Shown here: positions 1 to 63,047 of the stretch, piece after piece | Layout: every line of letters starts with the position of its first letter | Numbering within the stretch: position 1 is the stretch's first letter | DNA from: an uncultured Thermoguttaceae bacterium | GTDB lineage: Bacteria; Planctomycetota; Planctomycetia; Pirellulales; Thermoguttaceae | Assembly: GCA_934725735.1 (NCBI GenBank) | Contig: CAKVCP010000001.1 | Location: 1 to 63,047, forward strand | Length of the DNA stretch: 63,047 nucleotides | Direction: 5' to 3' | Notes under the pieces: generated by a model | Database searches by the model: none | What the model was told of the DNA's origin: nothing | What the model saw: the letters and a program-made list of their open reading frames with translations, nothing else | Position numbers and translations under genes: made by a program

Positions 1-2373
1 CCTGTTACTAAAGAGGTGAAAGAGATTGCCGAGTCGACTCCAGGCGACGAATTGCATCTTGGAAACGATAACGAAGACGCTCCCGACGCCGTTGTGAAAA
101 TTCCCGAAGGCGACGTCTCCGAGGCGGACGTTAAAGCCGCTCAGACTCATGAAGACACGTTGACGGAAGAAGAGACGGCGCACGTGCGTCATGAAGCGAA
201 GTCTTGGCGTTCGCCTATCGCGGAAAAAGCGGTTAATGAAATGACGAACGACATGATCGCTAATCTTAAAAAGATGGGCGGCGCGGAACTCTACGAACGT
301 TGGAAGATTTATAACGCGAGTATTCGTCGACGAACTAACAGTCTTCAGACTGGAAACGAACTGAATTCTCGTTGCCGTTTGAAGTGGTATGAAAAGCTGT
401 ATCAAGATCCTCTTAGCAGCGTCGACGAAGCGGAACGCGCGTCCAATCTCTTCGCGCAGTGTTTCTTTGGAAGCAACGAAGACATTATCGTCGGTTCGCG
501 CTACGCGAGAGTCTTGACCGACGTCCCCGTGCGTCAGAATAAGCTTCTTCCCAAGGTCGCCAAATCTCCGGTCGACGCGATCGACATTCTCAAAACTATG
601 CTCGTCGAAGCTTCGAGTCATCATGCGAAAGCGTTGGCTCCGCTTAACAAGAACGAGTTGGCGGCGATCATGAACGAGTCGCACAAAATCTTCTGCGCTC
701 AGGTTCGCAGCGGCCACACCGTCGAAATGCGCGGACGCGCGATGTATTTGATCGATTGCATGGAGAAGATCAACAAGAGCGAATTATACGAAGCGGGCGA
801 GTCTATTCTTTCCGTTTTGCATCCTGAGACGCTCAAGCAATTGGCGAATATCGATTATGATTCCCTCCAGAAAGTTCGTATCGGCGACAATCAGGAAGTT
901 GGTATTATTTCCTGCGAGGCTGGCGATATTCTGATCGGGCCGAAATCTCGAACCGTTTGGGATCTCGACAAATATCCCGACGCGTGTTGCATTCTCGATT
1001 TAGGGGGCGACGACGTCTACCGCGAAGGTTCGTGCGTTTTGAATCGTCCTTTGTTGACGGTGATCGACTTAGGTATGGGGCGCGACGAATACGTCGGGCA
1101 GAACGTCGCGATTCAGGGCGGCGCGATCCTTGGCGTTTCCGTTTGGTACGACGACGGCGGCGACGATTCTTATCTCGCGAAAGACGTGTGCCAAGGAAGC
1201 TCGATCGCCGGATATGGTCTCCTTATCAACGAGAACGGCAACGATCGTTACGTCGGTTTCCTGCGCGAACAGGGCACGGCGATTTGCGGATTCGGCGTCT
1301 TGATCGATCGCGGCGGTAGCGACGACTATCGCGGCGCGTTATTTGCGCAAGGCGTTGGCGGACCGGGCGGTTTTGGCGTTATCGCGGATCGCGACGGCGA
1401 CGACCATTATTACGTCGGCGGTTATTACTTCGATTCGTATCCCGAACATCCCGGTTACGACGGCTGGGGTCAAGGAGTCGGCGCGGGTATTCGTCGCGTC
1501 GCGTGCGGCGGAATCGGCATGCTTCTTGACGGCGCCGGAGACGACGCTTACGAGTACGATTACTTTGGTCATGGCGGCGGCTATTGGATGGGCGTGGGAA
1601 TTGCTCGCGACTTCTCCGGAAACGACGTGCGTTATGCGGCGACGTCGACGATGTACGACGGTACGGCGCGTCGCGAAGCGCGTTGGCAGCGTTTCGGCGC
1701 CGGTTTTGGTTGCCACTACGCGATCGGATACCTCTTTGACGACGCGGGTAACGACGTCTACGGGGGAACGATTATGGGCGTCGGCATGGGCTGGGATCTT
1801 GGCGCGGGGTTCCTCGTCGATTTTGGAGGAGACGACTCTTTCGAAGCGACGGGAGGCATCACGCAAGGTTCGGGCGCTGAAGGAAGTATCGGCGTGTTGA
1901 TGAATTATCGCGGCGACGACGCGTACAACGGTTCGTATCAAGGTTATGCGGCGCCGAGCATATCATACCATGCGCCTTCTAATTGCGGCGCGAACTTTAG
2001 CTTCGTGATCGATCATGGCGGCAAGGATACGTACGGCGGCTCCGACAACTACGGTCGTCGTATTCAAAACAACGCGATCACTCAGCGCGGGAACGTCACG
2101 GGCATGGTGGTCGATCGTCCGGCGCCAGAGGAGTCGACGAACGATAAGCAAGAGTCCGGCGACGCGGCGCGTCAACAGACGGCGCCTCAGCGTAAGATCG
2201 TGACGAGCAAGGGAATGCCCGTTCAACCGGCGTCGATTCGCACGATGGCGGCTCCGCCTCCGCTTTATGACACGACTCCTCACGCGACGAGCAGCGGTAA
2301 CAACGCTTTCAATCCGTCCGCTAACGAAGGCGGATTCCGCGGATTGGGAATCTTTGGCGGGCGTTTGCTTTGA
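1..2373 (+). CDS. Repeat-rich hypothetical protein (12 G-x-D-D-x-Y-type motifs, P/T/S-rich C-terminal tail), probably 5'-truncated by the window edge
   Basis: The ORF 16..2373 frame stays open back to nt 1. The GTG at 16 directly abuts the AAAGAG purine run with no spacer, so the true start is likely upstream. Recurrent motifs are GGDDVY, GRDEY, GGDDSY, GNDRY, GGSDDY, DGDDHY, AGDDAY, GNDVRY, AGNDVY, GGDDSF, RGDDAY and GGKDTY. Confidence 0.6.
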   Translation, partial: PVTKEVKEIAESTPGDELHLGNDNEDAPDAVVKIPEGDVSEADVKAAQTHEDTLTEEETAHVRHEAKSWRSPIAEKAVNEMTNDMIANLKKMGGAELYERWKIYNASIRRRTNSLQTGNELNSRCRLKWYEKLYQDPLSSVDEAERASNLFAQCFFGSNEDIIVGSRYARVLTDVPVRQNKLLPKVAKSPVDAIDILKTMLVEASSHHAKALAPLNKNELAAIMNESHKIFCAQVRSGHTVEMRGRAMYLIDCMEKINKSELYEAGESILSVLHPETLKQLANIDYDSLQKVRIGDNQEVGIISCEAGDILIGPKSRTVWDLDKYPDACCILDLGGDDVYREGSCVLNRPLLTVIDLGMGRDEYVGQNVAIQGGAILGVSVWYDDGGDDSYLAKDVCQGSSIAGYGLLINENGNDRYVGFLREQGTAICGFGVLIDRGGSDDYRGALFAQGVGGPGGFGVIADRDGDDHYYVGGYYFDSYPEHPGYDGWGQGVGAGIRRVACGGIGMLLDGAGDDAYEYDYFGHGGGYWMGVGIARDFSGNDVRYAATSTMYDGTARREARWQRFGAGFGCHYAIGYLFDDAGNDVYGGTIMGVGMGWDLGAGFLVDFGGDDSFEATGGITQGSGAEGSIGVLMNYRGDDAYNGSYQGYAAPSISYHAPSNCGANFSFVIDHGGKDTYGGSDNYGRRIQNNAITQRGNVTGMVVDRPAPEESTNDKQESGDAARQQTAPQRKIVTSKGMPVQPASIRTMAAPPPLYDTTPHATSSGNNAFNPSANEGGFRGLGIFGGRLL

Positions 2374-2397
2374 TCTCATGAAGGTTTGCTAATGGAG

Positions 2398-2436
2398 AAC
2401 GACGTTTTCGCGCTGAAAACGTCGTTTTTTTATTTT
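2398..2436 (+). terminator. Rho-independent terminator after the repeat protein gene
   Basis: Perfect 12-bp stem aacgacgttttc / gaaaacgtcgtt with a 5-nt loop, followed by tttttattttt. Confidence 0.6.
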
Positions 2437-2580
2437 TCAGTTTCTTTTTGACTACCTAGCCTTGACAAATCCCCTAGGAAAGAAAAGAGTCGTTACTATA
2501 ATGTATTGTCGGATTTCGCTGTTCCTCGGCGGGACGACGCGCCGGTTCCTTTTACACATGATCGATTGAGAGACTTCGCT

Positions 2581-4341
2581 ATGAAATGGTCGCAAACACT
2601 AATTCCAACGATGAAGGAGACCCCGAACGGGGCAGAGATTCCAAGCCATATTTTCATGCTCCGCGCGGGTATGATTTCTCAAGTTATGGCGGGAGCGTAC
2701 GCTTATCTTCCGCTCGGTTGGCGCTCGCTTCATAAGGCGATCAATATAGTGCGCGACGAAATGAATAAAAGCGGCGCGGTCGAACTCTTTATGACGGCGT
2801 TGTGCCCTCAGTCTCTCTACGAACAAACGAATCGCGTCGAGGCTTTCGGCAACGTCTTGATTAAATCGACTCTTGTTCGCGGCGGCGCTAAAACTCCCGT
2901 CGTCTTCTGCCCGACGCACGAAGAGGAGATCACGAGCCTCGTTTCCCAGTATGTTTCGAGCTATCGTCAGCTTCCGTTGACCCTCTATCAGATTCAGACG
3001 AAATTCCGCAATGAAGAGCGTCCGAAGTTCGGGGTGCTCCGTACGAGCGAATTCACGATGAAGGACGCGTATAGCTTCCATACGGATCTTGAGTCTCTCA
3101 ATGAGACGTACAAGAAGATGTACGCCGCGTATTGCAAGATTTTCGAACGTTGCGGCGTCCCTTACCTTCCCGTGGAAGCGGAGTCGGGCCCGATCGGCGG
3201 CGACGCGTCTCACGAATTCATGATTCCCTCCGCGAACGGCGAAGACGACGTCGTTTACTGTCCGAAATGCCGTTACGCCGCCAACGTTGAAAAGGCGGAA
3301 ATTGGCGAAAAAGAATACGCGCTTCCCGCCGACGTCGTTCTTAAAGACGTCGCGGAATTGGCGACGCCCGGCGCGCACACGATCGAGCAAGTCTGCGCGT
3401 TCCTGAAGGCGAAACCCAAGAAGGTCGTCAAGACGCTGATCTACAATGTCGACGGAACCCCCGTCGCCGTCCTTGTTCGCGGCGACTGCGACGTCAACGA
3501 AAATAAGCTTCGCCGTCTCCTTGCCGCCGAGAAAGTCGAACTCGCCGATGAAAAGACGATCGAACGCGTCACCGGCGCGCCCGTCGGTTTTGCCGGCCCC
3601 GTCGGACTCAAAGAAAAGGTGAAGATCGTCGCCGATCCTACGATCAAAGAGATGGCGAACTTTATCGTCGGCGCCAATAAGGCGGAGACGCATCTCGTCA
3701 ACGTCAATCTTGACCGCGATTTCACCGTCGACGTCTTTGGCGACGTGCGCAACGCCCTCGTCGGCGATCCGTGCCCTCACTGCGGCGAGCCCCTCTCGAT
3801 GGAGAACGCCATCGAAGTCGGACACGTCTTCAAACTCGGCACGAAGTACACCGAAGCGCTCAACGCGAAGTTCCTCGACGCCAACCTCGCTCAGCAAACC
3901 ATCATCATGGGATGCTACGGCATTGGCGTAAGCCGCATCATCGCGGGGCTCGCCGAAACGAGTCACGACGACGCGGGCATTATCTGGCCTGTCGCTCTCG
4001 CCCCGTACGAAGTATGCGTCTGCCCCGTCAAGGCGACGGACGAAGCGAGCGTCGCGGCGGCGGAGAAGATCGTCGCGGAACTCGAAGAAGCGGGCGTCGA
4101 CGTCATTCTCGACGATCGCGATCAACGCCCCGGCGTCAAATTTAAGGACGCCGATCTCATCGGATTCCCCGTGCGTATTACGATCGGCAAGAGCCTTGCG
4201 GAAGGCAAAGTCGAAGTCAAGTGGCGTTGGGATTCCGAATCGACGCTCGTTTCGGTCGACGAAGTCGCGTCTCAACTCGCCGAAGCGTTGAAGGACGAAC
4301 GCAAGACGAACGCGCGTTTCTACGCCTCTAAGAAGAATTAA
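2581..4341 (+). CDS. proS: Prolyl-tRNA synthetase (bacterial type with insertion/editing domain)
   Basis: N-terminus [15 protein letters not shown], class II motif [25 protein letters not shown], and C-terminal anticodon-binding domain. The ATG at 2581 fits the ProRS N-terminus better than the TTG at 2506 used by the ORF track. Confidence 0.95.
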
Positions 4342-4434
4342 CGGCGCCTCCGTTCCGCGGACGCTTTCCTTATAATCTCGAATCGGTTGACTATCAACCG
4401 GATGAAATTTGGATATATTTAGTCGGAAAAAAGA

Positions 4435-7056
4435 ATGTTAACGACAAACGAAATTCGCGAAAAGTACCTTACTTTTTTTGAATCTAAAGGGTGCGCGCGT
4501 CGTCCTAGCGACGTTCTCGTTCCTCGATGGGATCCCTCGGTTCTCTTTACACCTGCGGGTATGAACCAATTCAAGGATCATTTCCTCGGTAGATGCAAGC
4601 TCGATTTTACTCGCGCGACGACCTGTCAAAAGTGTTTGCGCACGGGCGATATCGACAACGTCGGTCGCACCGCGTTCCACCACACCTTCTTCGAAATGCT
4701 CGGCAACTTCAGCTTTGGCGATTACTTCAAGCGCGAAGCGATCCACTGGGCGTGGGAATTCCTCACCGATAAGAAATGGCTCGCGATCGACCCCGCGATG
4801 CTTTCCGCCACCGTCTATAAAGACGACGCCGAAGCGGCGAAGATTTGGCTCGACGAGATCAAACTTCCCCCCGAGAAGTTGCAGTATCTTGACGAAGACG
4901 AAAACTTCTGGCCTTCGTCCGCGCCAAGCGAAGGACCCGACGGGGTCTGCGGACCTTGCTCGGAAATCTACCACAAGACGCCTCAAGGCGAAGTCGAAAT
5001 TTGGAACTTAGTCTTCACGCAGTTCAATCGCGTCGGCAATCCGCCCAACAACCTTCGTCCGCTCCCGAGCAAGAATATCGACACGGGTATGGGACTTGAA
5101 CGCGTGACGTCCGTGTTGCAGGGCGTCGAGACGAACTTCCACATCGATTCGCTCCGTCCTCTCGTCGAGGCCGCCGCGGAAGTCTGCTCGCAGAAATACG
5201 ACGCCGTCGACCTGACGAATGAACATGGTCGTCGTCTGCGTCGCATCGCCGACCATGTTCGCGCCTGCACCTTCGCGATTCACGAAAACGTCTATCCCGG
5301 TCCGAAAGAGGAAAAATACGTCATTCGTCGTTTGCTCCGTCGCGCGGTTCTCGACGGCGTTCAGATGGGGATGCGCAAACCTTTCTTGGGCTCTTTGGTG
5401 CCGGTCGTAGCGGACTTGATGAAAGTCCCTTATCCGGAGCTTGGCGAGACGATCGAACGCGTCCAAAGCGTGATCTCCGCCGAAGAAGAACACTTCATGA
5501 GCAGCATCGACGACGGTCTGCGCCGCATCGACTCCGTCTTCAAGACGATGGAGACCGAAGGGCGCGTGACGGTTCTCGGTTCTGAAGCGTTTGAAATGTA
5601 TCAGACGTTCGGATTCCCGCCGGAGCTTTTCGAAACGATCGCCGGCGAACGCAAGTTCGGTTTCGACTGGGAAGGCTTTGGCAAAGAGATGGAACGCCAT
5701 GGGGAGCTTTCCGGTTCTTCGGAAAAGAATTTGCTCTTCAAGCGCGATCCTCTTGAAGGGATCAAGAAGGCGAACGATCCTCCCGCATTTTTGGGTTACG
5801 AGACGGTCGAGACGCCCGACGCGAAGATCATCGCGATTTTGAACGGCGATCAGCTTGTCGAGAGCGCGTCGGCGAGCGACGCGAAGTTGCGCGTCGTCCT
5901 CAATAAGACGCCTTTCTACGGCGAAAAGGGCGGTCAGGTTGGCGATACCGGCGTGATTGTCGACGGCGACGCGACCTTTGTCGTCGAATCGACGCAGTAT
6001 GACGGCGAATTCCTCGTTCACATCGGAACCCTCAAGAGCGGTTCCTTGAAAGTTCTTGACACGGTCGCGGCGAAAGTCGACGCGAAGCGCCGCGCGGCGA
6101 TCTCCCGCGCGCATACCGCGACGCACCTTCTTCACGCCGCGTTGCGCGCGCGTCTTGGCGGACACGCCGAACAGCAAGGTTCGAAAGTCGACGCCGACGT
6201 CTTGCGCTTCGACTTCACCCACCACCAGGCGATCGAGCGCGAAACCTTAGTCGCGATCGAAAAGGACGTCAACGAGATGATTCTCGACTCCTTCCCCGTG
6301 ACGTGCGAAGAAACGCCGATCGAAGAAGCGCGCAAGCTTGGCGCGATGATGCTCTTTGGCGAAAAGTATCCCGATATCGTACGCGTAGTGAAGATGGGGC
6401 CGTCCCTCGAATTCTGCGGCGGCACGCACCTGAAGAACGTGGCGCAGGTCGGTTTCTGCAAGATCGTTTCGGAAGAAAGCGTGAGCGCGGGCACGCGTCG
6501 TATCACGGCGTACACCGGTCTTGCGGCGGTCGAAAAAGCGCAGCAGGCCGACGCGATTGAGACGACCCTTGCGGGCGTTCTGCGCGTTCCCGCGTCGGAG
6601 ATCGTCGGTCGCGTCGAGACTCTCGCCACGTCGGTCAAGAAGCTTCGTAAAGAACTCGAAGCCGCGACGAAGAAAGAAGTGGTGGCGGTCGACGAAGTTC
6701 TGAAGAACGCCAAGAAGATCGCGGGTGTCGATTATATCGCCCTGCGCACGGAAGACGCCGAAGCGAACGCGTTGCGCGAAGCGATCGACCAGATTCGTCG
6801 CAAGTCGGAGAACGCCGCGATTCTCTTCGCGAACGTCGATACGAAAGCGAACAAGGTTTCGCTCATCGCCGCGATGACGCGCAATCTCGTCGAGAAGAAG
6901 CTCAGCGCGGTCGAGTTGATTAAGACCGTGGCGTCTCTCGTTCAGGGGGGCGGCGGCGGTCGTCCCGACATGGCGCAGGCTGGCGGTAAGAATCCCGGGG
7001 GCGTCGACGCGGCTTTTGAAAAGGCGCAGAAGTACCTCGAAGAAAAGCTCGCGTGA
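4435..7056 (+). CDS. alaS: Alanyl-tRNA synthetase
   Basis: 873 aa. N-terminus MLTTNEIREKYLTFFESKG, FTPAGMNQFK, editing-domain HTATHLLHAALR, and C-terminal GGGGGRPDMAQAGG (DHHA1) motif. Confidence 0.97.
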   Translation: MLTTNEIREKYLTFFESKGCARRPSDVLVPRWDPSVLFTPAGMNQFKDHFLGRCKLDFTRATTCQKCLRTGDIDNVGRTAFHHTFFEMLGNFSFGDYFKREAIHWAWEFLTDKKWLAIDPAMLSATVYKDDAEAAKIWLDEIKLPPEKLQYLDEDENFWPSSAPSEGPDGVCGPCSEIYHKTPQGEVEIWNLVFTQFNRVGNPPNNLRPLPSKNIDTGMGLERVTSVLQGVETNFHIDSLRPLVEAAAEVCSQKYDAVDLTNEHGRRLRRIADHVRACTFAIHENVYPGPKEEKYVIRRLLRRAVLDGVQMGMRKPFLGSLVPVVADLMKVPYPELGETIERVQSVISAEEEHFMSSIDDGLRRIDSVFKTMETEGRVTVLGSEAFEMYQTFGFPPELFETIAGERKFGFDWEGFGKEMERHGELSGSSEKNLLFKRDPLEGIKKANDPPAFLGYETVETPDAKIIAILNGDQLVESASASDAKLRVVLNKTPFYGEKGGQVGDTGVIVDGDATFVVESTQYDGEFLVHIGTLKSGSLKVLDTVAAKVDAKRRAAISRAHTATHLLHAALRARLGGHAEQQGSKVDADVLRFDFTHHQAIERETLVAIEKDVNEMILDSFPVTCEETPIEEARKLGAMMLFGEKYPDIVRVVKMGPSLEFCGGTHLKNVAQVGFCKIVSEESVSAGTRRITAYTGLAAVEKAQQADAIETTLAGVLRVPASEIVGRVETLATSVKKLRKELEAATKKEVVAVDEVLKNAKKIAGVDYIALRTEDAEANALREAIDQIRRKSENAAILFANVDTKANKVSLIAAMTRNLVEKKLSAVELIKTVASLVQGGGGGRPDMAQAGGKNPGGVDAAFEKAQKYLEEKLA

Positions 7057-7075
7057 GTTTAACGCTCCCTCAATG

Positions 7076-7116
7076 AAAAAAGACGACGATTTTTGAGATC
7101 GCCGTCTTTTTTATTT
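7076..7116. terminator. Hairpin with flanking A/T runs between convergent alaS and the 1118-aa gene (possible bidirectional terminator)
   Basis: aaaaagacgacgat / atcgccgtcttttt stem with one mismatch, an A-run upstream and a T-run downstream. Confidence 0.55.
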
Positions 7117-7160
7117 CTTGGAGAAAGTCCGCGCGAAAGGGACGCTCGCGCGGAGGGAGA

Positions 7161-10100
7161 TTACGGTTCGGGGCGCGCGTTGCGGAATCCCGGCTGGTCG
7201 GCGTCGGGGCGCGCAAGGGCGTCGTCGCGACCTCGTTCAATTGCGCGAAGCATTTGCGTCCAGTTTTTATCTTCTTTACTGGAAAAAATATAAGTGGGAT
7301 TTTGCGGATCCTGATTCGTCGAGATTCCCCGTCCCCCTTCCGCTTTAGGCAAGTGGGCGAGGAGGGCGGCGCTCATCTCCGGACGCGTGAGATTGATCCA
7401 GGCAAATCGACCCGTCCAGTCGGTGTTAGGGGTTACCGAAGCGACGTGAAGGTCGTCGTTACCTCCTTCGATACGTTGATGGCAAGATTGACATTTTTCT
7501 GCATAGACGGGCAGAAAATCGTCTTTGAACCATGGAGCGAACCCTTCGCCGTCGAGGGTTCCCCAGCGGTCGCGCCGACCGGGCGACTTGGGACGCGCAT
7601 GGGCGTAGGTTCCCTGATAGATCGCGTTGGAATCGAGCCAAAGCGTGATTCGCGCCATGGATTGCGGGTCGGCTTTCGCTTTACAGTGCGATTCGTCGAA
7701 ATAATCGGGAAGACGACTTGCATAGGCGCCCGAGGAATACGGCTGATGGATTCCCGACGACGTCCATAGAAGCCAATAGAATTGAACGAGAGGCTTTCCG
7801 AGTTCTTTTTGACTGTCGAGCATTTCCCCTGTGAGCATATCTTCTTGACGGTAAGACCGGGAGCGTAAAAGAAGGGATTCATACGACATGCAGAAGAATC
7901 GCGTCATATCTCCGGAAAGATCGCATCCTCCCGCAGGGGCGGGACTGTCGTGACAAGAGAGACAATATTTATCGAGAACGGGCTGAACGAGGGACTGGTA
8001 GTCGAGAACGCCCGCGTCAAGAGTTGGATTTAACCCCCGTCGAGCGCGTTCGGCGTGCGCGGCGTATATAAAGTCAGGAATTTTTGGGACGTCAGGGGCG
8101 CGAAGTCCGGCGATAGGGCGCCGACTTGCGTCCTGGGCGGTCGCGGGGATCGAGTCCCGATCTTCATGACATCCGACGCATCCGATCGATTCTCCCGGCA
8201 TGAATTGAACGGCGCTTGTCATTCGTTGCACTTCGCGTCCCTGGGCGTCGAGCGCTTGGAAGTAGATTTCGCGTAGCGCGGGGACAAAGAAGTTCGCGGA
8301 GCCGTCCTCTTCGACGGGAACGTCTCCCCAGCACCTTTTCACGTAATACGTCGCGACGCCCATCGACGGGGACTGGTCGAAGGCGCGGTTGTAGAGTTCT
8401 TCGGTTTTTCGAATCTGCTCCATTATGCGGATCGTCTTGATCGTACCGCGCTTGACCGACGGCTCTAGCCCTTGATAGACGTCGGCGAGAACGACCTGTC
8501 CGACGGGGTCGCCGTCAAGGAGATTCTGACGCTCGGGGATTCCGAAGGAGTCGACGATTTTGTCGTCGTTTTTGGAGGAGTCCACGAGGGCGTAATAGTC
8601 GTCGTGCGCTTCAAGGGAGTCGGTCTTTCTCAGTCCTGCGCAGAGTTCGCGCGGTTGGAGTGTCGGGCGGAGCTTTTTGCGCAGGTTTGAATCGACGACG
8701 CGCGACGCGGGAAGCGAAGGGCGCGGCGTCTCGACGAGCGGAATGGGGCAGAAACAGTCGAGTTGCGGTTCCTCGCAGATCAATCGACGGTTTCCGTCGC
8801 AGTCGAGGAGCCATATGCGATAACGAGGAGCGTTCTTTTCAAAGACGGTCGGGCCGCTGGAGCCGAAGGCGCAGAGCGCGCGTTCTTCGTCGAGCGCGAA
8901 GGGATCGCGATAGGCGTATTCGAACTGATGGTCTTGAACGTCGTTGAATTCCGTCGACCAAAACTGGTAGCCGCCGGCCTCTTTTCCCGCCTCGATCCCT
9001 TTGGAACGGTCGACGATCCCGACGGCGCCGCAGGGATAGCCGTGGTGCGGGGTAAAAGCGGCGATAACTTTCGACGCGGGGGCGCCGGGAATGGGACGCG
9101 CCTGGAGAATTGAACCGAAGTCGCGCAGGGTGTTGCCGTAGAAGAGCTGATACTGCGTTCCTTCCGGATTTTGCGTCCAGAGGGATTGGCGATACGTCAG
9201 ATCGCGGTCGATATATTCCCATCGCGTAAAGAGAACGCGCCCGTCGGGTAGAACTTGCGGGGTGAAGTCCGAGAGGGTGTTCATGCTCACGCATCGAATA
9301 TTCGAACCGTCGGCGTTCATCGTGAAAAGGTTCGACGCGGGCCCCGGCTGACAAACGGTGCGTCCGAAACGTCGATTCGAAACGAAGACGAGGCCGCCGT
9401 CGGGGAGTTCGACGGGGGAGACGTCGAAGAACGGGCCTTCGGTGAGTTGCGCGAGCTTAGAACCGTCGACGTTGATTTTCCAAATGTTCCAGTATTCGGA
9501 TTCTTTAGGGCGATAGGAGAAATAAATCGTCTTGGCGTCGTAGGAAAGGTTCATGTCGAAAATGGCGCCGTCTGGATCGGAGAAGATTGTTTTGACGCCT
9601 TCTTCGGGCGCGTTGGGGTCGACAAGACGTATTGCGGCGCCGGGCTCTTTGGGAAGGGATTGCCACAGTTCGTTTCCGACGGAGTAGGGGCGTTCGCGCA
9701 TGGAGCGCGCGACGTAGAGGATTGGCGGAAGGTCGTCGACGCTCATCGTTTCGGGCGTTTCAACGTCGGTAGACTGCGCGGGAAGGAACGGGACGCTTTG
9801 GAAGGGGGCGTCGCCGAGTTTAACGCGGAGGGCTCGATATTCGACCGCGTTTTGCCAAATTCGCGGAGCAAAGGTTCCGACGCGGAGGGGATCGTTCGGT
9901 TGGGGATTCGGTTCGCGATATTCGCCCGCTTTTTCTCCGTCGATCGAAAAGTCGAAACCCGAGGCGTCAAAGCGAATCGTCAATTTGAAGAAACGCCCGA
10001 CGGGGACGTCGTACGCGTAACGCTTGAGTTGCTGATAATTATGTCGATGCGCTCCCAGATTAATGAGTTTTTCGGCGGGGTTAAAGCCGATTTCATAGCC

Positions 10101-10517
10101 GTTGAAGGCGTCGGCGCCGACCTGCGAATCGGTGATTTTGAAGCAAACGCCGGAGAATCCGGAGGCAGCGTTGGGAAAGCGAAGTTCGACCTCGACGACG
10201 CCTTCCGTCGCTTTGCTCCAGAGGGGATCGTCGTAAGTTAGTCTCGCGCCCTCGTTACCCGGCGCGGAAAGAACGCCGTCGGCGTCGACGCGCCACTCGC
10301 CGCCGTAAACGGCAAAGCCTTCTACGGGGGACGATTCCTGCGGCGGGACGTAGGGGAGGGAGAGAATTGACGAAAGGTCTTCAGCGGTCGCGGGGGCGAG
10401 ATCCGGCTCTTGGGCGCGTATTCCTTGGGGGAGGAGAAGGAGCGTGAAGAGCAGGGAAAGGAAGCAGGATCCCTTCCGCAGAGCGTAACGAACTGAAGTC
10501 TTTCTCATACGAATCAC
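7161..10517 (-). CDS. Secreted multidomain protein: DUF1080/LamG-like N-domain, PD40/TolB-like beta-propeller repeats, C-terminal region with three CxxCH motifs
   Basis: N-terminal signal peptide (MRKTSVRYALRKGSCFLSLLFTLLLLPQGIRAQE). PD40-like segments (WNIWKINVDGSKLAQLT, FVSNRRFG, FTMNADGSNIRCV). CVGCH, CLSCH and CQSCH heme-c-type motifs. Confidence 0.75.
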   Translation of the reverse strand: MIRMRKTSVRYALRKGSCFLSLLFTLLLLPQGIRAQEPDLAPATAEDLSSILSLPYVPPQESSPVEGFAVYGGEWRVDADGVLSAPGNEGARLTYDDPLWSKATEGVVEVELRFPNAASGFSGVCFKITDSQVGADAFNGYEIGFNPAEKLINLGAHRHNYQQLKRYAYDVPVGRFFKLTIRFDASGFDFSIDGEKAGEYREPNPQPNDPLRVGTFAPRIWQNAVEYRALRVKLGDAPFQSVPFLPAQSTDVETPETMSVDDLPPILYVARSMRERPYSVGNELWQSLPKEPGAAIRLVDPNAPEEGVKTIFSDPDGAIFDMNLSYDAKTIYFSYRPKESEYWNIWKINVDGSKLAQLTEGPFFDVSPVELPDGGLVFVSNRRFGRTVCQPGPASNLFTMNADGSNIRCVSMNTLSDFTPQVLPDGRVLFTRWEYIDRDLTYRQSLWTQNPEGTQYQLFYGNTLRDFGSILQARPIPGAPASKVIAAFTPHHGYPCGAVGIVDRSKGIEAGKEAGGYQFWSTEFNDVQDHQFEYAYRDPFALDEERALCAFGSSGPTVFEKNAPRYRIWLLDCDGNRRLICEEPQLDCFCPIPLVETPRPSLPASRVVDSNLRKKLRPTLQPRELCAGLRKTDSLEAHDDYYALVDSSKNDDKIVDSFGIPERQNLLDGDPVGQVVLADVYQGLEPSVKRGTIKTIRIMEQIRKTEELYNRAFDQSPSMGVATYYVKRCWGDVPVEEDGSANFFVPALREIYFQALDAQGREVQRMTSAVQFMPGESIGCVGCHEDRDSIPATAQDASRRPIAGLRAPDVPKIPDFIYAAHAERARRGLNPTLDAGVLDYQSLVQPVLDKYCLSCHDSPAPAGGCDLSGDMTRFFCMSYESLLLRSRSYRQEDMLTGEMLDSQKELGKPLVQFYWLLWTSSGIHQPYSSGAYASRLPDYFDESHCKAKADPQSMARITLWLDSNAIYQGTYAHARPKSPGRRDRWGTLDGEGFAPWFKDDFLPVYAEKCQSCHQRIEGGNDDLHVASVTPNTDWTGRFAWINLTRPEMSAALLAHLPKAEGGRGISTNQDPQNPTYIFSSKEDKNWTQMLRAIERGRDDALARPDADQPGFRNARPEP

Positions 10518-10521
10518 CTAA

Positions 10522-11259
10522 TCATGCGTCGCGGCGTTGAAACATTTCTTGGATACGATTATAACTTTCGAGAGTCCCGACGTCAAAACGCTTTCCAGGC
10601 ATAAGATACGCGTGAACGGGAACCTGCGCGGCGAGCCACGCGAGGAATGAACCGGGCGCGTCGACGCCGCACCCTTTTTGGAGCGCGGTCGCCACGAGGG
10701 AGAGATCTTCGCGACGATAATAATAAAATGGGGGCGCGCACCAATGCGATTGCGGCATGGGAGGTTTCTCTTCCATCGAAACGACGCGATCTTGCTCGTC
10801 GATTTGCATGACCCCGCATCGCTTCAATTTTTCGACGTCGGGTTCATAGTAGCGCATCGCGCAACTCGTTCCCTTTTCACGGGCGTATTCGAGAAACCCC
10901 TTCAGACTAAAATCAAGGAGATTGTCCCCCGCGAGGACGAGAAGGTCGTCGTCGATCTTGAGCGATTCGATCCCTAAAGCGAGATCGCGCACGGCGCCGA
11001 GCCGCGTTTCGTTCGTCGTCGTTCCGTCGTTGACGACGGCGATATTTTCGGAACGCGTCTTGACCCATTCGTTAAAATACTCGACAAAGCGAGCGTTGGA
11101 GACGACGCAGTATCCGTCGATTAGGCGCGTCGACTCCAGATCGTCGACGAGCCGATCGAGGATATTCCTGTTTCCGACTTTCAGGAGGGGCTTGGGAAAA
11201 TTTTTGGTGAGCGGATATAGCCGCGTGGCAAATCCAGCGGCGAGAAACAAGCATTTCAT
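10522..11259 (-). CDS. Sugar-1-phosphate nucleotidylyltransferase (NTP_transferase family)
   Basis: N-terminus MKCLFLAAGFATRLYPLTKNFPKPLL (GxGtRL-type motif). It lies 15 nt downstream of the kinase gene and 4 nt upstream of the 1118-aa gene, all on the minus strand. Confidence 0.8.
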   Translation of the reverse strand: MKCLFLAAGFATRLYPLTKNFPKPLLKVGNRNILDRLVDDLESTRLIDGYCVVSNARFVEYFNEWVKTRSENIAVVNDGTTTNETRLGAVRDLALGIESLKIDDDLLVLAGDNLLDFSLKGFLEYAREKGTSCAMRYYEPDVEKLKRCGVMQIDEQDRVVSMEEKPPMPQSHWCAPPFYYYRREDLSLVATALQKGCGVDAPGSFLAWLAAQVPVHAYLMPGKRFDVGTLESYNRIQEMFQRRDA

Positions 11260-11274
11260 ATCGTCTTTCCTATG

Positions 11275-12483
11275 TTAGAGCTGAACTCCATCCGCCGTAT
11301 CGCACATGTGAACGGAATATTTTTCCGCAAGTTCGGGATATTGTTTTAAATACGCTTTGGATACGGCGTCGGCGACTTCGTCGGCGCGTTCCGGGTCGAC
11401 GAGCGCGTAGCAACACCCCTTAAAACCGGCGCCGGCGAAACGTCCGCCATAGATTCCCGGCGTCTTCTTCATGATATTATAGAGGGTAATTTGTTCGGGC
11501 GCGCCGCTTTCCCACGCGTCGATACTGCTCTGACCCGACTCGAAGGAGAGGCGCCCGTATTCCTCCAAGTCCCCTCGTCGCCAAGCGTCGACTCCCTTTT
11601 CGACGCGTTCGTTTTCCGTATACCAGTGAGCGCAACGCTTGCGCCAAGGCGTCGGGAGTCGATCTTTGTATTCTTCGAAGACCTCTCGCGGAACCGATCT
11701 TGCGACGGAGTCGGCAAACTTTCCGTATTCCATCCCCGAGAAGGCTTGAAGCGCGTAGACTCCCGCGCGAAGTTCGTCGACGCGCGTATTGAACTTTGAC
11801 CCGACAAGGGCGTGTTCGAGCCCGGAGAAGAAGACGCCGATCTTAAATTTCGGCATATCTTGGTTCTGAGGAATCAGTTCGTAGGAGCCGTCGAGCGTGT
11901 CGAGGTAGAGGAGCGAATCGCGCTGGCACAACGTCTCGCAAGATTGGTCCAAGCGTCCGATGGAGACGCCGACGTATTGAGATTCCGCCTCGTAGGCCAA
12001 ATCTATGAGGTCTTGGCGCGTGATTTCGAGACGGTTGACGCGCGCCAGGGCGACCAAGAAGGCGATTGTAACCGCTGCGGAAGAGGAGAGTCCGCCGATC
12101 GGGAGCTCGCCTTCGATAACGCCGCTGAGTCCGACGGCGAGGGGAGAGCGGCGACTGAGCGCGATCGTCGCGCCGCGTAGGTAGTCCGCCCAGTCGCGTT
12201 CCTTTTGAGGGGGCGTCGTCGCGACGTGCCACTGCGCGCGTTTATGGAACTGCAACGATTTCATTTCAACGACTCCGTTGCGTTTGGGACCGTAGGCGAT
12301 TCGGATTCCTTTATTGACGGCGAAGCCGGTGATTTTTCCGAGGTTGTGGTCGACGTGCGCGCCAATGGGACAGACTCGATATGGACAAAAAGAAATTCCC
12401 GCAGGATCGCGGCTATAAATTTTCTGAAAGCGTTCTTCACAGAGCATAGGGCCTCTCCGCATCTTTGAAAAGTTCGTTCCCAA
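11275..12483 (-). CDS. GHMP-family sugar 1-kinase (galactokinase-like)
   Basis: PIGAHVDHNLG (GalK-signature-like) and the GHMP motif GGLSSSAAV. The start is uncertain: TTG at 12483, or ATG at 12462 or 12447. Confidence 0.8.
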   Translation of the reverse strand: MGTNFSKMRRGPMLCEERFQKIYSRDPAGISFCPYRVCPIGAHVDHNLGKITGFAVNKGIRIAYGPKRNGVVEMKSLQFHKRAQWHVATTPPQKERDWADYLRGATIALSRRSPLAVGLSGVIEGELPIGGLSSSAAVTIAFLVALARVNRLEITRQDLIDLAYEAESQYVGVSIGRLDQSCETLCQRDSLLYLDTLDGSYELIPQNQDMPKFKIGVFFSGLEHALVGSKFNTRVDELRAGVYALQAFSGMEYGKFADSVARSVPREVFEEYKDRLPTPWRKRCAHWYTENERVEKGVDAWRRGDLEEYGRLSFESGQSSIDAWESGAPEQITLYNIMKKTPGIYGGRFAGAGFKGCCYALVDPERADEVADAVSKAYLKQYPELAEKYSVHMCDTADGVQL

Positions 12484-12605
12484 TGGGGAGAAATCAACGC
12501 GTTGACTCCATCCTCCTTCGACGTCGTCATTGTAGATTCTACGGAATTAAAAAGCAAGAAGAAACGCAAAGTTAAGACTATTTAAAAAATTTTAGAGATT
12601 TCTAC

Positions 12606-12633
12606 TTGCGTAAAACGCGTATAGAGGTATTAT
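12606..12633 (+). promoter_or_regulatory. Sigma70-like promoter candidate upstream of tRNA-Ile copy 1
   Basis: TTGCGT, 16-nt spacer, TATTAT, about 35 nt upstream of the tRNA 5' end. Confidence 0.3.
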
Positions 12634-12669
12634 ATATAAGTCGATTGAACGACGTTGAGTCGCGAGATT

Positions 12670-12744
12670 GGGCGCATAGCTCAGTTTGGTTAGAGCGCGT
12701 CCCTGATAAGGACGAGGTCCATGGTTCGAATCTATGTGCGCCCG
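12670..12744 (+). tRNA. tRNA-Ile (anticodon GAU), copy 1
   Basis: Manual cloverleaf: acceptor GGGCGCA/TGCGCCC, D stem GCTC/GAGC, anticodon stem CGTCC/GGACG with loop CTGATAA, T arm CATGG-TTCGAAT-CTATG (one G-U pair). No encoded CCA. Confidence 0.9.
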
Positions 12745-12757
12745 CTATAGAGAGTAG

Positions 12758-12791
12758 AGAGCTTCAGGTTATCCTTGAAGCTCTTTTTTTA
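12758..12791 (+). terminator. Rho-independent terminator after tRNA-Ile copy 1
   Basis: agagcttcagg / ccttgaagctct stem with one bulge, followed by a run of 7 T. Confidence 0.6.
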
Positions 12792-12858
12792 TTGGTATTG
12801 TCCCCTTTTTCCTCTTGACTACGAACGAAAAAGGGATATCATACTTTACGTTGAGCGT

Positions 12859-12933
12859 GGGCGCATAGCTCAGTTTGGTTAGAGCGCGTCCCTGATAAGG
12901 ACGAGGTCCATGGTTCGAATCCATGTGCGCCCG
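12859..12933 (+). tRNA. tRNA-Ile (anticodon GAU), copy 2
   Basis: Same sequence as copy 1 except that the T stem is fully Watson-Crick (CATGG/CCATG). Confidence 0.92.
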
Positions 12934-12939
12934 CTTTGA

Positions 12940-12976
12940 AGAGCTTCGAGCTTTGGCTTGAAGCTCTTTTTTTATA
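12940..12976 (+). terminator. Rho-independent terminator after tRNA-Ile copy 2
   Basis: agagcttc / gaagctct stem followed by ttttttt. The stem is related to that of the copy-1 terminator. Confidence 0.6.
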
Positions 12977-13006
12977 TCGTGACAGAACGCGAAAAGGAAA
13001 CCGCCA

Positions 13007-14176
13007 ATGACGAAACGAACGCTAAACGTCGGAATTATCGGGTATGGGATGATCGGGAAGGTTCACGCATACGCGACGGCGACATTGCCCTGGTTCGCGC
13101 CTCAGCTTGACGTCGTCGGGAAGGTGGTAGCCGTCGCGACTTCGCGTCTCGAGACGGCGCGGCGCGCTCAGGAACAGATCGGTTGTCCGCTTGTGTACGA
13201 CGATTACCGCGCGTTAATCGCAAATCCGGAGATCGACGTCGTTCACATTTGCACTCCGAACGCGGAGCACTTGCCCGCGCTCCTGGAGGCGATCCGCGCG
13301 GATAAGCACGTCTATTGCGAAAAACCGATCGTCGCGGGGCCCGACGAAGCCGAGACGCTGAGAAAGGCGTTGGCGCAGAGCGCGTCGTCGAAAGTTCACG
13401 GGGTGGCGCATCATCTTCGCGGTTTTACGGCGCTGCGTCGTGCGAAGGAATTGATCGAAGAGGGGCGACTCGGGCGTATCGTTCAGTATCGTGTTGGATA
13501 CTATCATTCGAGCATGCTTGATTCGACGCGTCCATGGCGCTGGAAGCACGGGGAGAAGGGAGGAACGATCTTCGATTTAGGATCGCACCTTTTCGATCTG
13601 ATCGGCTGGCTGATAGGTCGTCCCGCGCAAGTGATGGCGAATGCGTCGATTTGGACGCCGCGCCGTCCCGTGACGGAGGGCTCTTTGGAGACGCGCGACG
13701 TCGTAGCTGAGGACGCCGTGTCGATTCTCACGCGCGGCGCGTTGGACGGTGGGGCGCAGAGCGCGGCGACGACGGGAATCGTTGAGGCGACGAAATTGAC
13801 GAACGGGGCGGAGGACGAGCTGAGGCTTGAGATAAGCGGAACGGAGGGCTCGCTGAGATTTTCGCTGATGGATTCGCATTATTTAGAATTCTTCGACGCG
13901 CGAGTTCCCTTTGGTAAGAACGGCGGGGCGGCAGGGTGGACGCGGATTCCGTCGGGAGCGCGATATGAAGCGCCGGAATCGGACTTTCCGTCGCCGAAAT
14001 CGACGACTGGGTGGCTGAGAGCACACGTCGCGACGCTCGCGGGGTTCTATCAAGGAATTTCGGAAGGAGGCCGTCCGCGCTGCGCGAGCTTCGAGGACGC
14101 CTTGCAGACTCAAAAGGTTTTGACGGCGGTCGCCGAATCGGCGCGACGCGAGCGATGGATTGACGTTGAGAGATGA
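13007..14176 (+). CDS. Gfo/Idh/MocA-family NAD(P)-dependent oxidoreductase
   Basis: N-terminal Rossmann motif LNVGIIGYGMIGKVHA, EKP motif (VYCEKPIV), family-typical length of 389 aa. Confidence 0.85.
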   Translation: MTKRTLNVGIIGYGMIGKVHAYATATLPWFAPQLDVVGKVVAVATSRLETARRAQEQIGCPLVYDDYRALIANPEIDVVHICTPNAEHLPALLEAIRADKHVYCEKPIVAGPDEAETLRKALAQSASSKVHGVAHHLRGFTALRRAKELIEEGRLGRIVQYRVGYYHSSMLDSTRPWRWKHGEKGGTIFDLGSHLFDLIGWLIGRPAQVMANASIWTPRRPVTEGSLETRDVVAEDAVSILTRGALDGGAQSAATTGIVEATKLTNGAEDELRLEISGTEGSLRFSLMDSHYLEFFDARVPFGKNGGAAGWTRIPSGARYEAPESDFPSPKSTTGWLRAHVATLAGFYQGISEGGRPRCASFEDALQTQKVLTAVAESARRERWIDVER

Positions 14177-14220
14177 CGCCGCAGGTAATGGCTTTGTGAA
14201 TGAACGAGGTTTAAAACATT

Positions 14221-16290
14221 GTGTTTGAGTTAGTTAAGCCATTTGAACCGTCGGGGGATCAGCCGTCGGCAATTCGTGAATTAGTCGACTCTTTCCGCAA
14301 AGGCGCGAAACGTCAGACTCTATTAGGGGTGACCGGTTCGGGTAAGACCTTCACAATGGCGAACGTCATTCAAGAGCTTCAGCGACCGACGCTTGTCTTG
14401 TCGCATAACAAGACGCTGGCGGCGCAGCTTTACGACGAATTCAAAGCGTTTTTTCCCAATAACGCCGTGTCGTATTTTGTAAGCTATTACGATTATTATC
14501 AACCGGAGGCGTATATTCCGCAACGCGACCTATATATCGAGAAGGATTCGTCGATCAACGACGAGATCGATCGGTTGCGGTTAGCGGCGACGAGTTCTCT
14601 CATGAGCCGCGACGACGTGATTGTGGTTGCGAGCGTGAGCAGTATCTACGGGCTGGGTTCTCCGGAGGATTATAAGAATCTAACGCTTTATTTTAAGGTC
14701 GGGGAGTCCCTCAATTACAGCGAGACGTTGCGTCGTCTTGTCGACATGCAGTATACGCGCAACGACGCGTCCTTTGACCGCGGTCATTTTCGCGTTCGCG
14801 GCGATACGATCGACGTGCGGTTGTCTTACGAGGAGTTTGCGCTTAGGATCGAACTGTGGGGAACGGAGATCGAGAGTCTTTCGTATTTTGATCCTACGTC
14901 CGGTAAGACGATTAAGACGATCAACGAAGCGTATGTCTATCCAGCGAAACATTTTGTGACGCCGGAGGAAAAAATACGCGAGGCGGTCGTCAAGATCAAC
15001 GCGGAAATGACGGAACAAGTGAAGCGCCTGGAGGATCAAGGAAAGATCTTGGAATCGCAGCGGCTTCTGGCGCGAACTCGGTATGATATGGAGATGCTCT
15101 TGGAGACGGGCGTCTGTCCTGGAATAGAGAATTACAGCGCAATTTTTGAGGGACGCGAGCCGGGTATGCCGCCTAATACGCTCTTCGATTACTTCCCAGA
15201 GGATTTTCTATTATTTATTGACGAATCTCATGTGACGTTGCCGCAGATTCGCGCGATGTACGCGGGGGATCAAGCGCGAAAAAAGAATCTTGTGGAACAT
15301 GGTTTTCGGTTGCCGAGCGCGTTGGACAATAGACCTTTGACCTTTACGGAATGGGAGTCGCGCCTTGACAAAGTGGTATTTGTGAGCGCGACGCCGGGCG
15401 AGTATGAAAAGAGCGCGGCGAATGGTAAAATCGTCGAGCAGTCGATACGTCCGACGGGCCTTCTGGATCCGGAAATCGAGGTTGTCCCCGCGTCGGTTCA
15501 GATAGAACACCTTTACGAGCAGGTTTTAGAGCGTGTCGCGCGTAAAGAACGCGTTCTTGTCACCGCGCTGACGAAGCGGCTTTCCGAAGATCTTGCCGCT
15601 TATTTTGTGAAAAAGAACGTTAAATGTCGGTGGCTTCATAGCGAGCTTGACGCGTTTGAACGCGTGGAATTATTGCGCGATTTGAGGAACGGCGAGTTTG
15701 ACGTTCTGGTGGGCGTCAACCTTCTCCGCGAGGGGCTCGATCTTCCTGAAGTTTCGTTAGTCGCGATACTTGACGCGGACAAAGAGGGCTTTTTGAGAAG
15801 CGAGACCTCGCTGATTCAAACGATCGGTCGATGCGCGCGCAACGCTCGAGGGAAGGTGATTCTCTACGCCGATAAAATGACGGAATCCATGAGCCGCGCG
15901 ATCGCGGAGACCGAGCGTCGCCGAGCGCGTCAAGCGCAGTATAATAAAGAACATGGAATTATTCCCAAGACCGTTTGCCGAAGCGTTAAGGAGGGCGTCG
16001 ACGCGGAAGCGGCGGCGCGAGAACGCGCGAACGCCGTCGTCGGCGCGAATCAGACGACCGAGTATATAACGCTAGAGTATCTCGACGAGTTGCAAAACGA
16101 GATGCTTGAAGCGGCGGAAAAACTCGAATTTGAACGCGCCGCGTATTTGCGCGATAGAATTAACGCGCTTAGAGAAAAAATCGGAACGAAAACGACGGTT
16201 TTTGAATTCGATCAGGCGCAGAAAAAGAAAGGTCGAGGAAGGGGACGAGGCGGCGCGTCACGTTCGCGAATACCGAAACCGGAGAGATAA
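14221..16290 (+). CDS. uvrB: Excinuclease ABC subunit B
   Basis: GDQPSAI, Walker A GVTGSGKTFTMA, helicase motifs, and the C-terminal UVR domain (LEFERAAYLRDRINALREK). Confidence 0.97.
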   Translation: MFELVKPFEPSGDQPSAIRELVDSFRKGAKRQTLLGVTGSGKTFTMANVIQELQRPTLVLSHNKTLAAQLYDEFKAFFPNNAVSYFVSYYDYYQPEAYIPQRDLYIEKDSSINDEIDRLRLAATSSLMSRDDVIVVASVSSIYGLGSPEDYKNLTLYFKVGESLNYSETLRRLVDMQYTRNDASFDRGHFRVRGDTIDVRLSYEEFALRIELWGTEIESLSYFDPTSGKTIKTINEAYVYPAKHFVTPEEKIREAVVKINAEMTEQVKRLEDQGKILESQRLLARTRYDMEMLLETGVCPGIENYSAIFEGREPGMPPNTLFDYFPEDFLLFIDESHVTLPQIRAMYAGDQARKKNLVEHGFRLPSALDNRPLTFTEWESRLDKVVFVSATPGEYEKSAANGKIVEQSIRPTGLLDPEIEVVPASVQIEHLYEQVLERVARKERVLVTALTKRLSEDLAAYFVKKNVKCRWLHSELDAFERVELLRDLRNGEFDVLVGVNLLREGLDLPEVSLVAILDADKEGFLRSETSLIQTIGRCARNARGKVILYADKMTESMSRAIAETERRRARQAQYNKEHGIIPKTVCRSVKEGVDAEAAARERANAVVGANQTTEYITLEYLDELQNEMLEAAEKLEFERAAYLRDRINALREKIGTKTTVFEFDQAQKKKGRGRGRGGASRSRIPKPER

Positions 16291-16597
16291 AAGGCCTTTC
16301 TTCATCCTCGTTGGGGAGGAGCAAGGCAATCTTGCTCTTTCTCCGCATTGCAGCGTTTCTTTCTATTCTTTCTTGCTTTAGTTTGTTCTCGTGAAACGTT
16401 TTTAAAGTCTGCTAGTATAATCCGTACGAATTTATTGGATAACGTCTCTTTGAGAAACTTTACCAGCGCATGATTCTTCGTCGTCTTTTTTAAAAGATAA
16501 ACTAAATATCACGTCTAATACGTTAGAAATTTCAATTTTTTCAACAATTTAGCTTAGAATGGAAAAATTCTTTGTTGAAATATATTTTTTAAGACTG

Positions 16598-16626
16598 TTG
16601 ACTTTTAATAATCGATTAGCTATTAT
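16598..16626 (+). promoter_or_regulatory. Near-consensus sigma70-like promoter in the A/T-rich spacer at the left edge of the accessory array
   Basis: TTGACT (16598-16603), 17-nt spacer, TATTAT (16621-16626). It points toward A1, about 310 nt downstream. Confidence 0.35.
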
Positions 16627-16937
16627 TTAAACAAAGGTTTCCTTGTCCTTCAAAGAAACTTTTGAAAGTCGACAAAGACGTCCGTCCCTATTTATTAGGA
16701 GTCGCGCTATGAAAAGCAGGGCGCTGAGAGTTCAGAATCATATTTTAGAACGTCTAGGCTTTTTCTCCGCCTTCTGGAGGGGAGAGGCGCTGAAAAAGCG
16801 CGTTTCCTCCTGCGCGCTAGCTTTTAAGCTGACAAAATAATTCTCTATCGCTTGGCGTCGTTTGGACTGAGTTTTTTGACTCGAGACGATTGTTCTTTGA
16901 TTTCCTTTAAAACGAGAAGAAGCTGAAGGAGTCGATC

Positions 16938-18119
16938 ATGTTCTTCAAAAATACAGGAATGTTTTATATTCCAGCGTTATGTCTGTTGGCGTTATACGCG
17001 TGTTGCGGGGACTCCGATTTGTCCCAGGACAAGTTTGTTCCTTTCGAAGGGGAATCGCTCTATTCGTCTCCCAACGGAAACGATATTGAGTTAATTTACC
17101 AAAGCGGCGAAGAAGAAAGCGTTGTTGAGACGAAAGTTGTTGCTTTTCCGAAGCGTCTTTCAGTTGGAGATACTTTCTATCTGGCCATATATAATAAAAA
17201 CTTGTCGGATAAAAGGATTAAGTATACGCTAAGTCCCTATTTCTATATTTCGCCTATGCTTTCATCTTCCTTGACGTCAGAAATCTACCAATGGAAGGAG
17301 GAAGTTGTCAACAGAATAAGATGTTTACGAATTTCTGAAGAACAAATTTTAGAGCCAGGCGCCGAAAGGATCTCGAGGAGCTGTTCGTGGGAATTTCCGC
17401 CTCTTGAAGATTGGAATGAGCCATTTTGGAAAGAACTTCGAGAGAAGCTTCCTCCTGAAGGGGCGAGTTGCCAACTACGTTTTTCTTTGACGACGACCGA
17501 AATTCGAGACGATCTCTCGACTGTTAATAGCTCTCACGACGTGGTTTTAGATCTTTGGGTGACGCCGCGTTCTGCAAAGGAAACCCAACTTTTAGAAGGA
17601 TGGCTACACTCGACTCCCGTAGATTTATTGCCCAACGATGTTGGCGACCGCAAAGAACCGAAGAAGATGGAAGGACTTCAGGGGGGCGTTGATCGTAAGG
17701 ACAAAATCAGCGAGGAGATATTGGATCTGAGGATGGAATGTCTCCAGGGGAGCGAGGAGAGTAAGATCAAAATCGGAGAGAACAGATGGGATCCATGGCT
17801 CTTCATTCGAACAGGAAATAGGAAACCGTCCGATCCGAATAATCCGACGACGTTAAAAGGATGGCGGGAATTGGAAGCCCAGTTGTCTCCAAGCGTGATG
17901 CGCGACGAGGTTCGTTTTACTCGACTGCAACTTGAGTATTATGCATCCTCTAGTCAATCCAAAAGAGAAGAGGCGAGAAAAGAACTCGTCGATTGGCTTC
18001 ATTCTTTGCCTCAAGCGCAACGCGTATCAATGGTTTCCAGCTTGAAATCGAAAGGAAATCTGTTCCGCAATACCAAACTACAAAAGGAGTATTTCGAGTT
18101 GATAAACGCGCTTGATTGA
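16938..18119 (+). CDS. Exported family-A paralog A1 (PLEDWN / GNRKPSDPN family, unknown function)
   Basis: RBS GAAGGAG. Signal or lipoprotein-like N-terminus (IPALCLLALYACCG). Motifs FPPLEDWNEPFWKELREKLPPEG and GNRKPSDPNNPTTLKGWRELEAQLSPSVMRDEVRFTRLQLEYY. About 85% identical to A6 over much of its length. Confidence 0.8.
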   Translation: MFFKNTGMFYIPALCLLALYACCGDSDLSQDKFVPFEGESLYSSPNGNDIELIYQSGEEESVVETKVVAFPKRLSVGDTFYLAIYNKNLSDKRIKYTLSPYFYISPMLSSSLTSEIYQWKEEVVNRIRCLRISEEQILEPGAERISRSCSWEFPPLEDWNEPFWKELREKLPPEGASCQLRFSLTTTEIRDDLSTVNSSHDVVLDLWVTPRSAKETQLLEGWLHSTPVDLLPNDVGDRKEPKKMEGLQGGVDRKDKISEEILDLRMECLQGSEESKIKIGENRWDPWLFIRTGNRKPSDPNNPTTLKGWRELEAQLSPSVMRDEVRFTRLQLEYYASSSQSKREEARKELVDWLHSLPQAQRVSMVSSLKSKGNLFRNTKLQKEYFELINALD

Positions 18120-18199
18120 GGATGAAAGATCGATCTAGGTCTTTCACCTAGGGGAAGAAAATGAAAAGAATGTGAGCGACATGTTCTAGGAGGCAAGCA

Positions 18200-19414
18200 A
18201 TGCATAATGCTTCAACGGTCAAAAAGACTCTCTTGGTTTCGACATATCACTTTTACCTTGATCCTTCAAATGGCGCGGCGATAACGACGCGCGAACTTCT
18301 TCATGCGTTGGCGTTACTCGGATGGCGCGTGCATACTTTTTGCGGATGCGCTCTTGATTTTCAAGATAAGAGGAATCCCGTCGAGTTTTTGGAGAGTCGA
18401 GGAATCGCGCCGAAACGAATTGTCGATTCCACTCAAACGGGCGGTTATTCGTTGGTAAATTTTCGAGACGGCGCCATTCATTCGACTTTATTTCTTCCCG
18501 AAGATAATTTTCATAAGCCTTCTCCGCAGATGGGAGAAATGTTTCTTCCTATCTTAAATCAAATCATCGGCGTCGCCAAACCTCAAATACTGGCGACATA
18601 CGGCAGTTATTGGCTAAGCGACCATATTCTTTCGGTCGCCAAAATCAATTCGTTAAAGACCGCTTTCCTTCTTCAGAATCATTCTTATAAGAATCTGAAA
18701 GACTTCGTAAAGGTTGATTTGACCATAACGCCGTCGAATTATACAGCGACTCATTACTCTGAACTTTTGGGACTCCCTTCCACCCCAATTGCTCCGATGA
18801 TGGATTGGGATAGTTTTATTTGCGACCCAACTTCTATGAAACGCAAGTATGTCGTGATGGTTAATCCTGAACCGAGCAAAGGGGGACTTTTAGTAGCGCG
18901 AATAGCGCATGAATTATGGAAGCGTCGCCCAGAGATTCCAATTTTGCTGGTGGAAGGAAGAGCCAAAGCTTCATGGTTGAAGCTTGCGGAGATTGATTGG
19001 ACTGGCGTTCGGAATGTCAATGTTATGGAATGTACGACAGATCCGCGCGATTTTTACAAAGAAGCGTATCTTGTTATTGTTCCTTCTTATTATCTAGAGA
19101 CTTTTTGTCGTGTCGCGGCAGAAGCTATGGCAAATGGAATTCCTGTTATTGTCAGTTCCCGAGGCGCGTTGCCTGAAGTTGTGGGAGACGCCGGTATTAT
19201 TTTAGACATACCGGCGAGATTGTTGGAGAATGATAAATTAACCCCCACGATAGGAGAGTCTGAAAAGTGGGTGGGGAATATTATTCTTTTATGGGACGAC
19301 AAAGAACTTTACGAGGATTATTCCCGACGCGCTCGGGAACGCGCTCAAAGATGGCGTCCTGAGATTATCGCGGCTCGTTACGACAACGCGCTAAGCGCCT
19401 TGATTGGGAGGTAA
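18200..19414 (+). CDS. GT4-family glycosyltransferase (GT-B fold)
   Basis: RBS AGGAGG. C-terminal motif ETFCRVAAEAMANGIPVIVSSRGALPEVVGDAGIIL is typical of Glycos_transf_1. Confidence 0.85.
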   Translation: MHNASTVKKTLLVSTYHFYLDPSNGAAITTRELLHALALLGWRVHTFCGCALDFQDKRNPVEFLESRGIAPKRIVDSTQTGGYSLVNFRDGAIHSTLFLPEDNFHKPSPQMGEMFLPILNQIIGVAKPQILATYGSYWLSDHILSVAKINSLKTAFLLQNHSYKNLKDFVKVDLTITPSNYTATHYSELLGLPSTPIAPMMDWDSFICDPTSMKRKYVVMVNPEPSKGGLLVARIAHELWKRRPEIPILLVEGRAKASWLKLAEIDWTGVRNVNVMECTTDPRDFYKEAYLVIVPSYYLETFCRVAAEAMANGIPVIVSSRGALPEVVGDAGIILDIPARLLENDKLTPTIGESEKWVGNIILLWDDKELYEDYSRRARERAQRWRPEIIAARYDNALSALIGR

Positions 19415-19513
19415 ATCTTCAAAGAACGACAGTGGAGCGCCGGATTATCAAAGCCCTATTGAATTGGCGTAGAACGGCGCGTCCAGGAGAATAAATTGTG
19501 TTTATGTTTTGAT

Positions 19514-20946
19514 ATGCTTCAAGCGTCCTGGGGGATCCGAGACGTTTGAAGACGTTCAATTGTTATTTTTACAGGACGACGACTGAATTGTGTCGTCGTC
19601 GTATTGTCCCTTTTTTTACTGAAGGAGTATTGAATGATTTGTATTAGTCATTTAATTGCAGTGGCTTTCAAGCGCCGGAATCCTTTGCATAAACGAAAGG
19701 ACTCGTCGTTGGCTAAGCAGACGACGCGCAAATTGCGGCTTGACGCCCTTGAGTCGCGCAACCTGCTTTCTTGCGCAGGATTCGCCGATCCGGGAGTTCT
19801 GACCGAATCTTTGGATAGTTCGATTGCCGAGTGTCGCGCGACTGAAGCGATCGCCACTCCGCGAGACGCCGATGTGATCTATTTCGATCTTGACGACGCG
19901 CCGTTCTACGGCCCGCTTCCCAAAGAGGCTCACGAAGCCTACAGGAGACTGATTCAAAAGGGGAGCGCGCTTTCTGCGGCGGAATCCGACGCGATTGTCG
20001 AGACTCATTCCCATGATAATACGCTCGAACCTGCCGAACGCGTTAAGCCGTTAGCAGCGAGTCAAGCGTCAATCAAGGAGTATAACTTCGACGCTGAAAC
20101 GTTCGACGTCGGCGGGACGACATATTCGTCTGGCTCCGGAGGAAGCGGTAGCGATAGCGGAGGCGGCGGCTCCAGCGGCGGTTCGACGTCGGGAGGCTCG
20201 ACGTCTAGCGGCGGAACGCATGAGTACTGCTCGCATAATCCTTGGCTTTGCGGCGGTCTTGGAAGCTCTAGTTCTGGAGGAGCTTCCGGCGGCAATTCGA
20301 AACCAGGCTTTTATCTGATAACGGATGATAGCGACGAAATAGTCCTAGTTCTTAACGCCGGCGACGAAGACGAAAATAGCGAGCAAAATGAAAATTTGCA
20401 GCTTGTTGCGTCCAACTTGCCCGTTAAGGAGGTCATTCCTACGAAGAATGGTACAAGTTATAGTTTTACGGTGAAGCTGGATGTTAGTTCTTATGGAACG
20501 ATAAACGGTTCCTTCAAGGTAGTCGACTGCGACGGTCGTGAAAGCCCTAGCGTGGACGTCTGCGTTCGTCCCGTAAAAATCACAGGATTTGAGATTCAGG
20601 AAAAGGCGCCAGGCGCTGAAACCTTTACGTCTCTTGAGGACGACCATGTCGTATGGCAAGAGAATTTGAATCGTGTTGGCTTCAATGTGTTAGGCGATAT
20701 TGACGGAGACGATCCCGACGATTGCGCGGCGTTTATGAGCCTTTTTACTTATCAAGTAAAAGGTCAAGCGTGGACGTGGGATTCGACGGAGAACGACTAC
20801 GTTCGTTCTAATACCTGGAATAGCTTTAACGGCCTTAACGGCGGTTTAGGCGTATACAATCTAGAGATTGATCTTTACGCAAATAATCAGAAATTTAAAT
20901 CGCTGCCTGATAATGATCGTTATTGCTTTAACGCAGTTTCGAGCGT
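19514..20946 (+). repeat. Segmental duplication, copy 1 (leader plus first ~438 codons of the protease gene)
   Basis: Offset to copy 2 is 3867 nt. There are 4 mismatches in the first ~21 nt, then no mismatch found by eye from 19535 to 20946 (1412 nt). All overlapping ORF translations in the track are identical between the copies. Confidence 0.9.
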
Positions 20947-22126
20947 CGCCTGGGAAAACGCGCCAATCGTGTCGACTCCAGGGGAGACTTCTTCTCATTT
21001 GAATTTAATTTCTGACGGTTCCAACGGGGTTAAGGCTTTTGTCGAACAACCGTTGAATACGTCGACAGGCGCATTGAATCCGGAGAAGAATATTGCGACG
21101 GCACGAGTGACGCTTGCTGTGCAACTTCCAGCTGGCATGACGGGAACGGTACACGTCGATTGGTTTGATCCCGATAATCCGATTGGTAGTACGATAACGG
21201 CGAGCGGATATGGGAAAGGAAAACGCGACAATCATGGCACAATTAGCCAGATTAGTAGCAATGTCTTGACGTTTGACGCCCAAACAAACACCCGTCTTCT
21301 TACGTTGACGATAGACGGGGGATATGCCGGCGATAATTATATATTAGCGGCGCATCCCAATTTGGGGGTTATGGGGCGAGCGGAAGTTCGCAATAATAAC
21401 GTAGTGGTTCCAGTGATTGACAACAACGCGTCTGGGGGTTCGTCTAGTAGCGGCGGAAGCTCTGAAGGCGACTATGCGTATGTTACCCTTGATAAAACCT
21501 CAATGCTTACCGTATGGCGCTCGTTGTGGGTGGAACGTGATCAGATGACTTATACTTCTGTGACTGGAAGTGTGGAAATCGCCGATCCCGTACCCATAGA
21601 TGGTATTGTTAGTTCCGAACTGGCTAGAGGATGTATAACGATCAGAGGGTATTCTCCTAATACACGTCCGACGGTTCCAGGAATTTATTCTTATGGTAGT
21701 ACGGAGGAATCCCAAAATTATACAGAGTCTCGCGATTTGGCTATGCCCACCAATACGTCGTGGACGTTGTTGTCTGTAGGAGGTTTTAAGTCTGATATCT
21801 GCGCTGGTTTCTTTGTGAGCAACAACATCGTGGTTTTCTCGGATTTAATCGTTGATGAAGTTCAAGACTGGAATAGGGATCATGAGACAACTTACTCCGC
21901 TTCAGACGCTGTAAGACGTACTGCATTGCATGAAATCGGTCATGCTTTTGGTTTGGGAGACATTACACTGGATGAAGGGGAAGAGATAACAGACGATCAC
22001 GTTGGCATTATGGTAACGGGGGCAGGATTTGATTGGGATTACCGCATGGCTCCTGAAAATATGGCTTTTACTATTGATAATCTTCAGCAAATACAAAGTC
22101 GGCTTTGCCCTGTGGGCAATTTCTAA
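19634..22126 (+). CDS. Large extracellular-type protein MP1: LExRxLL N-terminal motif, G/S-rich linkers, C-terminal metzincin-like Zn-protease module
   Basis: RBS GAAGGAG. N-terminus RKLRLDALESRNLLS. G/S tracts (SGSGGSGSDSGGGGSSGGSTSGGSTSSGG; ASGGSSSSGGSS). HEIGHAFGLGD (HExxHxxGxxD) followed by HVGIMV (Met-turn candidate). Confidence 0.85.
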   Translation: MICISHLIAVAFKRRNPLHKRKDSSLAKQTTRKLRLDALESRNLLSCAGFADPGVLTESLDSSIAECRATEAIATPRDADVIYFDLDDAPFYGPLPKEAHEAYRRLIQKGSALSAAESDAIVETHSHDNTLEPAERVKPLAASQASIKEYNFDAETFDVGGTTYSSGSGGSGSDSGGGGSSGGSTSGGSTSSGGTHEYCSHNPWLCGGLGSSSSGGASGGNSKPGFYLITDDSDEIVLVLNAGDEDENSEQNENLQLVASNLPVKEVIPTKNGTSYSFTVKLDVSSYGTINGSFKVVDCDGRESPSVDVCVRPVKITGFEIQEKAPGAETFTSLEDDHVVWQENLNRVGFNVLGDIDGDDPDDCAAFMSLFTYQVKGQAWTWDSTENDYVRSNTWNSFNGLNGGLGVYNLEIDLYANNQKFKSLPDNDRYCFNAVSSVAWENAPIVSTPGETSSHLNLISDGSNGVKAFVEQPLNTSTGALNPEKNIATARVTLAVQLPAGMTGTVHVDWFDPDNPIGSTITASGYGKGKRDNHGTISQISSNVLTFDAQTNTRLLTLTIDGGYAGDNYILAAHPNLGVMGRAEVRNNNVVVPVIDNNASGGSSSSGGSSEGDYAYVTLDKTSMLTVWRSLWVERDQMTYTSVTGSVEIADPVPIDGIVSSELARGCITIRGYSPNTRPTVPGIYSYGSTEESQNYTESRDLAMPTNTSWTLLSVGGFKSDICAGFFVSNNIVVFSDLIVDEVQDWNRDHETTYSASDAVRRTALHEIGHAFGLGDITLDEGEEITDDHVGIMVTGAGFDWDYRMAPENMAFTIDNLQQIQSRLCPVGNF

Positions 22127-22161
22127 TCACTGGATTCAAACAATAATAGAAGGTGAAAATC

Positions 22162-23361
22162 ATGCAAGCGTCAGTTCTTTTTAGCCTGTTTGCCTCGCTA
22201 TTGACGATCTTGTGGGGAGGATGGAGTAACGTAGGATATGCCGCAGAGTATCTTCCTGTCTCGGGAGAAGAATTGAACATTCCCCTCGCTCGTGAGTCGA
22301 CGGAGGATCTCTCGCTTGAGCGCACTCTGGCGATTTTCCCGGCTGAGGTTTACTTTGGCGATTCATTGTACTTGCTCCATTGCGACTTTAACAAATCAGA
22401 CTCAACGCTGAAAGGTCTTATGGATTTGCCATATTCTTTACGCGTTGGTTTTAACGGAGTCCAAATCACGTCAGAGCTCTCTGAATATTCTTACGAATAT
22501 GTTTTCGAAAAACAAAATAGTTTTTTGGATGACGCTCTTTATTCGTACAGACCCGATAGATTTTTACCGGGCGAACGAAAAAGTGGATTCTATACGATCA
22601 TTGATTTGCCCCCCTTAGAGGATTGGGATGATCCTTTTTGGAAGGATATACGAGAGAAAATGACTCCAGAGGGAATTGCGTGTTCTTTAAGCTTTCGAAT
22701 CTCTGTTGGACGATTCGCTTTGGCAGACGCCCCAAAAAATGTTGAGTCTTCGCCTGCCGAAAGGAAGTTGACTACGACAGAGAATGTTAAGGCGTCCTTT
22801 GTGATCAAACCTCGTCCAAACGATGAACTATCGCTCTTAGAAAAGTGGTATAACAACACGCCCAAGGAATTGTTTCCAGTAAGGAAGGGGTCTTATAAGG
22901 TTCCTTCAAGTGGGAGCGTCATTCCTGATAATAAGGAAAGTCACATCAAGGTGGGGGATAAGGATTTTTCCCCATGGCGTTTGATTCGAGTCGGAAATCG
23001 CAAACCCTCCGATCCCAATAATCCGACGACGCTAGAGGGATGGCAGAAGCTTGAAGCGCAATTATCGCCCAGTACGATGCGCGACGAGATTCGTTTAACG
23101 CGTCTTCAATTGGAGTACTATTCAGCCGACAGCGAAGAACGTTCTGAATACTGGAAAAACGAGCTGGTAAATTGGCTTTCAACTCTTCCAGAGTCTCAAC
23201 GAACGGCGTACGTTGGAATGATCTGGCGTCAAGGCGTTGGTCAGACAATTCCGGAATATTCCAGTAAGAGTAAGGCTTTGACGATTGCTCTTGAACCGCT
23301 TATGGGAGACGGAACGAAGTATTTTTTTAAAAAGGTAGAAAAACTTTACAGACAACCATAA
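22162..23361 (+). CDS. Exported family-A paralog A2
   Basis: Starts 36 nt after the MP1 stop (ATG 22162 with GAAGGTG RBS; the ORF track uses GTG 22153). Has a signal peptide, LPPLEDWDDPFWKDIREKMTPEG, and GNRKPSDPNNPTTLEGWQKLEAQLSPSTMRDEIRLTRLQLEYY. Confidence 0.8.
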   Translation: MQASVLFSLFASLLTILWGGWSNVGYAAEYLPVSGEELNIPLARESTEDLSLERTLAIFPAEVYFGDSLYLLHCDFNKSDSTLKGLMDLPYSLRVGFNGVQITSELSEYSYEYVFEKQNSFLDDALYSYRPDRFLPGERKSGFYTIIDLPPLEDWDDPFWKDIREKMTPEGIACSLSFRISVGRFALADAPKNVESSPAERKLTTTENVKASFVIKPRPNDELSLLEKWYNNTPKELFPVRKGSYKVPSSGSVIPDNKESHIKVGDKDFSPWRLIRVGNRKPSDPNNPTTLEGWQKLEAQLSPSTMRDEIRLTRLQLEYYSADSEERSEYWKNELVNWLSTLPESQRTAYVGMIWRQGVGQTIPEYSSKSKALTIALEPLMGDGTKYFFKKVEKLYRQP

Positions 23362-23380
23362 GTCTATATTAGTTTTTGCA

Positions 23381-24813
23381 ATGCTTCAGACGTCTTGGGG
23401 TATCCGAGACGTTTGAAGACGTTCAATTGTTATTTTTACAGGACGACGACTGAATTGTGTCGTCGTCGTATTGTCCCTTTTTTTACTGAAGGAGTATTGA
23501 ATGATTTGTATTAGTCATTTAATTGCAGTGGCTTTCAAGCGCCGGAATCCTTTGCATAAACGAAAGGACTCGTCGTTGGCTAAGCAGACGACGCGCAAAT
23601 TGCGGCTTGACGCCCTTGAGTCGCGCAACCTGCTTTCTTGCGCAGGATTCGCCGATCCGGGAGTTCTGACCGAATCTTTGGATAGTTCGATTGCCGAGTG
23701 TCGCGCGACTGAAGCGATCGCCACTCCGCGAGACGCCGATGTGATCTATTTCGATCTTGACGACGCGCCGTTCTACGGCCCGCTTCCCAAAGAGGCTCAC
23801 GAAGCCTACAGGAGACTGATTCAAAAGGGGAGCGCGCTTTCTGCGGCGGAATCCGACGCGATTGTCGAGACTCATTCCCATGATAATACGCTCGAACCTG
23901 CCGAACGCGTTAAGCCGTTAGCAGCGAGTCAAGCGTCAATCAAGGAGTATAACTTCGACGCTGAAACGTTCGACGTCGGCGGGACGACATATTCGTCTGG
24001 CTCCGGAGGAAGCGGTAGCGATAGCGGAGGCGGCGGCTCCAGCGGCGGTTCGACGTCGGGAGGCTCGACGTCTAGCGGCGGAACGCATGAGTACTGCTCG
24101 CATAATCCTTGGCTTTGCGGCGGTCTTGGAAGCTCTAGTTCTGGAGGAGCTTCCGGCGGCAATTCGAAACCAGGCTTTTATCTGATAACGGATGATAGCG
24201 ACGAAATAGTCCTAGTTCTTAACGCCGGCGACGAAGACGAAAATAGCGAGCAAAATGAAAATTTGCAGCTTGTTGCGTCCAACTTGCCCGTTAAGGAGGT
24301 CATTCCTACGAAGAATGGTACAAGTTATAGTTTTACGGTGAAGCTGGATGTTAGTTCTTATGGAACGATAAACGGTTCCTTCAAGGTAGTCGACTGCGAC
24401 GGTCGTGAAAGCCCTAGCGTGGACGTCTGCGTTCGTCCCGTAAAAATCACAGGATTTGAGATTCAGGAAAAGGCGCCAGGCGCTGAAACCTTTACGTCTC
24501 TTGAGGACGACCATGTCGTATGGCAAGAGAATTTGAATCGTGTTGGCTTCAATGTGTTAGGCGATATTGACGGAGACGATCCCGACGATTGCGCGGCGTT
24601 TATGAGCCTTTTTACTTATCAAGTAAAAGGTCAAGCGTGGACGTGGGATTCGACGGAGAACGACTACGTTCGTTCTAATACCTGGAATAGCTTTAACGGC
24701 CTTAACGGCGGTTTAGGCGTATACAATCTAGAGATTGATCTTTACGCAAATAATCAGAAATTTAAATCGCTGCCTGATAATGATCGTTATTGCTTTAACG
24801 CAGTTTCGAGCGT
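23381..24813 (+). repeat. Segmental duplication, copy 2
   Basis: See copy 1. The identity block is 23402-24813. The first difference after the block is gagcgtCgcc versus gagcgtTgcc. Confidence 0.9.
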
Positions 24814-26026
24814 TGCCTGGGAAAACTCTCAAGAGTCGTTAACTCCAGGGGAGACTTCTTCTCATTTGAATTTAATTTCTGACGGTTACAACGGCTATAA
24901 GGCGTTTGTCGAACAACCGTTGAATACGTCGACAGGCGCATTGAATCCAGAGAAGAATATTGCGACGGCACGAGTGACGCTTGCTGTGCAACTTCCAGTC
25001 GGCATGACGGCGACGGTATGTGTCGATTGGTTTGACCCCGATAATCCGATTGGCAGTACGATAACGGCGAGCGGATATGGAAAAGGAAAACGCGACAATC
25101 ATGGCACAATTAGCCAGATTAGCAGCAATGTCTTGACGTTTAACGTGGTAACGGGACCCCGCTCCGGCTTCGTTACGTTGACAATTAACGGGGGATATGC
25201 CGGCGATAATTATATATTAGCGGCGCATCCCAATTTTGGGGTTATGGAACGGGCTGAAGTTCGTAACAATAACGTAGTCGTTCCAGTGACCGACAACAAC
25301 GCGTCTGGCGGTTCGTCCAGTAGCGGCGGAAGCTCTGGAGGCGACGACGCTTATGCAGCTTTCCTTGATAAAACCTCAATGCTTACCGTATGGCGCTCGT
25401 TGTGGGTGGAACGGGATCGGATGACTTTCACTTTCCCAACTGAAAGCGTGCAAACAGCTGCTTCTGTTTTGATTGACGGAATCGTCGAAACTCAATTAGC
25501 TCGTGCCTGCGTTGATGTGAAGGAATATTCTCCTAATAACTTTGTGTTGGTTCAAGGAGTGGAAAAGGATGATCCGCAGGCGTACTGGGGAAATTATCTT
25601 ACGTATCGTGATTGTCCTGTTTCGTCAAATTCATTTTGGGCTATCTATTCGATCGGCGCTTTTAATACAGTAAGAGGCGCTTGTGCAACACGGGGGGGAA
25701 ATACCTTGGTTGCTTATAACTGGAATATCGCCGCTGAGCTTGCCAAGTGGAATGACAAGCATCCGAACTCTACGATTTCAGTCGCTTCCTTGCTCAATCG
25801 AAGGATCATTCTTCATGAACTGGGGCATTTTTTGGGATTGCAAGACGGCTCCACCGGAGTTATGTGGTCGGAAGAAAAGGAGGAGGATGAGGATCTTAAT
25901 CTTCAAGCTCTAATCGATTCTGAAAACATCGTGTTCACGATCGACAACTTGAAAACGATTCAATCGCAAAGTATGCCAATCGTCGTCCAGGGGTTTGAAG
26001 ATTATCTTTTGCGACATAAGAACTGA
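23501..26026 (+). CDS. Large extracellular-type protein MP2: same N-terminal ~438 aa as MP1, divergent C-terminal metzincin-like module
   Basis: Relative to MP1, aa 1-~438 are identical, ~439-640 are about 85-90% identical, and the last ~200 aa are strongly divergent. HELGHFLGLQD (HExxHxxGxxD) followed by GVMW. Confidence 0.85.
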   Translation: MICISHLIAVAFKRRNPLHKRKDSSLAKQTTRKLRLDALESRNLLSCAGFADPGVLTESLDSSIAECRATEAIATPRDADVIYFDLDDAPFYGPLPKEAHEAYRRLIQKGSALSAAESDAIVETHSHDNTLEPAERVKPLAASQASIKEYNFDAETFDVGGTTYSSGSGGSGSDSGGGGSSGGSTSGGSTSSGGTHEYCSHNPWLCGGLGSSSSGGASGGNSKPGFYLITDDSDEIVLVLNAGDEDENSEQNENLQLVASNLPVKEVIPTKNGTSYSFTVKLDVSSYGTINGSFKVVDCDGRESPSVDVCVRPVKITGFEIQEKAPGAETFTSLEDDHVVWQENLNRVGFNVLGDIDGDDPDDCAAFMSLFTYQVKGQAWTWDSTENDYVRSNTWNSFNGLNGGLGVYNLEIDLYANNQKFKSLPDNDRYCFNAVSSVAWENSQESLTPGETSSHLNLISDGYNGYKAFVEQPLNTSTGALNPEKNIATARVTLAVQLPVGMTATVCVDWFDPDNPIGSTITASGYGKGKRDNHGTISQISSNVLTFNVVTGPRSGFVTLTINGGYAGDNYILAAHPNFGVMERAEVRNNNVVVPVTDNNASGGSSSSGGSSGGDDAYAAFLDKTSMLTVWRSLWVERDRMTFTFPTESVQTAASVLIDGIVETQLARACVDVKEYSPNNFVLVQGVEKDDPQAYWGNYLTYRDCPVSSNSFWAIYSIGAFNTVRGACATRGGNTLVAYNWNIAAELAKWNDKHPNSTISVASLLNRRIILHELGHFLGLQDGSTGVMWSEEKEEDEDLNLQALIDSENIVFTIDNLKTIQSQSMPIVVQGFEDYLLRHKN

Positions 26027-26074
26027 GTTTTTTTCGAGTTTCTCGAAAACACAATTTAATAGGGATAAATATTT

Positions 26075-27532
26075 ATGATAAAAAAATTTTGGAGAGTTCC
26101 CGTCGTCGCGGCTCTTCTGGCATGCTTATGCGTTTTGAACAGGGCTCCCGCCGATAGCTATGTTCCTCAATCAGCCGAAACTGCTACGTTTAAGGGAATC
26201 CGTCATGATGGGGACAAATCGGAATGGTCGTTTGAAATTTTTCCTAAGGAAATGACGTATGGCGATTTCGCGTATGTTCTTGAACGCAGAACCAACGTCT
26301 CTGGCGAGACGATCAAGAATTATCCGATTTTCGGGGATCCGTTCGTCAAAGTTTGGGAAGAGCCCAATTCTGTTGTCCTAACGGCTGAAGGGATCGAGGG
26401 AGAATATCGTTGGAAGCAGGAGTACCCGTCGAGTTTCGAGAGCGATTACTTTTGTTTCGATGGTAAGGATCTCGCCCCAAACGAAAGCGTGATAAAATCG
26501 AGACTAGTTCTCGATTTTCCCCCTGTGGAGGATTGGAACTCGCCATTTTGGAAGGCTTTACGCGATAAGGTAACCCCCGAAGGAATTAAATGTTCGTTGA
26601 AGTTTAATTATCCTCACTCCTTGAAAACAGAAGACAAGTCTCGTCCAAAATACGTGCAAGAAAGCGTTTGTTACGAATTTCTCATGAAATCAAGGCCTGA
26701 AAGTGAAATGAGTCTCTTGGAAGATTGGGTTAAGGCGTCAAGCGACAAATATCTTCCGTATGAGACGGAGTGGAAAAAATTTTGGAAAGGCCGAGGAAAG
26801 AAGAGTACAAATCAGATTTCTCTTGGGTTAAACAAGTATAATGTGAGCTCCTTTGTTAGACTTGGAAATAGAAAACCGTCTGACCCGAACTCTCCGACCT
26901 CGCTGAAAGGGTGGCGGGAACTTGAATCCAGCCTAGCCCCAAGCTCGATGCGCGACGAGATTCATTTAACTTGTCTTTTGCTGGAGTACTACGGTTCGAT
27001 TACTAACAAAGGGAAAGCTGAATCAAGCCGAAAAATAGCGGATTGGTTGGCGAGTTTGCCTGCCCCTCAGCGCGTAGCGCTGAGCTCTTATTTGGTTACC
27101 GACGGCGAGAGCCTTTGCGACGAGAGTCTCAAGGAAGATTACTATAAGTTGACGAGGGCTATCTACAATCTCTTGGAGCCTTCCGCTCAACGCGTCGTAT
27201 ATCAGCGCGAGTATGATAGGGGAGAGGAGTCTTTACTGGTTCCGCCGACCGGAATGGTGGTACAACGCACCCTTGAGGACGATATTCGACCGACCGCCGA
27301 AGATTTCGCCCAGGGCAAATGCGAGCTTGCCGACGGTTTTCGATTGACGACGCTAACCGGACCGTCGAAAACGATTCCGGCTGTTCTGAAATTCGTTTCC
27401 TATGACGCCGAAACACAAATGGCGACGATGAGAACTCGATCAGGATATCCATTATACTTTTCTCTCAATGAATTTAGCGATCAGGATCGATTGTACATCT
27501 TGGAGGAAAGTAAAAAGAGCGTGAAACCGTAA
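26075..27532 (+). CDS. Exported family-A paralog A3 (long form with C-terminal SHD1-like extension)
   Basis: Starts 49 nt after the MP2 stop. Lipobox-like LLAC. FPPVEDWNSPFWKALRDKVTPEG; GNRKPSDPNSPTSLKGWRELESSLAPSSMRDEIHLTCLLLEYY. Has an extra ~130 aa C-terminal region. Confidence 0.8.
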   Translation: MIKKFWRVPVVAALLACLCVLNRAPADSYVPQSAETATFKGIRHDGDKSEWSFEIFPKEMTYGDFAYVLERRTNVSGETIKNYPIFGDPFVKVWEEPNSVVLTAEGIEGEYRWKQEYPSSFESDYFCFDGKDLAPNESVIKSRLVLDFPPVEDWNSPFWKALRDKVTPEGIKCSLKFNYPHSLKTEDKSRPKYVQESVCYEFLMKSRPESEMSLLEDWVKASSDKYLPYETEWKKFWKGRGKKSTNQISLGLNKYNVSSFVRLGNRKPSDPNSPTSLKGWRELESSLAPSSMRDEIHLTCLLLEYYGSITNKGKAESSRKIADWLASLPAPQRVALSSYLVTDGESLCDESLKEDYYKLTRAIYNLLEPSAQRVVYQREYDRGEESLLVPPTGMVVQRTLEDDIRPTAEDFAQGKCELADGFRLTTLTGPSKTIPAVLKFVSYDAETQMATMRTRSGYPLYFSLNEFSDQDRLYILEESKKSVKP

Positions 27533-27544
27533 CGCGTTCTAAGA

Positions 27545-27665
27545 GTAAAGCAATGCATGAAGAGGTAACGCTCAAAATCCGCTCTTGGATTGGAGGCGTC
27601 GCTCCTATTTCATCCCCTAATAGGACGGCGATAACGACGCGCAAGCCTCTTCATGTATTTGCTTG
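27545..27665 (+). pseudogene. Decayed 5' fragment of a GT4 glycosyltransferase paralog
   Basis: Aligns with the RBS and first ~40 codons of the 18200 gene (aagcaatgcat...ggcgataacgacgcgc...cttcatg). It encodes MHEEVTLKIRSW...AITTRKPLH and then stops. Confidence 0.7.
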
Positions 27666-27700
27666 CCGGTGGCAAACACAACGTTTGTAGTGGAAATGAA

Positions 27701-28891
27701 ATGAACAATAAATTTCTTATCCTGACGTTTCTATGTCACATGTTTCTGGGCGCCGTTGATGAAAAATTTGCGTCGCTCTTATTAGCCAACGACTCAATTA
27801 AGGTTATTGAGTTTCCTTCGGAAATTATGCCGGAAGAGACGCAAATTAGGAAGTATTCTGAGATATATCCCACAGAATTACATTTAGGCGATCCTATTTA
27901 CATTGTTACCTATGTTGAAAATCTTTCCGACCACGATATCAAGATATGGCCGAATTATCAGACTCCGTATAATAATGTGGCATATGATAGGCACAGCGTT
28001 TTTAGCGACGGAATAGACGGAGATTATTTTTGGATTACAGAGAGTCCTGTTCCTACTTCCGGCTGTCGCTATTATCCTCCGCTATGGTTAAAACCTGGGT
28101 GTAAAGCTATCGATAGTTGCGCTGTTCTTGAATTTCCTCCTCTTGAGGATTGGAACAAGCCTTTTTGGACTAATTTGAAGGAAAAAATGCTCGCCAACGG
28201 CGAGGTTTCATGCACTTTACGCGTCAACTTTACCAATGCCAAAGAACGGACGGTTCAAAATGAAGCCGAAGTTGAAACGCCGACTGAGTCAACGCCGCGA
28301 TTAGACGTTGACGAGTCGCTTGTGCGCGACGTTTCTCTGAAGGTGATGAAGAGTTCAACGTTTTTTCTTGACGTCTGGAGCCAGGAGATACCGGAAGAAT
28401 TTCTTCCGGAAGATTTTCCTCAGAATCAAACATGCTTTTATAAGAGTTCCAGGGATATTGACGCGATGTTGAAGATCATGCCGCAGATAAAGATCGGAAA
28501 TTCTTATCTCTATTATGACAACGTCGTGAGAGCCGCTTTTCGGAAGCCGCCTACGACCAAATTCCCGTCGACTATTGAGAAATGGCGGCAACTTGAATCG
28601 TTTTTTTCCGGCTCTTTAAAGGACGAGTTCACCTATATTCGGATGGCGTTAGAATACTATGACGCTCAGGAGGGGAAAGAGTCGGATATCGCTTTGCAAA
28701 AATTGCTGTCTTGGATGAAGAATCTCCCTTTCCCTCAATTGTACGTAATGGCTAAACTTCAAGTTTTACAGATTGAAAGGCATATTAGTCCGGAACTACC
28801 TAAAGAGAGCGGATTGCGCCCCAAGAGGACTAGGTTGCATGAAGAACTTAATTCTCTAATACAGACTTGTGAAGCTCATGTCAACGATTGA
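27701..28891 (+). CDS. Exported family-A paralog A4 (most divergent member)
   Basis: The likely start is MNNKFLILTFLCHMFLGA (ATG 27701); the track start at 27653 lies inside the GT remnant. FPPLEDWNKPFWTNLKEKMLANGEVSC; degenerate core FRKPPTTKFPSTIEKWRQLE...LKDEFTYIRMALEYY. Confidence 0.75.
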   Translation: MNNKFLILTFLCHMFLGAVDEKFASLLLANDSIKVIEFPSEIMPEETQIRKYSEIYPTELHLGDPIYIVTYVENLSDHDIKIWPNYQTPYNNVAYDRHSVFSDGIDGDYFWITESPVPTSGCRYYPPLWLKPGCKAIDSCAVLEFPPLEDWNKPFWTNLKEKMLANGEVSCTLRVNFTNAKERTVQNEAEVETPTESTPRLDVDESLVRDVSLKVMKSSTFFLDVWSQEIPEEFLPEDFPQNQTCFYKSSRDIDAMLKIMPQIKIGNSYLYYDNVVRAAFRKPPTTKFPSTIEKWRQLESFFSGSLKDEFTYIRMALEYYDAQEGKESDIALQKLLSWMKNLPFPQLYVMAKLQVLQIERHISPELPKESGLRPKRTRLHEELNSLIQTCEAHVND

Positions 28892-28908
28892 ATAGAGGTT
28901 ATTTGAAC

Positions 28909-28939
28909 CGCCGGTAATTTTTTTAGGAAATTACCGGCG
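28909..28939 (+). other. Perfect 12-bp stem-loop at the junction between A4 and the protease remnant
   Basis: cgccggtaattt / aaattaccggcg with a 7-nt loop. No downstream T-tract, so it is not a canonical terminator. Confidence 0.4.
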
Positions 28940-29117
28940 CTACTTGCCATATTATTGCATGAAATTTGGATTGGCAGACGTTGACGTCTCTGAACTTGGT
29001 TACGGGAAGCGGTTGGTTTCACAGACTGCTTCCTGACAATCTAAGTTTCACGGTAGATAATCTTCACCTAATTCAGGAAAGACACGAACCTGTGACAAAT
29101 TTCTCCATCATTGAGTG
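28940..29117 (+). pseudogene. Decayed 3' end of a metzincin-like protease paralog
   Basis: ttgcatgaaatttgg (LHEIW) aligns to the LHEIGH motif of MP1, with an internal deletion that destroys HExxH. PDNLSFTVDNLHLIQERHEPVTNF aligns to the MP1 tail PENMAFTIDNLQQIQSRLCPVGNF. Confidence 0.7.
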
Positions 29118-29150
29118 AGACCCATCAGTATAACTAACATGAGGTTTAGA

Positions 29151-29885
29151 ATGAAACCAACGAAGCGCTTTCTTAGGATCTTAACGTTGTTTGCGACGCT
29201 TTGCTGCTTGACTGTTGGAGCGCTGGCGAAAGGCGAAGAGTATGCGCCTTTTTCCGGTCAGGAATTGGACGCTGAAGCTCCGAGGTTTCAAGACGGCGTG
29301 AAACGCGGCGTTTTGACGTATCCGTTCGAAACGTACTATGGCGATTCTCTTTACATTCTAAGTTATCGAGTTAACGAATCTGGTGAAACGATCCGTAATT
29401 TTCAAAAGGAAAGAATCGTCGGGCATAATCTACATTTTTACGAGGTAACAATAACCTCAAAGGATATAGATTTGTCGCATGAATGGGCGTTTGAACGTCA
29501 AAGCGTTTATGCAGGCGACGTTAAATATGCGTTTATGCCTGGAAATTTTGAACCGGGCGTAAGAGAAACAGGTTTTTATACGGCGCTCGATTTTCCTCCC
29601 CTTGAAGATTGGAACGATCCCTTTTGGAAGGATTTACGAGAAAAAATGACGCCTGAAGGCGTTAAGTGCACTCTAAGTTTTCGCCTTGGAGTAGGTCATG
29701 CCTTTTGCAGCCGTCGAGTTTCTCTTCATGAACTTGGGCATGCCTTTGACTTGATGGATAAAACGGCAGAGCAAGATAAGGGGGTTATGTCGTACAAAGG
29801 TATATATACGGGATTGTCTCCTGAAAATTTGGAGTTTGAAGATTTTGAACTTCGGTTGATTCAGTCTAAATCAAAACCTGTCTAA
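29151..29885 (+). CDS. Chimeric ORF A5: signal peptide plus N-terminal half of family A, fused to the last ~60 aa of a metzincin-like module
   Basis: Family-A sequence runs up to FPPLEDWNDPFWKDLREKMTPEGVKCTLSFRLGVG. It is followed by HAFCSRRVSLHELGHAFDLMDKTAEQDKGVMSY...ENLEFEDFELRLIQSKSKPV (HExxH, Met-turn and protease tail). The GAGG RBS favours ATG 29151. Confidence 0.7.
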   Translation: MKPTKRFLRILTLFATLCCLTVGALAKGEEYAPFSGQELDAEAPRFQDGVKRGVLTYPFETYYGDSLYILSYRVNESGETIRNFQKERIVGHNLHFYEVTITSKDIDLSHEWAFERQSVYAGDVKYAFMPGNFEPGVRETGFYTALDFPPLEDWNDPFWKDLREKMTPEGVKCTLSFRLGVGHAFCSRRVSLHELGHAFDLMDKTAEQDKGVMSYKGIYTGLSPENLEFEDFELRLIQSKSKPV

Positions 29886-29929
29886 AACGCTTATGAACGT
29901 CGTTTAAGTGTGTATGGTAGAGGATAATC

Positions 29930-31006
29930 ATGAAAAATAATCCACAAATATTTCTGTGCATAATGGCGCTTAGCGTTGGATATTTGTTCTTTTTCAACAT
30001 ATCCTTCGCATCTTCGTTTCCCAACGGAAACGATATCGAGTTAATTTTCCAAAGCGCAGAAAAAGAAAGCGTCGTTGAGACGAAAGTCGTTGCTTTTCCG
30101 CAACGTCTTTCGGTGGGAGATACTTTCTATCTGACTATTTATAATAAAAACTTGTCGGATAAAAGGATTCGATATACGTTAAGTCCCTATTTCTATATAT
30201 CTCCTATCCTTTCCTCTCCTTTGACGTCAGAGACATATCAATGGAAGGAAGAAGTTATCGACACGGCAAGGTTTGAATTATGTGTTCAAGAACAAATTTT
30301 AGAACCTGGCGCCAAAGACTTGTCGAGAAGCTGTTCATGGGAATTTCCACCTCTTGAAGACTATAACGCGCCATTTTGGAAGGAACTTCGAAAGAACCTT
30401 CCTGTTGCAGGGGTGAGTTGTCAACTACGTTTTTCTTTGACGGTGACAGAAAGTCGAGACGATCTTTCTACCGTTGAGAGCACGCACGACGTAGTTTTAG
30501 ACCTTTGGGTGACGCCGCGTTCTGAGCAGGAAACACAACTTTTAGAAGGATGGCTGAACTCGACCCCCGTAGGTTTGTTGCCCAATGAGGTCTCAGATCG
30601 TAAAGAACCGAAGATGAATACGGGACGTCTCCTGGGGAGCGCTGATAGTAAGATCAAAATCGGATGGAGTAGATGGGACCCTTGGCTTTTTATTCGAGTA
30701 GGAAATAGAAAACCGTCCGACCCGAATAATCCGACGACGCTAAAAGGATGGCGTGAACTGGAAAACCAATTATCTCCTAGCACGATGCGCGACGAGATTC
30801 GTTTAACGCGGTTGCAACTTGAGTATTACTCCGCTTCAAGTCAGAAAAAAAGAGAAGAGGCGAAAAAGGAACTCGTCGATTGGCTTCGTTCTTTACCTCA
30901 AGCGCAACGCACTTCAATGGTATCCAGCTTGAAATCGAAGGAAAATCTTTTCCGCAACACGAAACTCAAGAAGGAGTACTTCGAATTGATGAACATGCGG
31001 TATTAG
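29930..31006 (+). CDS. Exported family-A paralog A6
   Basis: RBS GAGGA. Has a signal peptide, FPPLEDYNAPFWKELRKNLPVAG, and GNRKPSDPNNPTTLKGWRELENQLSPSTMRDEIRLTRLQLEYY. It is the closest paralog of A1. Confidence 0.8.
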   Translation: MKNNPQIFLCIMALSVGYLFFFNISFASSFPNGNDIELIFQSAEKESVVETKVVAFPQRLSVGDTFYLTIYNKNLSDKRIRYTLSPYFYISPILSSPLTSETYQWKEEVIDTARFELCVQEQILEPGAKDLSRSCSWEFPPLEDYNAPFWKELRKNLPVAGVSCQLRFSLTVTESRDDLSTVESTHDVVLDLWVTPRSEQETQLLEGWLNSTPVGLLPNEVSDRKEPKMNTGRLLGSADSKIKIGWSRWDPWLFIRVGNRKPSDPNNPTTLKGWRELENQLSPSTMRDEIRLTRLQLEYYSASSQKKREEAKKELVDWLRSLPQAQRTSMVSSLKSKENLFRNTKLKKEYFELMNMRY

Positions 31007-31144
31007 CAGGAGCTTTAGAAAACATCCATTAATATAAATAAACTTCGCAGATCTCGAACGAGGAGCCAGAATTAAATAGGCTGTATGGAGATCTGACAAA
31101 TGTTTGAGGATAAATCGGGGAGTCGTTATTTAGGTCGCTTTCCG

Positions 31145-31216
31145 TATATGGCGGCTCCTTTTCTAACTTGTTTATGGTTTACTTTTGTCAGGGCTTGCTG
31201 TCGAGTTGGACGGTTT
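31145..31216 (+). pseudogene. Possible highly decayed protease 3'-end remnant upstream of A7
   Basis: One frame reads YMAAPFLTCLWFTFVRACCRVGRF, compared with the MP1 tail YRMAPENMAFTIDNLQQIQSRLCPVGNF (shared Y.MAP, FT., C.VG.F). The similarity is weak. Confidence 0.3.
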
Positions 31217-31253
31217 TATGGAGTCTACGACTTGTTTAGAAAGAAGTTTGATA

Positions 31254-32719
31254 ATGATAAAACGATTTTGGAGAGTACCTATAGTTGTAGCTCTTCTGGC
31301 GTGCTTATGTATTTTGAATAGGACGCCCGCTGATAGCTATGTTCCTCAATCCTCAGAGACCGCTACGGTTAAGGGAGTACGTCTGGATGGGGAAAAACCG
31401 AAACTTCATTTGAAATTTTTCCTAAAGAAGCGACGTATGGGGATTTCGCATACGTTCTTCAGCGCGCAACCAATGTTTCAGACGAGACGATCAAGAGTTA
31501 TCCAACTTTTGATTACCCTGTCGTCGGCGTTCTTGAGGCGCCCGATTCTGTCGTTATAACGGCGGAAGGTATTGATGGAGAATATCGTTGGAAGCAGGAA
31601 TACTGGGCTGATATCGATTTTGAGTATGCGTATCCTCCTGCGAAGGATCTAGCTCCAAACGATAGCGTGATAAAATCGAGGCTAATTTTAGATTTTCCCC
31701 CAGTGGAGGACTGGAACGCGCCATTTTGGAAGAGCTTACGAGAAAGGATGACTCCCGAGGGAGTTAAATGTTCATTAACGTTTAATTATTCTTACTCCTC
31801 GTTTACAGAAGCAAATTCTCGCCCCAAATACGCACAAGGAAGCGTGCGTTATGAATTTCTAATGAAATCAAGACCTGAAAAGGAAATGAGTCTTTTGGAA
31901 GATTGGGTTAAAGCGTCAAGCGACGAATATCTTCCATATGAGACGAGCGCTAAAAAGGTCTGGAAGGGTCGAGGAAAGAAGAGTACGAATCAGATTTCTC
32001 TTGGATTAAACAAGTATAATCTGAGTACGTTTATTAGACTTGGGAATAGAAAACCGTCGGATCCGAACTGTCCGACTTCTTTGAGTGGATGGCGGGAACT
32101 TGAAGATAGTTTGGCTCCAAGTTCGATACGCGACGAGATTCATTTAACCTGTCTTTTGTTGGAGTACTATAGCTCTATGACCGACAAAGGGGAAGCGGAA
32201 TCAAGTCAAAAAATAGTAGACTGGCTAGCGAGTTTGCCTGATCCTCAGCGCGTGGCCTTAAGCTCCTATTTAGTCACCGACGGCGAGGATCTTTGCGACA
32301 AGAATCTCAAGGAGAAATATTACAAGTTGACGAGGTCGATTTATCCTCTCTTAGAACCTTCCGCTCAACGTATCGTATATAAACGCGAGGCTTCTAGAGG
32401 GGAGGCGACTTCACTGGTTCCGCCAAATTCAATGAAGGTGGAACGTCGCTTTGAAGACGATATTCGACCGACAGACGATGATTTGGCGCTAGGTAAAAGC
32501 GAACTTGCCGACGGTTTTAGATTGACGACGTTAATCGGTCCGTCAGGGACGATGACGGCTGTTCTAAAATTTGTTTCATATGACGTCGAAAAACAAATGA
32601 CGACGATGAAAACTCGCTCAGGTTACTCTTGCAGCTTTAATCTCAATGAATTTAGCGAACAGGATCGTTTGTATATCTTAGAGGAAAATGAAAAGAGTGT
32701 GAAACATAACTCATTTTAG
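31254..32719 (+). pseudogene. Family-A paralog A7 (A3-like long form) disrupted by a single -1 frameshift
   Basis: ORFs 31185..31559 and 31667..32719 are collinear with A3. Relative to A3, one nt is missing near 31395-31410 (gggaaaaaccgaaacttcat versus ggggacaaatcggaatggtcgt). The downstream frame is open across the gap. Confidence 0.8.
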
Positions 32720-32850
32720 GAGTAAAGCAACGCATGAAGATTCAGCGGTCATAAAGCGCTCCAGGTTTTGCCGTATCGCTTTTGTCTTGATCCTTCTAAT
32801 GGAGCGACGATAACGACGGGCGAACCTCTTCATGCGTTGGCTTTAGGTGG
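32720..32850 (+). pseudogene. Second decayed 5' fragment of a GT4 glycosyltransferase paralog
   Basis: Aligns to the RBS and 5' end of the 18200 gene. The ATG is mutated to ACG, and there is a frame disruption and an in-frame stop within ...ggagcgacgataacgacggg.... Confidence 0.65.
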
Positions 32851-33315
32851 AGGGAATACGACCTGTGAAAACTGCCGGAGATCAATAATTCGTCGTCGAT
32901 GTACGGCAAAAAATGAGTGATAGAATGGCTCAAGTCGGCGCCTGAGGCTCTGCGATTAGTCTTAACGACGTCTATGGCTAGCGCTACAGGTAGATTTAAC
33001 AAAACCTATTTACGAGAGAAGAATTTAGAACTCTTGAACTTCTTAAAACAGAAGGACTCTTTGACGAAGAGGGGCTAAGGGAGTTTAATCTTATCTAAAT
33101 AGAAGCTTTGAAGCGAAGAAGAGTCTTTCGATAAAGAGACGACGTCTCGATTAAAGGAAGACTCTTCGTTTACTTCTTGCTCTAAAGATCCGGTAGCATT
33201 CTCCGACGCTTGTTATTGGCGAGACATATTATCTTTGGAACTAAAGCTCTAGGGATGAATTGAGCGCGCGTAACCGCTATAATGATTTGGACAGATCTTC
33301 ACAGGAGGAAAGGGA

Positions 33316-33894
33316 ATGAGGACGCAGGAGAATTATAAGTTGGTTAAGTGCGGGCTTGAATACGCGGACGCGGCGTTGACGATGTTGCGCGATATTCGCG
33401 CCGAGTTGGCTCAAGCGGGGCTTGAAGAGCTGTATTGCATGGAAGAGTCTGACGATGAATTTCGCGACTTTTTTTGCAATCCTGAAACAACGGTCTGGGG
33501 CGCGATCTGCCCGTCGACGAACGCTTTAGCGGCTGTTGGAGCCGTTTCGTTCAGCTCGCGAGAAACAGCGCTTTTTTCTTCGTTTTTGCCTCAAGATTTG
33601 GCGGCGTCTCAAATCGGGTACGTCGACTTCATTCAAGTCGCGCGTCCTTATCGCGGGGCCGGTCTACAGCGACTCCTCTTTCAGAAGATCGAGAGATATA
33701 GCGCGGAACGCGGCGCTCGCTTGTTGACGGGCTTCGTCTCTCCGAAAAATTCGCATAGTCTGGCTAATTTTCTTGGTATGGGGTACCGAACCGTCGGATC
33801 GATCCGCTTGAAAAATGGTTTTCCGCGTTTGGTCGCGTTTAAATTTCTTTCAGACGTTCCCTGCGGCTATTCCTCAAAATCTTCCGGAGAATAA
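33316..33894 (+). CDS. GNAT-family N-acetyltransferase
   Basis: 192 aa. Motif A-like segment QVARPYRGAGLQRLLFQKIERYSAERGA. RBS AGGAGGAAAGGG. Confidence 0.8.
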   Translation: MRTQENYKLVKCGLEYADAALTMLRDIRAELAQAGLEELYCMEESDDEFRDFFCNPETTVWGAICPSTNALAAVGAVSFSSRETALFSSFLPQDLAASQIGYVDFIQVARPYRGAGLQRLLFQKIERYSAERGARLLTGFVSPKNSHSLANFLGMGYRTVGSIRLKNGFPRLVAFKFLSDVPCGYSSKSSGE

Positions 33895-36800
33895 GTCGTC
33901 GTCACGGCTGATTCCTTAGATAGTAGGCCGTATGAAACCGCCAAAGCTTTGATCGTGTGGACGACGGGAGGCCCCGAGGTTCTTTTTCGCGTCGTTCCCT
34001 GCGCAAGTTGCAACGCGCAAAAGGAACACTCCGAGGAGCATAACTGAAGTTCTCGACGCCGCGCGGCCAAGAATAACCTCCCGCCTAACTGCAAGCTTTC
34101 ATAGTATCGCTTGCGCGAGAAACCGGCAAAGCAGGCGAAGCCGCAGCATCCGCGTTCTAGACGGTGAATTTCGACGCCGGGGATTAACCCGAGGAGAGTT
34201 TGCGCGTTCGTCGCGGAAGACGTCGCTTTTCCCGAGAGCGCCAGCGCGGCGCACGGCGCGTGATACCCGATCGTTTTGACTTCGGGGATCGGTTGCAAAT
34301 CGTCGCGGTTCAATTCGCTGAGCGCGTCGAGACGCGCGAGATAACCGCAAAAGTCGACGATATTGCCGTAAACCGCCTGAGCGTCAGGATCGTCGCAGAA
34401 ATACGGATAGTCTTTAACGACGCACGCGGCGGCGGAGGGTTCGAGCGCGACGATAGTCGATCCGTCGCGCATCGCCTCTCGAAACGCCGCGATATTTTTG
34501 ACGGCGAAGTTTTCCGCGCGGTCGAGATCGCCGAGCGCAAAGGAGGTTTGTCCGGCGCTGCGCGGCGTCGGGAGAATTCGCGCTTGGATCCGGTTTTTCT
34601 CTAAAATAGCGAGCGCGGATTCGAGCAACTCGGGATCGAACCGGCGTTCGTAGACGTCGGCGAAAAGCGCGACTTTTCGCGCCTTACGCGTCGCAACGGC
34701 GGGCGCTTCGATCGACGCCTGCGTCTGCGCGAGCGCGACGACGAGTTTGCGGGAATCTTGCCCGCGTTTGAGAACCGCGTTGGTTTGGGAACGCGCCGCC
34801 AACGGCGCAAGGCGCCGCGCGTAGGCGAGCCCTAGCGCCCGTTCTATTATTCGACGAACGAGCTTGTTGCGAAGCGCTTGATTGACGAGGGGCGCGACGA
34901 GCGAGGCGGCGCTTAAAAGCAAATCGACGCGCGAGACGCAAAGCTCGCTGAAACTCATCCCTGCGGCGGCGACGTAGGCGGAGCGGATGCGGAACGCAAG
35001 TCTGGACGCGTCCACTTGCGCAGGACATTCTGTGAGGCAGAGTCGACATCGCAAACAATGCCGCCCGATCTCTAACGCGACGCCGCGCGTCATCGTTGTG
35101 AGAGGAAGCGCCCCGTCGAGAACCCCGCGAATCAAATTCGCCTTGCCACGACACGAGGCGTCTTCTTCCGGCATGTGTCGAAACGCCGGACACAACCGGG
35201 TTTCCGGCGTCCGGATTCGGCATCGTCCGCAGCCCGTGCATTGCCTTGCGGGGGCGGAAACGAGCTCGGGATCCCATGCGAGCTGATATTCGAGAGGATC
35301 GGCGCGTCGCGCCGCGGCTTGGGTCTTCCACGCGCCGATCTCCGTCGCGCCTTTGACGTAAGGGGCGCGTCTTTTGACGTTTCGCGAATGGAGAGAACTT
35401 TCGCGCAGCGCCGCGTCCGATTCCGGCGCGAGAATATCGTCGTCCTCCTCAGGCGCTCCGACGGACGGCGACGCGTCTTGTCTCGGCGTCGCCGCGACGT
35501 GGGCGTCGGAGAAGAGGCGATCTTCTCTGACAAGGCGGCGCATCTCGGGGGAAACCACGCAGTCGGGGTTGAGCGTGTTGCAAGGATCGAACGCGTCTTT
35601 GACGTTGACGAACGCGCGGGAGAGCTTCGGAAAGCGTTTCGTAAGGGACGCCGTTCTCACGCGCCCGTTTCCCCGCGCGGAACCGATTTCTCCCCCGTAA
35701 CTCAAGGCGAGATTCTCAAATTCGTCGGAAAGCGCGAGCGCTCGGCGTTCCTCCTCGACGTCGTACGGCAAAAGGGGTTGGATGGAAAGCTGTCCGTTGC
35801 CGATATGTCCGCTGACGGAGTAGACAAGTTCCGCGCGTTTTAGGAGCGCGTGAACGTCGGATAGAAAATCCGCCGCTTTGTCTACGGGGACTTGCACGTC
35901 GTCCCAGTATGGGAAAATCTGGAAAGAAGGGGCGACGCGCAGGCGCGCGCAGCTCGACTTTTGCAACAATTCGCGAAAGATTCCGCGCTCTTCCGGCGCG
36001 TAGGCTAGCCATCGCCCGAACGAGCCGAGCTCTTTACGCGCGACGTGCTGGAGAATTTCCATCTTACTCCTAAGAACGTCGGAAGAATCGGCGTCGAGCT
36101 CCACGACAAGCGCCGCTTCCGTTCCTTGAGGGAACGTTTCTTCGAAACGCGAATCCCACTCGCGAGTCAACGCGACGACGCGGCTGTCAAGGAGATCGCA
36201 GAGGGTGGGATCGAAATCCAAGACGCGCGGGACGGCGCGGACGGCGCGATCGATCGAATCGAAAAGGAGAATTGTCGCGGCGGACGCGGGGGGCGTCTCG
36301 AAGGTCGCGAGGGTCGCCTCCGTGATGATTCCAAGCGTGCCTTCGGAGCCCGTGAAGAATCTCGTGGGGTTGAATCCGAATCTTACGACGTCGCGCAAAG
36401 CATAGCCGCATCGGCAGGGGCGCGATCTTCGTTGTTCGGCGTCCAAATATGGAATAGCGTCGCGCAGCGCTAAGAGGGCGGAGCGCCACGGTTCTTTCTT
36501 AATAAGACTGCGCAATTCGTGGGCGCCGTCGCCAAAGACGCGAAGAAAATACTCGTTGCGTACGAAGTCGGAACGAAAGGAACGGATCCCGTAGCCGTCG
36601 TCAAAGTCAAGTCCGCAGAGAAGACCGTCGGGAGAGTCGGGGCCCTTTCCGGATTGTCGAAGCTCAAGGAGAGGATCGACGCCTTGCGTTTCGGCGGCGA
36701 CGACGTTGAGAAATTGAGCGCGAAAGGCGTGTTCCGCATTTTCAGGAGCGAGCGCGCGCCACGCCGTAGGTAGCGCGTCCGCTGCGGCGGGATAGTTCTT

Positions 36801-37346
36801 TAAGGCCCACTGTGATCCGTCGGCGAGGACGACTTTCAGTTCGCGAACGCTCTCATGAGGAGAACCGTAGCGCAACCATCGAGGCCCGATATTGTCGACG
36901 GAAAGAATACTGCCGATCGTTCCCGTCGGAACGTGCCCCGAACTTGGCGCGAAGAACGCTCCATGCGAGCGACGAAGAAGTTCGTTGACGCGTTCGCGCA
37001 CCGCGCCGGGCTGCGCGCGCACGTAATCGTCCCCCGCCTGCAACGCGCGCTTCATGTGACGCGAAAAATCGAGGATGATCCCCGAACCGATGGAGGCGGC
37101 GGAACCGCTTGTTCCCGAACCTCGACTGTGAACGGAAAGCCCCTTTTCAACCGCGTATTGCACGACGGCGGAAACGTCTTGCGCCGTTTTGGGCCAGACG
37201 ACCGCGCGCGGACGTTCCTCAAAGGGACTCCCGTCGCTCGAATAGAGTTGGCGAATGACGTCGTCGCAACGCGCGTCCCCGTAAATTAGGCCGCGCAGGT
37301 CTTCCTGAAGACGCGCTTGACTCGCGGTCAACGGTTCTTGCATCAT
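33867..37346 (-). CDS. Fused FAD-linked oxidase / Fe-S / CCG-domain oxidoreductase (YdiJ / GlcD-GlcF fusion-like)
   Basis: N-terminal FAD_binding_4-like region (VVWPKTAQDVSAVVQYAVEKGLSVHSRGSGTS). Two ferredoxin-type Cys clusters (CTGCGRCRIRTPETRLCP; CLRCRLCLTECP). C-terminal CCG motif (GCCGFAC). Confidence 0.85.
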   Translation of the reverse strand: MMQEPLTASQARLQEDLRGLIYGDARCDDVIRQLYSSDGSPFEERPRAVVWPKTAQDVSAVVQYAVEKGLSVHSRGSGTSGSAASIGSGIILDFSRHMKRALQAGDDYVRAQPGAVRERVNELLRRSHGAFFAPSSGHVPTGTIGSILSVDNIGPRWLRYGSPHESVRELKVVLADGSQWALKNYPAAADALPTAWRALAPENAEHAFRAQFLNVVAAETQGVDPLLELRQSGKGPDSPDGLLCGLDFDDGYGIRSFRSDFVRNEYFLRVFGDGAHELRSLIKKEPWRSALLALRDAIPYLDAEQRRSRPCRCGYALRDVVRFGFNPTRFFTGSEGTLGIITEATLATFETPPASAATILLFDSIDRAVRAVPRVLDFDPTLCDLLDSRVVALTREWDSRFEETFPQGTEAALVVELDADSSDVLRSKMEILQHVARKELGSFGRWLAYAPEERGIFRELLQKSSCARLRVAPSFQIFPYWDDVQVPVDKAADFLSDVHALLKRAELVYSVSGHIGNGQLSIQPLLPYDVEEERRALALSDEFENLALSYGGEIGSARGNGRVRTASLTKRFPKLSRAFVNVKDAFDPCNTLNPDCVVSPEMRRLVREDRLFSDAHVAATPRQDASPSVGAPEEDDDILAPESDAALRESSLHSRNVKRRAPYVKGATEIGAWKTQAAARRADPLEYQLAWDPELVSAPARQCTGCGRCRIRTPETRLCPAFRHMPEEDASCRGKANLIRGVLDGALPLTTMTRGVALEIGRHCLRCRLCLTECPAQVDASRLAFRIRSAYVAAAGMSFSELCVSRVDLLLSAASLVAPLVNQALRNKLVRRIIERALGLAYARRLAPLAARSQTNAVLKRGQDSRKLVVALAQTQASIEAPAVATRKARKVALFADVYERRFDPELLESALAILEKNRIQARILPTPRSAGQTSFALGDLDRAENFAVKNIAAFREAMRDGSTIVALEPSAAACVVKDYPYFCDDPDAQAVYGNIVDFCGYLARLDALSELNRDDLQPIPEVKTIGYHAPCAALALSGKATSSATNAQTLLGLIPGVEIHRLERGCCGFACFAGFSRKRYYESLQLGGRLFLAARRRELQLCSSECSFCALQLAQGTTRKRTSGPPVVHTIKALAVSYGLLSKESAVTTTYSPEDFEE

Positions 37347-37349
37347 ACG

Positions 37350-38453
37350 CTATTCTTCCTTTGCCGATTCGCTTTCCGCGCGATATTCTTTGAACCACCG
37401 CGCGAATTGACGCAATCCTTCGCGAATTGTCGTTTGGGGGGTAAATCCGAAATCGCGTTCCAGAGGGCGCGAATCGGCGTATGTTTCAAAGACGTCTCCT
37501 GGTTGCATCGGGACGAGTTCGCGCCGCGCGTTAAAGTCGTAATCCGCAGGGAGAACCCCGGCGTCGACGAGCTCTTCTTGAAGGACGGTCATGAATTCGA
37601 GAAGGTTTTCAGGGCGTCCGCCCCCGATGTTGTAGAGCGCGGCTGGCGCGATAGGGAGCCCGTCGTCTCCGCGCCGACGCGAGGGCGCGGAACGCATGAC
37701 GCGGACGACCCCCTCCACGACGTCGTCGACGTAAGTGAAGTCGCGACGGCAGTTTCCGTAATTGAAGAGTTTGACCGTCTCGCCGCGCGCGAATTTCTCC
37801 GCCGCAGAATAGTAAAGCATGTCGGGACGCCCTGCGGGGCCGTAGACCGTGAAGAAGCGCAACCCCGTCGTGGGAATATCGTAAAGCTTCGCGTAAGAGT
37901 GCGCTAGAAGCTCGTTCGACTTCTTCGTCGCCGCGTACAACGAAACTGGTTCGTCCACCGGATCCCCGACGCTGAACGGAATCTTTTTGGAGCCCCCGTA
38001 AACGGACGAGCTCGACGCGTAAACCAAATGCTCGACGCCTTTTTTCCCGCCGTCGTAGCTATGTCGGCACGCTTCGAGAATATTGACGAATCCCACGAGA
38101 TTCGATTCGACGTAGGCGTAGGGATTTTCCATGCCGTATCGAACGCCCGCCTGCGCCGCGAGATTGACGACGACGGCGAAGGAATAGTCCGAAAAGAGAT
38201 CGTCGATAAAAGACTTGTCGGCGATATTTCCGAGTATGAAACGCCATGAAGAAGACGAGCGCCGCGCTTCTTCGTCGAGGATTTTGAGGCGATAAGATTT
38301 GAGGGAAGGGGAGTAATAGTCGTTGAGATTATCGATTCCGACGATATTTGCGCCTTCGAGATCGCGAAGTAGCCGCGCGACAAGATTGGAGCCGATGAAA
38401 CCGGCGGCTCCGGTAACGAGGACGGGGATGGAATTAAGGTTGATTTCTCTCAT
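37350..38453 (-). CDS. NAD-dependent sugar-nucleotide epimerase (UDP-glucuronate 4-epimerase-like)
   Basis: VLVTGAAGFIGSNL Rossmann motif, DNLNDYYSPSLKSYRL, and YAATK catalytic YxxxK. Confidence 0.8.
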   Translation of the reverse strand: MREINLNSIPVLVTGAAGFIGSNLVARLLRDLEGANIVGIDNLNDYYSPSLKSYRLKILDEEARRSSSSWRFILGNIADKSFIDDLFSDYSFAVVVNLAAQAGVRYGMENPYAYVESNLVGFVNILEACRHSYDGGKKGVEHLVYASSSSVYGGSKKIPFSVGDPVDEPVSLYAATKKSNELLAHSYAKLYDIPTTGLRFFTVYGPAGRPDMLYYSAAEKFARGETVKLFNYGNCRRDFTYVDDVVEGVVRVMRSAPSRRRGDDGLPIAPAALYNIGGGRPENLLEFMTVLQEELVDAGVLPADYDFNARRELVPMQPGDVFETYADSRPLERDFGFTPQTTIREGLRQFARWFKEYRAESESAKEE

Positions 38454-38497
38454 ACAGACCTTTGAAGGAATGGGGCGGACGGAAGCGTCGCGCCGCG

Positions 38498-40813
38498 TTA
38501 CTTGTTCGCGTTTGACGCCGCGCCCTCCCCGGAGGAGGAATTGAGGGACTGATTGCGCGATTGCCGATCGGAGCGCGAACTTTGGAGCGCCTGCAAGAGT
38601 CGGTCGCGCCTTGACGTCGACGATTCTTGCGTATCCGCTGTCGTCGCGGTTGGCGCCTCGGCGGTTGCGTCGGCGCTTTCTTGGACAGAGGAGGGGGGCG
38701 CGTCGCCGGTCGACGTTTCCGACGCGGTGGGGGAGTCCGTCGTCGAAGACGAACCGAGGGATTCGTTGCGCGATTGCCGATCGGCGCGGGAACTTTGGAG
38801 GGCCTGCAGGAGTCGATCGCGCCTTGAGGAGGACGCGTCTTGAGCGCCGGTCGTCGCCGGAGAGTTCGTCGCGTCGACAGCCGTCGCGAGCGGATCGGTT
38901 CCCGTCGCGTCGCGAGCGCCGTCGGCGGCGATAAATGAGTCTCCGAGGGGCGGTTGCGCCGTCGCGTCGAAGTCTGACGTCGGCGAAACGCCAGTAGCGA
39001 TTTCTACCGCCGCAAAGGGATCTTCGTTAGAAAACGCGCCGAGGTTATATCCGGAACTATGGCTTGTCGCGTCGGGAAAGTCTTGAACGGCCTGCCAGTC
39101 GAGTTCGGAGACGCCAAAGGAGGCGTTGGGATCCGTCGTCGAGGTCGTGTTTCCGCCTAGGAGAACCGCGTCGGAGAAGCCTTTGCCGAGGGAGGTGAGA
39201 TCTTTGTAAAAGACCTGGCGCGGTGGAACGGTGGTACCGTCGACGACGACTTCGGCGCGAGTCGTTTCGTCGGAGTCGTCGAGAAAACCGACGATCTGGC
39301 CGCGAAAGACGTCGCCGCGACCGGTCGTCTTATTATAGAGCTTTTTCATGACGTCGAGCGTGACGACGCCTTTGGCGTAAAGCCAGATTGCGTGACGATA
39401 TTCGCTTGGCGTCGGTTCGGCGGGATCGGGTCGCGCGTCGAGAATCCGCTGCACGTCGGCGTTCGCGAGTCCAGGGAGCGCGGCGAGAACGGGTCGGGGC
39501 GCGGCGTTGACGTTGACGCGCCCGACGATCGTCGTGGTCGGACTCGTCGACGCGTAATCGAGGAGCGTCATAATCCGGTTGATATTGGCGTTGGCGGCGC
39601 TGTCGAGAAGGGGCGACGCGAAATCGACGTCGTTGATCTGAACGACGGCGCCGACGACGTCGAGGGGCGTCGCGAGTTGCGTTGTTGCGGCGACGCTATA
39701 GTCGAGGGGCGCTTGAGCAAGGGGCGCGACGTTTGCCGTAGCGGCGGGAGTCGCGAGACGCGAGGCGGAGCGACCGTAACCGCGTCGCGTCGGCGCGGCG
39801 TCTTCTTCTGGCGCCTTCGGACCGTACTGACGGTATAGAACGATGAATTTCGCGAGATCGGCTCCGACGCGCGATTCGAGTTCCTGATAGAGGAACTGAA
39901 GATCGTCGACGTTCAAATTGACACGCGCTTCGCCTTTGGGATCGACGTCCTTTTCCGCGCTAAAGACCGTGAGGAGAGTGTTCCAAGGCGCGGTGATCCC
40001 TTCGCTGTTTTCATTTCCTATACTTGACGCGACGCCGCGCAACGAGCCTCCGAGCGTCGATTGCGATTCGTTTCCCGAGGACTTTTCCGTGTTGTACGTA
40101 TAGTTTTCGTCCGCCCCGTAAAGTTGGGTGCGCGTGACGCCGCGCGCGAGGAGCAGCTCTTCAAGAAAGACGGGCGTCGCGTTTCGCGGGCTGTACGGCA
40201 AATTGCGCTGCGAATAGTAAGACGCTTCGGCGCCGTTTTGACGCGGATTTTCGTCGGGATCGATCCAGTCGAGGATCGAATCGGCGGCGGTCGGGGTCAT
40301 GCCGGGAAGTTTCATGAGCGCGTTTCGGCCCGCTCCCGCTTCTTCCTTCTCCCATTCTAGGACGGCTTGAAGATTGAGACGCGACGATTCGTCGACGAGC
40401 CCGTAACGCGCGCCGGTGATCGTCGAATCTTCGAGTTTAGGGGAGAGTATTGTAAAGCGCGACGAATCGGCGCCCCCTTCGCTTCTGTCGAGAAGTTGCG
40501 CGGCGCAAAAGAGTTGGGGATTGTTGTAGAGTCCGCCCTTTTTGTCGCGTTCCGTCTGATTCGTTTCGACGCACGCGGAGAGATATACGACGGCGGACCG
40601 CGCGACGCCGCGGACGAGTTCTTCGCGTCCGCGCGTAAAGGTCGCTTCCTGCTCCGTCTTCATGAGCGTAAGAAGAGCGGCGCCGCTGAGCGTCAACGCG
40701 GTGAGAACAAGGGTGACGATCAGAAGCATAACGCCGCGCCGCGCATCTCGCGGAAGGGCGCCGCGCTTGACGACGATCCTGTCGGCGCGTTGTAAACGTC
40801 TATTGTCGTTCAT
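38498..40813 (-). CDS. GspK-like minor pseudopilin (type II secretion / type IV pilus-like) with a long S/T/A/D-rich repeat-bearing C-terminal extension
   Basis: N-terminal TM helix (GVMLLIVTLVLTALTLSGAALL). GspK-like segments (PGMTPTAADSILDWIDPDENPRQNGAEASYY; RVNVNAAPRPVLAALPGLANADVQRILDAR). 771 aa. Confidence 0.7.
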   Translation of the reverse strand: MNDNRRLQRADRIVVKRGALPRDARRGVMLLIVTLVLTALTLSGAALLTLMKTEQEATFTRGREELVRGVARSAVVYLSACVETNQTERDKKGGLYNNPQLFCAAQLLDRSEGGADSSRFTILSPKLEDSTITGARYGLVDESSRLNLQAVLEWEKEEAGAGRNALMKLPGMTPTAADSILDWIDPDENPRQNGAEASYYSQRNLPYSPRNATPVFLEELLLARGVTRTQLYGADENYTYNTEKSSGNESQSTLGGSLRGVASSIGNENSEGITAPWNTLLTVFSAEKDVDPKGEARVNLNVDDLQFLYQELESRVGADLAKFIVLYRQYGPKAPEEDAAPTRRGYGRSASRLATPAATANVAPLAQAPLDYSVAATTQLATPLDVVGAVVQINDVDFASPLLDSAANANINRIMTLLDYASTSPTTTIVGRVNVNAAPRPVLAALPGLANADVQRILDARPDPAEPTPSEYRHAIWLYAKGVVTLDVMKKLYNKTTGRGDVFRGQIVGFLDDSDETTRAEVVVDGTTVPPRQVFYKDLTSLGKGFSDAVLLGGNTTSTTDPNASFGVSELDWQAVQDFPDATSHSSGYNLGAFSNEDPFAAVEIATGVSPTSDFDATAQPPLGDSFIAADGARDATGTDPLATAVDATNSPATTGAQDASSSRRDRLLQALQSSRADRQSRNESLGSSSTTDSPTASETSTGDAPPSSVQESADATAEAPTATTADTQESSTSRRDRLLQALQSSRSDRQSRNQSLNSSSGEGAASNANK
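38543..38827 (-). repeat. Two 72-nt direct repeats (213 nt apart) inside the 3' end of the GspK-like gene
   Basis: 38543-38614 and 38756-38827 are near-identical. They encode SRRDRLLQALQSSR(A/S)DRQSRN(E/Q)SL twice. Confidence 0.85.
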
Positions 40814-42645
40814 TATTCTTCGTGTAGGTAAGCGCGTCGAATTGCGGCGAGCTTATAAAGCGTTGGTTTCGGTTTCTTATCGACCCCAAGAAGCCCGGAG
40901 GTCGGCGTAAAGTTCTCCGGAGATTCGATCTCGGAGGAGCATGAGACTTCGCGGAAACTCGATTCGTCCGACGCGAGATCGACCTCGTCGTACTTTTCTT
41001 CTTCGAATTCGTCGTCGCCGAGTTCGTCTCCAACCTCGTCGACTTCGTCGTAGACGTCGGAGATTGGGGCGTTGTTCGAGGGGACGGACGTCGTTTCTTC
41101 GGAATCGCTGTAGAAGACGCTTGTCGTCGACGCGTACTCATTATAACTCATTTGCGGCGCATCTTGCCATCGCGTCCATATAATTTCGTCGACTGCGCGT
41201 CGCGTGAGCGCGGTGGAATAGAATCGCCGCGCTGTTTCTTGCTGCATTTGAGGGCTCCAGAGGAGCTCTTCGAGGGGTTTGGCTTCAGCGCGGGATTCGC
41301 GCGTGAAGAAGCGGCGTTTTCTTTCTTCTCCGAAGGGGGAAGCGGTTAGAAGACGGTTGGAATCGGCGCGATTAGGGCGCCCTGCGGGGGATTCGCTCGG
41401 ACAGGAAAAAGCGACCGCCAAGGGAACCCCGCCGATCGACCAGCGTTCGAAGAAACGGTGCAACTCCATTGGATCGCGCGGCGCCGTCGTGGCGGGTGTG
41501 AGTCCGAAGTTGGCTTCAATGTAGTATCCGTGGAACGCGCGTCCTCTGGAGAGTTGGGCGGCGAGCTCTACGGGGGGCGCCAGTTGGTCGTTTTCGAAGC
41601 GCGCGTAGTCTCCGAAGGCTTGTTCGAATCCTAGAAAGATTTGAGCGCCTGGAAATCTGGCGACAATTTCTTTTTTGGATTGAATTGCGGCGAGAAGTCG
41701 AAATTCGAAAGTGGGGCGATTGGGGACGTTTTCAACGTTTGTCGCGACGATCCATCGGGAGACGTGCGAACCGACCGAGTCGATAGCGGAACTGAGGTAT
41801 CGTTCGAATTCGCGCTGAAGTTGTTCCGCAGAGACGTTTTGCGCGCGTAAATGCTCGGGCAAATCGGAGCCCCAGCGGACAAGGGGGCCGAGTGTAATTT
41901 TCAGGTTTCTTCGACGAGCGTCGCGCAAGACCTTCTCGACGCGTCCCCAGTCGTAGCGTCCGCCGCATTCGACGTCGCGCCAATTGACGCGAATATTGAC
42001 GGAGGAAAAGACGGACTCGAGAGACGCGCGGCGTTTTGCTTGAGGGGAGAAGAGGGCGTCGAAGGAGTCGAGCCATTCGTCGTTGGCGTCGACGGCGAAG
42101 GAGAAATTGGTCGACCATTTTGCGGCGTTTCTTCGCGCCGCGAGCGCTTGCGTCAGGTAATATTCGTTAAGCTTTCTCGAAATTTCGCGCAGCTCGGTGA
42201 AAAGCTTGACGGTTCTTTCGTCGAAATCATGTTCGTCGTCGTTTGTCGTGACGAGTTCGGCGAAGAGACGCGCGCGTTTTCTGATAGCGACGCGCAACCG
42301 CATGGGCAGCACTAGTCCCGCGGCGCCCCAGTCGGCGCGTTTTTTCTGTATTCTCGAGAGTTGTCCGCGCGACAATTCAAGGAAGAGTGAACGTCTTTTT
42401 CGTCCTGAGGGGAGTAGCTCGGTCGAGGCGTAGAAGAAACCGCCTTCGCCGTCGGAACATGGGGCGTAGAGGGACGCGGAAGTATCGGCGTCGTAAACGG
42501 CGACGAGTAGATTGCGCCGATCGTCGATTTCGTCGACGCGAATTTGCGTTCTCGCCGGTCGTCGTCCGCGCAAAGCGACAAACGCGCGTCGCGCAAGCTC
42601 TGCGGCGAGGAGATGTTTGGGGTAAAAAAAGAAGAAGACGCCCAT
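40813..42645 (-). CDS. Hypothetical protein with acidic C-terminal tail, translationally coupled to the GspK-like gene
   Basis: 610-aa ORF. Its stop TAA overlaps the downstream ATG (TAATG at 40811-40815). It contains a WIVATNVEN segment but has no family I can name. Confidence 0.6.
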   Translation of the reverse strand: MGVFFFFYPKHLLAAELARRAFVALRGRRPARTQIRVDEIDDRRNLLVAVYDADTSASLYAPCSDGEGGFFYASTELLPSGRKRRSLFLELSRGQLSRIQKKRADWGAAGLVLPMRLRVAIRKRARLFAELVTTNDDEHDFDERTVKLFTELREISRKLNEYYLTQALAARRNAAKWSTNFSFAVDANDEWLDSFDALFSPQAKRRASLESVFSSVNIRVNWRDVECGGRYDWGRVEKVLRDARRRNLKITLGPLVRWGSDLPEHLRAQNVSAEQLQREFERYLSSAIDSVGSHVSRWIVATNVENVPNRPTFEFRLLAAIQSKKEIVARFPGAQIFLGFEQAFGDYARFENDQLAPPVELAAQLSRGRAFHGYYIEANFGLTPATTAPRDPMELHRFFERWSIGGVPLAVAFSCPSESPAGRPNRADSNRLLTASPFGEERKRRFFTRESRAEAKPLEELLWSPQMQQETARRFYSTALTRRAVDEIIWTRWQDAPQMSYNEYASTTSVFYSDSEETTSVPSNNAPISDVYDEVDEVGDELGDDEFEEEKYDEVDLASDESSFREVSCSSEIESPENFTPTSGLLGVDKKPKPTLYKLAAIRRAYLHEE

Positions 42646-42896
42646 ATTTGTCAGACTTGTGGAACGCGCCGTTCTTCCAATTTGAACTTCTACGCTGAAG
42701 CTTCATTACCGTAGCGCGCCGCGCGCGTATCGACGTGCCATTAAAATATATATCACAACGACGTTAGAATCAATTGACCGGAGTGGGAAAGCGGCGATAT
42801 TTTCCTAAAAATACAAATTTTTATCAAGTGATGTTAAAATTTGTCGAAAAAACAGAAAAAGCGGATAAATTTTTCCGTCTTTTCACAATAGTGTAT

Positions 42897-42924
42897 TTGC
42901 ATTGCTACTGTTTTTGACTATAAT
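42897..42924 (+). promoter_or_regulatory. Sigma70-like promoter candidate for the TAT-signal oxidoreductase
   Basis: TTGCAT, 16-nt spacer, TATAAT, about 65 nt upstream of ATG 42991, in an A/T-rich divergent intergenic region. Confidence 0.4.
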
Positions 42925-42990
42925 AATCGCGAAAAAGGTTGTTTTACTCCAAAACGACAATATCAATATTTAACTATCAGGAGATGTTTC

Positions 42991-44499
42991 ATGAGTTTGC
43001 AGACTTCCCGTCGTGATTTCCTTAAAGCCTCGACGATCGCAGGCGTTGGTTTCATGGTTGGCGCTGGCAACAGCGTTCAAATTGCGCGCGCTTCCGCGCT
43101 TCAAGGCATTGCGCTCGCCGGTATCGGCGTCGGCGGCAAGGGCTCGAGCGATATCGATCAGGCCGCTCTTTACGGCAAAGTCGTCGCTCTGTGCGACACC
43201 GACCGCAACACGTTGGCCGGTAAAGCGAAGACCTATCCTGACGCCAAGACCTACACCGATTACCGCGAACTCTATGCGGAAATGATGGACAAGATCGACG
43301 CCGTCACGGTTAGTACTCCTGACCACATGCACACGATCATCACCGCCGAAGCCCTCAAGGCTGGCAAGCACGCCTACACCCAGAAGCCTTTGACCCGTAC
43401 GATCGGCGAAGCTCGTTATCTTGGTTATCTCGCCAAGAAGTACGGCGTTTGCACGCAAATGGGCAACCAGGGTTCTTCTCTTGACGCGATGCGTCGCTGC
43501 GTCGCGCAGGTTCAAGCCGGCGTTATCGGCGAAATCAAGAAGGTTCACATCTGGACCAACCGTCCGGTTTGGGCTCAGGGCCCCAATCGCGATATGACGA
43601 TGGAAAAGTTCATCGCCCAGACGAAGAAGGAAGAAGACGACGCCGAATTGATCGAAGATTTGATCAATGAAAAGAAGGAACAGGTCGCCGCCGCCCTCAA
43701 GAAGATTGACTGGGACGCTTGGATCGGCACCGCTCCGAAACGCGAATTCTGGCCCGGCATCTACCACGACTTCCAGTGGCGCGGTTGGTGGGACTTCGGT
43801 TCCGGTTCTCTCGGCGATATGGCTTGCCATACCGCGAACATGCCTTACGGCGCCGCCGAACTCAAGTTCCCGACCGAAGTTGTCGCCGAATCCTCCGGAC
43901 ACGACTTCAACTCCTTCCCCGCCTCCAGCAAGATCTGGTTCCAGTTCCCCGCGACCGAACATCGCGACGCCATCGAAGTCACCTGGTTCGACGCCAAGAC
44001 CAAGCCGGACGCCGCTCTCTTCGAAGAATACGGCATCAAGAACCCGACCGACTCCGGTTCTATCATCATCGGTACCAAGGGCGTCGCTTACAGCCCGGAC
44101 GACTATGCCAATAGCTATCAGCTCCTCGCCAAGGGCGGCGACAAGATCGCCGAAATCGAAGGCGTTGAATGGCGTAAGGCTCCTGAAGACGAACACTCCG
44201 GAAACTTCGACGCGCGCAACAAGCTCGAATGGGTCACCGCTATCCACGAGAACAAGCCCGAACTCTGCTGGAGCAACTTCCCGGACTTCGCCGGCCCTCT
44301 CACCGAAACGATCCTTCTCGGAAACCTCGCCGTTTGGGCCGCTCCCAAGGCTGGCGAACGCGGCGAAACCATCAAGTGGGACGCCAAGAAACTCGAAGTC
44401 ACCAACCTCTCCGAACTCAAGACCCCCGGCGTCGCCGAACTCGTTCGCCCCGAATACCAGAACGGTTATGAAAAGATCGATTGGTCCTTCATTGGTTGA
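42991..44499 (+). CDS. Gfo/Idh/MocA-family oxidoreductase with twin-arginine (TAT) signal
   Basis: N-terminus MSLQTSRRDFLKASTIAGVGFMVGAG, then GIGVGGKGSSD Rossmann-like and QKPL motifs. The long antisense ORF 42970..44247 is rejected. Confidence 0.88.
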   Translation: MSLQTSRRDFLKASTIAGVGFMVGAGNSVQIARASALQGIALAGIGVGGKGSSDIDQAALYGKVVALCDTDRNTLAGKAKTYPDAKTYTDYRELYAEMMDKIDAVTVSTPDHMHTIITAEALKAGKHAYTQKPLTRTIGEARYLGYLAKKYGVCTQMGNQGSSLDAMRRCVAQVQAGVIGEIKKVHIWTNRPVWAQGPNRDMTMEKFIAQTKKEEDDAELIEDLINEKKEQVAAALKKIDWDAWIGTAPKREFWPGIYHDFQWRGWWDFGSGSLGDMACHTANMPYGAAELKFPTEVVAESSGHDFNSFPASSKIWFQFPATEHRDAIEVTWFDAKTKPDAALFEEYGIKNPTDSGSIIIGTKGVAYSPDDYANSYQLLAKGGDKIAEIEGVEWRKAPEDEHSGNFDARNKLEWVTAIHENKPELCWSNFPDFAGPLTETILLGNLAVWAAPKAGERGETIKWDAKKLEVTNLSELKTPGVAELVRPEYQNGYEKIDWSFIG

Positions 44500-44541
44500 T
44501 CTTCTGTTAGCCCTTTAGGGATTTAACTCTTGAAATAAAAG

Positions 44542-44578
44542 AAGGCCGTACGCTTAGGCGCGCGGCCTTTTTCTTTTG
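44542..44578 (+). terminator. Rho-independent terminator after the oxidoreductase
   Basis: aaggccg ... cggcctt stem followed by tttcttttg. Confidence 0.55.
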
Positions 44579-44739
44579 AACGTTCTAGCTGACGAAAGAT
44601 AAAAAGCGACCCTAATTGCGAAATCGGCTTGCGCTTACGGAAAATGTTACATTCTAGAGTGATTCTCTTCGGATGATCTATTGGAAAGAGAGTTATCTCT
44701 GCGACACAATATCCGCGCTCGCTACAGAGGAGGTTTGGC

Positions 44740-46830
44740 ATGACTATACCGAAGGTGAAAAAGCAGGATATCATTAAGGCTCTGAAATTTATCGACGAGA
44801 ACGGCGTCCCCGAACACTATACGAGCGTAAAATACGTGCTGACGTCAGAGGATGGGAAAAAGTATCCGCCGAAGTATGTAGTCGCCGTTGCGAACCATTT
44901 GGCAAATGGCGCAGATATTTCCACTGATTCTTTTAATAGCGTTGAGACAAGGAACTTTCTTGAAAGTCTAGGGTTCGCAATCGAGACAAAGCAGCAAGAA
45001 AAATATTACTTGTCCATTACCGCTGAAAGCGTGGAGTCAACAGACGAACGCTTTACAATGGATAATCTGAACCTTGGCGATAACTATAAGCCTCTGGACG
45101 TCTATTTTAAGAAGGAGAACGGAGTCGTAATCAAACGAGCTTACCGTAAAGGCGAAAGAAAAAACACCAATCAGACTATGCCGCGGATTGCTTGTCAGGT
45201 GTTTAAGAAGCAACTTGCCGCGTTATCAGTTGAGGAAAAGGAGAATTTTCCTGTCTGTAAATTCAAACCGAACGGCAAAATATTCAGAGGTATCTATGCA
45301 AGCGTTGACGAATTCGGGAGGCGTTACAACACTATAGGGTATCTGAAATACGACTACGACAACGGGCGTCAGTTTGTTATCTTTTGCTGGAACATTTTTT
45401 CCACGATTATCTTTGTGCAGGAATGTTTGAAGCGTTTTGGGGAACCGAGGGATCAGTTCGTGCTGGTATACCGGGAAAAAGATGAGAAAGAAGTTGCGGC
45501 GGAGAAAACGGAAACCGCTATTCAGGAAGAGCTTGCTCAACAGGTCAAAGAAATCCGGAATCCCTTTTCTTCGATGCTAATCGAGTCCAAAAACCTGATT
45601 TTTCGAGGCGCGCCAGGTACCGGCAAATCCTATCTTGCAAGGGAAATTGCGGCGGATATTATTAGCGACGGCTATGAGGACGATTATAGTCGCCTCACGG
45701 ACGAACAGAAAAAACAGGTGGAGTTTGTTCAGTTCCATCCGAGTTATGACTACTCTGATTTTGTCGAGGGACTCCGACCGAAGATAAATGACGACGGGAC
45801 GATGGGGTTTGAATTACAGGACGGTATTTTTAAAAAGTTTGTTGCCCGCGCGAGAAAGAACTATGAGAACTCGCAAAAATCTAAAGAAGTCGTCGAGAAA
45901 GAGGTATCTGTTCAGGAGGCGATGACGGAATTTTTCTCGAACATAAAGTTTGGCGTCGACGTCTTTAAGACGATTACTGGAAATGAATTCACCATTACCG
46001 ACGTTGATGAGGAACATATCAATATCTCCATTCCCGGAAACGCAACGGTCAACAAGCTTACTCTGAGGTTAGAGGAGATTAGAAAAATGTTGGAGTCCGG
46101 ACAGAAGTTTGAGAAAATAAAGGACGTCACAACCTTTTTCGGAAAGAACTTTGCTACGCAAGGATACTCTTATGACTTCGCTATCTATAACGCTATACGA
46201 AAAAGGAAAGCTTCACCTTCAAGAAAGATGGTAAAGCAAGAAGAACTGAAAAAATACATCTTTATCATCGATGAAATTAACCGCGGTGAAATATCAAAGA
46301 TTTTTGGCGAACTGTTTTTTGCAATAGACCCCGGCTATCGCGGTAGAGCCGGTGAAATCTCGACTCAGTATTCTAATTTACATTCCGACCCTGACGAAAA
46401 GTTCTATATTCCTGAAAACGTCTATATCATCGGAACGATGAACGATATCGACCGTTCGGTCGACAGTTTTGATTTTGCGATGCGTCGCCGATTCCGCTTC
46501 GTAGAGCTTAGGGCGGACGATCGCCTTGAAATGCTCGAGTTATTAGAAAACGAAGAGCTGAAAAATGAAGCGATCAGACGAATGACTGAGCTGAACAACG
46601 AGATTGTTGCAGTTGAAGATTTGAATGAGAATTACCAAATCGGCGCGTCCTACTTCTTAAAGTTGAAAACGCTTGGTTTTGACCAGCTTTGGACTGACTA
46701 CCTGCGACCGCTTCTCCAGGAATACATACACGGCATGTATGATGAAGAAGGGATTATGAACCGTTTTGAAAAGGCGTACGGCTATCAGAAATCTGACCGG
46801 GACGATGCGAATGAAGACGCTCAAGATTAA
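44740..46830 (+). CDS. mcrB: McrB-like AAA+ GTPase subunit of a type IV (modification-dependent) restriction system, with unrecognised ~280-aa N-terminal region
   Basis: Walker A GAPGTGKS, Walker B IFIIDEINRG, McrB-type signature GTMNDIDRSVDSFDFAMRRRFRF. A/T-richer than the flanks. Confidence 0.85.
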   Translation: MTIPKVKKQDIIKALKFIDENGVPEHYTSVKYVLTSEDGKKYPPKYVVAVANHLANGADISTDSFNSVETRNFLESLGFAIETKQQEKYYLSITAESVESTDERFTMDNLNLGDNYKPLDVYFKKENGVVIKRAYRKGERKNTNQTMPRIACQVFKKQLAALSVEEKENFPVCKFKPNGKIFRGIYASVDEFGRRYNTIGYLKYDYDNGRQFVIFCWNIFSTIIFVQECLKRFGEPRDQFVLVYREKDEKEVAAEKTETAIQEELAQQVKEIRNPFSSMLIESKNLIFRGAPGTGKSYLAREIAADIISDGYEDDYSRLTDEQKKQVEFVQFHPSYDYSDFVEGLRPKINDDGTMGFELQDGIFKKFVARARKNYENSQKSKEVVEKEVSVQEAMTEFFSNIKFGVDVFKTITGNEFTITDVDEEHINISIPGNATVNKLTLRLEEIRKMLESGQKFEKIKDVTTFFGKNFATQGYSYDFAIYNAIRKRKASPSRKMVKQEELKKYIFIIDEINRGEISKIFGELFFAIDPGYRGRAGEISTQYSNLHSDPDEKFYIPENVYIIGTMNDIDRSVDSFDFAMRRRFRFVELRADDRLEMLELLENEELKNEAIRRMTELNNEIVAVEDLNENYQIGASYFLKLKTLGFDQLWTDYLRPLLQEYIHGMYDEEGIMNRFEKAYGYQKSDRDDANEDAQD

Positions 46831-48121
46831 GGATAATTCCCAACAGGCAAAAGAGGTCTTTTCACAAATCAAAAATCTTACGGGCAAAATCGCCGACAAG
46901 ACCTTGGAGCAACTTGAGCGTGAAGGCGTGTTTGTGTTTCCGGATACCGTAAAGGACGCAGGGGATATTACGCAAGACCAGACGGTCCTTCAAAGCGTGA
47001 ATAACGTCTATCGCTCTAGCAATGTGATGGGGTTTCTCGGCTATGGCGATGAACGACTGATTATCGAGTCTCGCTTTTGCGGAGAGGGGGAGGATTACTT
47101 CTTTCAGTATCTTTTAGACAAGGTTCTAGACTTTCCGAATATCGTGGACTTGAAATCTAACGTCGATCAAGACGCCCGAATTTTCAATTTCTTTCTGTTC
47201 CTATTCCCGCATTACCTCAAGACGGCTATGCGGAAGGGTTTATTCAAGGAGTACATTCGTCGCCGCCACAACGACGGGAATGTCAAAGGTACGATTGACG
47301 TCGCAAAACATATTGCGGAGAACACCCCTTTTGTGGGAAAGATTGCATATAGCCAGCGCGAGTTTTCCTATGATAACAGTCTGATGGAATTGGTACGGCA
47401 TACCGTCGAGTTTATCAAGAGAAAGCCCTATGGAAACAAACTACTCGTCAAAGTTAAAGACGAAGTGAAACTCGTAATCGACGCGACCCCCGGATATGAG
47501 CCTTGCAACCAACGGAAAATCATCGAGCGAAACGAACAGAATCCCGTTCGACACGCCTACTTTCGGGAGTATCTTGCGTTACAAAGATTGTGTCTCTTGA
47601 TCCTTCGGTACCAGAGACGTCAAAACGGCTTTGGAGTGAAGCGGGTATACGGCGTCCTCTTTGACGGAGCATGGTTGTGGGAGGAGTACGTCAACTCGCT
47701 TATCGGAGACGCTTTTTACCATCCGATGAACAAGGAAGGGAAGGGCGCGCAGCGCCTCTTTGACGGTAATGTGGGCCTAATCTATCCTGACTTCATCAGC
47801 CGCAACGTCGAAAAGCGTATGATAGCCGACGCAAAATATAAGCCAATCAATAACATCGGTAATCGCGATTATTTACAGACGCTTGCTTATATGTTCCGTT
47901 TTGACGCGAAGATCGGCTACTGTCTTTATCCCGAACAAGAGAACGCGGCGGATCAATTATTGCGGATGAACCGAGGGTCTACCTATGAGAAAAATGTTGC
48001 GCCGCGCGACGATATCAGCGTTACGAAACACGGCTTGAAAATTCCGATGGACGCTCAGAATTACGCCGACTTTATCGAGAGAATAAAAGTCAGCGAGCAG
48101 GAGTTCGCAAGCCTTTTTTGA
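46805..48121 (+). CDS. mcrC: McrC-like nuclease subunit (PD-(D/E)xK)
   Basis: The start (ATG 46805 or 46811) overlaps the mcrB-like stop at 46830. C-terminal segment GLIYPDFISRNVEKRMIADAKYK fits D...(D/E)xK. Size and position are typical of McrC. Confidence 0.8.
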   Translation: MRMKTLKIKDNSQQAKEVFSQIKNLTGKIADKTLEQLEREGVFVFPDTVKDAGDITQDQTVLQSVNNVYRSSNVMGFLGYGDERLIIESRFCGEGEDYFFQYLLDKVLDFPNIVDLKSNVDQDARIFNFFLFLFPHYLKTAMRKGLFKEYIRRRHNDGNVKGTIDVAKHIAENTPFVGKIAYSQREFSYDNSLMELVRHTVEFIKRKPYGNKLLVKVKDEVKLVIDATPGYEPCNQRKIIERNEQNPVRHAYFREYLALQRLCLLILRYQRRQNGFGVKRVYGVLFDGAWLWEEYVNSLIGDAFYHPMNKEGKGAQRLFDGNVGLIYPDFISRNVEKRMIADAKYKPINNIGNRDYLQTLAYMFRFDAKIGYCLYPEQENAADQLLRMNRGSTYEKNVAPRDDISVTKHGLKIPMDAQNYADFIERIKVSEQEFASLF

Positions 48122-48281
48122 ACGGTTAAGCGCCGACAAGTCTAGCGCAAACCCAGGCGGAAGGGCGTATCGAAGAGAATCTCGTAGCCGCGTCCGCGAG
48201 GATGAGCGGTTAAAAGCGAAATAGACATGATTGAAATCATGTCTATCCCAAGAATTTGATCGTTATCGTCTGACCAGCGAT

Positions 48282-48300
48282 GGCGCGGGGCGCCTTTTTT
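48282..48300. terminator. Short GC hairpin plus T-run between convergent mcrC-like and lptB genes
   Basis: ggcgc-ggg-gcgcc followed by tttttt on the plus strand. Confidence 0.4.
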
Positions 48301-49489
48301 AACGCTTGCGGCGCTTTAAGACTCCCGTTAATTTGTTGAGGTAACGGTTCTCCTCCGGGGCCTGATCGCGCGGAGACGGGGTTGGTTCCGCCGCGCCGCG
48401 ATTATTGAGGGAGAGTCGGGGCCGCTTGGTTGAACGGTCGTTCGACGACGTTTGAGGGTCTGCGAAAGACGTAGGAAGAGGGATATGTTTCGGACGCGTC
48501 GGCGTCGCGGAGGATGGGTGCGTCGAGGACGCGTTTGGCGCCCGCCGCGTTCTCGACGCGGAAGCGCCGCGTTTGCGTTCGTTGTAGGCTTGAATTTCTT
48601 CACGCGTCACATTGAGGCTACGCTCGCTTTTATCAAGTTCAAGCTCTATCATTTCTTGATATGCGGCTCTGACGATATCCTTCGCTTCTTCAGCGGTATA
48701 TCCCTGCGCGATTCCGATCGATTCGGCGTTGTCTTTCGCTTCGTGGTCGAAATACGTCGCGATGGCGTAAGGATGGCTGATGACGTCCATCGCGGTTCCC
48801 TCGCAGAGAATCCACCCGCCCTTCTGGATGACGTACGCGCGGTTGATGACGCGGAGCGTGTTCGCGATCGAGTGGTCGTTGATGATGATCGAAAGGCCCT
48901 CCGCGGCCATCTTGCGGATTTCTTTCTGGATCGTGTTGATTGTCGGCGGGTCGCACGCGGCGAATGGTTCGTCAAGCATGAGGACTTTCGGTTTGCGTAT
49001 CAACGCGCGCGCAAATTCCAATCGACGACGTTCGCCGCCGGAAAGCCCCCCCGACGCGCCGCCGGAACCGACCTTGTCTTTCCGGTGTGCGATTAACTCA
49101 AAACGTTCGAGCAGTTGCGTGCAAAGCTCTTGACTCTCCTTTTTACGCATGCCAAGGAACTCCATGACCGCGAGAAGGTTTTGTTCGACGGTCAGGTCGT
49201 CGAAGGTGCTGCGTTCCTGAGGCAGGTATTCCAACCCCATTTGACAGCGCTGGAACATGGGCATTTTGGAGATTTCCTGTCCGTCAAGAAATATTTTCCC
49301 CGCCGTGGCGCGTCTGAGCCCGCAGATCATGTGGAAACAGGTGGTCTTACCGGCGCCGTTGGGCCCGAGAAGCCCGATGATTTCTCCCGGATAGACCTTC
49401 AGGGATACGTCGTTGACGACGACGTTATTTTTTTTATATACCTTTCTAATTCCCTGAACGTCTAAAATAGGTTTCTTCTGTTCGCTCAT
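48299..49489 (-). CDS. lptB: LptB-like ABC transporter ATPase with ~150-aa basic/Pro-rich C-terminal extension
   Basis: Start MSEQKKPILDVQGIRKVYKK (ATG 49489, RBS GAGGGAG). Walker A GPNGAGKTT, Q-loop LPQE, signature LSGGERRRLEFARAL, Walker B LMLDEPFAACDP, H-loop NDHS. The ORF-track extension to 49861 is rejected. Confidence 0.85.
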   Translation of the reverse strand: MSEQKKPILDVQGIRKVYKKNNVVVNDVSLKVYPGEIIGLLGPNGAGKTTCFHMICGLRRATAGKIFLDGQEISKMPMFQRCQMGLEYLPQERSTFDDLTVEQNLLAVMEFLGMRKKESQELCTQLLERFELIAHRKDKVGSGGASGGLSGGERRRLEFARALIRKPKVLMLDEPFAACDPPTINTIQKEIRKMAAEGLSIIINDHSIANTLRVINRAYVIQKGGWILCEGTAMDVISHPYAIATYFDHEAKDNAESIGIAQGYTAEEAKDIVRAAYQEMIELELDKSERSLNVTREEIQAYNERKRGASASRTRRAPNASSTHPSSATPTRPKHIPLPTSFADPQTSSNDRSTKRPRLSLNNRGAAEPTPSPRDQAPEENRYLNKLTGVLKRRKR

Positions 49490-49556
49490 AGCTCCCTCGT
49501 CTATCGTCGACGACTGAACGCGGTCGTTTCTTGGTTCTAGCATAGCTCTCATTCTT

Positions 49557-50480
49557 TTACCTTGACGTGTTGGAGAGTCGGCGTCCTGTATTCGGATCGT
49601 AGCCCGCCGCACGGAAGGCTCCTTCGACAAATTGACGAAGCTCCTGCGGATCGTATTCTTGCATTTCCGCCGCAGTGTCCAAGATTTGGAGCGCTTCCAG
49701 ACGATATTCGGGGGAGAGAATGTCGGGAGAGGCGAGGAGATCGATCGGTTCCATGTCGGCGACGATCCGTCGATTTTCGAGTAGACAGACGCGCGTCGCA
49801 GTGCAAAGCGCTTCGGAGAGGGAACGCACGGCGACGAGCGTGGCGCCTTGATCCTCGGCAAAGCGCGAGATCGCCCGACGGAGCAACTTGCTCGTCGGGG
49901 GATCGCAACCTTCGAAGGGAGAATCGAGGAGAAGAAGCGCGGGCGCGGAAGCGAGAACGCAGGCGAAATCGAGACGGCGCCGCTCGCCGCCGGAGAGCCC
50001 GGCGAATTCTTCGACGGAACGATCCGCCAAATACGTCAGGTTGAAGAGCCTCAACGCTTCGTCGCAAATTGCAAGGCGTTCTTCGCGCGAGAAATCTCGA
50101 ACGCAAGTCGCCTGGTAGACGCGATCTCGAACCGTCGTTTTCTTCAGACTCAAACGCGATAAAAAGGACTGAAAACGCCCCTGAGAAGGATTCCAAGGCA
50201 ATTTGCTGATTCCCGCCTGAAAGCGTTCTTCCGACGTCGAGACCGTTACGTTGGCTCCGTTCAAATAGACTTTCCACAGCGTCTCTTTCGTTGCGCCCGC
50301 GATCTGAGCGACAATCTGCGATTTACCAGAACCCGCCGGTCCTAATAGGGCGACGATCTCTCCGGGATAAATTTGCAGAGCTCCGCTTTGGCGATCCGGT
50401 TTCTGGTAGAGTCCGGCGCGTTCTAGACGGAGCACGGGAGTTGTCGTTCGTCGTAGCGACGACGCAGCGTTAGTCGACAT
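49557..50480 (-). CDS. Degenerate LptB-like ABC ATPase paralog (catalytic residues substituted)
   Basis: Walker A GPAGSGKS and signature LSGGERRRLDFA are intact. However, Q-loop LPQ is LPW, Walker B is LLLLDSP (Glu to Ser), and the H-loop position reads VAVRS (His to Arg), by alignment to the downstream LptB and to E. coli LptB from memory. Confidence 0.75.
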   Translation of the reverse strand: MSTNAASSLRRTTTPVLRLERAGLYQKPDRQSGALQIYPGEIVALLGPAGSGKSQIVAQIAGATKETLWKVYLNGANVTVSTSEERFQAGISKLPWNPSQGRFQSFLSRLSLKKTTVRDRVYQATCVRDFSREERLAICDEALRLFNLTYLADRSVEEFAGLSGGERRRLDFACVLASAPALLLLDSPFEGCDPPTSKLLRRAISRFAEDQGATLVAVRSLSEALCTATRVCLLENRRIVADMEPIDLLASPDILSPEYRLEALQILDTAAEMQEYDPQELRQFVEGAFRAAGYDPNTGRRLSNTSR

Positions 50481-50526
50481 AGAATCCTCCTTCGTCTTTT
50501 ACCGGGAAAAAAGAGGGACGTTTGCC

Positions 50527-50643
50527 TTACTGGGCGTTTTCGTTCTCATCCTGCGTCGTTAGCAACTTGTAGAAGCACCACGTCATGAGTCCGATGACGA
50601 TAGCCAAAGAAGTCGTCATGCTAATCCAACCGCCCAAAGTCAT
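50527..50643 (-). CDS. 38-aa single-TM micro-ORF, MetS-like small subunit candidate for the upstream NSS transporter
   Basis: Not in the ORF track (below 60 aa). RBS AAGGAG lies 8 nt upstream of the ATG. It encodes MTLGGWISMTTSLAIVIGLMTWCFYKLLTTQDENENAQ and starts 57 nt downstream of the transporter stop on the same strand. Confidence 0.55.
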   Translation of the reverse strand: MTLGGWISMTTSLAIVIGLMTWCFYKLLTTQDENENAQ

Positions 50644-50700
50644 AGAAAACTCCTTTTAAAATCTGTATTATAGTTAAAATCTCTATAAAAAGCAATAACG

Positions 50701-52386
50701 TTAGTCTTGCGTAGCGGCGTTCTTTTCCTCGTCAATCGGCTTGAGCGCGTTTTTAGACCAACGCTTCATCGTCTTTACGGAGAGAATGAAGAGTAGTACG
50801 AGAATAATGGCGAAGAATCCCAGCGATAATTGCGCGACCGAGTCGGCGCGCACCGCTTCGATTCTTGCGCCCATGTTTTTGAACATCCAAAAGATTGCGA
50901 TAATCAAGAGGTAGGGGAAGGAAATATATTTAACGACGTTCGCGAGGAAGCAAGGGGGAGTGATCTTCGATCCGCGCGCGATCTCTTCGCGCATCTTGAC
51001 GCTACCCCAAACGTAAGCGGCCAGACCCGTCTGGAAGATGGCGAAGAAGAACGGAGCGAAGTTGGCGAGCCAGAAGTCGAAAGCGTCGAGCGCCGCGAGG
51101 TTCTTCGTGAACCACACGACAATCGCCGAGCCGATAAGATTCACGACCGCGGCGAGAATGACGCTGACCCCGCGCTTCGTTTGCAGCGACTCCTGGAACA
51201 AGACGACCGTCGGTTGAACGAGGGACATCGAGCTGGTGACCGACGCGAAAAAGAGGAGGAAGAAGAAGACGAAGCCGCAGAACTGCCCAAGAGGCATCAG
51301 TCCGAAAACGTTTGGAAGAACGACAAAACCGAGGGTAAAGGACGAGGAGAACCCGTCGGCGGCGCGCTCTCCAAGGAACATAATCGCGGTGGGGATCACC
51401 ATCAGCCCGGCGAGAACGACTTCGCAGAATTCGTTCATCGTCGTCGACGTGAGGCTCGAAAGCGCGATATCGTCTTTCGGTCTCACATAGCTTGCGTACG
51501 TGCAAATTGCGCAAAGGCATAGCGAGACCGTGTAGAAAATCTGCGCCGTCGCCGCCAACCACGTTTCAGGATTCAACAAGGTCGTCCAAACGTTCGTGCG
51601 CCCAATCAGATTACCCGACTCGTCGACAATATCGCGGGTCGGATTCCACATGAATCCCAAACCGTCGAGGAAACTTTGTCCCGGCTGACCCGTGGGGTTC
51701 CCGAGGGTAACGACGCGGATAATCATAATGACCGCGCAGAGGAGAATGAGAGGCGCCGCGCGTTTGCTGAATTTTTCAATTCCTTTGGAAACGCCGCGAT
51801 AGATCAAAAGGAAGTTGAGAAGCGTGCAAAACGCCGTGACGCACAGAAGAGGAATCCCGGCGCCGTTAAAGAGGGAGCCGTTGGCGTGAAGACCGACCGA
51901 ATTGGCGAAGAGGTTTTCGTATTCCGCGGCGTTGTTATACGAAAGTCCAATGACGCCGCTGGGATCGAGGGAGAATCCTAGCCCGATCGGCTCGAGTACT
52001 CCGCCGAGATATTTGAGCGCGTATAGCAGGCACCACGACTCGACGAAAATGTAGTACATGTTGATGACGAACGGCACGATGACGCTCAATCCGCCGACGA
52101 CGCCCCAAATCTTCTTTCCCCCGCTCGCGGCGTAATACATCCCCAACGGCGAATGAAAACCGTGCCGACCGGCGTATCGTCCGAGCGCCCATTCGCTCAT
52201 CGACACCGGAATCGCGATCAGAAGGAGCGAGATCATATAGGGAATCATGAACGCTCCGCCTCCGTAATTCACCGCTTGCCCTGGAAATCTTAGAAAATTC
52301 CCGAGTCCGACGGCGCTTCCGGCGACCGCCAAAATAACTCCAAGTTGCGAACCCCAATGTTCGGTCGAGTTGTGTTTTTCCGCCAT
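50701..52386 (-). CDS. Sodium-dependent transporter, NSS/SNF (SLC6-like) family, copy 2
   Basis: HWGSQLGVILAVAGSAVGLGNFLRFPGQ signature. Multi-TM protein of 561 aa. Confidence 0.9.
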   Translation of the reverse strand: MAEKHNSTEHWGSQLGVILAVAGSAVGLGNFLRFPGQAVNYGGGAFMIPYMISLLLIAIPVSMSEWALGRYAGRHGFHSPLGMYYAASGGKKIWGVVGGLSVIVPFVINMYYIFVESWCLLYALKYLGGVLEPIGLGFSLDPSGVIGLSYNNAAEYENLFANSVGLHANGSLFNGAGIPLLCVTAFCTLLNFLLIYRGVSKGIEKFSKRAAPLILLCAVIMIIRVVTLGNPTGQPGQSFLDGLGFMWNPTRDIVDESGNLIGRTNVWTTLLNPETWLAATAQIFYTVSLCLCAICTYASYVRPKDDIALSSLTSTTMNEFCEVVLAGLMVIPTAIMFLGERAADGFSSSFTLGFVVLPNVFGLMPLGQFCGFVFFFLLFFASVTSSMSLVQPTVVLFQESLQTKRGVSVILAAVVNLIGSAIVVWFTKNLAALDAFDFWLANFAPFFFAIFQTGLAAYVWGSVKMREEIARGSKITPPCFLANVVKYISFPYLLIIAIFWMFKNMGARIEAVRADSVAQLSLGFFAIILVLLFILSVKTMKRWSKNALKPIDEEKNAATQD

Positions 52387-52408
52387 TGCCTTCCTTTCTT
52401 GAGGCGAT

Positions 52409-54085
52409 CTACGCTTGAGGTTGATTGTGACTGTTTGGTTCTAGAGAATCGAGCCGCGTCCAGCGTTTCATGGAGACGAATCCTAAGAGGAGGATAGCCG
52501 CCAAGACGGAGAGCATGAAGAGGACGGAGAGTTTCGGCACGAATTGCGTCGCGACTTGTTCGACGCGATCCGCCATATTCTTCCACGCCCAAAACCCGAA
52601 GACTAGAAGAAGGTAGGGAAAGGAAACGTATTTTAAAAAGCCCCCCAGCCGCTGCGGAGGGTTGATTCGCGCGCCGCGTTTGAGCTCGGCAAGAAGGGAC
52701 GCGTCGCCCCATACAAAGACGACGACGCACGTTTGAAGCGCTCCGCCGAGGAACGGCATGAGGTTCGCGACCCAGAAGTCGAAGACGTCGAGCGCCATAA
52801 GGTCTTTGGTGAACCAGCTGACGATCGCCGTTCCAAGGAGATTGATCGACGAGACGACGACGGCGCTTTGTTTTCGACCCCAGTGAAGCGAGTCTTGGAA
52901 GAGCGCGACGGCGGGCTGAACCATCGAAACGGAGCTTGTGATCGCGGCGAGGAAGAGGAGCGTGAAGAGAACGAATCCGCATAGCTGCCCCATCGGCATC
53001 AACCCGAAGACGTTCGGCAGGACGTTGAAGCCGAGCGCAAAGGATGAACCGACGCTCTTGCTTGCGTCGGCGCCGAGAAACATGATCGCGGGCGGAACGG
53101 TCATGAGTCCGCCGAGAACGACTTCGCAGAACTCGTTCGTCGCCACGGCGGAGACGCTCGAAAGCGCGACGTCCCCTCGCGACTTGACGTAACTTGCGTA
53201 TGTGCAGATCGCGCCGAAGCAGATCGACGTGGAGAAGAAGATCTGCGCCGTGGCTGCGAGCCATACCTCGGGGTTGAGAAGGGATTGCGCTAAAGTCAAG
53301 CGACCGACGACTTCTCCCGAGGCGTTCACGATCTCGCGCGTTGGATTCCACATGAACCCGAGACCGTCGATGAAGCTCTGTCCCGGCGTACCCGTCGGGT
53401 TGCCGAGCGTGACGACGCGGATAATGACGGCGACGGCGCACAGAAGAATGAGCGGCGCGACGGTTTTGCAGAATCTCTCGATTCCCTTGGAGACGCCTTT
53501 GTAGATGAGGATGAAATTCATCGCGGCGCACGCGAGGGTCGTCCAAAGAATCGCGCGCGTCCCTACGCCAAAGAGGGAGCCGTCTTGACCGACGCCGACG
53601 AGTCGGCCAAAAAATTTTTCGTAACCGCTTGTCGAATCGAATTTCAGACCGGGTGCGACGTCGCTAAAGAGCGAAAATCCAAGCCCGACATGCTGGAGCA
53701 AACCGCCTAAGTACTGCGCCGCGTACGCGAGACACCACGCTTCGATCACGATGTAGTACATCGCGATGACGAAGGGAGAGAAGGTGTTGAGACACCCCGC
53801 AAATCCCCATCGAATCTTACGTCCTCCCGCGACGTAGAGCGCGCCTAGCGGAGAGTGAAACCCCATTCTTCCGGCATAGCGTCCGAGCGCCCATTCGCTC
53901 ATAGCAAGAGGAATAGCGATGACAAAAAGCGCGATAACGTAGGGGATCATAAAGGCGCCGCCGCCGTGAAGGGCCACTTGTCCCGGAAATCTTAAAAAAT
54001 TTCCCAACCCGACGGCGCTCCCTGCCACCGCTAAAATAACCCCTAAAGAGGCTCCCCAATTTTCTTGCGCGTTTTTGCTAGGCAT
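52409..54085 (-). CDS. Sodium-dependent transporter, NSS/SNF (SLC6-like) family, copy 1
   Basis: NWGASLGVILAVAGSAVGLGNFLRFPGQ signature. Paralogous to the downstream copy, with a 22-nt gap between them. Confidence 0.9.
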   Translation of the reverse strand: MPSKNAQENWGASLGVILAVAGSAVGLGNFLRFPGQVALHGGGAFMIPYVIALFVIAIPLAMSEWALGRYAGRMGFHSPLGALYVAGGRKIRWGFAGCLNTFSPFVIAMYYIVIEAWCLAYAAQYLGGLLQHVGLGFSLFSDVAPGLKFDSTSGYEKFFGRLVGVGQDGSLFGVGTRAILWTTLACAAMNFILIYKGVSKGIERFCKTVAPLILLCAVAVIIRVVTLGNPTGTPGQSFIDGLGFMWNPTREIVNASGEVVGRLTLAQSLLNPEVWLAATAQIFFSTSICFGAICTYASYVKSRGDVALSSVSAVATNEFCEVVLGGLMTVPPAIMFLGADASKSVGSSFALGFNVLPNVFGLMPMGQLCGFVLFTLLFLAAITSSVSMVQPAVALFQDSLHWGRKQSAVVVSSINLLGTAIVSWFTKDLMALDVFDFWVANLMPFLGGALQTCVVVFVWGDASLLAELKRGARINPPQRLGGFLKYVSFPYLLLVFGFWAWKNMADRVEQVATQFVPKLSVLFMLSVLAAILLLGFVSMKRWTRLDSLEPNSHNQPQA

Positions 54086-54167
54086 CTGCTAGTCTTTCTT
54101 TTGGTGCGCGTCGATTGCGTCAACCGTCTTTTGAGGACGCGGCGGCGTCGACGTCGAATAATTTGAA

Positions 54168-55382
54168 CTATCGTTTAAGGCGTCTTTTGAGCGCGTAAAA
54201 CGCGTTTTGCGCAAAAGACGGAAGAAGGTACATGTGATCGTTGATCCAGGAACTGATTTGGAGACGCTTCGACGGTTTGCGCGGAGGGAAGAGCTCTTCC
54301 GCGCAACGGTTCCAATCGTGATGCGATTCTTCCCAGAGCTTCCAAAAGTCGTCCGATCGCTTCGCGCGTCTCGACGGACGCCTCAAACAAGCGTTTCCCT
54401 CAACTCCTTCCGTCAGGGAAGTCGGAACCAAAACGCAGGAATCGGCGAGCGATTCGATCGCCGCGAGTCCCTTTTTCGTATTTCCCATGAGCATACTGAC
54501 GCCCTGGTTGGTGTTCCGATATTTATACTTTCTGGAAACGTATCCCCAGTAGTCGGAAACGGTTATATCGGAAAGCCTGTTGAGGTTTGCGTGTCGACAT
54601 GAGTAACACGCCTCGTTGAGGACGTAGTTCTGCGTGAAGGCGATGAGATACGGATCGGAATAAAAAGACGCGTAGTGAATCGACCCGTCCTCGCACTGAA
54701 TCTCCGACGCGGAGGCGCCCCAGCCGCGTTCTTTTACCCGGAAACGATACGACTTCACCGGAGATTTCAGCCGTCGCGGAAGGTAGTCTTTGACGTAGGT
54801 CTGGAAGATTCCGGGAGACGGAGCGCCGTGACATACGAAATCCATCGTCAACAGGGAGTCGTAATCCTTTCCTAAGTAATTGCGGATCGCGGCGCATTGG
54901 CAGGGAGTCCCCGTGAAGAACACCCTCTTGCCCGCGACAAGGGAATCCTTAATCCGCGGATATGCCGCCGACGCGTCGCTTTGGAGATACTTCGATCCGA
55001 AGCATAGAACAAGATCTTCTTCCGCCGCGACGCAAACGTGACGCGCGACAAAATCGGAGTCGAGAACGACGCCCCAAACTTCGCCCCCTTGTCTCAGAAC
55101 ACGGACGGCAAGTTCGCGGAAGATTCCGCCGGAGGTTGCGCGTAGGCGTTCCGCGTCGTTCGTCGTCCACGCGGCGTAGACTTTTTTCGCGACGTCGCGC
55201 GGCGGCGGAAGAACACGACCGGGACAGACGCGTTCGCAACGTCCGCAACTTTGGCACTTGCCCGAATCGACTTGCGGAACGAGAAATCCTCTCTCGTCTT
55301 GAGTGAAGAGAATCGCGCCAAACGCGCAAACGCTAACGCAGACTCCGCACCCCGTGCAGTCTTTACGTTCGCATGGAATCAT
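54168..55382 (-). CDS. FrhB/FdhB-like (coenzyme F420 hydrogenase beta-subunit family) protein with N-terminal 2x[4Fe-4S] ferredoxin domain
   Basis: CTGCGVCVSVCAFGA and CQSCGRCERVCP clusters. The remainder resembles the FrhB_FdhB N and C domains. Confidence 0.7.
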   Translation of the reverse strand: MIPCERKDCTGCGVCVSVCAFGAILFTQDERGFLVPQVDSGKCQSCGRCERVCPGRVLPPPRDVAKKVYAAWTTNDAERLRATSGGIFRELAVRVLRQGGEVWGVVLDSDFVARHVCVAAEEDLVLCFGSKYLQSDASAAYPRIKDSLVAGKRVFFTGTPCQCAAIRNYLGKDYDSLLTMDFVCHGAPSPGIFQTYVKDYLPRRLKSPVKSYRFRVKERGWGASASEIQCEDGSIHYASFYSDPYLIAFTQNYVLNEACYSCRHANLNRLSDITVSDYWGYVSRKYKYRNTNQGVSMLMGNTKKGLAAIESLADSCVLVPTSLTEGVEGNACLRRPSRRAKRSDDFWKLWEESHHDWNRCAEELFPPRKPSKRLQISSWINDHMYLLPSFAQNAFYALKRRLKR

Positions 55383-55449
55383 AACTGGCTCCCTTATCTC
55401 TCGTTGGCGCCGCGCTGACGATCCTTTTAGCGTCGCCGCGCGCGGTTCG

Positions 55450-57624
55450 CTACCAATTTAATTCGGACGCTTCCTCCCAGTGTTCGTACAGCTGTTTGAT
55501 CGCGTCTTCTTCCGCGCGTATCTCTTCCTGCAAGGCCTTCATCTTGACGCCGTCGCGAAGATTTTCCGGTTTGAGAATATCTTCGTTGAGGGTCTGAAGA
55601 CGCGTTTCGCGAATGAATATTTCGTCCTCAATATCCGAGACTTTGCGGAAAGGAAACTTGCGTTTGCGTTTCTCTTGCTTGGGTTTCGCGGGGCGCCCTT
55701 GCGACGATTTGAAGTTCTGTTCGGCGTATTTGGAGGAATCGCCCTGTTTATAGCTGGCGACGCCGTTCGATTTGTTCTTCGCGTCGGGATCGTCGAGACC
55801 TTTGACGGGCCCCTGATTCTTGCCTTTGACCTTTACGGGGGCCTGCGGCGCGGGTGCGGTCGTCTTGTTTTTGCGTTTGGGAGAGGTCTTTTCGAGGGAG
55901 GAACGACGCGACATATCCGAGTTCGCTTTGACGGGGCCGCGCGTCGTCTTTTCAGGAACGAAGGGCTCGTCAAGCGCGTTCGGGAGGAACGGATCGGCGA
56001 TGAGTCCTTTTGAGACCATGTGACGGAACGTGGAATAATTTCCGTCGATGATCTGATACGTTGCGTTCGGCTGGACGACCAAGAGTTTGGTGGCGACTTG
56101 GTCGACGAAATATCGGTCGTGGCTGATGAATAGGACGCTTCCGTCGAATTCGTTGATCGCCTTTTCGAGCGCTTCGCGCGCCCATAGATCGAGGTGGTTC
56201 GTCGGTTCGTCGAGGATCAGGACGTTTGGATCGTCGGCGGCGAGTTTCGCGAGCGCGGCGCGGCAACGTTGACCCCCGCTCAGATTGCAGACTTTTAGCA
56301 GCTGCTGGTCGCCGGAAAGCCCGAACGCGCCGAGCAACTTGCGGCGCTGAAGATCTTCAAAGACCTTTTTCTTCGTGGGGCGCACCGCGTCGACGACGGC
56401 GATTTGATCGTCGACGACGCGCAACTGCTGATCGAAATATCCGACTTCCACGCCTTGTCCAAAACGCACCTCTCCCGAGTCTGGCGTCTCTTGTCCGAGG
56501 AGGCATCGCAAGAACGTCGTTTTACCGCATCCGTTAGGGCCAAGAATCGCCCAACGTTCGCCGCGCTGAATATCAAACGAATAATTCTTAAAAAGGGTTC
56601 GCTCTCCGTAACCTTTCGTAAGGCCTTCGATACGGAAGACGATATCGCCGGTGCGCGACGCCGGGGGGAAGGCCATCGGCGCGGCGGTGACGTTGCGCGG
56701 GAGCGTCGGGGGATCCGCTTCGAGACGTTCGAGCTTCTTACGACGGTCTTCCGCCTGCGCCGCTTTCATGCCGTAATGGTTGCGACGAATAAAGTCTTTC
56801 GCCTTCTCGACCTCTTCCACCCATTTTTCGTAAGTCTTCGTCTGGACGGCGAGACGTTCGGCCTTAAGCGTTTGATATTTCGTGAAGTTCCCCGGATAAT
56901 CGTCGATCGTCCCGGCGTACAGCTCGAAGGTGCGATTCGTCACGCGGTCGAGGAAATAACGATCGTGGCTGACAAGAATCACGGCGGCGTTTGTCGTCTT
57001 CAAAAAATCTTCAAGCCATTCTGTCGCGGCGAGATCGAGGTGGTTGGACGGTTCGTCGAGGAGCATGATATCGGGCTCTTCTAGAAGCAACTTGGCGAGT
57101 CCGAGACGGTTGAGTTCGCCGCCGCTCAGAGACGCGACCGATTTGCTCATGTCTTCGTCGCGGAAGCCGACGCCATGGAGGATCCGTTCGACGCGATACT
57201 CGATGTTATACGCGTCCTTTCGCATTAGTTCTTCGTGGAGCCGATCGTAGCGGCGCGAGAGACGCTCGCGTTCCTCCTCGGAAATCGAGGGATCCGCGAT
57301 CTTCGTGGCGATCTCCTCCGATTCCTTCAACGCCTGATGGAGCGCGTCGAGCGCATGGCGTCCCGCTTCGAGGACGGTGACGCTCGCGTCGACCTTCGGG
57401 CGCTGCTCAAGGTAGCCGATCGTCGTTGAGCCGACGAGCTCGATCTGTCCGCGTTCCGTTTCTTCGCGACCTGTGAGAATATTCAATAGAGTCGTCTTAC
57501 CGCAGCCGTTGGGTCCAACGAGGCCGATTTTATCCCCGTCGCGAACTTGAAACGTCACGTCCACCAGCACGGGATCTGGTCCGAAGTGTTTGCGAAGATG
57601 TTCAACGTTGAGTATGACGGCCAT
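55450..57624 (-). CDS. ABC-F family ATPase (two ABC domains, no TM domain) with Lys-rich C-terminal tail and coiled coil
   Basis: Two Walker A motifs (GPNGCGKTT twice), two signatures (LSGGELNRL, LSGGQRCRA), two Walker B motifs (LLDEPSNHLD, ILDEPTNHLD). Confidence 0.9.
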   Translation of the reverse strand: MAVILNVEHLRKHFGPDPVLVDVTFQVRDGDKIGLVGPNGCGKTTLLNILTGREETERGQIELVGSTTIGYLEQRPKVDASVTVLEAGRHALDALHQALKESEEIATKIADPSISEEERERLSRRYDRLHEELMRKDAYNIEYRVERILHGVGFRDEDMSKSVASLSGGELNRLGLAKLLLEEPDIMLLDEPSNHLDLAATEWLEDFLKTTNAAVILVSHDRYFLDRVTNRTFELYAGTIDDYPGNFTKYQTLKAERLAVQTKTYEKWVEEVEKAKDFIRRNHYGMKAAQAEDRRKKLERLEADPPTLPRNVTAAPMAFPPASRTGDIVFRIEGLTKGYGERTLFKNYSFDIQRGERWAILGPNGCGKTTFLRCLLGQETPDSGEVRFGQGVEVGYFDQQLRVVDDQIAVVDAVRPTKKKVFEDLQRRKLLGAFGLSGDQQLLKVCNLSGGQRCRAALAKLAADDPNVLILDEPTNHLDLWAREALEKAINEFDGSVLFISHDRYFVDQVATKLLVVQPNATYQIIDGNYSTFRHMVSKGLIADPFLPNALDEPFVPEKTTRGPVKANSDMSRRSSLEKTSPKRKNKTTAPAPQAPVKVKGKNQGPVKGLDDPDAKNKSNGVASYKQGDSSKYAEQNFKSSQGRPAKPKQEKRKRKFPFRKVSDIEDEIFIRETRLQTLNEDILKPENLRDGVKMKALQEEIRAEEDAIKQLYEHWEEASELNW

Positions 57625-57883
57625 GGAATCTCCATATGAATAATATTAACGAAAGCGCGAACACTCGACGGCTTCGCGCGCGGTCTCTTTCAAACTATTC
57701 ATAACATTTTATCATAATTAATATACTGGGCAAGCGGAGAAGGAATCTCGAAGGCGAGCGCGCTTTGTGAAAAAACTCGCTTGTTTTTTGTGAAAAAATA
57801 GATTAATGTGCGAGAAAGGAACGTAAGGCGTTTTTGTCGGGTAAGAAGAACGCCGTCCAGACGCACATAATGAGAACGAGGAT

Positions 57884-59008
57884 ATGCCGCAGATGACGAT
57901 TGAAAGCGCAGCGCAATCGGGTTCAAGGTTAAAGATTAGCGAGTCGACGAGAGTGAACGTCGCCGTCGAGGGCTCGTTAGCGCTCCGACGTTTTGACGCG
58001 CCGCGCGAGTGGACGTCGAACGACGCCGACGCTTTAGCCTTCGCGAAAAGCGTTTTGCGTTCGGAAAGCGAGGCGATTTTGTCGCAGGAGTCGCGCCTCG
58101 ACGCGCGTTTTTGCGAAGCGGTTTCCTTGATTGTCGGGTGCCGAGGGCACGTTGTGACGACGGGAATGGGAAAAGCGGGATTGATCGCGCGTAAAACGTC
58201 GTCGACGCTTTCCTCAACGGGGTCTCCGAGCCACTTCGTTCATCCGGGGGAAGCGTTTCATGGAGATCTAGGCGCGATACGTTCGTGCGACGTCGTGCTG
58301 GCGTATTCTAATAGCGGCGAGACGGAGGAGGTGAAGCGCCTTCTTGGTCCGATTTCGAAGACGGGATCGCCGATTATTGCGATCGTGTCGACGGCGTCGA
58401 GTTCCCTTGGTCGGGCGGCGACCGTATCGCTGGAGTTGGGTAAGATCGACGAAGCGGATTCGTTAGGATTAGCGCCGAGTTCGAGCGCCGCCGCGATGTT
58501 GGCGATCGGCGACGCGTTGGCGTTAGCGGCGAGTCGGGAAAGGGGCTTCCGCGCGGAGGACTTCGCGCAGTTTCATCCCGGCGGCGCGTTGGGGAGACGC
58601 TTGAGTCGCGTCCGCGAGCTGATGCGTCCTCTCTCTTTGTGCCGCGTCGCGTCGGAAACGGCGACGGTTCGCGAAGTCTTCGCCGCATGCCGCAAACCTG
58701 GGCGACGCACGGGCGCCGTGCTGCTGGTCGACTCGCGCGGAAGATTAAGCGGGGTCTTTACGGACAGCGATTTAGCGCGATTATTTGAGTCGCGTCGCGA
58801 AGACGCGTTTGATCGTCCCATTTGCGAAGTGATGACGCGCAATCCTTTGACGACGCGCGCCGACGCGATGGCGAGCGAAGCGATTGCGATCCTTTCCAAG
58901 CGAAAGATTAGCGAGCTTCCCGCGCTGGACGAAGACGGAAAACCTGTCGGTATGCTTGACGTCACCGATCTTGTAGGATTTGTTCCAGAAGAAGAGCAGG
59001 GCAGATAG
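57884..59008 (+). CDS. kdsD: Arabinose-5-phosphate isomerase (KdsD/KpsF/GutQ family; SIS plus two CBS domains)
   Basis: GMGKAGLIARKTSSTLSSTGSPSHFVHPGEAFHGDLG, SNSGETEE, and a C-terminal CBS pair. The start may be downstream of 57884. Confidence 0.85.
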   Translation: MPQMTIESAAQSGSRLKISESTRVNVAVEGSLALRRFDAPREWTSNDADALAFAKSVLRSESEAILSQESRLDARFCEAVSLIVGCRGHVVTTGMGKAGLIARKTSSTLSSTGSPSHFVHPGEAFHGDLGAIRSCDVVLAYSNSGETEEVKRLLGPISKTGSPIIAIVSTASSSLGRAATVSLELGKIDEADSLGLAPSSSAAAMLAIGDALALAASRERGFRAEDFAQFHPGGALGRRLSRVRELMRPLSLCRVASETATVREVFAACRKPGRRTGAVLLVDSRGRLSGVFTDSDLARLFESRREDAFDRPICEVMTRNPLTTRADAMASEAIAILSKRKISELPALDEDGKPVGMLDVTDLVGFVPEEEQGR

Positions 59009-59041
59009 AGAAGAGGTTCAGAAGAAGAAATCGTAAGAGAA

Positions 59042-59116
59042 TGGGCTGTGTTGGATTCGAACCAGCGACCTTCTGGGTGTAAACCAGACGCTCTAACCAA
59101 ACTGAGCTAACAGCCC
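59042..59116 (-). tRNA. tRNA-Val (anticodon UAC)
   Basis: Manual fold of the reverse complement: acceptor GGGCTGT/ACAGCCC, D stem GCTC/GAGC, anticodon stem TCTGG/CCAGA with loop TTTACAC, T arm GCTGG-TTCGAAT-CCAAC (one C-A mismatch), discriminator A. Confidence 0.85.
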
Positions 59117-59240
59117 TTTTCAGTACGTAGTCGAGAACCACGATTAGGCAAATTATACTCGTAAGCGCCGACGCGTCAAGACGCGGCGCTTTTGTTATAG
59201 GAAAAAACTCGCGTCGCCGCCGCGGCGCAGGAGCTAGGAC

Positions 59241-59774
59241 ATGATCAATGGCGAGATTGCGGCCTTGACGGGCGCGCTTGACGGTGGACGATGGGCAAGA
59301 AGCATGGGGATCGGGTTGACGCTGACCCTCGGCGTCTTGGCCTTTGCCGTGTGGCAGTTTCGCGTTTATTGGCGCCGATACCGAACAGGGGACGAAGCGT
59401 CGTCCGAAGGGGCGACGCGCGAAGGGCGATTTTATCGGAATCAGGCGCGAAGGAGGTTGCAGATCGCGGCGCTCGCGGGCGTCGTCGGGCTCTGTATGCT
59501 CGCGGGGATGACGATTCCCGCAGGATATTGTCCGCGACTTTTCGCCTTTTCTTGGATGGGCGTCGTTCTTTTCGGCGCGTGGACAATCGCGCTGGCGATC
59601 GCCGACGTCGTGGCGATTTGGTTCTTCTTCGAAGAGGAACGCCAAGAGAGCGCGGCGCAGAGCGTCGCCTTGCGATATAAGATGGAAAAATTCCAAGAGG
59701 AAAGTCTCCGCGCGTGCGAAGAGGCCGTAAAGAAGGCGCAAGCTGAAGAAAAAGAGCGGGAAGAGAAGGTGTGA
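59241..59774 (+). CDS. Hypothetical membrane protein (3-4 TM helices, charged coiled C-terminus)
   Basis: Hydrophobic segments (GIGLTLTLGVLAFAVW, IAALAGVVGLCMLAGM, FSWMGVVLFGAWTIALAIADVVAIWFFF). Its codon and GC pattern is better than that of the overlapping antisense ORFs. Confidence 0.55.
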   Translation: MINGEIAALTGALDGGRWARSMGIGLTLTLGVLAFAVWQFRVYWRRYRTGDEASSEGATREGRFYRNQARRRLQIAALAGVVGLCMLAGMTIPAGYCPRLFAFSWMGVVLFGAWTIALAIADVVAIWFFFEEERQESAAQSVALRYKMEKFQEESLRACEEAVKKAQAEEKEREEKV

Positions 59775-59776
59775 TT

Positions 59777-60505
59777 ATGGCGTCAATGCCGTCGAGTTTC
59801 GTCTTGAGGTTCCGTTTTCCATGCGCGCGCGTCGAAAATTTAGCGCTTGATAAGCTCGATCCCGAACTCCTTGACGAAACGTACAGAGTCCCTGTATGGT
59901 ACAACGCGGAACGTTTCAACTCATGGAGAATACGCGACGGAGCCGTCCCCGAGGCCGCTCCGCGCGGATCGAAAAATGAGAAACTCTTTGATTTTAGGAT
60001 CGGATGGACGGAAGAAGCGCTCTGCATGACCGTCGTCGTTACGGGCAAGAAAGAGCAGCCTTTCTGGAGGCTTTCAGAATTGGGGGACGCGGACGTTTTG
60101 AGGATTTGCTTTGACACGCGCGACCTTCGCATCTCGCGCCGCGCGAATCGCTACTGCTGCAAATTTGCGTTCTATCCTTTTATTGGAAATTCGGAGAAAA
60201 GAGCGAAGCCCTTCGCGCAGTGGATTCCGATAGCGCGCTCTAAAGAGCCAGCGACTCGCGTCGACGTTAAGACGATTGTCATGGCGTCGAAACGTCGCAA
60301 GGACGGATACGCCATGTCCGTCGTAATTCCCGCCGCCTCTCTGGAGGGATTTCGTCCGATTTCTTTCAATCGATTCGGAATGCATTACGCCGCGCGCGAT
60401 TCCGAGCACGGCGTTTTCGCGCTCCAACATCACGACCCGATCCCTTATGAAGACGATCCGAGTTTGTGGAGCTCTTTTGAGATGGAAGGCGCTCTCACCG
60501 TCTGA
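59777..60505 (+). CDS. Hypothetical protein (possibly CBM9/DOMON-like beta-sandwich)
   Basis: Overlaps or abuts the upstream stop (GTGATTATG). RBS GAGAAGG. The domain assignment is only a weak impression. Confidence 0.5.
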   Translation: MASMPSSFVLRFRFPCARVENLALDKLDPELLDETYRVPVWYNAERFNSWRIRDGAVPEAAPRGSKNEKLFDFRIGWTEEALCMTVVVTGKKEQPFWRLSELGDADVLRICFDTRDLRISRRANRYCCKFAFYPFIGNSEKRAKPFAQWIPIARSKEPATRVDVKTIVMASKRRKDGYAMSVVIPAASLEGFRPISFNRFGMHYAARDSEHGVFALQHHDPIPYEDDPSLWSSFEMEGALTV

Positions 60506-60511
60506 TAAGAA

Positions 60512-61225
60512 TTAACCCTGAGTCGCGTCGATTCCTTGTTCTCCAAGCTTGCGTTTGGCGACGAGGTTGACGTCGGTGAGAAGATCGACGCGATCGAACT
60601 GTTCCGCGACCGCAGGGGAGTGCGTGACGAGAATGAGCGCCACGTTTTCTTCGCGGCACGTGTTGCGCAGCATGTCGACGACGATCTGCTGATTGCCGAC
60701 GTCGACGTTCGCGGTCGGTTCGTCCGCCAAAACGAGTTTCGGCTTATTCGCGAGCGCGCGCGCGACGGAGACGCGTTGTTGTTCGCCGACGCTCATCTGG
60801 CTCGGTTTATGGTGAAGTCGCGCGCCCAATCCGACGCGTTCCAAAAGTTCGATCGCGCGTTTCTTATCATGGCCGCGCCCTGCGAACGCCATTCCGAGCT
60901 GGACGTTTTCAAGCGCCGTAAATCCCGGAAGAAGATTAAACGTCTGGAAGACGTAACCGATGCGTCTCGCGCGGAATTGGTCGCGTTCGGATTCCGTTAA
61001 GAGAGGCGTGTCCCAACCGTCGATGAGCACGTGTCCCGACGTCGGACGAAGAATACCCGCGATAATATGGAGCAACGTCGTCTTACCGCACCCGGAAGGT
61101 CCAATAACGACGACTTGTTCGCCTTCGTCGACGCTCCAGTGGGGAACGTCGAGAATCGGGAGCTCCGCTCCGCTCGGCTCTTGATATGATTTCTTCAGGT
61201 TTTTTAACTCTAACATCTGCGCCAA
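60512..61225 (-). CDS. ABC transporter ATP-binding protein (LolD/MacB/FtsE-like)
   Basis: Walker A GPSGCGKTT, signature MSVGEQQRVSVARAL, Walker B LVLADEPTANVD, H-loop THS. Confidence 0.88.
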   Translation of the reverse strand: MAQMLELKNLKKSYQEPSGAELPILDVPHWSVDEGEQVVVIGPSGCGKTTLLHIIAGILRPTSGHVLIDGWDTPLLTESERDQFRARRIGYVFQTFNLLPGFTALENVQLGMAFAGRGHDKKRAIELLERVGLGARLHHKPSQMSVGEQQRVSVARALANKPKLVLADEPTANVDVGNQQIVVDMLRNTCREENVALILVTHSPAVAEQFDRVDLLTDVNLVAKRKLGEQGIDATQG

Positions 61226-61736
61226 GTCTCCATTTCTCTAACGTCGGCGTTTCCTTTGTCCTAGACTGACCGCCAGGACGCGCGTCAAGAAACATTCCAG
61301 AACATTCTAATAGATTTCGCGTCTTCTTTCAAGCGACCCGGCGCGACTCAATTCCCAGGGATTTTCCAAAAGTTTATAATGGTTTTGGACGATTCTTTTC
61401 TTAACTGTCTATTTTTTCTATTTTAAATATAGTTTGTTTTTAAAACGATAGGAAAAAATAGGACTTTTGACGCATATTGTGAAACTTAACGCGTTTCATT
61501 GCGTCAAAGGGGAAGCCGTGCGTCTTTTTTAACAAGAGACGTTAAGAAAATAGTTTAGAAAAAAGAAACGTTTTATATTGTGGTATTGATATTGGGCAAA
61601 GCTCGTTTATTTGATAAAATACAAAAGCTTTAACCTCATTGTGAGATTTCCTAACAACGCGTGGGCGTCGAGGATTGGGACGCTTGTTCGACGGTTTGAT
61701 TGGATAGATAGAGAAATTACAAGAAAAGGAATAGTC

Positions 61737-63047
61737 ATGAAGATTTCTTCTAAGCTCCGTAATATTCTTTCGCGCGAGAGACGTAAGGAAGAGGCTCGGC
61801 GCAAGGCTCAGAGAGAATTATGCCGTCAACGAATTTTTGAAGCTCTTGAACCCCGTCAGATGCTCGACGCCGCGCTCTATGAAACGCTACCCGACGTCAT
61901 AACGCTTCCGTCGACCGACAACACGTGGCACTACGCGATCGAAGGAAAGAATTTTGATTTTGTCGATACGAGCTCCGTCGACGGTTTGACCGCTTCTTTT
62001 CCGCAGGGGTCTCAAGTTTCGATGACGATCGTTCAGACGTCGACGAACGGCGCGGTCTCCACCCTTGGGGAAGTCGTGATTCAACTCTTCCAGGCGGAGG
62101 GCGAGGCGCCGAATTCGTCAAGTCACTTCCTTGAACTTGTGGCGAGCGATTATTACGAAGGTCTGAGTATTCACCGTATTATGCCCGGCTTTATGTTCCA
62201 GGGCGGCTCTCCTAATGGGGACGGCGTCGGAGGGTCGGGATTGTCGATCGCCGACGAACATAGCGACGTCTTGACGCATAGTCGACGCGGTACCGTCGCT
62301 TACGCCAACAGCGGGCCGAATACGAGCGACGCGCAGTTCTATATTACCTTTGACGCGACCGATTGGCTTGACGGCGGCTACAACGTCTTCGGATACGTCG
62401 TGGACGGTTACGACGTGATCGAGACGCTCGAGAACGCGGAGATAACGCACAATAACCGCAACGAACTTTCGCTTCCCGTCGATTCGTTTACCCTAAAAGA
62501 CGTTCATGTCGTCGCCGATTCGTCGCAAACTCAAGGCGTGTTGCGTCTGACGACGGACGACTCCAAGGGCGGAAAAACCGTCCTCTCCTTCACAAGCGAG
62601 AACGCCGATGGAGAACAGGAACTCCAGAGTACGACGGTTTACGTCGGCGAGAAAGGCTTTACCGACTATATTAACGACGCCCTGGCGCAGTACGATTTCA
62701 ATTTGACTGCGGGCGAGTCTCTCGAAATTAATCTCCCAACCCAGTTTGCCGAATCGGAAATTACCTATTCTATAACGGCGGACGCCGACGCCGAGCGTTA
62801 TGAAATCGTCGCCGATGAAAACAATTCCGGACGTTTTACTATCAAGACGGACAAGGCGGGCGCGCAGTATCTCAAGTTGACCGTAACCGCCAGCGTCAAG
62901 TCTCTCGAAATGAAGACGACGATCGAGACGGACGTTTTCGTTGCGCCCGTCGCGCCTGGCGTCGAATTGCTTGGCTATCCAGCGGGCTCTTACGGCGAGT
63001 TGTTCTATATTGGCTCGAGCTTCAAGGACGGGGAAATCCAGGTCTCT
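61737..63047 (+). CDS. Extracellular-type protein with LExRxxL N-terminal motif and cyclophilin-type peptidyl-prolyl isomerase domain (3' end outside the window)
   Basis: Not in the ORF track because it runs off the end. ATG 61737 with an AAAGGA RBS, and the frame is open to 63047. N-terminus ...RIFEALEPRQMLDAA. PPIase core HFLELVASDYYEGLSIHRIMPGFMFQGGSPNGDGVGGSG...GTVAYANSGPNTSDAQFYITF. Confidence 0.8.
   Translation, partial: MKISSKLRNILSRERRKEEARRKAQRELCRQRIFEALEPRQMLDAALYETLPDVITLPSTDNTWHYAIEGKNFDFVDTSSVDGLTASFPQGSQVSMTIVQTSTNGAVSTLGEVVIQLFQAEGEAPNSSSHFLELVASDYYEGLSIHRIMPGFMFQGGSPNGDGVGGSGLSIADEHSDVLTHSRRGTVAYANSGPNTSDAQFYITFDATDWLDGGYNVFGYVVDGYDVIETLENAEITHNNRNELSLPVDSFTLKDVHVVADSSQTQGVLRLTTDDSKGGKTVLSFTSENADGEQELQSTTVYVGEKGFTDYINDALAQYDFNLTAGESLEINLPTQFAESEITYSITADADAERYEIVADENNSGRFTIKTDKAGAQYLKLTVTASVKSLEMKTTIETDVFVAPVAPGVELLGYPAGSYGELFYIGSSFKDGEIQVS

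Follow-up and report, generated by a model that had tools for sequence, protein, structure and literature searches.

A polymorphic array of predicted exported proteases and co-varying partner genes in an uncultured Thermoguttaceae bacterium

What is the role of a gene array in which near-identical exported proteases differ in their catalytic domains, each is followed by a member of a second exported family, and the genes of that second family outnumber the proteases? We consider this question for a 63,047 nt stretch of an uncultured Thermoguttaceae genome (contig CAKVCP010000001.1, hereafter the window), using syntenic contigs and more distant metagenomic relatives.

Anatomy of the island

The island, c. 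17 kb in length, sits between uvrB and a GNAT acetyltransferase gene (Table 1). The original prediction, made from the sequence alone, described an A/T-rich, all-plus-strand block after uvrB containing seven paralogues of one family (family A), two proteases of about 835 aa with HExxH/Met-turn ends, one GT4 glycosyltransferase and decayed fragments, and all of these elements stand. GC content is 0.454 across positions 16291–33310, against 0.558 to the left and 0.551 to the right in the window; all substantial open reading frames lie on the plus strand; a single profile matches all seven family A copies, five of them intact (E = 1e-45 to 1e-136); and both proteases (MP1 and MP2), the GT4 gene and the fragments are present. 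The term 'amplified' used in that prediction is an understatement, as the array is no simple duplication: recombination has combined at least six cassette types into a mosaic. The left flank is 97.6–99.5% identical to that of contigs L003 and L008, and the GNAT flank is syntenic in L003, L013, L014 and L015.

Table 1. Features of the island and its flanks (window coordinates).
Feature	Position	Strand	Evidence
uvrB, conserved left flank	14221..16290	+	689-aa counterpart in syntenic loci with UvrB Pfam domains
A1, type c, intact, orphan at island head	16938..18119	+	family A profile E=8e-136
GT4 glycosyltransferase	18200..19414	+	Glycos_transf_1 E=2.9e-14
MP1, predicted exported protease, type-a catalytic domain	19634..22126	+	830 aa
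MP1 type-a metzincin-like catalytic domain	21506..22126	+	profile vs PDB; invariant columns
A2, partner of type-a domain	22162..23361	+	family profile; type pairing; AF2 model
MP2, predicted exported protease, type-b catalytic domain from 25382	23501..26026	+	841 aa
A3, 485 aa, type-b partner, C-terminal SHD1-like extension	26075..27532	+	type pairing
A4, type d, intact orphan	27701..28891	+	match to L003 type-d A gene
Type-f catalytic-domain 3' fragment, orphan, last 40 codons	28996..29115	+	L011, L010 matches
A5, chimera of family A N-terminal part and protease tail	29151..29885	+	L011, L010, L009 matches
A6, type c, intact orphan directly 3' of type-c tail	29930..31006	+	comparison with L013
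A7, type-b-like pseudogene, frameshifted	31254..32719	+	repeat offset shift; split ORF
GT4 5' fragment, right edge of repeat unit	32753..32860	+	tblastn
Family A C-terminal fragment, small, eighth A piece	32917..33075	+	family A profile E=4.7e-9
GNAT acetyltransferase, conserved right flank	33316..33894	+	Acetyltransf_1 E=4e-6

Could the array be an artefact of collapsed or mis-joined repeats? MP1 and MP2 share an exact repeat of 1,412 nt, and contig L008 stops exactly where this repeat starts. Against this, every segment and junction type recurs in independent assemblies (L003, L004, L005–L007, L008, L010, L013–L015). L008 covers window positions 9634–23500 at 99.5% identity and L003 covers 27674–37651 at 99.3%, while L010 spans MP2-A3-A4-fragment-A5, L013 spans protease-A6-A7-GT fragment-GNAT, and L005, a 400-kb scaffold, holds two A-GT4-MP-A units. 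The array is not an assembly artefact, an explanation that we regard as extremely improbable; copy number across the 1,412-nt repeat is provisional.

The GT4 gene lacks a signal peptide and scores 29.8 bits (cutoff 26) against the GT4-conflict family PF20706. Across loci its product is 92–100% identical at the amino acid level, with dN/dS of 0.16–0.19. The GT4 5' fragment shows 64% identity over GT4 residues 9–44 (tblastn) and 81% nucleotide identity to 18230–18325, and the same remnant is present in L003, L009 and L013.

A constant N-terminal part and a variable catalytic domain

Alignment of MP1 with MP2 bears out the predicted constant N-terminus with a swapped C-terminal module: the N-terminal ~635 aa, within which the 1,412-nt exact repeat falls, are near-constant, with ~450 aa identical, and divergence begins directly past an invariant LTVWRxLWVExD motif, into metzincin-like domains of ~200 aa. 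MP1 comprises an N-terminal LRLDALESRNLLS motif, Ser/Gly-rich linkers, a beta-rich middle and the catalytic domain, which starts straight after the invariant LTVWRSLWVERD motif and reads, for type a, LTVWRSLWVERD ... HEIGHAFGLGD ... GIM ... LQQIQ; the corresponding end of MP2 reads HELGHFLGLQD...GVM. A single fold, in several variants, underlies all catalytic modules (HExxHxxGLxD/H plus Met-turn); they do not represent different toxins. A profile of the domain matched MT-MMP16 (E = 7e-4) and serralysin (E = 0.012) in the PDB, the former match spanning the zinc helix, Met-turn and C-terminal helix, and the columns W, R, L, E, D, H, E, H and Q are invariant among 42 sequences. HExxH is kept in 43 of 43 metagenome catalytic domains and the Met-turn methionine is nearly invariant; together with the MT-MMP match, these features make the domain look active. 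The predicted structure model of MP reached a pLDDT of 32.

Family A

Family A proteins (360–485 aa) match no Pfam or NCBIfam family. The AF2 model of A2 is confident (pLDDT 84.8) and predicts a beta-sandwich plus a helical bundle; a fold search of the PDB gave no match (best TM 0.26, to arrestins), and in this search no known inhibitor or chaperone resembled it. The two protein families have not previously been described; the original prediction had seen in neither partner a resemblance to the known toxin/immunity or protease/inhibitor families. Sequence conservation is strong in the C-terminal half of family A, where the motif RKPxxPxxP...W is invariant, and the N-terminal half is a hypervariable beta-sandwich. 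By a heuristic, N-termini are signal-like in 194 of 233 family A proteins, many with a lipobox, so that the family is probably exported. Additional protein-binding modules (SHD1 or WD40) are present in some members, and the extension of A3 aligns to the SHD1-bearing protein P0135 (E = 1e-7).

The copies in the window have different histories. A2 starts 35 nt past the MP1 stop. A1 differs little from the A gene 3' of the type-c protease in L009 (dN = 0.054), and tblastn and DNA alignment found no protease remnant upstream of it. A4 is 96.7% identical to the A gene 3' of the type-d protease in the same-species contig L003, while its own protease is absent from the window strain. The fragment ahead of A5 is 73% identical to the catalytic-domain tail of L011 and 97.5% identical to a longer fragment in L010. 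A5 itself arose by a deletion that fused the N-terminal ~185 aa of a type-f A protein (identity 69.6% with the L011 partner, 92.4% with an intact gene in L010) to a type-c catalytic-domain tail of ~60 aa (from ~29706; 96.6% identical to that of L009). A7, 79–84% identical to A3 in nucleotides, carries a 1-nt frameshift, seen as a change of repeat offset from 5179 to 5178, and its reading frame is split into 31185–31559 and 31667–32719.

Each protease type has its own partner

Of the five places at which a protease end was said to run into a family A start, four were recovered (22126 to 22162, 26026 to 26075, 29115 to 29151 and 29885 to 29930); at the fifth (~31216 to 31254), tblastn and DNA alignment found no protease remnant before A7. 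The adjacency and module co-variation expected in other genomes are both present. Among 14 protease/A pairs from syntenic Thermoguttaceae contigs, catalytic-domain identity and A identity are tightly correlated (r = 0.956, Mantel p = 1e-4), as against r = 0.57 for the constant MP region. Six types (a–f) can be distinguished, each with its own A type and with zero exceptions; even the A gene that comes after the orphan type-f tail at 28996–29115 is of type f. Across 80 independent metagenome contigs, family A lies directly 3' of such a protease domain in 48 of 72 evaluable genes, down to ~25–30% identity, and the stop and start codons of these pairs often overlap. The same protease-A pair occurs in L099.

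Cassette exchange and orphan genes

Comparison with L003, whose flanks are 97.6% and 99.3% identical to those of the window, reveals a cassette swap: in L003 the 3' part of a type-d protease replaces 7 kb of the window (the rest of MP1, A2, MP2 and A3), a swap that left A4, a type-d gene, orphaned in the window. The alleles are old: when the window is compared with L005, dS reaches 1.2 in the constant region of MP as against 0.23 in uvrB. Exchange between lineages is indicated by the MP2-A3 cassette, with 97.2% identity beside flanks of 92–93%. Recombinase and mobile-element genes were not seen in the fetched flanks, nor were T5/T6/T7 secretion or RHS genes found, in line with the reported absence of secretion, Rhs/YD, integrase and transposase genes.

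The predicted trail of orphans is present both as fragments and as whole A genes. The five intact A genes of the window are of types c, a, b, d and c', whereas its proteases are of types a and b only. Elsewhere, protease-free family A arrays occur, with six genes in tandem in L001 and five in L096, others being single, and some A-only loci adjoin glycoside hydrolases. The orphans A6 and A1 are under purifying selection, at dN/dS of 0.25–0.33 (0.33 for A6 against its cognate in L013).

What might the protease-A pairs do?

Our preferred reading, which we hold tentatively and at somewhat less than even chances, is that the island encodes a polymorphic secreted protease together with cognate exported inhibitor or immunity proteins. 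The binding, inhibition, protease target, competitive use and GT4 role that we infer would fit together as follows. MP would be exported through its planctomycete-type N-terminal motif, its constant ~635-aa stalk displaying the ~200-aa catalytic domain. The downstream A gene, often translationally coupled, would yield a periplasmic or lipid-anchored protein that binds and neutralizes the matching catalytic domain, shielding the producer's own envelope; potempins (PMC9890683) and VgrG2b/PA0261 (PMC6899460) are precedents for exported proteins that neutralize metallopeptidases. Cassettes of catalytic domain plus A would be swapped between strains by recombination in the MP constant part and at A-gene borders, with displaced cassettes accumulating downstream. 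A proteins may also guard against the proteases of neighbouring strains, in which case more intact A genes than proteases (five and two) would be expected. The GT4, a putative conserved accessory, may glycosylate the Ser/Gly-rich linkers of MP.

Several points weigh against this inhibitor reading. Family A proteins exceed known protease inhibitors and typical immunity proteins three- to fourfold in size, and their conserved C-terminal half suggests a shared function beyond recognizing a variable protease. We know of no route for an 830-aa protease into a competitor's periplasm, one catalytic fold is used throughout, unlike in classical polymorphic toxins, and linkage by itself would make adjacent genes co-vary. 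Decay is evident in some of the orphans (A5, A7 and, in L097, three of five copies), and some A-only loci stand beside glycoside hydrolases.

Pairing, export and co-variation equally fit self-protection alone, in which the MPs would be digestive or host-directed and each A would shield the producer's envelope or keep the enzyme latent, the polymorphism perhaps being driven by substrates, host immunity or phage rather than bacterial competition. The KLIKK/potempin array of Tannerella forsythia, where each secreted peptidase has an adjacent lipoprotein inhibitor, is a direct precedent (PMC9890683), and relatives come from Thermoguttaceae MAGs, with the glycoside hydrolase neighbours of some A loci also in keeping. 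We consider this unlikely, as it leaves unexplained the surplus of intact A genes, purifying selection on orphans, the A-only arrays and the persistence of deep allelic lineages at a single site in one species. Many of the same observations can be accommodated if family A acts as a chaperone or anchor: a periplasmic steric chaperone or foldase (cf. Lif for lipases), or a type-specific surface anchor or secretion partner, would account for a tight, often overlapping downstream position and an exported, type-specific product, and a size of ~360–480 aa with a helical C-terminal domain is closer to what one expects of a chaperone than of a small inhibitor. Docking to common machinery could be the task of the conserved C-terminal half, and the SHD1/WD40 modules are consistent with a helper. 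Such a helper nevertheless serves no purpose where the protease it assists is missing, yet A genes commonly stand alone, either as intact orphans (A1, A4, A6) or in protease-free arrays of five to six copies. The fold search gave no chaperone-like match, and we think this role doubtful too.

Co-variation of neighbouring genes is expected through linkage alone, and protease and A might travel together without interacting. In such surface-variation or substrate cassettes, the A proteins might be surface or binding proteins that vary, or pro-proteins that the protease processes. A hypervariable beta-sandwich on a constant C-terminal half recalls variable surface proteins, and dN/dS of 0.25–0.6 exceeds that of housekeeping genes. 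However, adjacency kept down to ~25–30% identity would be difficult to maintain if the two genes had no functional connection, and overlapping stops and starts suggest coupled production, making this a distinctly slim prospect.

Comparison with known systems

Serralysin-type systems (AprA/AprI, PrtA/Inh) resemble the island in that a metzincin is secreted and the gene beside it encodes an exported inhibitor specific to it, and serralysin is among the profile matches of the catalytic domain. Serralysins carry RTX repeats and use a T1SS, and their inhibitors are ~100-aa beta-barrels; we know of no polymorphic cassettes among them. In orphan immunity arrays (Bacteroidales acquired interbacterial defence clusters; orphan cdiI/rhsI), tandem partner genes are kept without an effector, as in L001 and L096 and for A1, A4 and A6, whose protective function is putative. 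In LipA/Lif, the gene of a secreted hydrolase precedes that of a client-specific helper which is exported, largely helical and comparable in size; the fold search gave no structural match for family A, and lipase-specific foldases are not known to persist as orphans or in arrays.

VgrG2b of Pseudomonas aeruginosa has a C-terminal zinc-metallopeptidase domain that acts as a toxin in the periplasm of bacteria; PA0261, a cognate extracytoplasmic immunity protein encoded beside it, neutralizes this domain (PMC6899460), an arrangement like that proposed here. In contrast, VgrG2b is delivered by a T6SS as part of the VgrG spike (PMC6899460) and is not known as a multi-allelic array, and Pfam and PDB searches gave no sequence relation of either protein to MP or family A. 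The KLIKK peptidases, which include the MMP-like karilysin, form a secreted array with one shared constant domain and differing catalytic domains, each gene-paired with an exported lipoprotein, the potempin, that inhibits it specifically and protects the outer membrane. However, potempins are 98–132-aa beta-barrels encoded upstream, whereas family A proteins are larger, encoded downstream and without structural match; the constant KLIKK domain is a C-terminal T9SS signal, whereas that of MP is N-terminal; the KLIKK catalytic domains belong to different classes rather than one fold; and no orphan or strain-swap pattern is described for potempins in the abstract (PMC9890683).

Polymorphic toxins (CdiA-CT/CdiI, Rhs, MafB) share with the island an exported protein whose N-terminal part is conserved and whose C-terminal effector domain varies between strains, a conserved boundary motif, a co-varying gene directly 3', orphan fragments with partners and recombinational cassette replacement (Zhang et al., 2012; PMC3482391). 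The island differs in having no RHS or filamentous-haemagglutinin repeats and no T5/T6/T7 secretion or PVC trafficking domains; what varies in it is a single metzincin-like fold in several alleles, in place of unrelated toxins, its junction motif LTVWRxLWVExD belongs to the domain family itself, and its exported partner of 360–485 aa has no match to Pfam Imm families. The layout resembles that of bacterial toxin-antidote loci, yet it is built from two newly recognized protein families.

Layout of the island and its flanks

The island (16291–33310) has a GC content of 0.454, against 0.558 to its left and 0.551 to its right in the window, and all of its substantial ORFs lie on the + strand, as the original prediction of an A/T-richer, all-plus-strand block of ~17 kb had it. 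It is flanked by uvrB on the left and by a GNAT gene and then a FAD-oxidase gene on the right, and over 8.4 kb of flank it shares 93% identity with a contig from a Thermoguttaceae MAG, which places the window in that planctomycete family. Promoter and terminator scans across the island gave counts no different from the shuffled level. Of five proposed junctions at which a protease end would run directly into a family A start, four hold, while the one at ~31216 is rejected because similarity to the MP2/A3 junction starts only ~10 nt before the A7 start; protease remnants were found neither upstream of A7 nor upstream of A1.

Features of the island, in window coordinates
Feature	Position	Strand
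A1, family A	16938-18119	+
GT4 glycosyltransferase	18200-19414	+
MP1, protease type a	19634-22126	+
A2, family A type a	22162-23361	+
MP2, protease type b	23501-26026	+
A3, family A type b	26075-27532	+
A4, family A type d	27701-28891	+
Protease tail, 40 codons, type f	28996-29115	+
A5 chimera	29151-29885	+
A6, family A type c	29930-31006	+
A7, frameshifted family A	31254-32719	+
GT4 5' fragment	32753-32860	+
Small family A fragment	32917-33075	+

Elsewhere in the window, a second low-GC stretch (44740–48121, +; GC 0.45) encodes an McrB-like AAA_5 ATPase (696 aa) and McrC (PF10117, E = 3.7e-47) and is, going by these predicted products, an McrBC-type restriction island. Outside the variable island, positions 38498–42645 (−) encode a GspK-like type II secretion pseudopilin of 771 aa (T2SSK_1st, E = 3e-12) and an adjoining 610-aa protein without a Pfam match, a pair that every syntenic contig has on its right flank. 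Related contigs have conserved on their left flank a 1118-aa protein (window 7161–10517, −) with a hydrazine-synthase-alpha middle domain, a 3-keto-disaccharide hydrolase domain and a weak cytochrome c match.

The proteases and their catalytic domain

The first ~450 aa of the two proteases, MP1 and MP2, are identical, and their genes have a 1,412-nt exact repeat in common. Comparison of eleven homologues showed MP to be a mosaic, with a constant N-terminal region of ~335 aa, an allelic middle comprising at least two or three deep alleles (38–50% identity) and a hypervariable end of ~200 aa. Ser/Gly-rich linkers are plain in the sequence, and no Pfam or NCBIfam matches were found outside the catalytic domain. 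The variable end starts directly after LTVWRSLWVERD. When 42 catalytic domains, including those of distant metagenome homologues, were aligned, the W, R, L, E and D of this motif proved invariant, and so did one Arg, one Trp, the two His and the Glu of HExxH and, in a terminal IxxIQ, the Gln; a G(I/V)M methionine was nearly so (at least 90%). The LTVWRSLWVERD motif thus opens a domain family of its own and is more than a recombination joint.

The predicted HExxHxxGxxD and Met-turn modules are present: the extended zinc motif reads HEIGHAFGLGD in MP1, HELGHFLGLQD in MP2 and HELGHVFGLQH in the homologue P0124/L015, and the G(I/V)M methionine aligns, at the sequence level, with the MMP Met-turn in PDB profile matches. 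HExxH is kept in all 43 metagenome homologues (43/43), and the Gly and third ligand vary in the distant ones. Searched against the PDB, the catalytic-domain profile matched MT-MMP catalytic domains best (E = 7e-4, from the zinc helix via the Met-turn to the C-terminal helix), followed by serralysin, fragilysin, archaemetzincin and snapalysin. The Pfam M10, Zincin_1 and reprolysin models match below threshold, the matrixin M10 model (PF00413) reaching at best 14–17 bits against a gathering cutoff of 24, and a precomputed ‘weak’ M10 match is on record for one homologue (L099). Membership of M10, which would require the curated cutoff, was thus rejected, the domain being related to M10 only. An AF2 model of full-length MP1 (11 sequences) has a secondary-structure order compatible with a metzincin fold, which at a pLDDT of 32 is unreliable. 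We conclude from these sequence features that the C-terminal domain of MP is in all likelihood an active metzincin-like peptidase of an undescribed family.

At its N-terminus MP bears LRLDALESRNLLS, which we take, from its position and by analogy with planctomycete secreted proteins, to be an export motif. Distant homologues have (E)PLEER(Q/E)LLA at this place. Motifs of this type lie ~20–90 residues from the start (window 19634–19790; contigs L024, L028, L043 and L092), at times without a preceding hydrophobic Sec-type segment, and within the window they are confined to the two MPs. The motif may be a planctomycete-specific export signal; a literature search for an LExRxLLA-type N-terminal motif found nothing.

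Family A and the GT4 gene

No credible match to family A was found in Pfam (including its Imm* families), NCBIfam or PADLOC. In a 90% library the family numbers 178 clusters, whose members are unnamed or ‘hypothetical’ throughout and, where a source is named, come from Thermoguttaceae MAGs; in a 50% library it numbers 404 clusters. Its AF2 model, built from 114 sequences (pLDDT 84.8, pTM 0.86), consists of a signal peptide, beta-sandwich domains (~38–270) and a six-helix bundle (291–396). Compared by fold with the PDB, the model gave a best TM of 0.26 (arrestin-type beta-sandwich noise only); it matched no viral structures or models, and the sequence profile matched nothing in the PDB. Neither partner can thus be placed in a described family, family A being unmatched in Pfam, NCBIfam, PADLOC and the PDB and the MP catalytic domain lying below Pfam cutoffs. 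A potempin- or Inh/AprI-type inhibitor (a beta-barrel of ~100–130 aa) was considered and rejected, as family A proteins have 360–485 aa in a beta-sandwich plus six-helix bundle. The locus is built, then, from two undescribed protein families.

The invariant positions of family A sit in the C-terminal half, around GNRKPSDPNNPTTLxGW and RDE, and the N-terminal sandwich is variable; this strongly conserved half points to a common function. Signal-like N-termini, many with a lipobox, were recognized by a simple heuristic in 194 of 233 family A proteins, in line with the predicted signal or lipoprotein-type N-termini. Additional protein-binding modules occur in some members: P0131 and P0135 have SHD1, and P0191 has a WD40 propeller. 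The C-terminal extension of the A3 type (window 27110–27529; A3 has 485 aa) aligns to the SHD1-bearing P0135 (E = 1e-7), which is its only link to SHD1, as Pfam does not call this domain in A3 itself.

The GT4 glycosyltransferase matches Glycos_transf_1 (53.4 bits against a cutoff of 26.4) and, in its C-terminal half only, GT4-conflict PF20706 (29.8 bits against 26). The ‘GT4 in conflict systems’ family has a predicted effector role in such systems (PMC8195603). The enzyme is cytoplasmic and highly conserved, and might conceivably glycosylate the Ser/Gly linkers of MP. As GT4 lies downstream of A in only 10 of 56 evaluable cases, we regard it as an accessory part and not as core.

Catalytic domains and family A types change together

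The MP-bearing contigs are syntenic, in the order uvrB, A, GT4, MP, A, further genes, GNAT, FAD oxidase. Their 16 protease/A pairs fall into six types, each with its own A type: a (A2-like, 399 aa), b (A3-like, 474–485 aa), c (A1/A6-like, 358–368 aa), d (A4-like, 396 aa), e (A of 380 aa) and f (A5-like, 386–401 aa). Where the catalytic domain is complete (14 pairs), its identity correlates with the identity of A (r = 0.956, Mantel p = 1e-4), a co-variation to which linkage contributes and which linkage alone also gives; for the constant region of MP, the correlation with A is r = 0.57.

The flanks of contig L003 are 97.6% and 99.3% identical to those of the window, with breakpoints at window 20673 (inside MP) and 27674 (the A4 start), between which L003 has 1.4 kb of a type-d protease and the window 7 kb (the rest of MP1, A2, MP2 and A3). 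This makes A4 the partner of a protease that the window strain has lost. The orphan protease tail and the N-terminal part of A5 behind it are both of type f, and an intact version of this type-f gene is present in L010; the tail of the A5 chimera and A6 behind it are both of type c. In all, the window's proteases represent types a and b, its intact A genes represent types c, a, b, d and c', and its copies of types f and b' are decayed.

The MP2-A3 cassette is 97.2% identical between contig L005 (18886–22433) and the window (23376–26923), and the flanking genes are 92–93% identical, which suggests that this cassette was recently transferred between lineages. Between L005 and the window, the constant region of MP has a dS of 1.2, and uvrB one of 0.23. 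From the high dS of MP, together with a cassette more similar than its flanks, we infer that the island holds old allelic lineages moving between related genomes. Estimates of dN/dS are 0.25–0.6 for family A genes, orphans included (A6 0.33; A1 versus A6 0.25), 0.26–0.67 for catalytic domains, 0.16–0.19 for GT4 and 0.06 for uvrB. Two contigs with MP followed by A (L011 and L012; CAVGEG010000153.1 and CAVGEG010000151.1) are binned under Paratractidigestivibacter sp., an actinobacterial genus; this placement is probably a binning error, their content matching the planctomycete island.

Adjacency and orphans in metagenomes

A word-index protein search returned nine MP relatives, or 20 with the catalytic-domain profile, numbers that understate the family; local profile searches of the fetched contigs raised this to >40. 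Scanning JGI metagenomes with the MP alignment yielded no confirmed loci, the peptide patterns being too specific, and many MP homologues were recovered instead when the family A alignment was run against JGI metagenome contigs, which gave 80 independent loci. By local profile searches, an ORF ending in an MP-type protease domain lies directly upstream of 48 of the 72 evaluable A genes, the stop of one and the start of the other often overlapping; the remaining A genes are mostly second tandem copies. The adjacency, for which the original prediction had proposed such a survey, is thus conserved, and holds down to about 25–30% identity to A2.

Family A also occurs where the fetched DNA contains no protease, as six tandem copies (L001), as a decayed GT4-A remnant (L098) and, in other loci, as a single gene. 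L096 (6856–14975) has a tandem array of five intact family A genes and no nearby protease, and in its sister contig L097 (6857–15012) frameshifts break three of the five; turnover of A-only arrays thus occurs even among close strains. On an unrelated metagenome contig (L018, 2380–4020), about the first 23 GT4 codons are fused to the MP middle. This deletion chimera resembles A5 in kind and shows that such decay recurs in other lineages.

What the MP/A module may do

The reading we favour, at somewhat less than even confidence, is that a secreted protease has its catalytic domain matched by an exported neutralizing partner, which would confer immunity in competition between related strains. Cassettes of catalytic domain plus A would be exchanged by recombination, and displaced cassettes would be kept as orphans. 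It is unlikely that A instead gives potempin-like self-protection against a digestive or host-directed protease; immunity in competition is preferred to pure self-protection because intact A genes outnumber proteases, arrays free of proteases exist and the alleles are old. Against a neutralizing partner count the size of family A, much larger than any known inhibitor, its strongly conserved half, with the common function that this points to, and the fact that linkage by itself gives co-variation. A role for family A as a dedicated chaperone, anchor or secretion partner is about as improbable as self-protection, and still less credence goes to linked surface-variation or substrate cassettes whose products do not interact directly. 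That the array is an assembly artefact, named beforehand as a possible undoing of the prediction, is contradicted by independent contigs and is most improbable.

A bolder form of the neutralizing-partner reading, which we consider doubtful, is that the family A proteins, large and exported, would form a new class of metzincin inhibitors, each specific to one allele, with immunity as their role. On this view Planctomycetota would have in MP/A their first polymorphic ‘protease warfare’ system, using an N-terminal export signal and not contact-dependent injection, and allelic diversification of one protease fold and not shuffling of unrelated toxins, with orphan A arrays as community-level protection.

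To our knowledge, almost nothing is known of competition by Planctomycetota or of the means by which their unusual envelopes are protected. If the neutralizing-partner reading is true, the locus offers a defined, testable effector/antidote pair in this phylum, a new metzincin-like family with a ~200-aa domain bounded by the invariant LTVWRxLWVExD and IxxIQ, and a new exported protein fold, perhaps a specific metalloprotease inhibitor; it would also extend the polymorphic-cassette logic of Cdi/Rhs to a protease/antidote pair of which both members are extracytoplasmic. Inhibitors of the MMP type are of practical value, potempin A being an example. Were A a chaperone or anchor, the conserved two-gene module with its strain-level cassette swapping would still define a new hypervariable surface system.

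Comparison with known systems

In function, the systems that come closest are the KLIKK peptidases with their potempins (PMC9890683) and VgrG2b, a metallopeptidase paired with an immunity protein (PMC6899460). In both fold and size, family A differs from the potempins and from the partner of VgrG2b. The toxin/immunity-like architecture originally predicted is borne out in part. Unlike polymorphic toxin systems (PMC3482391), MP is without a known trafficking module (T5SS, T6SS, T7SS, RHS, PVC), having only its N-terminal (E)PLEERxLLA-type motif, and the diversity of toxin folds is absent. The likeness nonetheless extends to four tested features. Among those shared with such systems are a conserved N-terminal region joined to a C-terminal domain that varies among strains, a gene immediately downstream that co-varies with this domain, and downstream orphan C-terminal fragments with their partner genes, here the 28996–29115 fragment followed by A5, the chimera tail followed by A6, and A4 as an orphan.

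Follow-up and report, generated by a model that had tools for sequence, protein, structure and literature searches.

Within the window analysed here, 63,047 nucleotides of DNA from an uncultured Thermoguttaceae bacterium, a series of related genes for exported proteins (family A) raises the question of what such proteins do, and with what partner. To our knowledge, gut and rumen Thermoguttaceae are known almost solely from MAGs, and their secreted-protein biology is essentially unstudied. A preliminary description of this DNA had considered family A by itself, overlooking that it is near-obligately paired with adjacent genes for metzincin proteins, here of 830 and 841 aa (B). The reading that we prefer, tentatively but as a quite realistic possibility, is that family A proteins are exported and serve B as an inhibitor or immunity-type partner.

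Seven family A copies, the number first described, are found in the window, all on the plus strand of a low-GC island of approximately 16.3-33.3 kb (Table 1). UvrB, upstream of A1, ends at 16290. A family HMM matches the seven copies with E values of 1e-54 to 1e-157; their similarity is thus homology and not an artefact of chance or composition. Five of the seven are intact (A1, A2, A3, A4 and A6); of the other two, A5 is a chimera formed by deletion and A7 has a frameshift. Identity between A2 and A3 is only about 33%. A3 bears an additional SHD1-like extension at its C-terminus; a direct Pfam scan of the A3 and A7 tails gave no SHD1 match, but HMM positions 395-475, which correspond to this tail region, also match the Pfam-confirmed SHD1 repeats of proteins P0123 and P0124. 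In a promoter and terminator scan across the island, counts equalled background.

Table 1. Features of the family A island, in window coordinates.
Feature	Position	Strand	Remarks
A1	16938..18119	+	intact, 393 aa; orphan without upstream B
A1 block 1	17394-17471	+	motif position
A1 block 2	17805-17942	+	motif position
GT4 glycosyltransferase	18200..19414	+	Pfam Glycos_transf_1, 3e-14; no signal peptide
B1	19634..22126	+	830-aa secreted protein, predicted C-terminal M10-like metzincin domain
A2	22153..23361	+	intact; start 26 nt past B1 stop; cognate partner of B1
B2	23501..26026	+	841 aa; HELGHFLGLQD at 25814-25846
A3	26075..27532	+	intact, 485 aa; start 48 nt past B2 stop
GT4 5'-end remnant	27619..27662	+	repeat family D13
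A4	27653..28891	+	intact, divergent, block 2 degenerate; orphan in window
B tail remnant	28996..29115	+	last ~40 aa, B1/L028-type; tblastn 70% identity, E = 2e-13
A5	29115..29885	+	chimera: A N-half joined in frame to metzincin-gene tail
B tail remnant within A5	29706-29882	+	metzincin tail, upstream of A6
A6	29930..31006	+	intact, 358 aa; 77% identity to A1
A7	31254..32719	+	A3 paralog with 1-nt deletion near 31404
GT4 5'-end remnant	32753..32860	+	downstream of A7

Two sequence blocks had been said to be common to all copies. Block 1 (FPP[LV]ED.N.PFW...PEG..C) does occur in 7 of 7, and block 2 ([IV]R.GNRKPSDPN.PT..GW..LE....PS..RDE....T.L.LEYY) in A1, A2, A3, A6 and A7; A4 has the degenerate form already described (VRAAFRKPPTTKFPSTIEKW), but A5 is without it. 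Among 122 family A copies from many genomes, 63 positions are at least 80% conserved. The core is therefore strongly constrained, as had been proposed, and is bordered by faster-evolving flanks. These flanks may be the "variable specificity regions" that the preliminary description inferred, but they carry no sign of positive selection: the dN/dS comparison suggested at that time gave values of 0.08-0.41 in all regions of two young paralog pairs (NG86 by region), below 0.5 throughout.

The preliminary description also suggested that block 2 might act as a recombination substrate driving array rearrangement. Block 2 repeats are indeed present at the nucleotide level where they had been reported, with 70-84% identity. 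Between distant paralogs, however, the synonymous sites of both blocks are near saturation (pS 0.54-0.93, and only slightly lower in block 2), so that constraint on the protein sequence accounts for the nucleotide similarity of block 2. The longest stretches of exact identity from one paralog to another measure 9-30 nt (13-29 nt for those in block 2), and the visible rearrangement junctions all lie outside this block, namely inside the B genes, in the span of a strain difference from 20613 to 27674, and at the junction in A5. These observations lend no support to the proposed role, which was rejected. Recent gene conversion was likewise rejected, on the dN/dS values and the saturated synonymous sites of the old pairs.

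As in the preliminary description, which could name no domain, sequence searches of Pfam, NCBIfam, PADLOC and the PDB identified no known family. The best Pfam, NCBIfam or PADLOC match to family A had an E value of 0.0065 or weaker, far under the cut-offs, and the family profile found zero PDB matches even at E = 10. Approximately 330 database homologues have no precomputed Pfam domain, with the single exception of one carrying SHD1, and a second profile search seeded by the most divergent members returned further unnamed proteins only. The PADLOC defence search was empty, and a scan of viral contigs found no family A relatives. A metagenome-scale search, as had been recommended, gave about 412 clusters at 50% identity from 1.84 billion representatives. 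All named sources are gut or rumen Thermoguttaceae MAGs, and the family occurs only in gut, rumen and comparable anaerobic communities. Family A is thus a group of exported proteins, hitherto undescribed, from gut planctomycetes. Tandem A arrays are common, and B-less arrays of 5-7 A genes are frequent as well.

A hydrophobic N-terminal signal is present in all copies of the window, in agreement with the earlier claim of signal or lipoprotein-like peptides; however, the LLAC sequence cited as an example does not conform to the canonical lipobox, and in A3 there is in addition an APA|D signal-peptidase-I site. By a crude regular expression, 147 of 158 homologue N-termini have an h-region and 24 of 158 a lipobox-like Cys. 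The N-terminal portion, previously considered variable, proved to be a homologous beta-sandwich with a conserved motif of its own (FP.E...GD..Y.....N.S). In the AF2 model of A1 (pLDDT 82.4, pTM 0.80) this domain, approximately residues 50-210, is predicted to be a generic beta-sandwich. Foldseek matched it to arrestins, transglutaminase C-barrels, GH3 FnIII and A2M MG domains with E values down to 2e-5, but TM-scores of only about 0.2 and RMSDs of 8-10 A indicate a generic likeness to these E-set or arrestin-like sandwiches, and the matches leave the conserved core uncovered. The core-only model (A6, pLDDT 86.5) had no PDB fold match (best E 0.58) and no significant match among the viral folds of BFVD, and no structural resemblance to known protease inhibitors appeared in the model searches. 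Family A is accordingly modelled as a signal peptide followed by an Ig/E-set-like sandwich and an alpha/beta core of unrecognised fold.

B proteins are, by their predicted domain, secreted proteases of an M10-like (matrixin/serralysin-type) metzincin class. In B1 an N-terminal LRLDALESRNLL motif is followed by Gly/Ser linkers and by a metzincin domain that begins at about 21506 (LTVWR) and contains HEIGHAFGLGD at 21929-21961. Most B sequences have the HExxHxxG(L)xH/D zinc site, with a VM Met-turn and an LxxIQ C-helix, and all B C-terminal domains align as one metzincin family. Against the PDB, the B profile matches serralysins at about 1e-3 and the MMP-16 catalytic domain at E = 8e-6, the latter in an alignment that takes in zinc helix, VM turn and LxxIQ. 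Pfam Peptidase_M10 scores only 14-20 bits on B, below its cut-off of 24, so that B is to be regarded as a distant M10 relative only. Pfam detected no RHS, filamentous haemagglutinin, LXG/WXG or PAAR domain in B, and Planc_extracel only below threshold (E = 0.35). The B1 and B2 genes have 2.08 kb in common at 96% identity; the two proteins are 100% identical over residues 1-400 but only 24-40% identical from about residue 648, in the metzincin domain.

The linkage of the two families is asymmetric. Among B ORFs from JGI metagenome contigs that had an intact C-terminal end and at least 600 nt of downstream sequence (n = 45), a family A ORF lies directly downstream in 39 (87%), and 3 of the 6 exceptions have instead an ORF of about 415 aa with a signal-like hydrophobic N-terminus and a weak match to the family A sandwich. 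Conversely, when GTDB loci were ascertained by A, 65 A genes stood first or solo and only 17 of these had B upstream, about three quarters of the A loci being without B. B thus nearly always has an A, whereas A is often solo or arrayed. Where the two are paired, A starts 0-150 nt past B, and B-A-B-A(-B-A) repeats occur at three loci (L088, L094 and L116). One apparent natural B-A fusion, P0230, was rejected as such because its A part retains its own signal peptide; it is probably the result of stop-codon loss or a calling artefact. Some A arrays follow a GH2 + Laminin_G_3 beta-galactosidase gene instead of B, a context that may represent a single syntenic locus common to related MAGs.

Such tight B-A operon coupling would also be expected if A were a private helper of B, that is, a periplasmic or membrane-tethered foldase, trans-acting prodomain, or secretion or anchoring adaptor, following the logic of the lipase foldase Lif and the maturase PrtM. 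B has no Pfam-recognisable prodomain, the invariant A core could dock with a common export or anchoring machinery, leaving cargo to be bound by the variable sandwich, and A is found both directly behind another large secreted enzyme (the GH2 + Laminin_G_3 protein) and fused to enzyme and binding modules. The GH2 context loses weight, however, if it is one locus in related MAGs. Moreover, a helper without a client should decay, but orphan A genes and B-less arrays of 5-7 genes are common and under purifying selection, and adjoining A genes are intact where B has decayed. We therefore consider a helper role improbable.

Evidence of B decay is present in the window itself, as B tail remnants lie next to A5 and A6 (Table 1). 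The fusion point of A5, at about 29706, falls just past its block 1 (29592-29669), and the C-terminal 59 aa of A5 are the tail of a B protein (HELGHAFDLMD...LIQSKSKPV) that is 96.6% identical to the type found at locus L006. The B gene that left its tail in A5 had A6 as its partner. In sibling strain L001 a third B C-terminus lies directly before A4, which stands alone in the window, and at another locus (L063) a metzincin fragment of 127 aa is followed by A. Hence B genes decay and the adjoining A genes are retained. Conserved positions are kept equally in orphan A (0.92) and B-linked A (0.90). The metzincin domain together with A behaves as a swappable cassette behind the conserved N-terminal part of B. 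For the pair L006/L007, the A proteins are 95% identical and the B C-termini 67%; in general, identity in A correlates only weakly with identity in the B C-terminus (rho 0.26). This correlation does not exceed the one with the non-catalytic B part, and common descent confounds it.

The number of A copies also varies between strains, and some copies are frameshifted, as in A7 and in L005 relative to L004. Together with the tandem arrays and the lipobox-like signals on some copies, this could suggest a variable surface or periplasmic antigen, adhesin or decoy whose adjacency to B is incidental. The adjacency is far too regular for that, though, and the low dN/dS values, the want of relatives on viral contigs and the nature of the A7 frameshift, a plain 1-nt deletion with no repeat tract, also argue against an antigen, which we regard as very improbable. 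The A7 deletion (relative to A3) is also found in a sibling strain; A7 is either a pseudogene or encodes a truncated product translated from 31667.

Family A might instead function in its own right in the pathway of B, as an exported glycan or protein binder, a new hydrolase or the targeting subunit of a secreted factor made of two components. In one version the sandwich would be lectin- or CBM-like, and B and A, with GT4 or GH2, would attack host or dietary glycoproteins such as mucin. The restriction of the family to gut, rumen and comparable communities fits this proposal, as do the GH2 and GT4 genes adjoining some copies and the equal conservation of A with or without an adjacent B. Some A homologues are fused to WD40, to phosphodiesterase + Laminin_G_3, or to SHD1. 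Invariant acidic pairs (E157-D158 and D323-E324), together with numerous conserved Trp, Pro and Arg residues, would be compatible with a catalytic or ligand pocket. The A subunit of the AB5 toxin EcxAB is a metzincin, and EcxA is among the weak PDB matches of the B profile. On the other hand, the A core is unlike any CAZyme, lectin or toxin B-subunit fold, the family has no conserved His/Cys/Ser catalytic set except S319, and neither the 87% B-to-A adjacency nor the swapping of C-terminal domain plus A is expected of a loosely co-functioning enzyme. An independent function of this kind is a credible but rather unlikely explanation.

For an exported inhibitor or immunity-type partner, we count the B-to-A linkage and its asymmetry, the cassette structure, the decay of B and the conservation of orphan A genes; the signal-like h-regions of most A N-termini would place A in the same compartment as B. 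On this inhibitor reading, B and A would be transcribed as one operon, and A would bind the B protease domain where the two meet, in the periplasm or on the cell surface, and serve there as an inhibitor or immunity-type factor with a protective role. Contacts with invariant parts of the protease would be made by the near-invariant A core, while the sandwich and tails vary. Loss of B with retention of A would build orphan arrays, which could shield the cell against B variants from neighbouring strains. Classical immunity proteins, however, are small and co-diversify with their toxin, whereas A is a large protein of 350-485 aa whose core shows far stronger conservation than does the protease domain of its partner. 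The fusions described above suggest a more general binding or enzymatic module, and the B-less loci, GH2-linked arrays, lack of inhibitor-like structure and absence of positive selection also weigh against an inhibitor.

Several known systems resemble parts of this arrangement. Karilysin and mirolysin of Tannerella forsythia are metzincins. In that species, genes for exported inhibitors termed potempins share operons with the secreted peptidase genes that they adjoin, each inhibitor being specific to its neighbour (PMC9890683). B-A shares with this potempin/KLIKK arrangement a co-oriented gene for an exported partner beside a secreted peptidase gene, and peptidases that are near-identical in the non-catalytic part but differ in the catalytic part. 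Potempins, however, are lipoproteins 98-132 residues long, and their genes precede that of the peptidase (PMC9890683). Family A proteins, in contrast, are 350-485 aa long, are encoded downstream of B, have mostly non-lipoprotein signals, typically form orphan arrays, and match nothing in the PDB by sequence or fold. A second parallel is Inh/AprI, a beta-barrel inhibitor of about 100 aa that bears a signal peptide, is encoded beside an M10-type metzincin (serralysin, M10B) and protects the periplasm of the producer. Family A has no Pfam match to Inh and none to the solved serralysin-inhibitor chains, and B differs from serralysins in being a multidomain planctomycete protein with no T1SS operon here.

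Orphan immunity arrays offer a precedent for the B-less A arrays. Among polymorphic toxins, zincin-like peptidase domains are known, planctomycetes included, and in these systems, as in B-A, a conserved N-terminal part is joined to a divergent C-terminal domain and the gene for the partner follows directly (PMC3482391). Strain-variable cassettes of C-terminal domain plus partner, and truncated C-terminal remnants beside retained partner genes, are further likenesses. The B C-terminal domains are nonetheless all of one fold rather than of unrelated folds, B has no RHS or T5/T6/T7SS trafficking domains, and the partner, a large protein, is better conserved than the putative toxin. That A proteins are metzincin inhibitors of a new fold, B-A a planctomycete-specific polymorphic secreted-protease system by which strains compete in animal guts and the B-less arrays acquired immunity banks is, in our estimation, a speculative and rather doubtful extension of the inhibitor reading.

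What emerges from the analysis is, first, a family that lacks annotation and whose core fold is predicted confidently but unmatched; second, the near-obligate association of this family with a family of distant M10-like metzincins; and third, an architecture of cassettes and orphan arrays that varies among sibling strains. Should A prove to be an inhibitor or immunity protein, it would constitute a new structural class of metzincin (MMP-like) inhibitors and would point to protease-based antagonism or self-protection in Planctomycetota. The polymorphic system, if real, would be the first such antagonism or defence system described in Planctomycetota, and A would be the first immunity family cognate to a toxin domain of metzincin type. 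If A is not an inhibitor, B-A would still provide a clean and testable two-gene module through which functions could be assigned to two "dark" families.

The GT4 gene that follows A1 is a recurrent third member of the cassette (B-A-GT). A GT4-conflict Pfam match of this protein was set aside as evidence for a conflict system, being marginal and outscored by generic GT1/GT4 models. GT4 follows A in 12 of 107 A-ascertained cases and also trails A at several metagenome loci.

The data show family A to be a dedicated, putatively co-expressed, exported partner of a secreted metzincin, carried in swappable cassettes and outlasting loss of the protease. In the window its copies lie in an island of low GC at about 16.3-33.3 kb (0.43-0.48, against 0.55-0.61 in the flanks), bordered by uvrB on one side and an acetyltransferase gene on the other. 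The preliminary description had proposed a seven-member paralog family; seven co-oriented homologous ORFs were found inside the island, and an HMM built from the family copies recovered all seven with E = 1e-54 to 1e-157. Block 1 (FPP[LV]EDWN.PFWK.LR.K..PEG..C) is present in 7 of 7 copies, as claimed. Block 2 ([IV]R.GNRKPSDPN.PT..GW..LE..L.PS..RDE....T.L.LEYY), likewise claimed for all members, was found in A1, A2, A3, A6 and A7, is degenerate in A4, as already described, and is absent from A5. Its nucleotide repeats had been correctly located and are 70-84% identical. Only 5 of the 7 copies are intact, the exceptions being A5, a chimera whose metzincin part is 96.6% identical to the tail of the partner gene B at the homologous locus L006, and A7, which carries a deletion. 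Because a 99.4%-identical sibling strain has the same split gene calls at A7, we infer that this deletion is common to both strains. Some 3.5 kb upstream of the island stand two tRNA-Ile(GAT) genes in tandem.

That family A has no domain that can be named was borne out by both sequence and core structure. Pfam and NCBIfam gave noise only, a PADLOC scan gave no match, and a PDB sequence search with the family profile gave none even at E = 10. Structure prediction, one of the checks proposed earlier, produced a confident AlphaFold2 model of A1 (41-sequence alignment; pLDDT 82.4, pTM 0.80), in which a signal helix and a disordered linker are predicted to lead into a beta-sandwich (residues 50-153), followed by the block 1 loop and a helix, a long beta-hairpin, a well-ordered block 2 loop and a C-terminal helical bundle. 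Foldseek matches to this model cover the sandwich only (arrestins, transglutaminase barrels, FnIII and MG domains), with E down to 2e-5, yet TM-scores near 0.2. The conserved core modelled by itself (A6 residues 136-358; pLDDT 86.5, pTM 0.82) matched nothing significantly in the PDB (best E 0.58) or in BFVD. Indirect evidence, from the Pfam-confirmed SHD1 repeats of fused homologs, makes an SHD1-like domain probable for the extended C-termini of A3 and A7; a direct Pfam scan of the two tails did not find SHD1. By a crude test, 147 of 158 full-length N-termini of the family have a hydrophobic signal-like region, and 24 of the 158 a lipobox-like Cys.

An exhaustive profile search identified 412 family A clusters at 50% identity among 1.84 billion representatives, every named match being a "hypothetical protein" of a Thermoguttaceae MAG. 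From GTDB species representatives 76 loci were recovered, many per genome, nearly all in Thermoguttaceae or 'Planctomycetaceae' MAGs from goat, buffalo, deer and human gut or rumen; a scan of viral contigs found no relatives. Tandem arrays of 4-7 copies are common, and the homologs include proteins with two A modules and fusions to WD40, to phosphodiesterase plus Laminin_G_3, and to SHD1. In several ruminant-gut MAGs, arrays of 4-7 A genes lie directly 3' of a GH2 beta-galactosidase (1300-1450 aa) with an inserted Laminin_G_3 (for example, L029 1452-5819, and L082 1-3663 with downstream arrays), which may represent just one syntenic locus or else a further functional context. The array of metagenome locus L004 has no obvious partner gene. 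L004 and L005, two near-identical JGI contigs compared over 6.8-15 kb, share this five-gene array; it is intact in one of the two and frameshift-split into fragments in the other, reflecting either strain-level decay or assembly error.

Clustering the neighbors of A across loci revealed two recurrent families, a context overlooked in the preliminary description. The first, B, is represented in the window by ORFs of 830 and 841 aa (B1 and B2). Its last ~200 aa contain the conserved motifs LTVWRTLWVERD, ELARAC, FWT, LHEIGHALGL(S)H/D, VM and F(T)xxxLxxIQS. A profile made from these ~200 aa matched the MMP-16 catalytic domain (E = 8e-6), with the zinc helix, Met-turn and C-helix aligned, and the serralysins at about 1e-3. 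Single B sequences fall under the Pfam M10 cut-off. B is thus an M10-like metzincin, and a distant one. Its protease domain is preceded by Gly/Ser linkers and an N-terminal RKLRLDALESRNLL motif, a sub-threshold match to Pfam Planc_extracel. A signal peptide of the classical hydrophobic type is lacking in both B1 and B2. The second family, a cytoplasmic GT4 glycosyltransferase with a marginal match to Pfam GT4-conflict, is present in the window at 18200-19414 and recurs directly 3' of A in many genomes; one idea is that it glycosylates Ser/Gly-rich linkers in B.

The gene order is B-A(-GT), with A starting 0-150 nt past B or overlapping it. To control for ascertainment bias, we fetched 58 loci from JGI metagenomes by searching with B alone. 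Of the 45 B ORFs there with an intact C-end and enough downstream sequence, 39 have a family A ORF directly 3', and three of the six others show a ~415-aa ORF whose N-terminus is hydrophobic and signal-like and which weakly matches the A-type sandwich. B-A-B-A(-B-A) repeats are also present in these metagenome loci. Among loci ascertained through A, B lies upstream of only 17 of the 65 A genes that stand first or alone. The dependence is asymmetric: B almost always has A, and A is often without B. The proposal that A is a private foldase or anchor seems unlikely to us. A metagenome protein of 1169 aa, P0230, in which B and A form one ORF, is probably no true fusion; its A part retains its own signal peptide, and a lost stop codon or a calling artefact is the likelier cause.

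Identity between B1 and B2 is 100% for aa 1-400, 80-94% from there to aa 647 and 24-40% beyond. What diverges, then, is the metzincin domain together with A. Between A2 and A3, identity is only about 33%. The corresponding 2.08-kb direct repeat (19507-21578 vs 23374-25454, 96% nucleotide identity) takes in the region 5' of each gene and its first ~650 codons. No other sequence in the island comes close to this repeat as a recombination substrate, and it sets the border of a swappable metzincin-plus-A cassette. Antisense ORFs of 100-120 aa inside B1 and B2 are duplicated because they lie in this repeat, and are most likely non-coding. The window and the 191-kb contig of the sibling strain are collinear up to 20613, a point within B1, and again from 27674, shortly before A4. 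The contig is without A2, B2 and A3 and has a third B C-terminus immediately ahead of A4; the window has retained its A4 without that C-terminus. As two B-tail remnants of different types show, deletions removed B genes and spared A genes. Given these tails, the GT4 5' remnants and the A4 that is without its B C-terminus, the array reads as a series of B-A(-GT) cassettes marked by repeated loss of B and GT4 and by retention of A.

Positions of features in and near the island (L006 and L028 are homologous loci)
Feature	Position	Remark
tRNA-Ile(GAT) genes	12670-12745, 12859-12934	
LRLDALESRNLL motif, B1 start	19733-19768	sub-threshold Pfam 'Planctomycete extracellular'
LRLDALESRNLL motif, B2 start	23600-23635	sub-threshold Pfam 'Planctomycete extracellular'
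Antisense ORFs in B1 (- strand)	19652-20014, 20345-20659	
Antisense ORFs in B2 (- strand)	23519-23881, 24212-24526	
GT4 5' remnant	27619-27662	after A3, decayed
B-tail remnant	28996-29115	last ~40 aa, B1/L028-type, in front of A5
A5 chimera	29115-29885	A N-half to just past block 1, in-frame with last 59 aa of metzincin gene
B-tail remnant	29706-29882	last 59 aa, L006-type, in front of A6 (within A5)
A7 1-nt deletion	near 31404	relative to paralog A3
GT4 5' remnant	32753-32860	after A7, decayed

The dN/dS comparison proposed for the paralogs gave 0.08-0.41 in every region of A1/A6 and A3/A7, the young pairs. In a set of 122 copies drawn from many genomes, B-less copies have kept the 63 most conserved positions as fully as B-linked ones (0.92 vs 0.90). 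The retained orphan copies are not decaying. That A is a variable surface antigen we consider very improbable. The suggestion that block 2 serves as a recombination substrate for array rearrangement was not upheld. Synonymous sites of distant paralogs are near saturation even within the blocks (pS 0.54-0.93), which makes the likeness of block 2 at the nucleotide level a side effect of amino-acid constraint. Exact matches among paralogs extend to no more than 9-30 nt (13-29 nt where in block 2). None of the visible junctions is in block 2: they lie in the near-identical 2 kb at the 5' end of the B genes, where A4 starts, and just past block 1 in A5.

As to function, we infer, tentatively, that A is a protective inhibitor or immunity-type protein, because such a role would lead one to expect three things that are seen: dependence that runs one way (B needs A, A persists alone), export in common, and arrays of orphan copies. 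Serralysin inhibitors are a precedent for a protective inhibitor. So are the potempin/KLIKK pairs of Tannerella forsythia (PMC9890683), and polymorphic toxin-immunity loci provide a precedent with orphan modules, zincin-like peptidase toxin domains being listed in planctomycetes (PMC3482391). Against an inhibitor count the large size of A, a core much more conserved than the protease domain, a weak co-diversification signal (rho 0.26) and the presence of GT4, for which this reading does not account. In the pair of loci L006/L007, A is 95% identical and the B C-terminus 67%. The WD40, phosphodiesterase plus Laminin_G_3 and SHD1 fusions and the GH2 context suggest a module of a more general kind. 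It is conceivable, if rather doubtful, that A has a binding or enzymatic function of its own or serves as a targeting subunit. The inhibitor reading could be reconciled with the contrary points if, speculatively, the invariant Pro/Trp/Arg/Asp-rich loops of blocks 1 and 2 were to plug the invariant active-site cleft, the E-D pair of PPLEDW perhaps taking the part that the aspartate switch plays in metzincin prodomains, or if these loops instead bound invariant B motifs.

The A-B module is akin in kind to known protease-inhibitor and toxin-immunity cassettes, but by sequence and by structure it belongs to none of them. Neither family A nor the A-B pairing is in any of the curated libraries searched, and searches of the literature on related terms yielded no description of either. 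The pair is clean and strongly supported as a two-gene module of putative function, its predicted fold is unmatched, and the gut lineage that carries it is poorly known. A second low-GC patch in the window (44740-48121) carries a McrBC-type restriction pair, consisting of an AAA_5 ATPase (5e-13) and McrC (Pfam McrBC, 4e-47).

Follow-up and report, generated by a model that had tools for sequence, protein, structure and literature searches.

Serralysin-type metzincins such as AprA and PrtC are encoded with adjacent periplasmic inhibitors (AprI and Inh), which are ~10-kDa beta-barrels and are not known to be polymorphic or to occur in orphan arrays. Fragilysin (BFT, M10C) of Bacteroides fragilis is a small secreted metzincin of a gut commensal, with several isoforms, its own pro-domain, and a host target. 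The gut Bacteroidales also carry acquired interbacterial defence islands with immunity-gene arrays. Polymorphic toxin systems with orphan cassettes, such as CdiA-CT/CdiI and Rhs-CT/RhsI, have been described together with polyimmunity loci, which are arrays of immunity genes, and with the metallopeptidase toxin domains Tox-MPTase1-5 and Tox-HopH1, some of which were reported in planctomycetes (Zhang et al. 2012, PMC3482391).

Here, we describe a locus in a member of the Thermoguttaceae (Planctomycetota) that lives in animal guts. Two tandem paralogous protease genes, ProtA and ProtB, lie in a hypervariable, low-GC island of 17.6 kb, which extends from ~16.3 to 33.9 kb of the 63,047-nucleotide stretch of DNA that was analysed (the window) and is bordered by uvrB and a GNAT gene. 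The glycosyltransferase gene directly upstream of the first protease gene is kept in nearly all related loci. The border and protease features are as follows.

18200..19414 (+): GT4 glycosyltransferase, 404 aa (Pfam Glycos_transf_1 3e-14, GT4-conflict 4e-7)
19535..20946 (+): identical block, copy 1, 1412 nt; leader, RBS, and ProtA codons 1-438
19574..19602 (+): 9-bp, G+C-rich hairpin (GACGACGAC/GUCGUCGUC) in the shared 5' leader, z = -2.1
19634..22126 (+): ProtA, 830 aa
21506..21541 (+): LTVWRSLWVERD in ProtA, the invariant start of the C-terminal module
21542..22126 (+): type-A metzincin domain, with HEIGHAFGLGD at 21929-21961 and the Met-turn candidate GIM at 22004-22012
23402..24813 (+): identical block, copy 2; leader, RBS, and ProtB codons 1-438
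23501..26026 (+): ProtB, 841 aa, with a type-B metzincin domain
25382-25417 (+): LTVWRSLWVERD in ProtB
25814-25846 and 25856-25864 (+): type-B metzincin motifs HELGHFLGLQD and GVM
33316..33894 (+): GNAT acetyltransferase, the right-hand border gene, kept in all related loci

ProtA consists of an N-terminal RKLRLDALESRNLLS motif (19727-19771), Ser/Gly-rich linkers, a beta-rich middle, and the type-A metzincin C-terminal domain. A first-pass annotation of this DNA had found no mismatch between the two copies of the block, and the alignment bears this out, with 1412 of 1412 positions matching at an offset of 3867. Nucleotide identity then falls in steps, from 100% to 89% to ~50%, with a sharp boundary. 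Residues 1-438 of the two proteins are 100% identical; residues 439-638 are 87% identical (89% over nt 20947-21547, with nine gap columns), in agreement with the 85-90% estimated earlier for the ~600 nt that follow the block; and residues 639-830, described as distant but with a preserved zinc motif, are 36% identical (50% over nt 21548-22126) and both keep HExxHxxGxxD. The block starts at 19535, the onset of leader homology between the copies; the positions just before it (19502-19534) contain a few mismatches, and no similarity between the copies was found upstream of 19502. At the other end, 12 mismatches are clustered in 28 nt (20947-20974), where homology stops. A chance origin of such a 1.4-kb perfect repeat is far from credible. 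The leader hairpin, which has no match in Rfam, is followed by a U-run and then by a GGAG RBS.

The last ~200 residues are predicted to form a divergent M10-like metzincin that invariably opens with LTVWRxLWxExD, carries HExxHxxGxx(H/D) and a conserved Met, and ends in a C-terminal helix. In a PDB profile search, the best match was MMP-16 (E=1e-5), covering the zinc helix, the Met-turn, and the C-terminal helix, followed by serralysins (E about 5e-4), MMP-12, fragilysin (E=1e-3), and EcxA. Pfam Peptidase_M10 matches 13 of 17 members of the domain family (best 8e-8), and the Pfam Tox-MPTase models match none of the 17 domains. The locus resembles Tox-MPTase1-5 and Tox-HopH1 in having an HExxH metallopeptidase at the C-terminus of a predicted secreted multidomain protein, but its best matches are metzincins of the M10 and reprolysin types. 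The family comprises 1052 clusters at E<=1e-3 (237 at E<=1e-10), in which the domain is almost always C-terminal and the N-terminal architectures vary.

The first-pass annotation had placed the segment before the divergent ends where polymorphic toxins carry a pre-toxin demarcation motif. This was right in one respect: a ~60-nt block that includes the LTVWR motif (nt 21487-21545) is ~100% identical in domain types A, B, and C, even at synonymous sites, and their divergence sets in right after 21545. The motif does not form a pre-toxin domain of its own, however; in more than 200 family clusters, the metzincin module itself invariably begins with LTVWR at its N-terminal edge. Its place in the fold is read only from this invariance and the preceding Gly/Ser linker and should be taken as provisional; the structure prediction for the protease has a pLDDT of 32. 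Unrelated C-terminal modules were also rejected, as all variants belong to one protease family, a single fold that counts against a toxin reading in comparison with classical polymorphic toxins. Between the A and B domains, dS has reached saturation (3.1), in contrast to 0.08 for the upstream part, which suggests that the C-terminal types are ancient and the backbone is young. Omega is 0.57-0.85 in the domain versus 0.31-0.38 upstream, and 0.47-1.31 in X3 alleles; that it is below 1 in most comparisons counts against a toxin-immunity reading.

For the 5' part, recent duplication and ongoing gene conversion had both been proposed. One contig, L001, equals window positions 9634-23500 (13.9 kb) except for 79 differences, all of which lie in 20324-20864. 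Within this patch, ProtA of the window equals ProtB, whereas L001 differs, a coincidence that favours gene conversion over a plain duplication. Copy 1 consists of an A-like part (19535-20323), a B-like converted patch (20324-20864), and a shared 82-nt anchor (20865-20946), and the first ~790 nt of ProtB are the same as in the A ortholog, unlike those of the B orthologs. Because the start of ProtB is A-like and the patch is B-like, the block appears to be a composite of exchanges, and the idea of one fresh duplication was not sustained. A plain recent tandem duplication of a protease-X unit, followed by replacement of the 3' end without conversion, would make the block merely young. The tandem arrangement and the sharp boundary are compatible with it; however, the block is A-like over its first 790 nt and B-like over the next ~540 nt when compared with orthologues, and where other strains keep a decayed second copy, it has diverged by 7-10% from the co-resident 5' end, so that the duplication is old. 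This explanation is highly improbable, being contradicted by L001, which is identical elsewhere and has no B-like patch in ProtA, unless L001 or the window is mis-assembled.

Mis-assembly is itself an alternative, in which the paralogues are real but collapse or mis-phasing by an assembler or polisher gave both copies one and the same mosaic consensus. No other assembly on record contains the exact ProtA or ProtB protein, and two other genomes show no 5' homogenisation between co-resident paralogues, so that the perfect identity rests on a single assembly. In addition, L001 carries its different ProtA patch through the “repeat” unbroken at k=141, an A-like/B-like mosaic is the outcome expected of mixed bubble resolution, and the window coordinates are those of a short-read contig, so that the window may stem from a similar assembly. 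On the contrary, a 63-kb sequence across two identical 1.4-kb copies is difficult to assemble unless long-range information is available, divergence in the patch reaches 25% plus a 9-nt indel, which is beyond polishing homogenisation, and the block ends fall on natural homology limits. Mosaic alleles are also common among independent assemblies (L009_A and L013_B' are 99-100% identical over 20290-20887 and 83-96% elsewhere). Three further contigs (L009, L010, and L011) retain a deleted second protease gene (leader and 55 codons) between X2 and X3, which confirms the tandem arrangement in other samples. We regard an artefact as unlikely. Under gene conversion, the two full-length copies of this genome would also recombine with each other, with at least one recent B-to-A replacement (20324-20864) inside the 1412-nt block, for which the best explanation is gap repair with the identical flanks on either side (789 nt and 82 nt) as anchors.

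Beyond what had been noticed before, the key point is that every protease variant is inherited together with a downstream gene of its own, the cognate X, and that orphan and decayed cassettes lie in the same island.

16938..18119 (+): X1, 393 aa, lipoprotein-like signal; very similar to X5 (C-type partner)
22153..23361 (+): X2, 402 aa, with a signal peptide; partner cognate to type-A domains
26075..27532 (+): X3, 485 aa, with a lipoprotein-like signal; partner cognate to type-B domains
27653..28891 (+): X4, an orphan X of the D-type pairing; shares 96.7% identity with the X behind the D-type gene in L004
28996..29103 (+): protease 3'-end remnant resembling type A (53% over 38 aa), directly before the X2-like fragment
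29115..29885 (+): chimeric ORF; X2-like N-terminal half (29163-29700) and the last ~60 type-C protease codons (29706-29882)
29930..31006 (+): X5, 358 aa; partner type of C-type proteases
31185..32719 (+): X6, X3-like, frameshift-split into ORFs 31185-31559 and 31667-32719; a probable pseudogene
32753..32860 (+): GT4 N-terminal remnant, 64% over 36 aa
32905..33045 (+): X C-terminal remnant

X is a predicted exported protein of 360-485 aa, with signal peptides visible in the sequences, and has no Pfam family and no relative among solved structures. Its AF2 model (pLDDT 85) comprises a beta-sandwich, in which the variable segments lie, and a helical bundle; the fold search gave only weak arrestin-like beta-sandwich matches (TM about 0.2). 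The motifs FPPLEDWxxPFW and GNRKPSDPNNPT are strongly conserved. Its size, large for an immunity protein, and the lack of an informative fold match count against an immunity reading.

In 15 related loci, at least five C-terminal types (A-E) occur on a shared backbone, and the pairing has zero exceptions: A with X2-type, B with X3-type, C with X5/X1-type, D with X4-type, and E with its own X. In the reference genomes, 16 of 17 domain-carrying ORFs have an X gene immediately downstream, and one Prot-X read-through fusion occurs. In Mantel tests, the metzincin domain correlates with X (r=0.80, and partial r=0.74 once the upstream 250 aa are controlled for) and the upstream part does not (partial r=-0.08); X identity follows the protease domain and does not follow the part upstream of it in that protein. 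The unit of variation appears to be a two-gene cassette, the metzincin domain plus the next gene. The cassette-like switching suggested earlier is supported by the near-isogenic strain L004, which is 94-100% identical to the window up to ~20300 and 95-100% from ~27700, the right junction (100% from 28643 to 34000), and has a D-type gene where the window has A-X2-B-X3.

The same strict adjacency and co-variation would suit X equally well as a private helper of the protease (a steric foldase, trans pro-domain, or export partner, comparable to Lif for lipases); the proteases would then be nutritional or host-directed (mucin, IgA), and the type diversity would mirror substrate or host pressure. 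X is large and exported, with strongly conserved motifs and a helical domain, and the organism dwells in animal guts. Some X genes hold conserved positions beside housekeeping genes (argC-X adjacency in seven genomes), which hints at a role beyond immunity. However, no protease gene adjoins two thirds of the X genes, and elsewhere X genes stand in arrays of 3-7 or are fused into double-X proteins with no protease present. The deleted protease genes in L009, L010, and L011 indicate that orphan X genes arise through protease loss, and intact orphans are retained after it (X4 in the window, X3 in L009 and L003), although a helper without a client should decay. We consider the helper doubtful; X is most likely an inhibitor or immunity protein of its protease.

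The chimeric ORF, whose zinc motif is HELGHAFDLMD (29727-29759) and which occurs in L004 and L005 too, is a deletion relic of a third cassette, with a third protease stub. Such downstream remnants, together with conversion between copies and the elevated dN/dS of the domain, might recall antigenic or receptor variation, with the C-terminal domain as a surface target of host antibodies or phages and silent cassettes as a switching reservoir, as in pilE/pilS. This is very improbable, as the remnants are short, decayed, and unusable as a silent library, and the obligatory co-varying X gene and the X-only arrays would be left unexplained.

As in CdiA-CT/CdiI and Rhs-CT/RhsI, the N-terminal and central parts are conserved and the C-terminal domain is hypervariable, a conserved demarcation block precedes the variable part and acts as an anchor for recombination, the gene that follows directly co-varies, displaced orphan modules and stubs lie further downstream, and there is exchange between strains. 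The locus differs in that the variants of the putative toxin all come from one metzincin family and not from unrelated folds, the demarcation motif lies inside the domain itself, the partner is an exported protein of an undescribed family, and there is no T5SS, T6SS, T7SS, Rhs, or filamentous repeat; in addition, the second copy is full-length and has a leader of its own, unlike the 5'-truncated polymorphic toxin orphans. As in AprA/AprI and PrtC/Inh, a presumably secreted M10 metzincin stands beside a predicted exported, potentially neutralising protein, but X has no sequence or fold similarity to those inhibitors. The protease-free X arrays recall the polyimmunity loci and Bacteroidales islands of gut bacteria, although they are homogeneous (one family), their immunity role is putative, and some X genes occupy core-genome positions. 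Fragilysin is likewise a secreted M10-type metzincin of a gut commensal in variant forms, but the profile match is weak, and it has its own pro-domain and a host target and is not known to have a cognate downstream partner or a cassette array.

The reading that we favour, with moderate confidence, is that of tandem paralogues with strain-exchanged protease-X cassettes, within-genome conversion, and a toxin-immunity-like function. Homologous recombination would move at least five cassette types between strains, with its anchors in the conserved 5' and central regions of the protease gene and, in the case of A, B, and C, also in the ~60-nt LTVWR block, and displaced cassettes would decay downstream into orphan X genes and stubs. 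The proteases are presumably secreted and act outside the cytoplasm, each X may be an exported, type-specific binding partner of its own protease, and orphan X genes could protect against the proteases of neighbouring strains. If this reading is true, this would be a polymorphic toxin-immunity-like locus in which the variants differ in specificity, not in fold, and it resembles a toxin-antidote system built from undescribed protein families.

Two neighbouring genes for putatively exported zinc proteases, ProtA and ProtB, lie in the window in the same orientation:

19634-22126, + strand: ProtA, ORF of 830 aa
23501-26026, + strand: ProtB, ORF of 841 aa

The segments 19535-20946 and 23402-24813, offset by 3867 nt, agree at 1412 of 1412 positions. 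Upstream of this block a few mismatches fall within 19502-19534, followed by no alignable sequence, and the 5' end of the block is the point at which the homology of the two intergenic regions begins. At the 3' end, 12 of the 28 positions in 20947-20974 are mismatched. By global alignment the identity declines in three steps: the leader, RBS, and codons 1-438 are 100% identical; 20947-21547 shows 89% nucleotide and 87% protein identity; and the final ~190 codons show 50% nucleotide and 36% protein identity. The peptide LTVWRSLWVERD lies at 21506-21541 in ProtA and at 25382-25417 in ProtB. The first-pass annotation had described this stepwise profile, and all its numbers for the two genes were correct when compared with the ORFs, the offset comparison, the global alignment, and the motif positions.

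The shared 5' leader (19535-19633 and 23402-23500) contains a 9-bp G+C hairpin (GACGACGAC...GUCGUCGUC), then a U-run just 5' of the RBS, and also a short AGACGTT direct repeat. Its minimum free energy is -27.5 kcal/mol (z = -2.1), the leader has no Rfam match, and a promoter and terminator scan gave background levels. The hairpin could be an attenuator or a stabiliser. In the decayed copy at the related locus L009, the hairpin is retained and the RBS is mutated from GGAG to GGCG.

The C-terminal domain carries the zinc motif HExxHxxGxxH/D, as HEIGHAFGLGD in ProtA (21929-21961), HELGHFLGLQD in ProtB (25814-25846), and HELGHAFDLMD in a protease stub further downstream. Among the aligned members, the H, the E, and the second H of this motif are invariant, the G is nearly so, and the third ligand is H or D. 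A C-terminal-domain alignment that includes distant members from reference genomes adds the following invariants: the start L-T-V-W-R-x-L-(W)-x-E-x-D, one Cys and one Trp residue, HExxH, and, within the last helix, a Gln. Equally invariant is a Met ~20 residues beyond the zinc motif (M176 in two C-terminal-domain alignments). The profile of the domain aligns with the catalytic domain of MMP-16 at E=1e-5, over the zinc helix, the Met-turn, and the C-terminal ‘LxxIQ’ helix, and the next matches are serralysins, MMP-12, fragilysin, and EcxA. Pfam Peptidase_M10 gives a sub-threshold or weak match in 13 of 17 relatives (best 8e-8); its curated cut-off of 24 is reached neither by ProtA (14-17 bits) nor by ProtB (no match), and the same holds for the other metzincin families of Pfam. 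The Tox-MPTase models of Pfam match none of the 17 domains scanned. The MMP-16 profile match and the weak Peptidase_M10 matches together indicate that the domain belongs to a divergent, unnamed M10-like metzincin subfamily.

A word-indexed search found nine homologous clusters, including one from a Thermoguttaceae MAG, and an exhaustive HMMER search found 1052 clusters with the module at E<=1e-3 and 237 at E<=1e-10. In the HMMER set, the module is nearly always at the extreme C-terminus, behind varied N-terminal architectures. Most family proteins start with an ‘LExRxLLA/S’ motif or a Sec/lipoprotein signal; in many, a Gly/Ser linker lies just 5' of the LTVWR motif. This motif (LTVWRxLWxExD) had earlier been likened by its position to the pre-toxin demarcation motif of polymorphic toxins; its invariance across the module family and the linker that precedes it suggest that it forms the N-terminal border of the protease module itself and is not a separate pre-toxin domain. 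Over the first 620 aa of the proteases, nothing scores above the curated cut-offs in Pfam or NCBIfam, and no trafficking module (T5SS, T6SS, T7SS, Rhs etc.) is recognised, only the conserved ‘LExRxLLS/A’ motif, which we take to be a putative planctomycete export signal. An AF2 model of full-length ProtA, made with an 11-sequence alignment, is of low confidence (pLDDT 32).

The history of the identical block can be read from L001, a contig near-identical to the window. L001 (ENA ERZ27286956 k141_589637) is a short-read contig of 23,491 nt; its position 1 is position 1 of the window, and it ends ~100 nt inside the second repeat copy. The window is probably an assembly of the same strain, broken at the identical upstream point. 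Over the 13.9 kb compared (9634-23500), the two show zero differences outside 20324-20864 of ProtA and 79 differences within it, including a 9-nt indel: the insertion AACGGCCTT near 20830 in the ProtA of the window is absent from the L001-type patch. In this patch ProtA equals ProtB, and the B orthologues are 88-99% identical to it, whereas the first ~790 nt of ProtB equal the A orthologue of L001 and are only 92-97% identical to the B orthologues. The paralogues are therefore identical where the orthologues of the sister strain differ, which supports the proposed gene conversion of the 5' part. Because the 5' ~790 nt of ProtB match the A orthologue and the patch is B-like, the block is a composite: both copies have an A-like segment, A has received a B-like patch, and a further 82 nt (20865-20946) are shared. 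Homologous recombination between the two paralogues would be the simplest mechanism; presumably the divergent patch was replaced last, through gap repair with the identical flanks as anchors.

A caveat to this view is that an assembler may have given both copies a single mosaic consensus. No other assembly contains the exact ProtA and ProtB proteins, the window coordinates match those of the short-read contig L001, and no second case of 5' homogenisation between co-resident paralogues is found in L040 and L006, from two other genomes whose copies are much more diverged. Against an artefact, the patch diverges by up to 25% and contains an indel, the ends of the block fall at the limits of homology, mosaic alleles are frequent among independent assemblies, and the tandem arrangement is backed independently by the related loci L009, L010, and L011. 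We consider the assembly artefact the less likely explanation. The converted junction and an A-specific 59-mer have no match in a metagenome contig collection from which the species is seemingly absent, so this search is uninformative.

The C-terminal protease variants are here called types A-E. Over nucleotides 21487-21545, types A, B, and C agree at ~100% of positions, synonymous sites included, and divergence starts right after them. Types D and E keep the LTVWR peptide with different synonymous sites, and diverge from types A, B, and C already from ~20590. Exchange points layered in this way explain the stepwise identity profile. Between A and B, dS is saturated at 3.1 in the C-terminal domain and is 0.08 upstream, which indicates that the C-terminal types are old.

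The two proteases lie in a low-GC island (~16.3-33.9 kb; GC 0.42-0.49 vs 0.55-0.61 in the flanks) directly after uvrB. Its other genes, with X1-X6 denoting members of a partner family X, and the remnants found by tblastn are as follows:

16938-18119: X1, the first gene in island order, followed by GT4
18200-19414: GT4 glycosyltransferase, between X1 and ProtA
22153-23361: X2, between ProtA and ProtB
26075-27532: X3, directly 3' of ProtB
27653-28891: X4, after X3
28996-29103: protease 3' remnant (tblastn), just 5' of the X2-like fragment
29115-29885: chimeric ORF, an X2-like N-terminal half with the final ~60 codons of a third protease type (HELGHAFDLMD)
29930-31006: X5, after the chimeric ORF
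31185-32719: X6, frameshifted
32753-32860: GT4 N-terminal remnant (tblastn)
32905-33045: X C-terminal remnant (tblastn)
33316-33894: GNAT, the last gene in island order

Orphan and downstream modules are represented here by X4, the type-C stub with X5, the X6 pseudogene, and the protease, GT4, and X remnants, and in L009 by a deleted second protease. It might be speculated that the GT4 enzyme glycosylates the Ser/Gly-rich linkers of the adjoining proteases. A GT4-conflict Pfam match (4e-7) was dropped as evidence of a conflict system, generic GT4 matches being stronger.

Several other features of the window should be mentioned. A second low-GC stretch (44740-48121; 0.43-0.47) encodes a McrB-like AAA_5 GTPase (696 aa) and McrC (451 aa; Pfam McrBC, 4e-47), a methyl-cytosine restriction system, and is probably another acquired island. 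Two tandem tRNA-Ile(GAT) genes (12670-12745 and 12859-12934, ~190 nt apart) lie 3.4 kb 5' of the protease island, ahead of the genes for the oxidoreductase and uvrB. On the minus strand at 38498-42645, some 4.6 kb away from the island, a T2SS protein K-like gene of 771 aa is accompanied by a gene of 610 aa that has no Pfam match, a pair that is syntenic across the related loci. At 7161-10517 (minus strand), a 1118-aa protein has an unusual domain combination that is conserved in the related loci: a domain like those of 3-keto-disaccharide hydrolases, a central hydrazine-synthase-alpha domain, and a cytochrome c motif.

We compared the contigs encoding the nine homologues and classified every ORF against the window genes. 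The island lies between uvrB and GNAT in all of these contigs, with differing content, and in 15 loci the protease type is paired without exception with the type of X that follows.

Protease types and the gene next downstream (L numbers are related loci)
Type A (window, L001, L009-11): X2-type
Types B, B', B'' (window, L002, L006, L013, L014/15): X3-type
Type C (L003, L012; stubs in the window, L004, L005): X5/X1-type
Type D (L004/5): X4-type
Type E (L006-8): its own X

In 61 further loci of reference genomes, from gut Thermoguttaceae and related “Planctomycetaceae” MAGs, 16 of 17 domain-carrying ORFs have an X gene immediately downstream. Across 19 pairs, X identity and C-terminal-domain identity are correlated (Mantel r=0.80, p<=5e-4). 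In partial Mantel tests, the domain-X correlation is 0.74, and that between X and the upstream 250 residues, given the domain, is -0.08. All 11 close homologues and all distant members have the same metzincin domain, which is 28-47% identical between types; within types A, B, and C, identity over the 250 aa upstream is 87-96%.

An exchange of this kind is apparent from L004, a near-isogenic strain, which is 94-100% identical to the window up to ~20300, 95-100% identical from ~27700, and 100% identical over 28643-34000. Between ~20300 and ~27700, the window has the rest of A, X2, B, and X3, and L004 has the rest of a D-type gene. The comparison agrees with the earlier proposal of C-terminal cassette switching, and it marks X4 of the window as an orphan whose D-type protease was displaced. 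The 400 nt that separate X2 from X3 in L009, L010, and L011 contain the leader and the first 55 codons of a protease gene, joined to the last few bases of one; this relic indicates that the two-protease tandem exists in other samples and that an intact X3 outlives its protease. A decayed cassette is also present in L006 (13784-16344), between the two protease units of a 400-kb scaffold, with two X fragments (151 and 220 aa), a protease N-terminus of 185 aa, and a C-terminal domain of 191 aa that belongs to yet another type; an X1-like gene follows.

Family X is a paralogous family of proteins of 360-485 aa with signal-peptide or lipoprotein-like N-termini and the common motifs FPPLEDWxxPFW and GNRKPSDPNNPT. 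X1-X4 have no Pfam match at E<=0.1, X2 and X3 have no PADLOC match, and NCBIfam gives nothing meaningful, only X1 at E=0.0065 (15 bits vs a cut-off of 440 bits). The model of X2 (pLDDT 85, pTM 0.86) shows a signal helix, then a beta-sandwich at ~40-220, a small beta unit, and a bundle of six helices at 294-399; a Foldseek search against the PDB returned only weak arrestin-like/COPI-appendage beta-sandwich matches (TM ~0.2), with no functional lead. Residues 81-140 and 181-220 are hypervariable, and residues 141-180 and 261-360 are strongly conserved. X-only arrays, 3-7 genes long, and double-X fusion proteins occur in other genomes. X proteins of ~800 aa, considered as X-GT4 fusions, proved to be tandem double-X proteins. 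In seven Thermoguttaceae genomes (L043, L045, L048, L051, L052, L053, L054), argC is directly followed by an X-family gene, a double-length tandem X in three of them; this conserved position indicates that some X genes are residents of the core genome and not cassette partners. The 1169-aa protein P0205 carries the metzincin module at 497-718 and then a complete in-frame X with its own signal peptide, and is a read-through or stop-codon-loss fusion of the two cassette genes.

The secreted-type metzincin module and its exported-type partner are inherited, exchanged, and lost as a pair, with intact orphan partners persisting. Among close alleles, omega is 0.57-0.85 in the domain and 0.31-0.38 upstream (~2x), and among X3 alleles it is 0.47-1.31, a pattern suggestive of diversifying pressure. 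X may bind and neutralise its cognate protease domain, as an immunity protein or inhibitor, in a system that would serve competition between strains. It may alternatively be a dedicated foldase or export helper of its protease, an explanation that keeps weight in view of the large size of X, its strongly conserved motifs, and its occasional conserved positions adjoining housekeeping genes such as argC. The persistence of orphan X genes and the existence of X-only arrays are harder to reconcile with a helper, and for this reason we favour immunity or inhibition. A fuller proposal, for which we would give somewhat less than even chances, is that gut Thermoguttaceae have a lineage-specific system of inter-strain warfare or kin discrimination, in which a secreted metzincin ‘toxin’ is matched by X as a new class of type-specific metzincin inhibitor, and in which cassette exchange, orphan immunity arrays, and gene conversion between paralogues generate and maintain the specificity types.

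In its gene architecture, the island works like the polymorphic toxin systems with orphan modules (PMC3482391). Both have a conserved N-terminal and central region with a C-terminal domain that is hypervariable among close strains, an immediately downstream gene that co-varies with it, and orphan modules further downstream. Unlike in those systems, the C-terminal domains here all belong to one metzincin family instead of unrelated toxin folds, and the N-terminal 620 aa contain no recognised trafficking module. The nearest analogue of the enzyme and its partner is the serralysin-inhibitor operon, although X is unrelated to the serralysin inhibitors. In the literature searched, we found neither the metzincin module nor the X family described, and no account of a system like this one in Thermoguttaceae.

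The locus appears to be a clean natural case of layered gene conversion that can be compared with a near-isogenic ‘before’ state. If the proposed reading is true, two sizeable unnamed families would be defined, the metzincin module with ~240+ clusters and X with 160+ clusters, and X may prove to be a natural metzincin inhibitor of a new type and of high specificity. The logic of polymorphic toxins and their immunity proteins (a variable tip, a cognate antidote, orphan cassettes, and recombination anchors) would then extend to almost unstudied gut bacteria, and would reach an extracytoplasmic protease-inhibitor pair that varies in specificity and not in fold.
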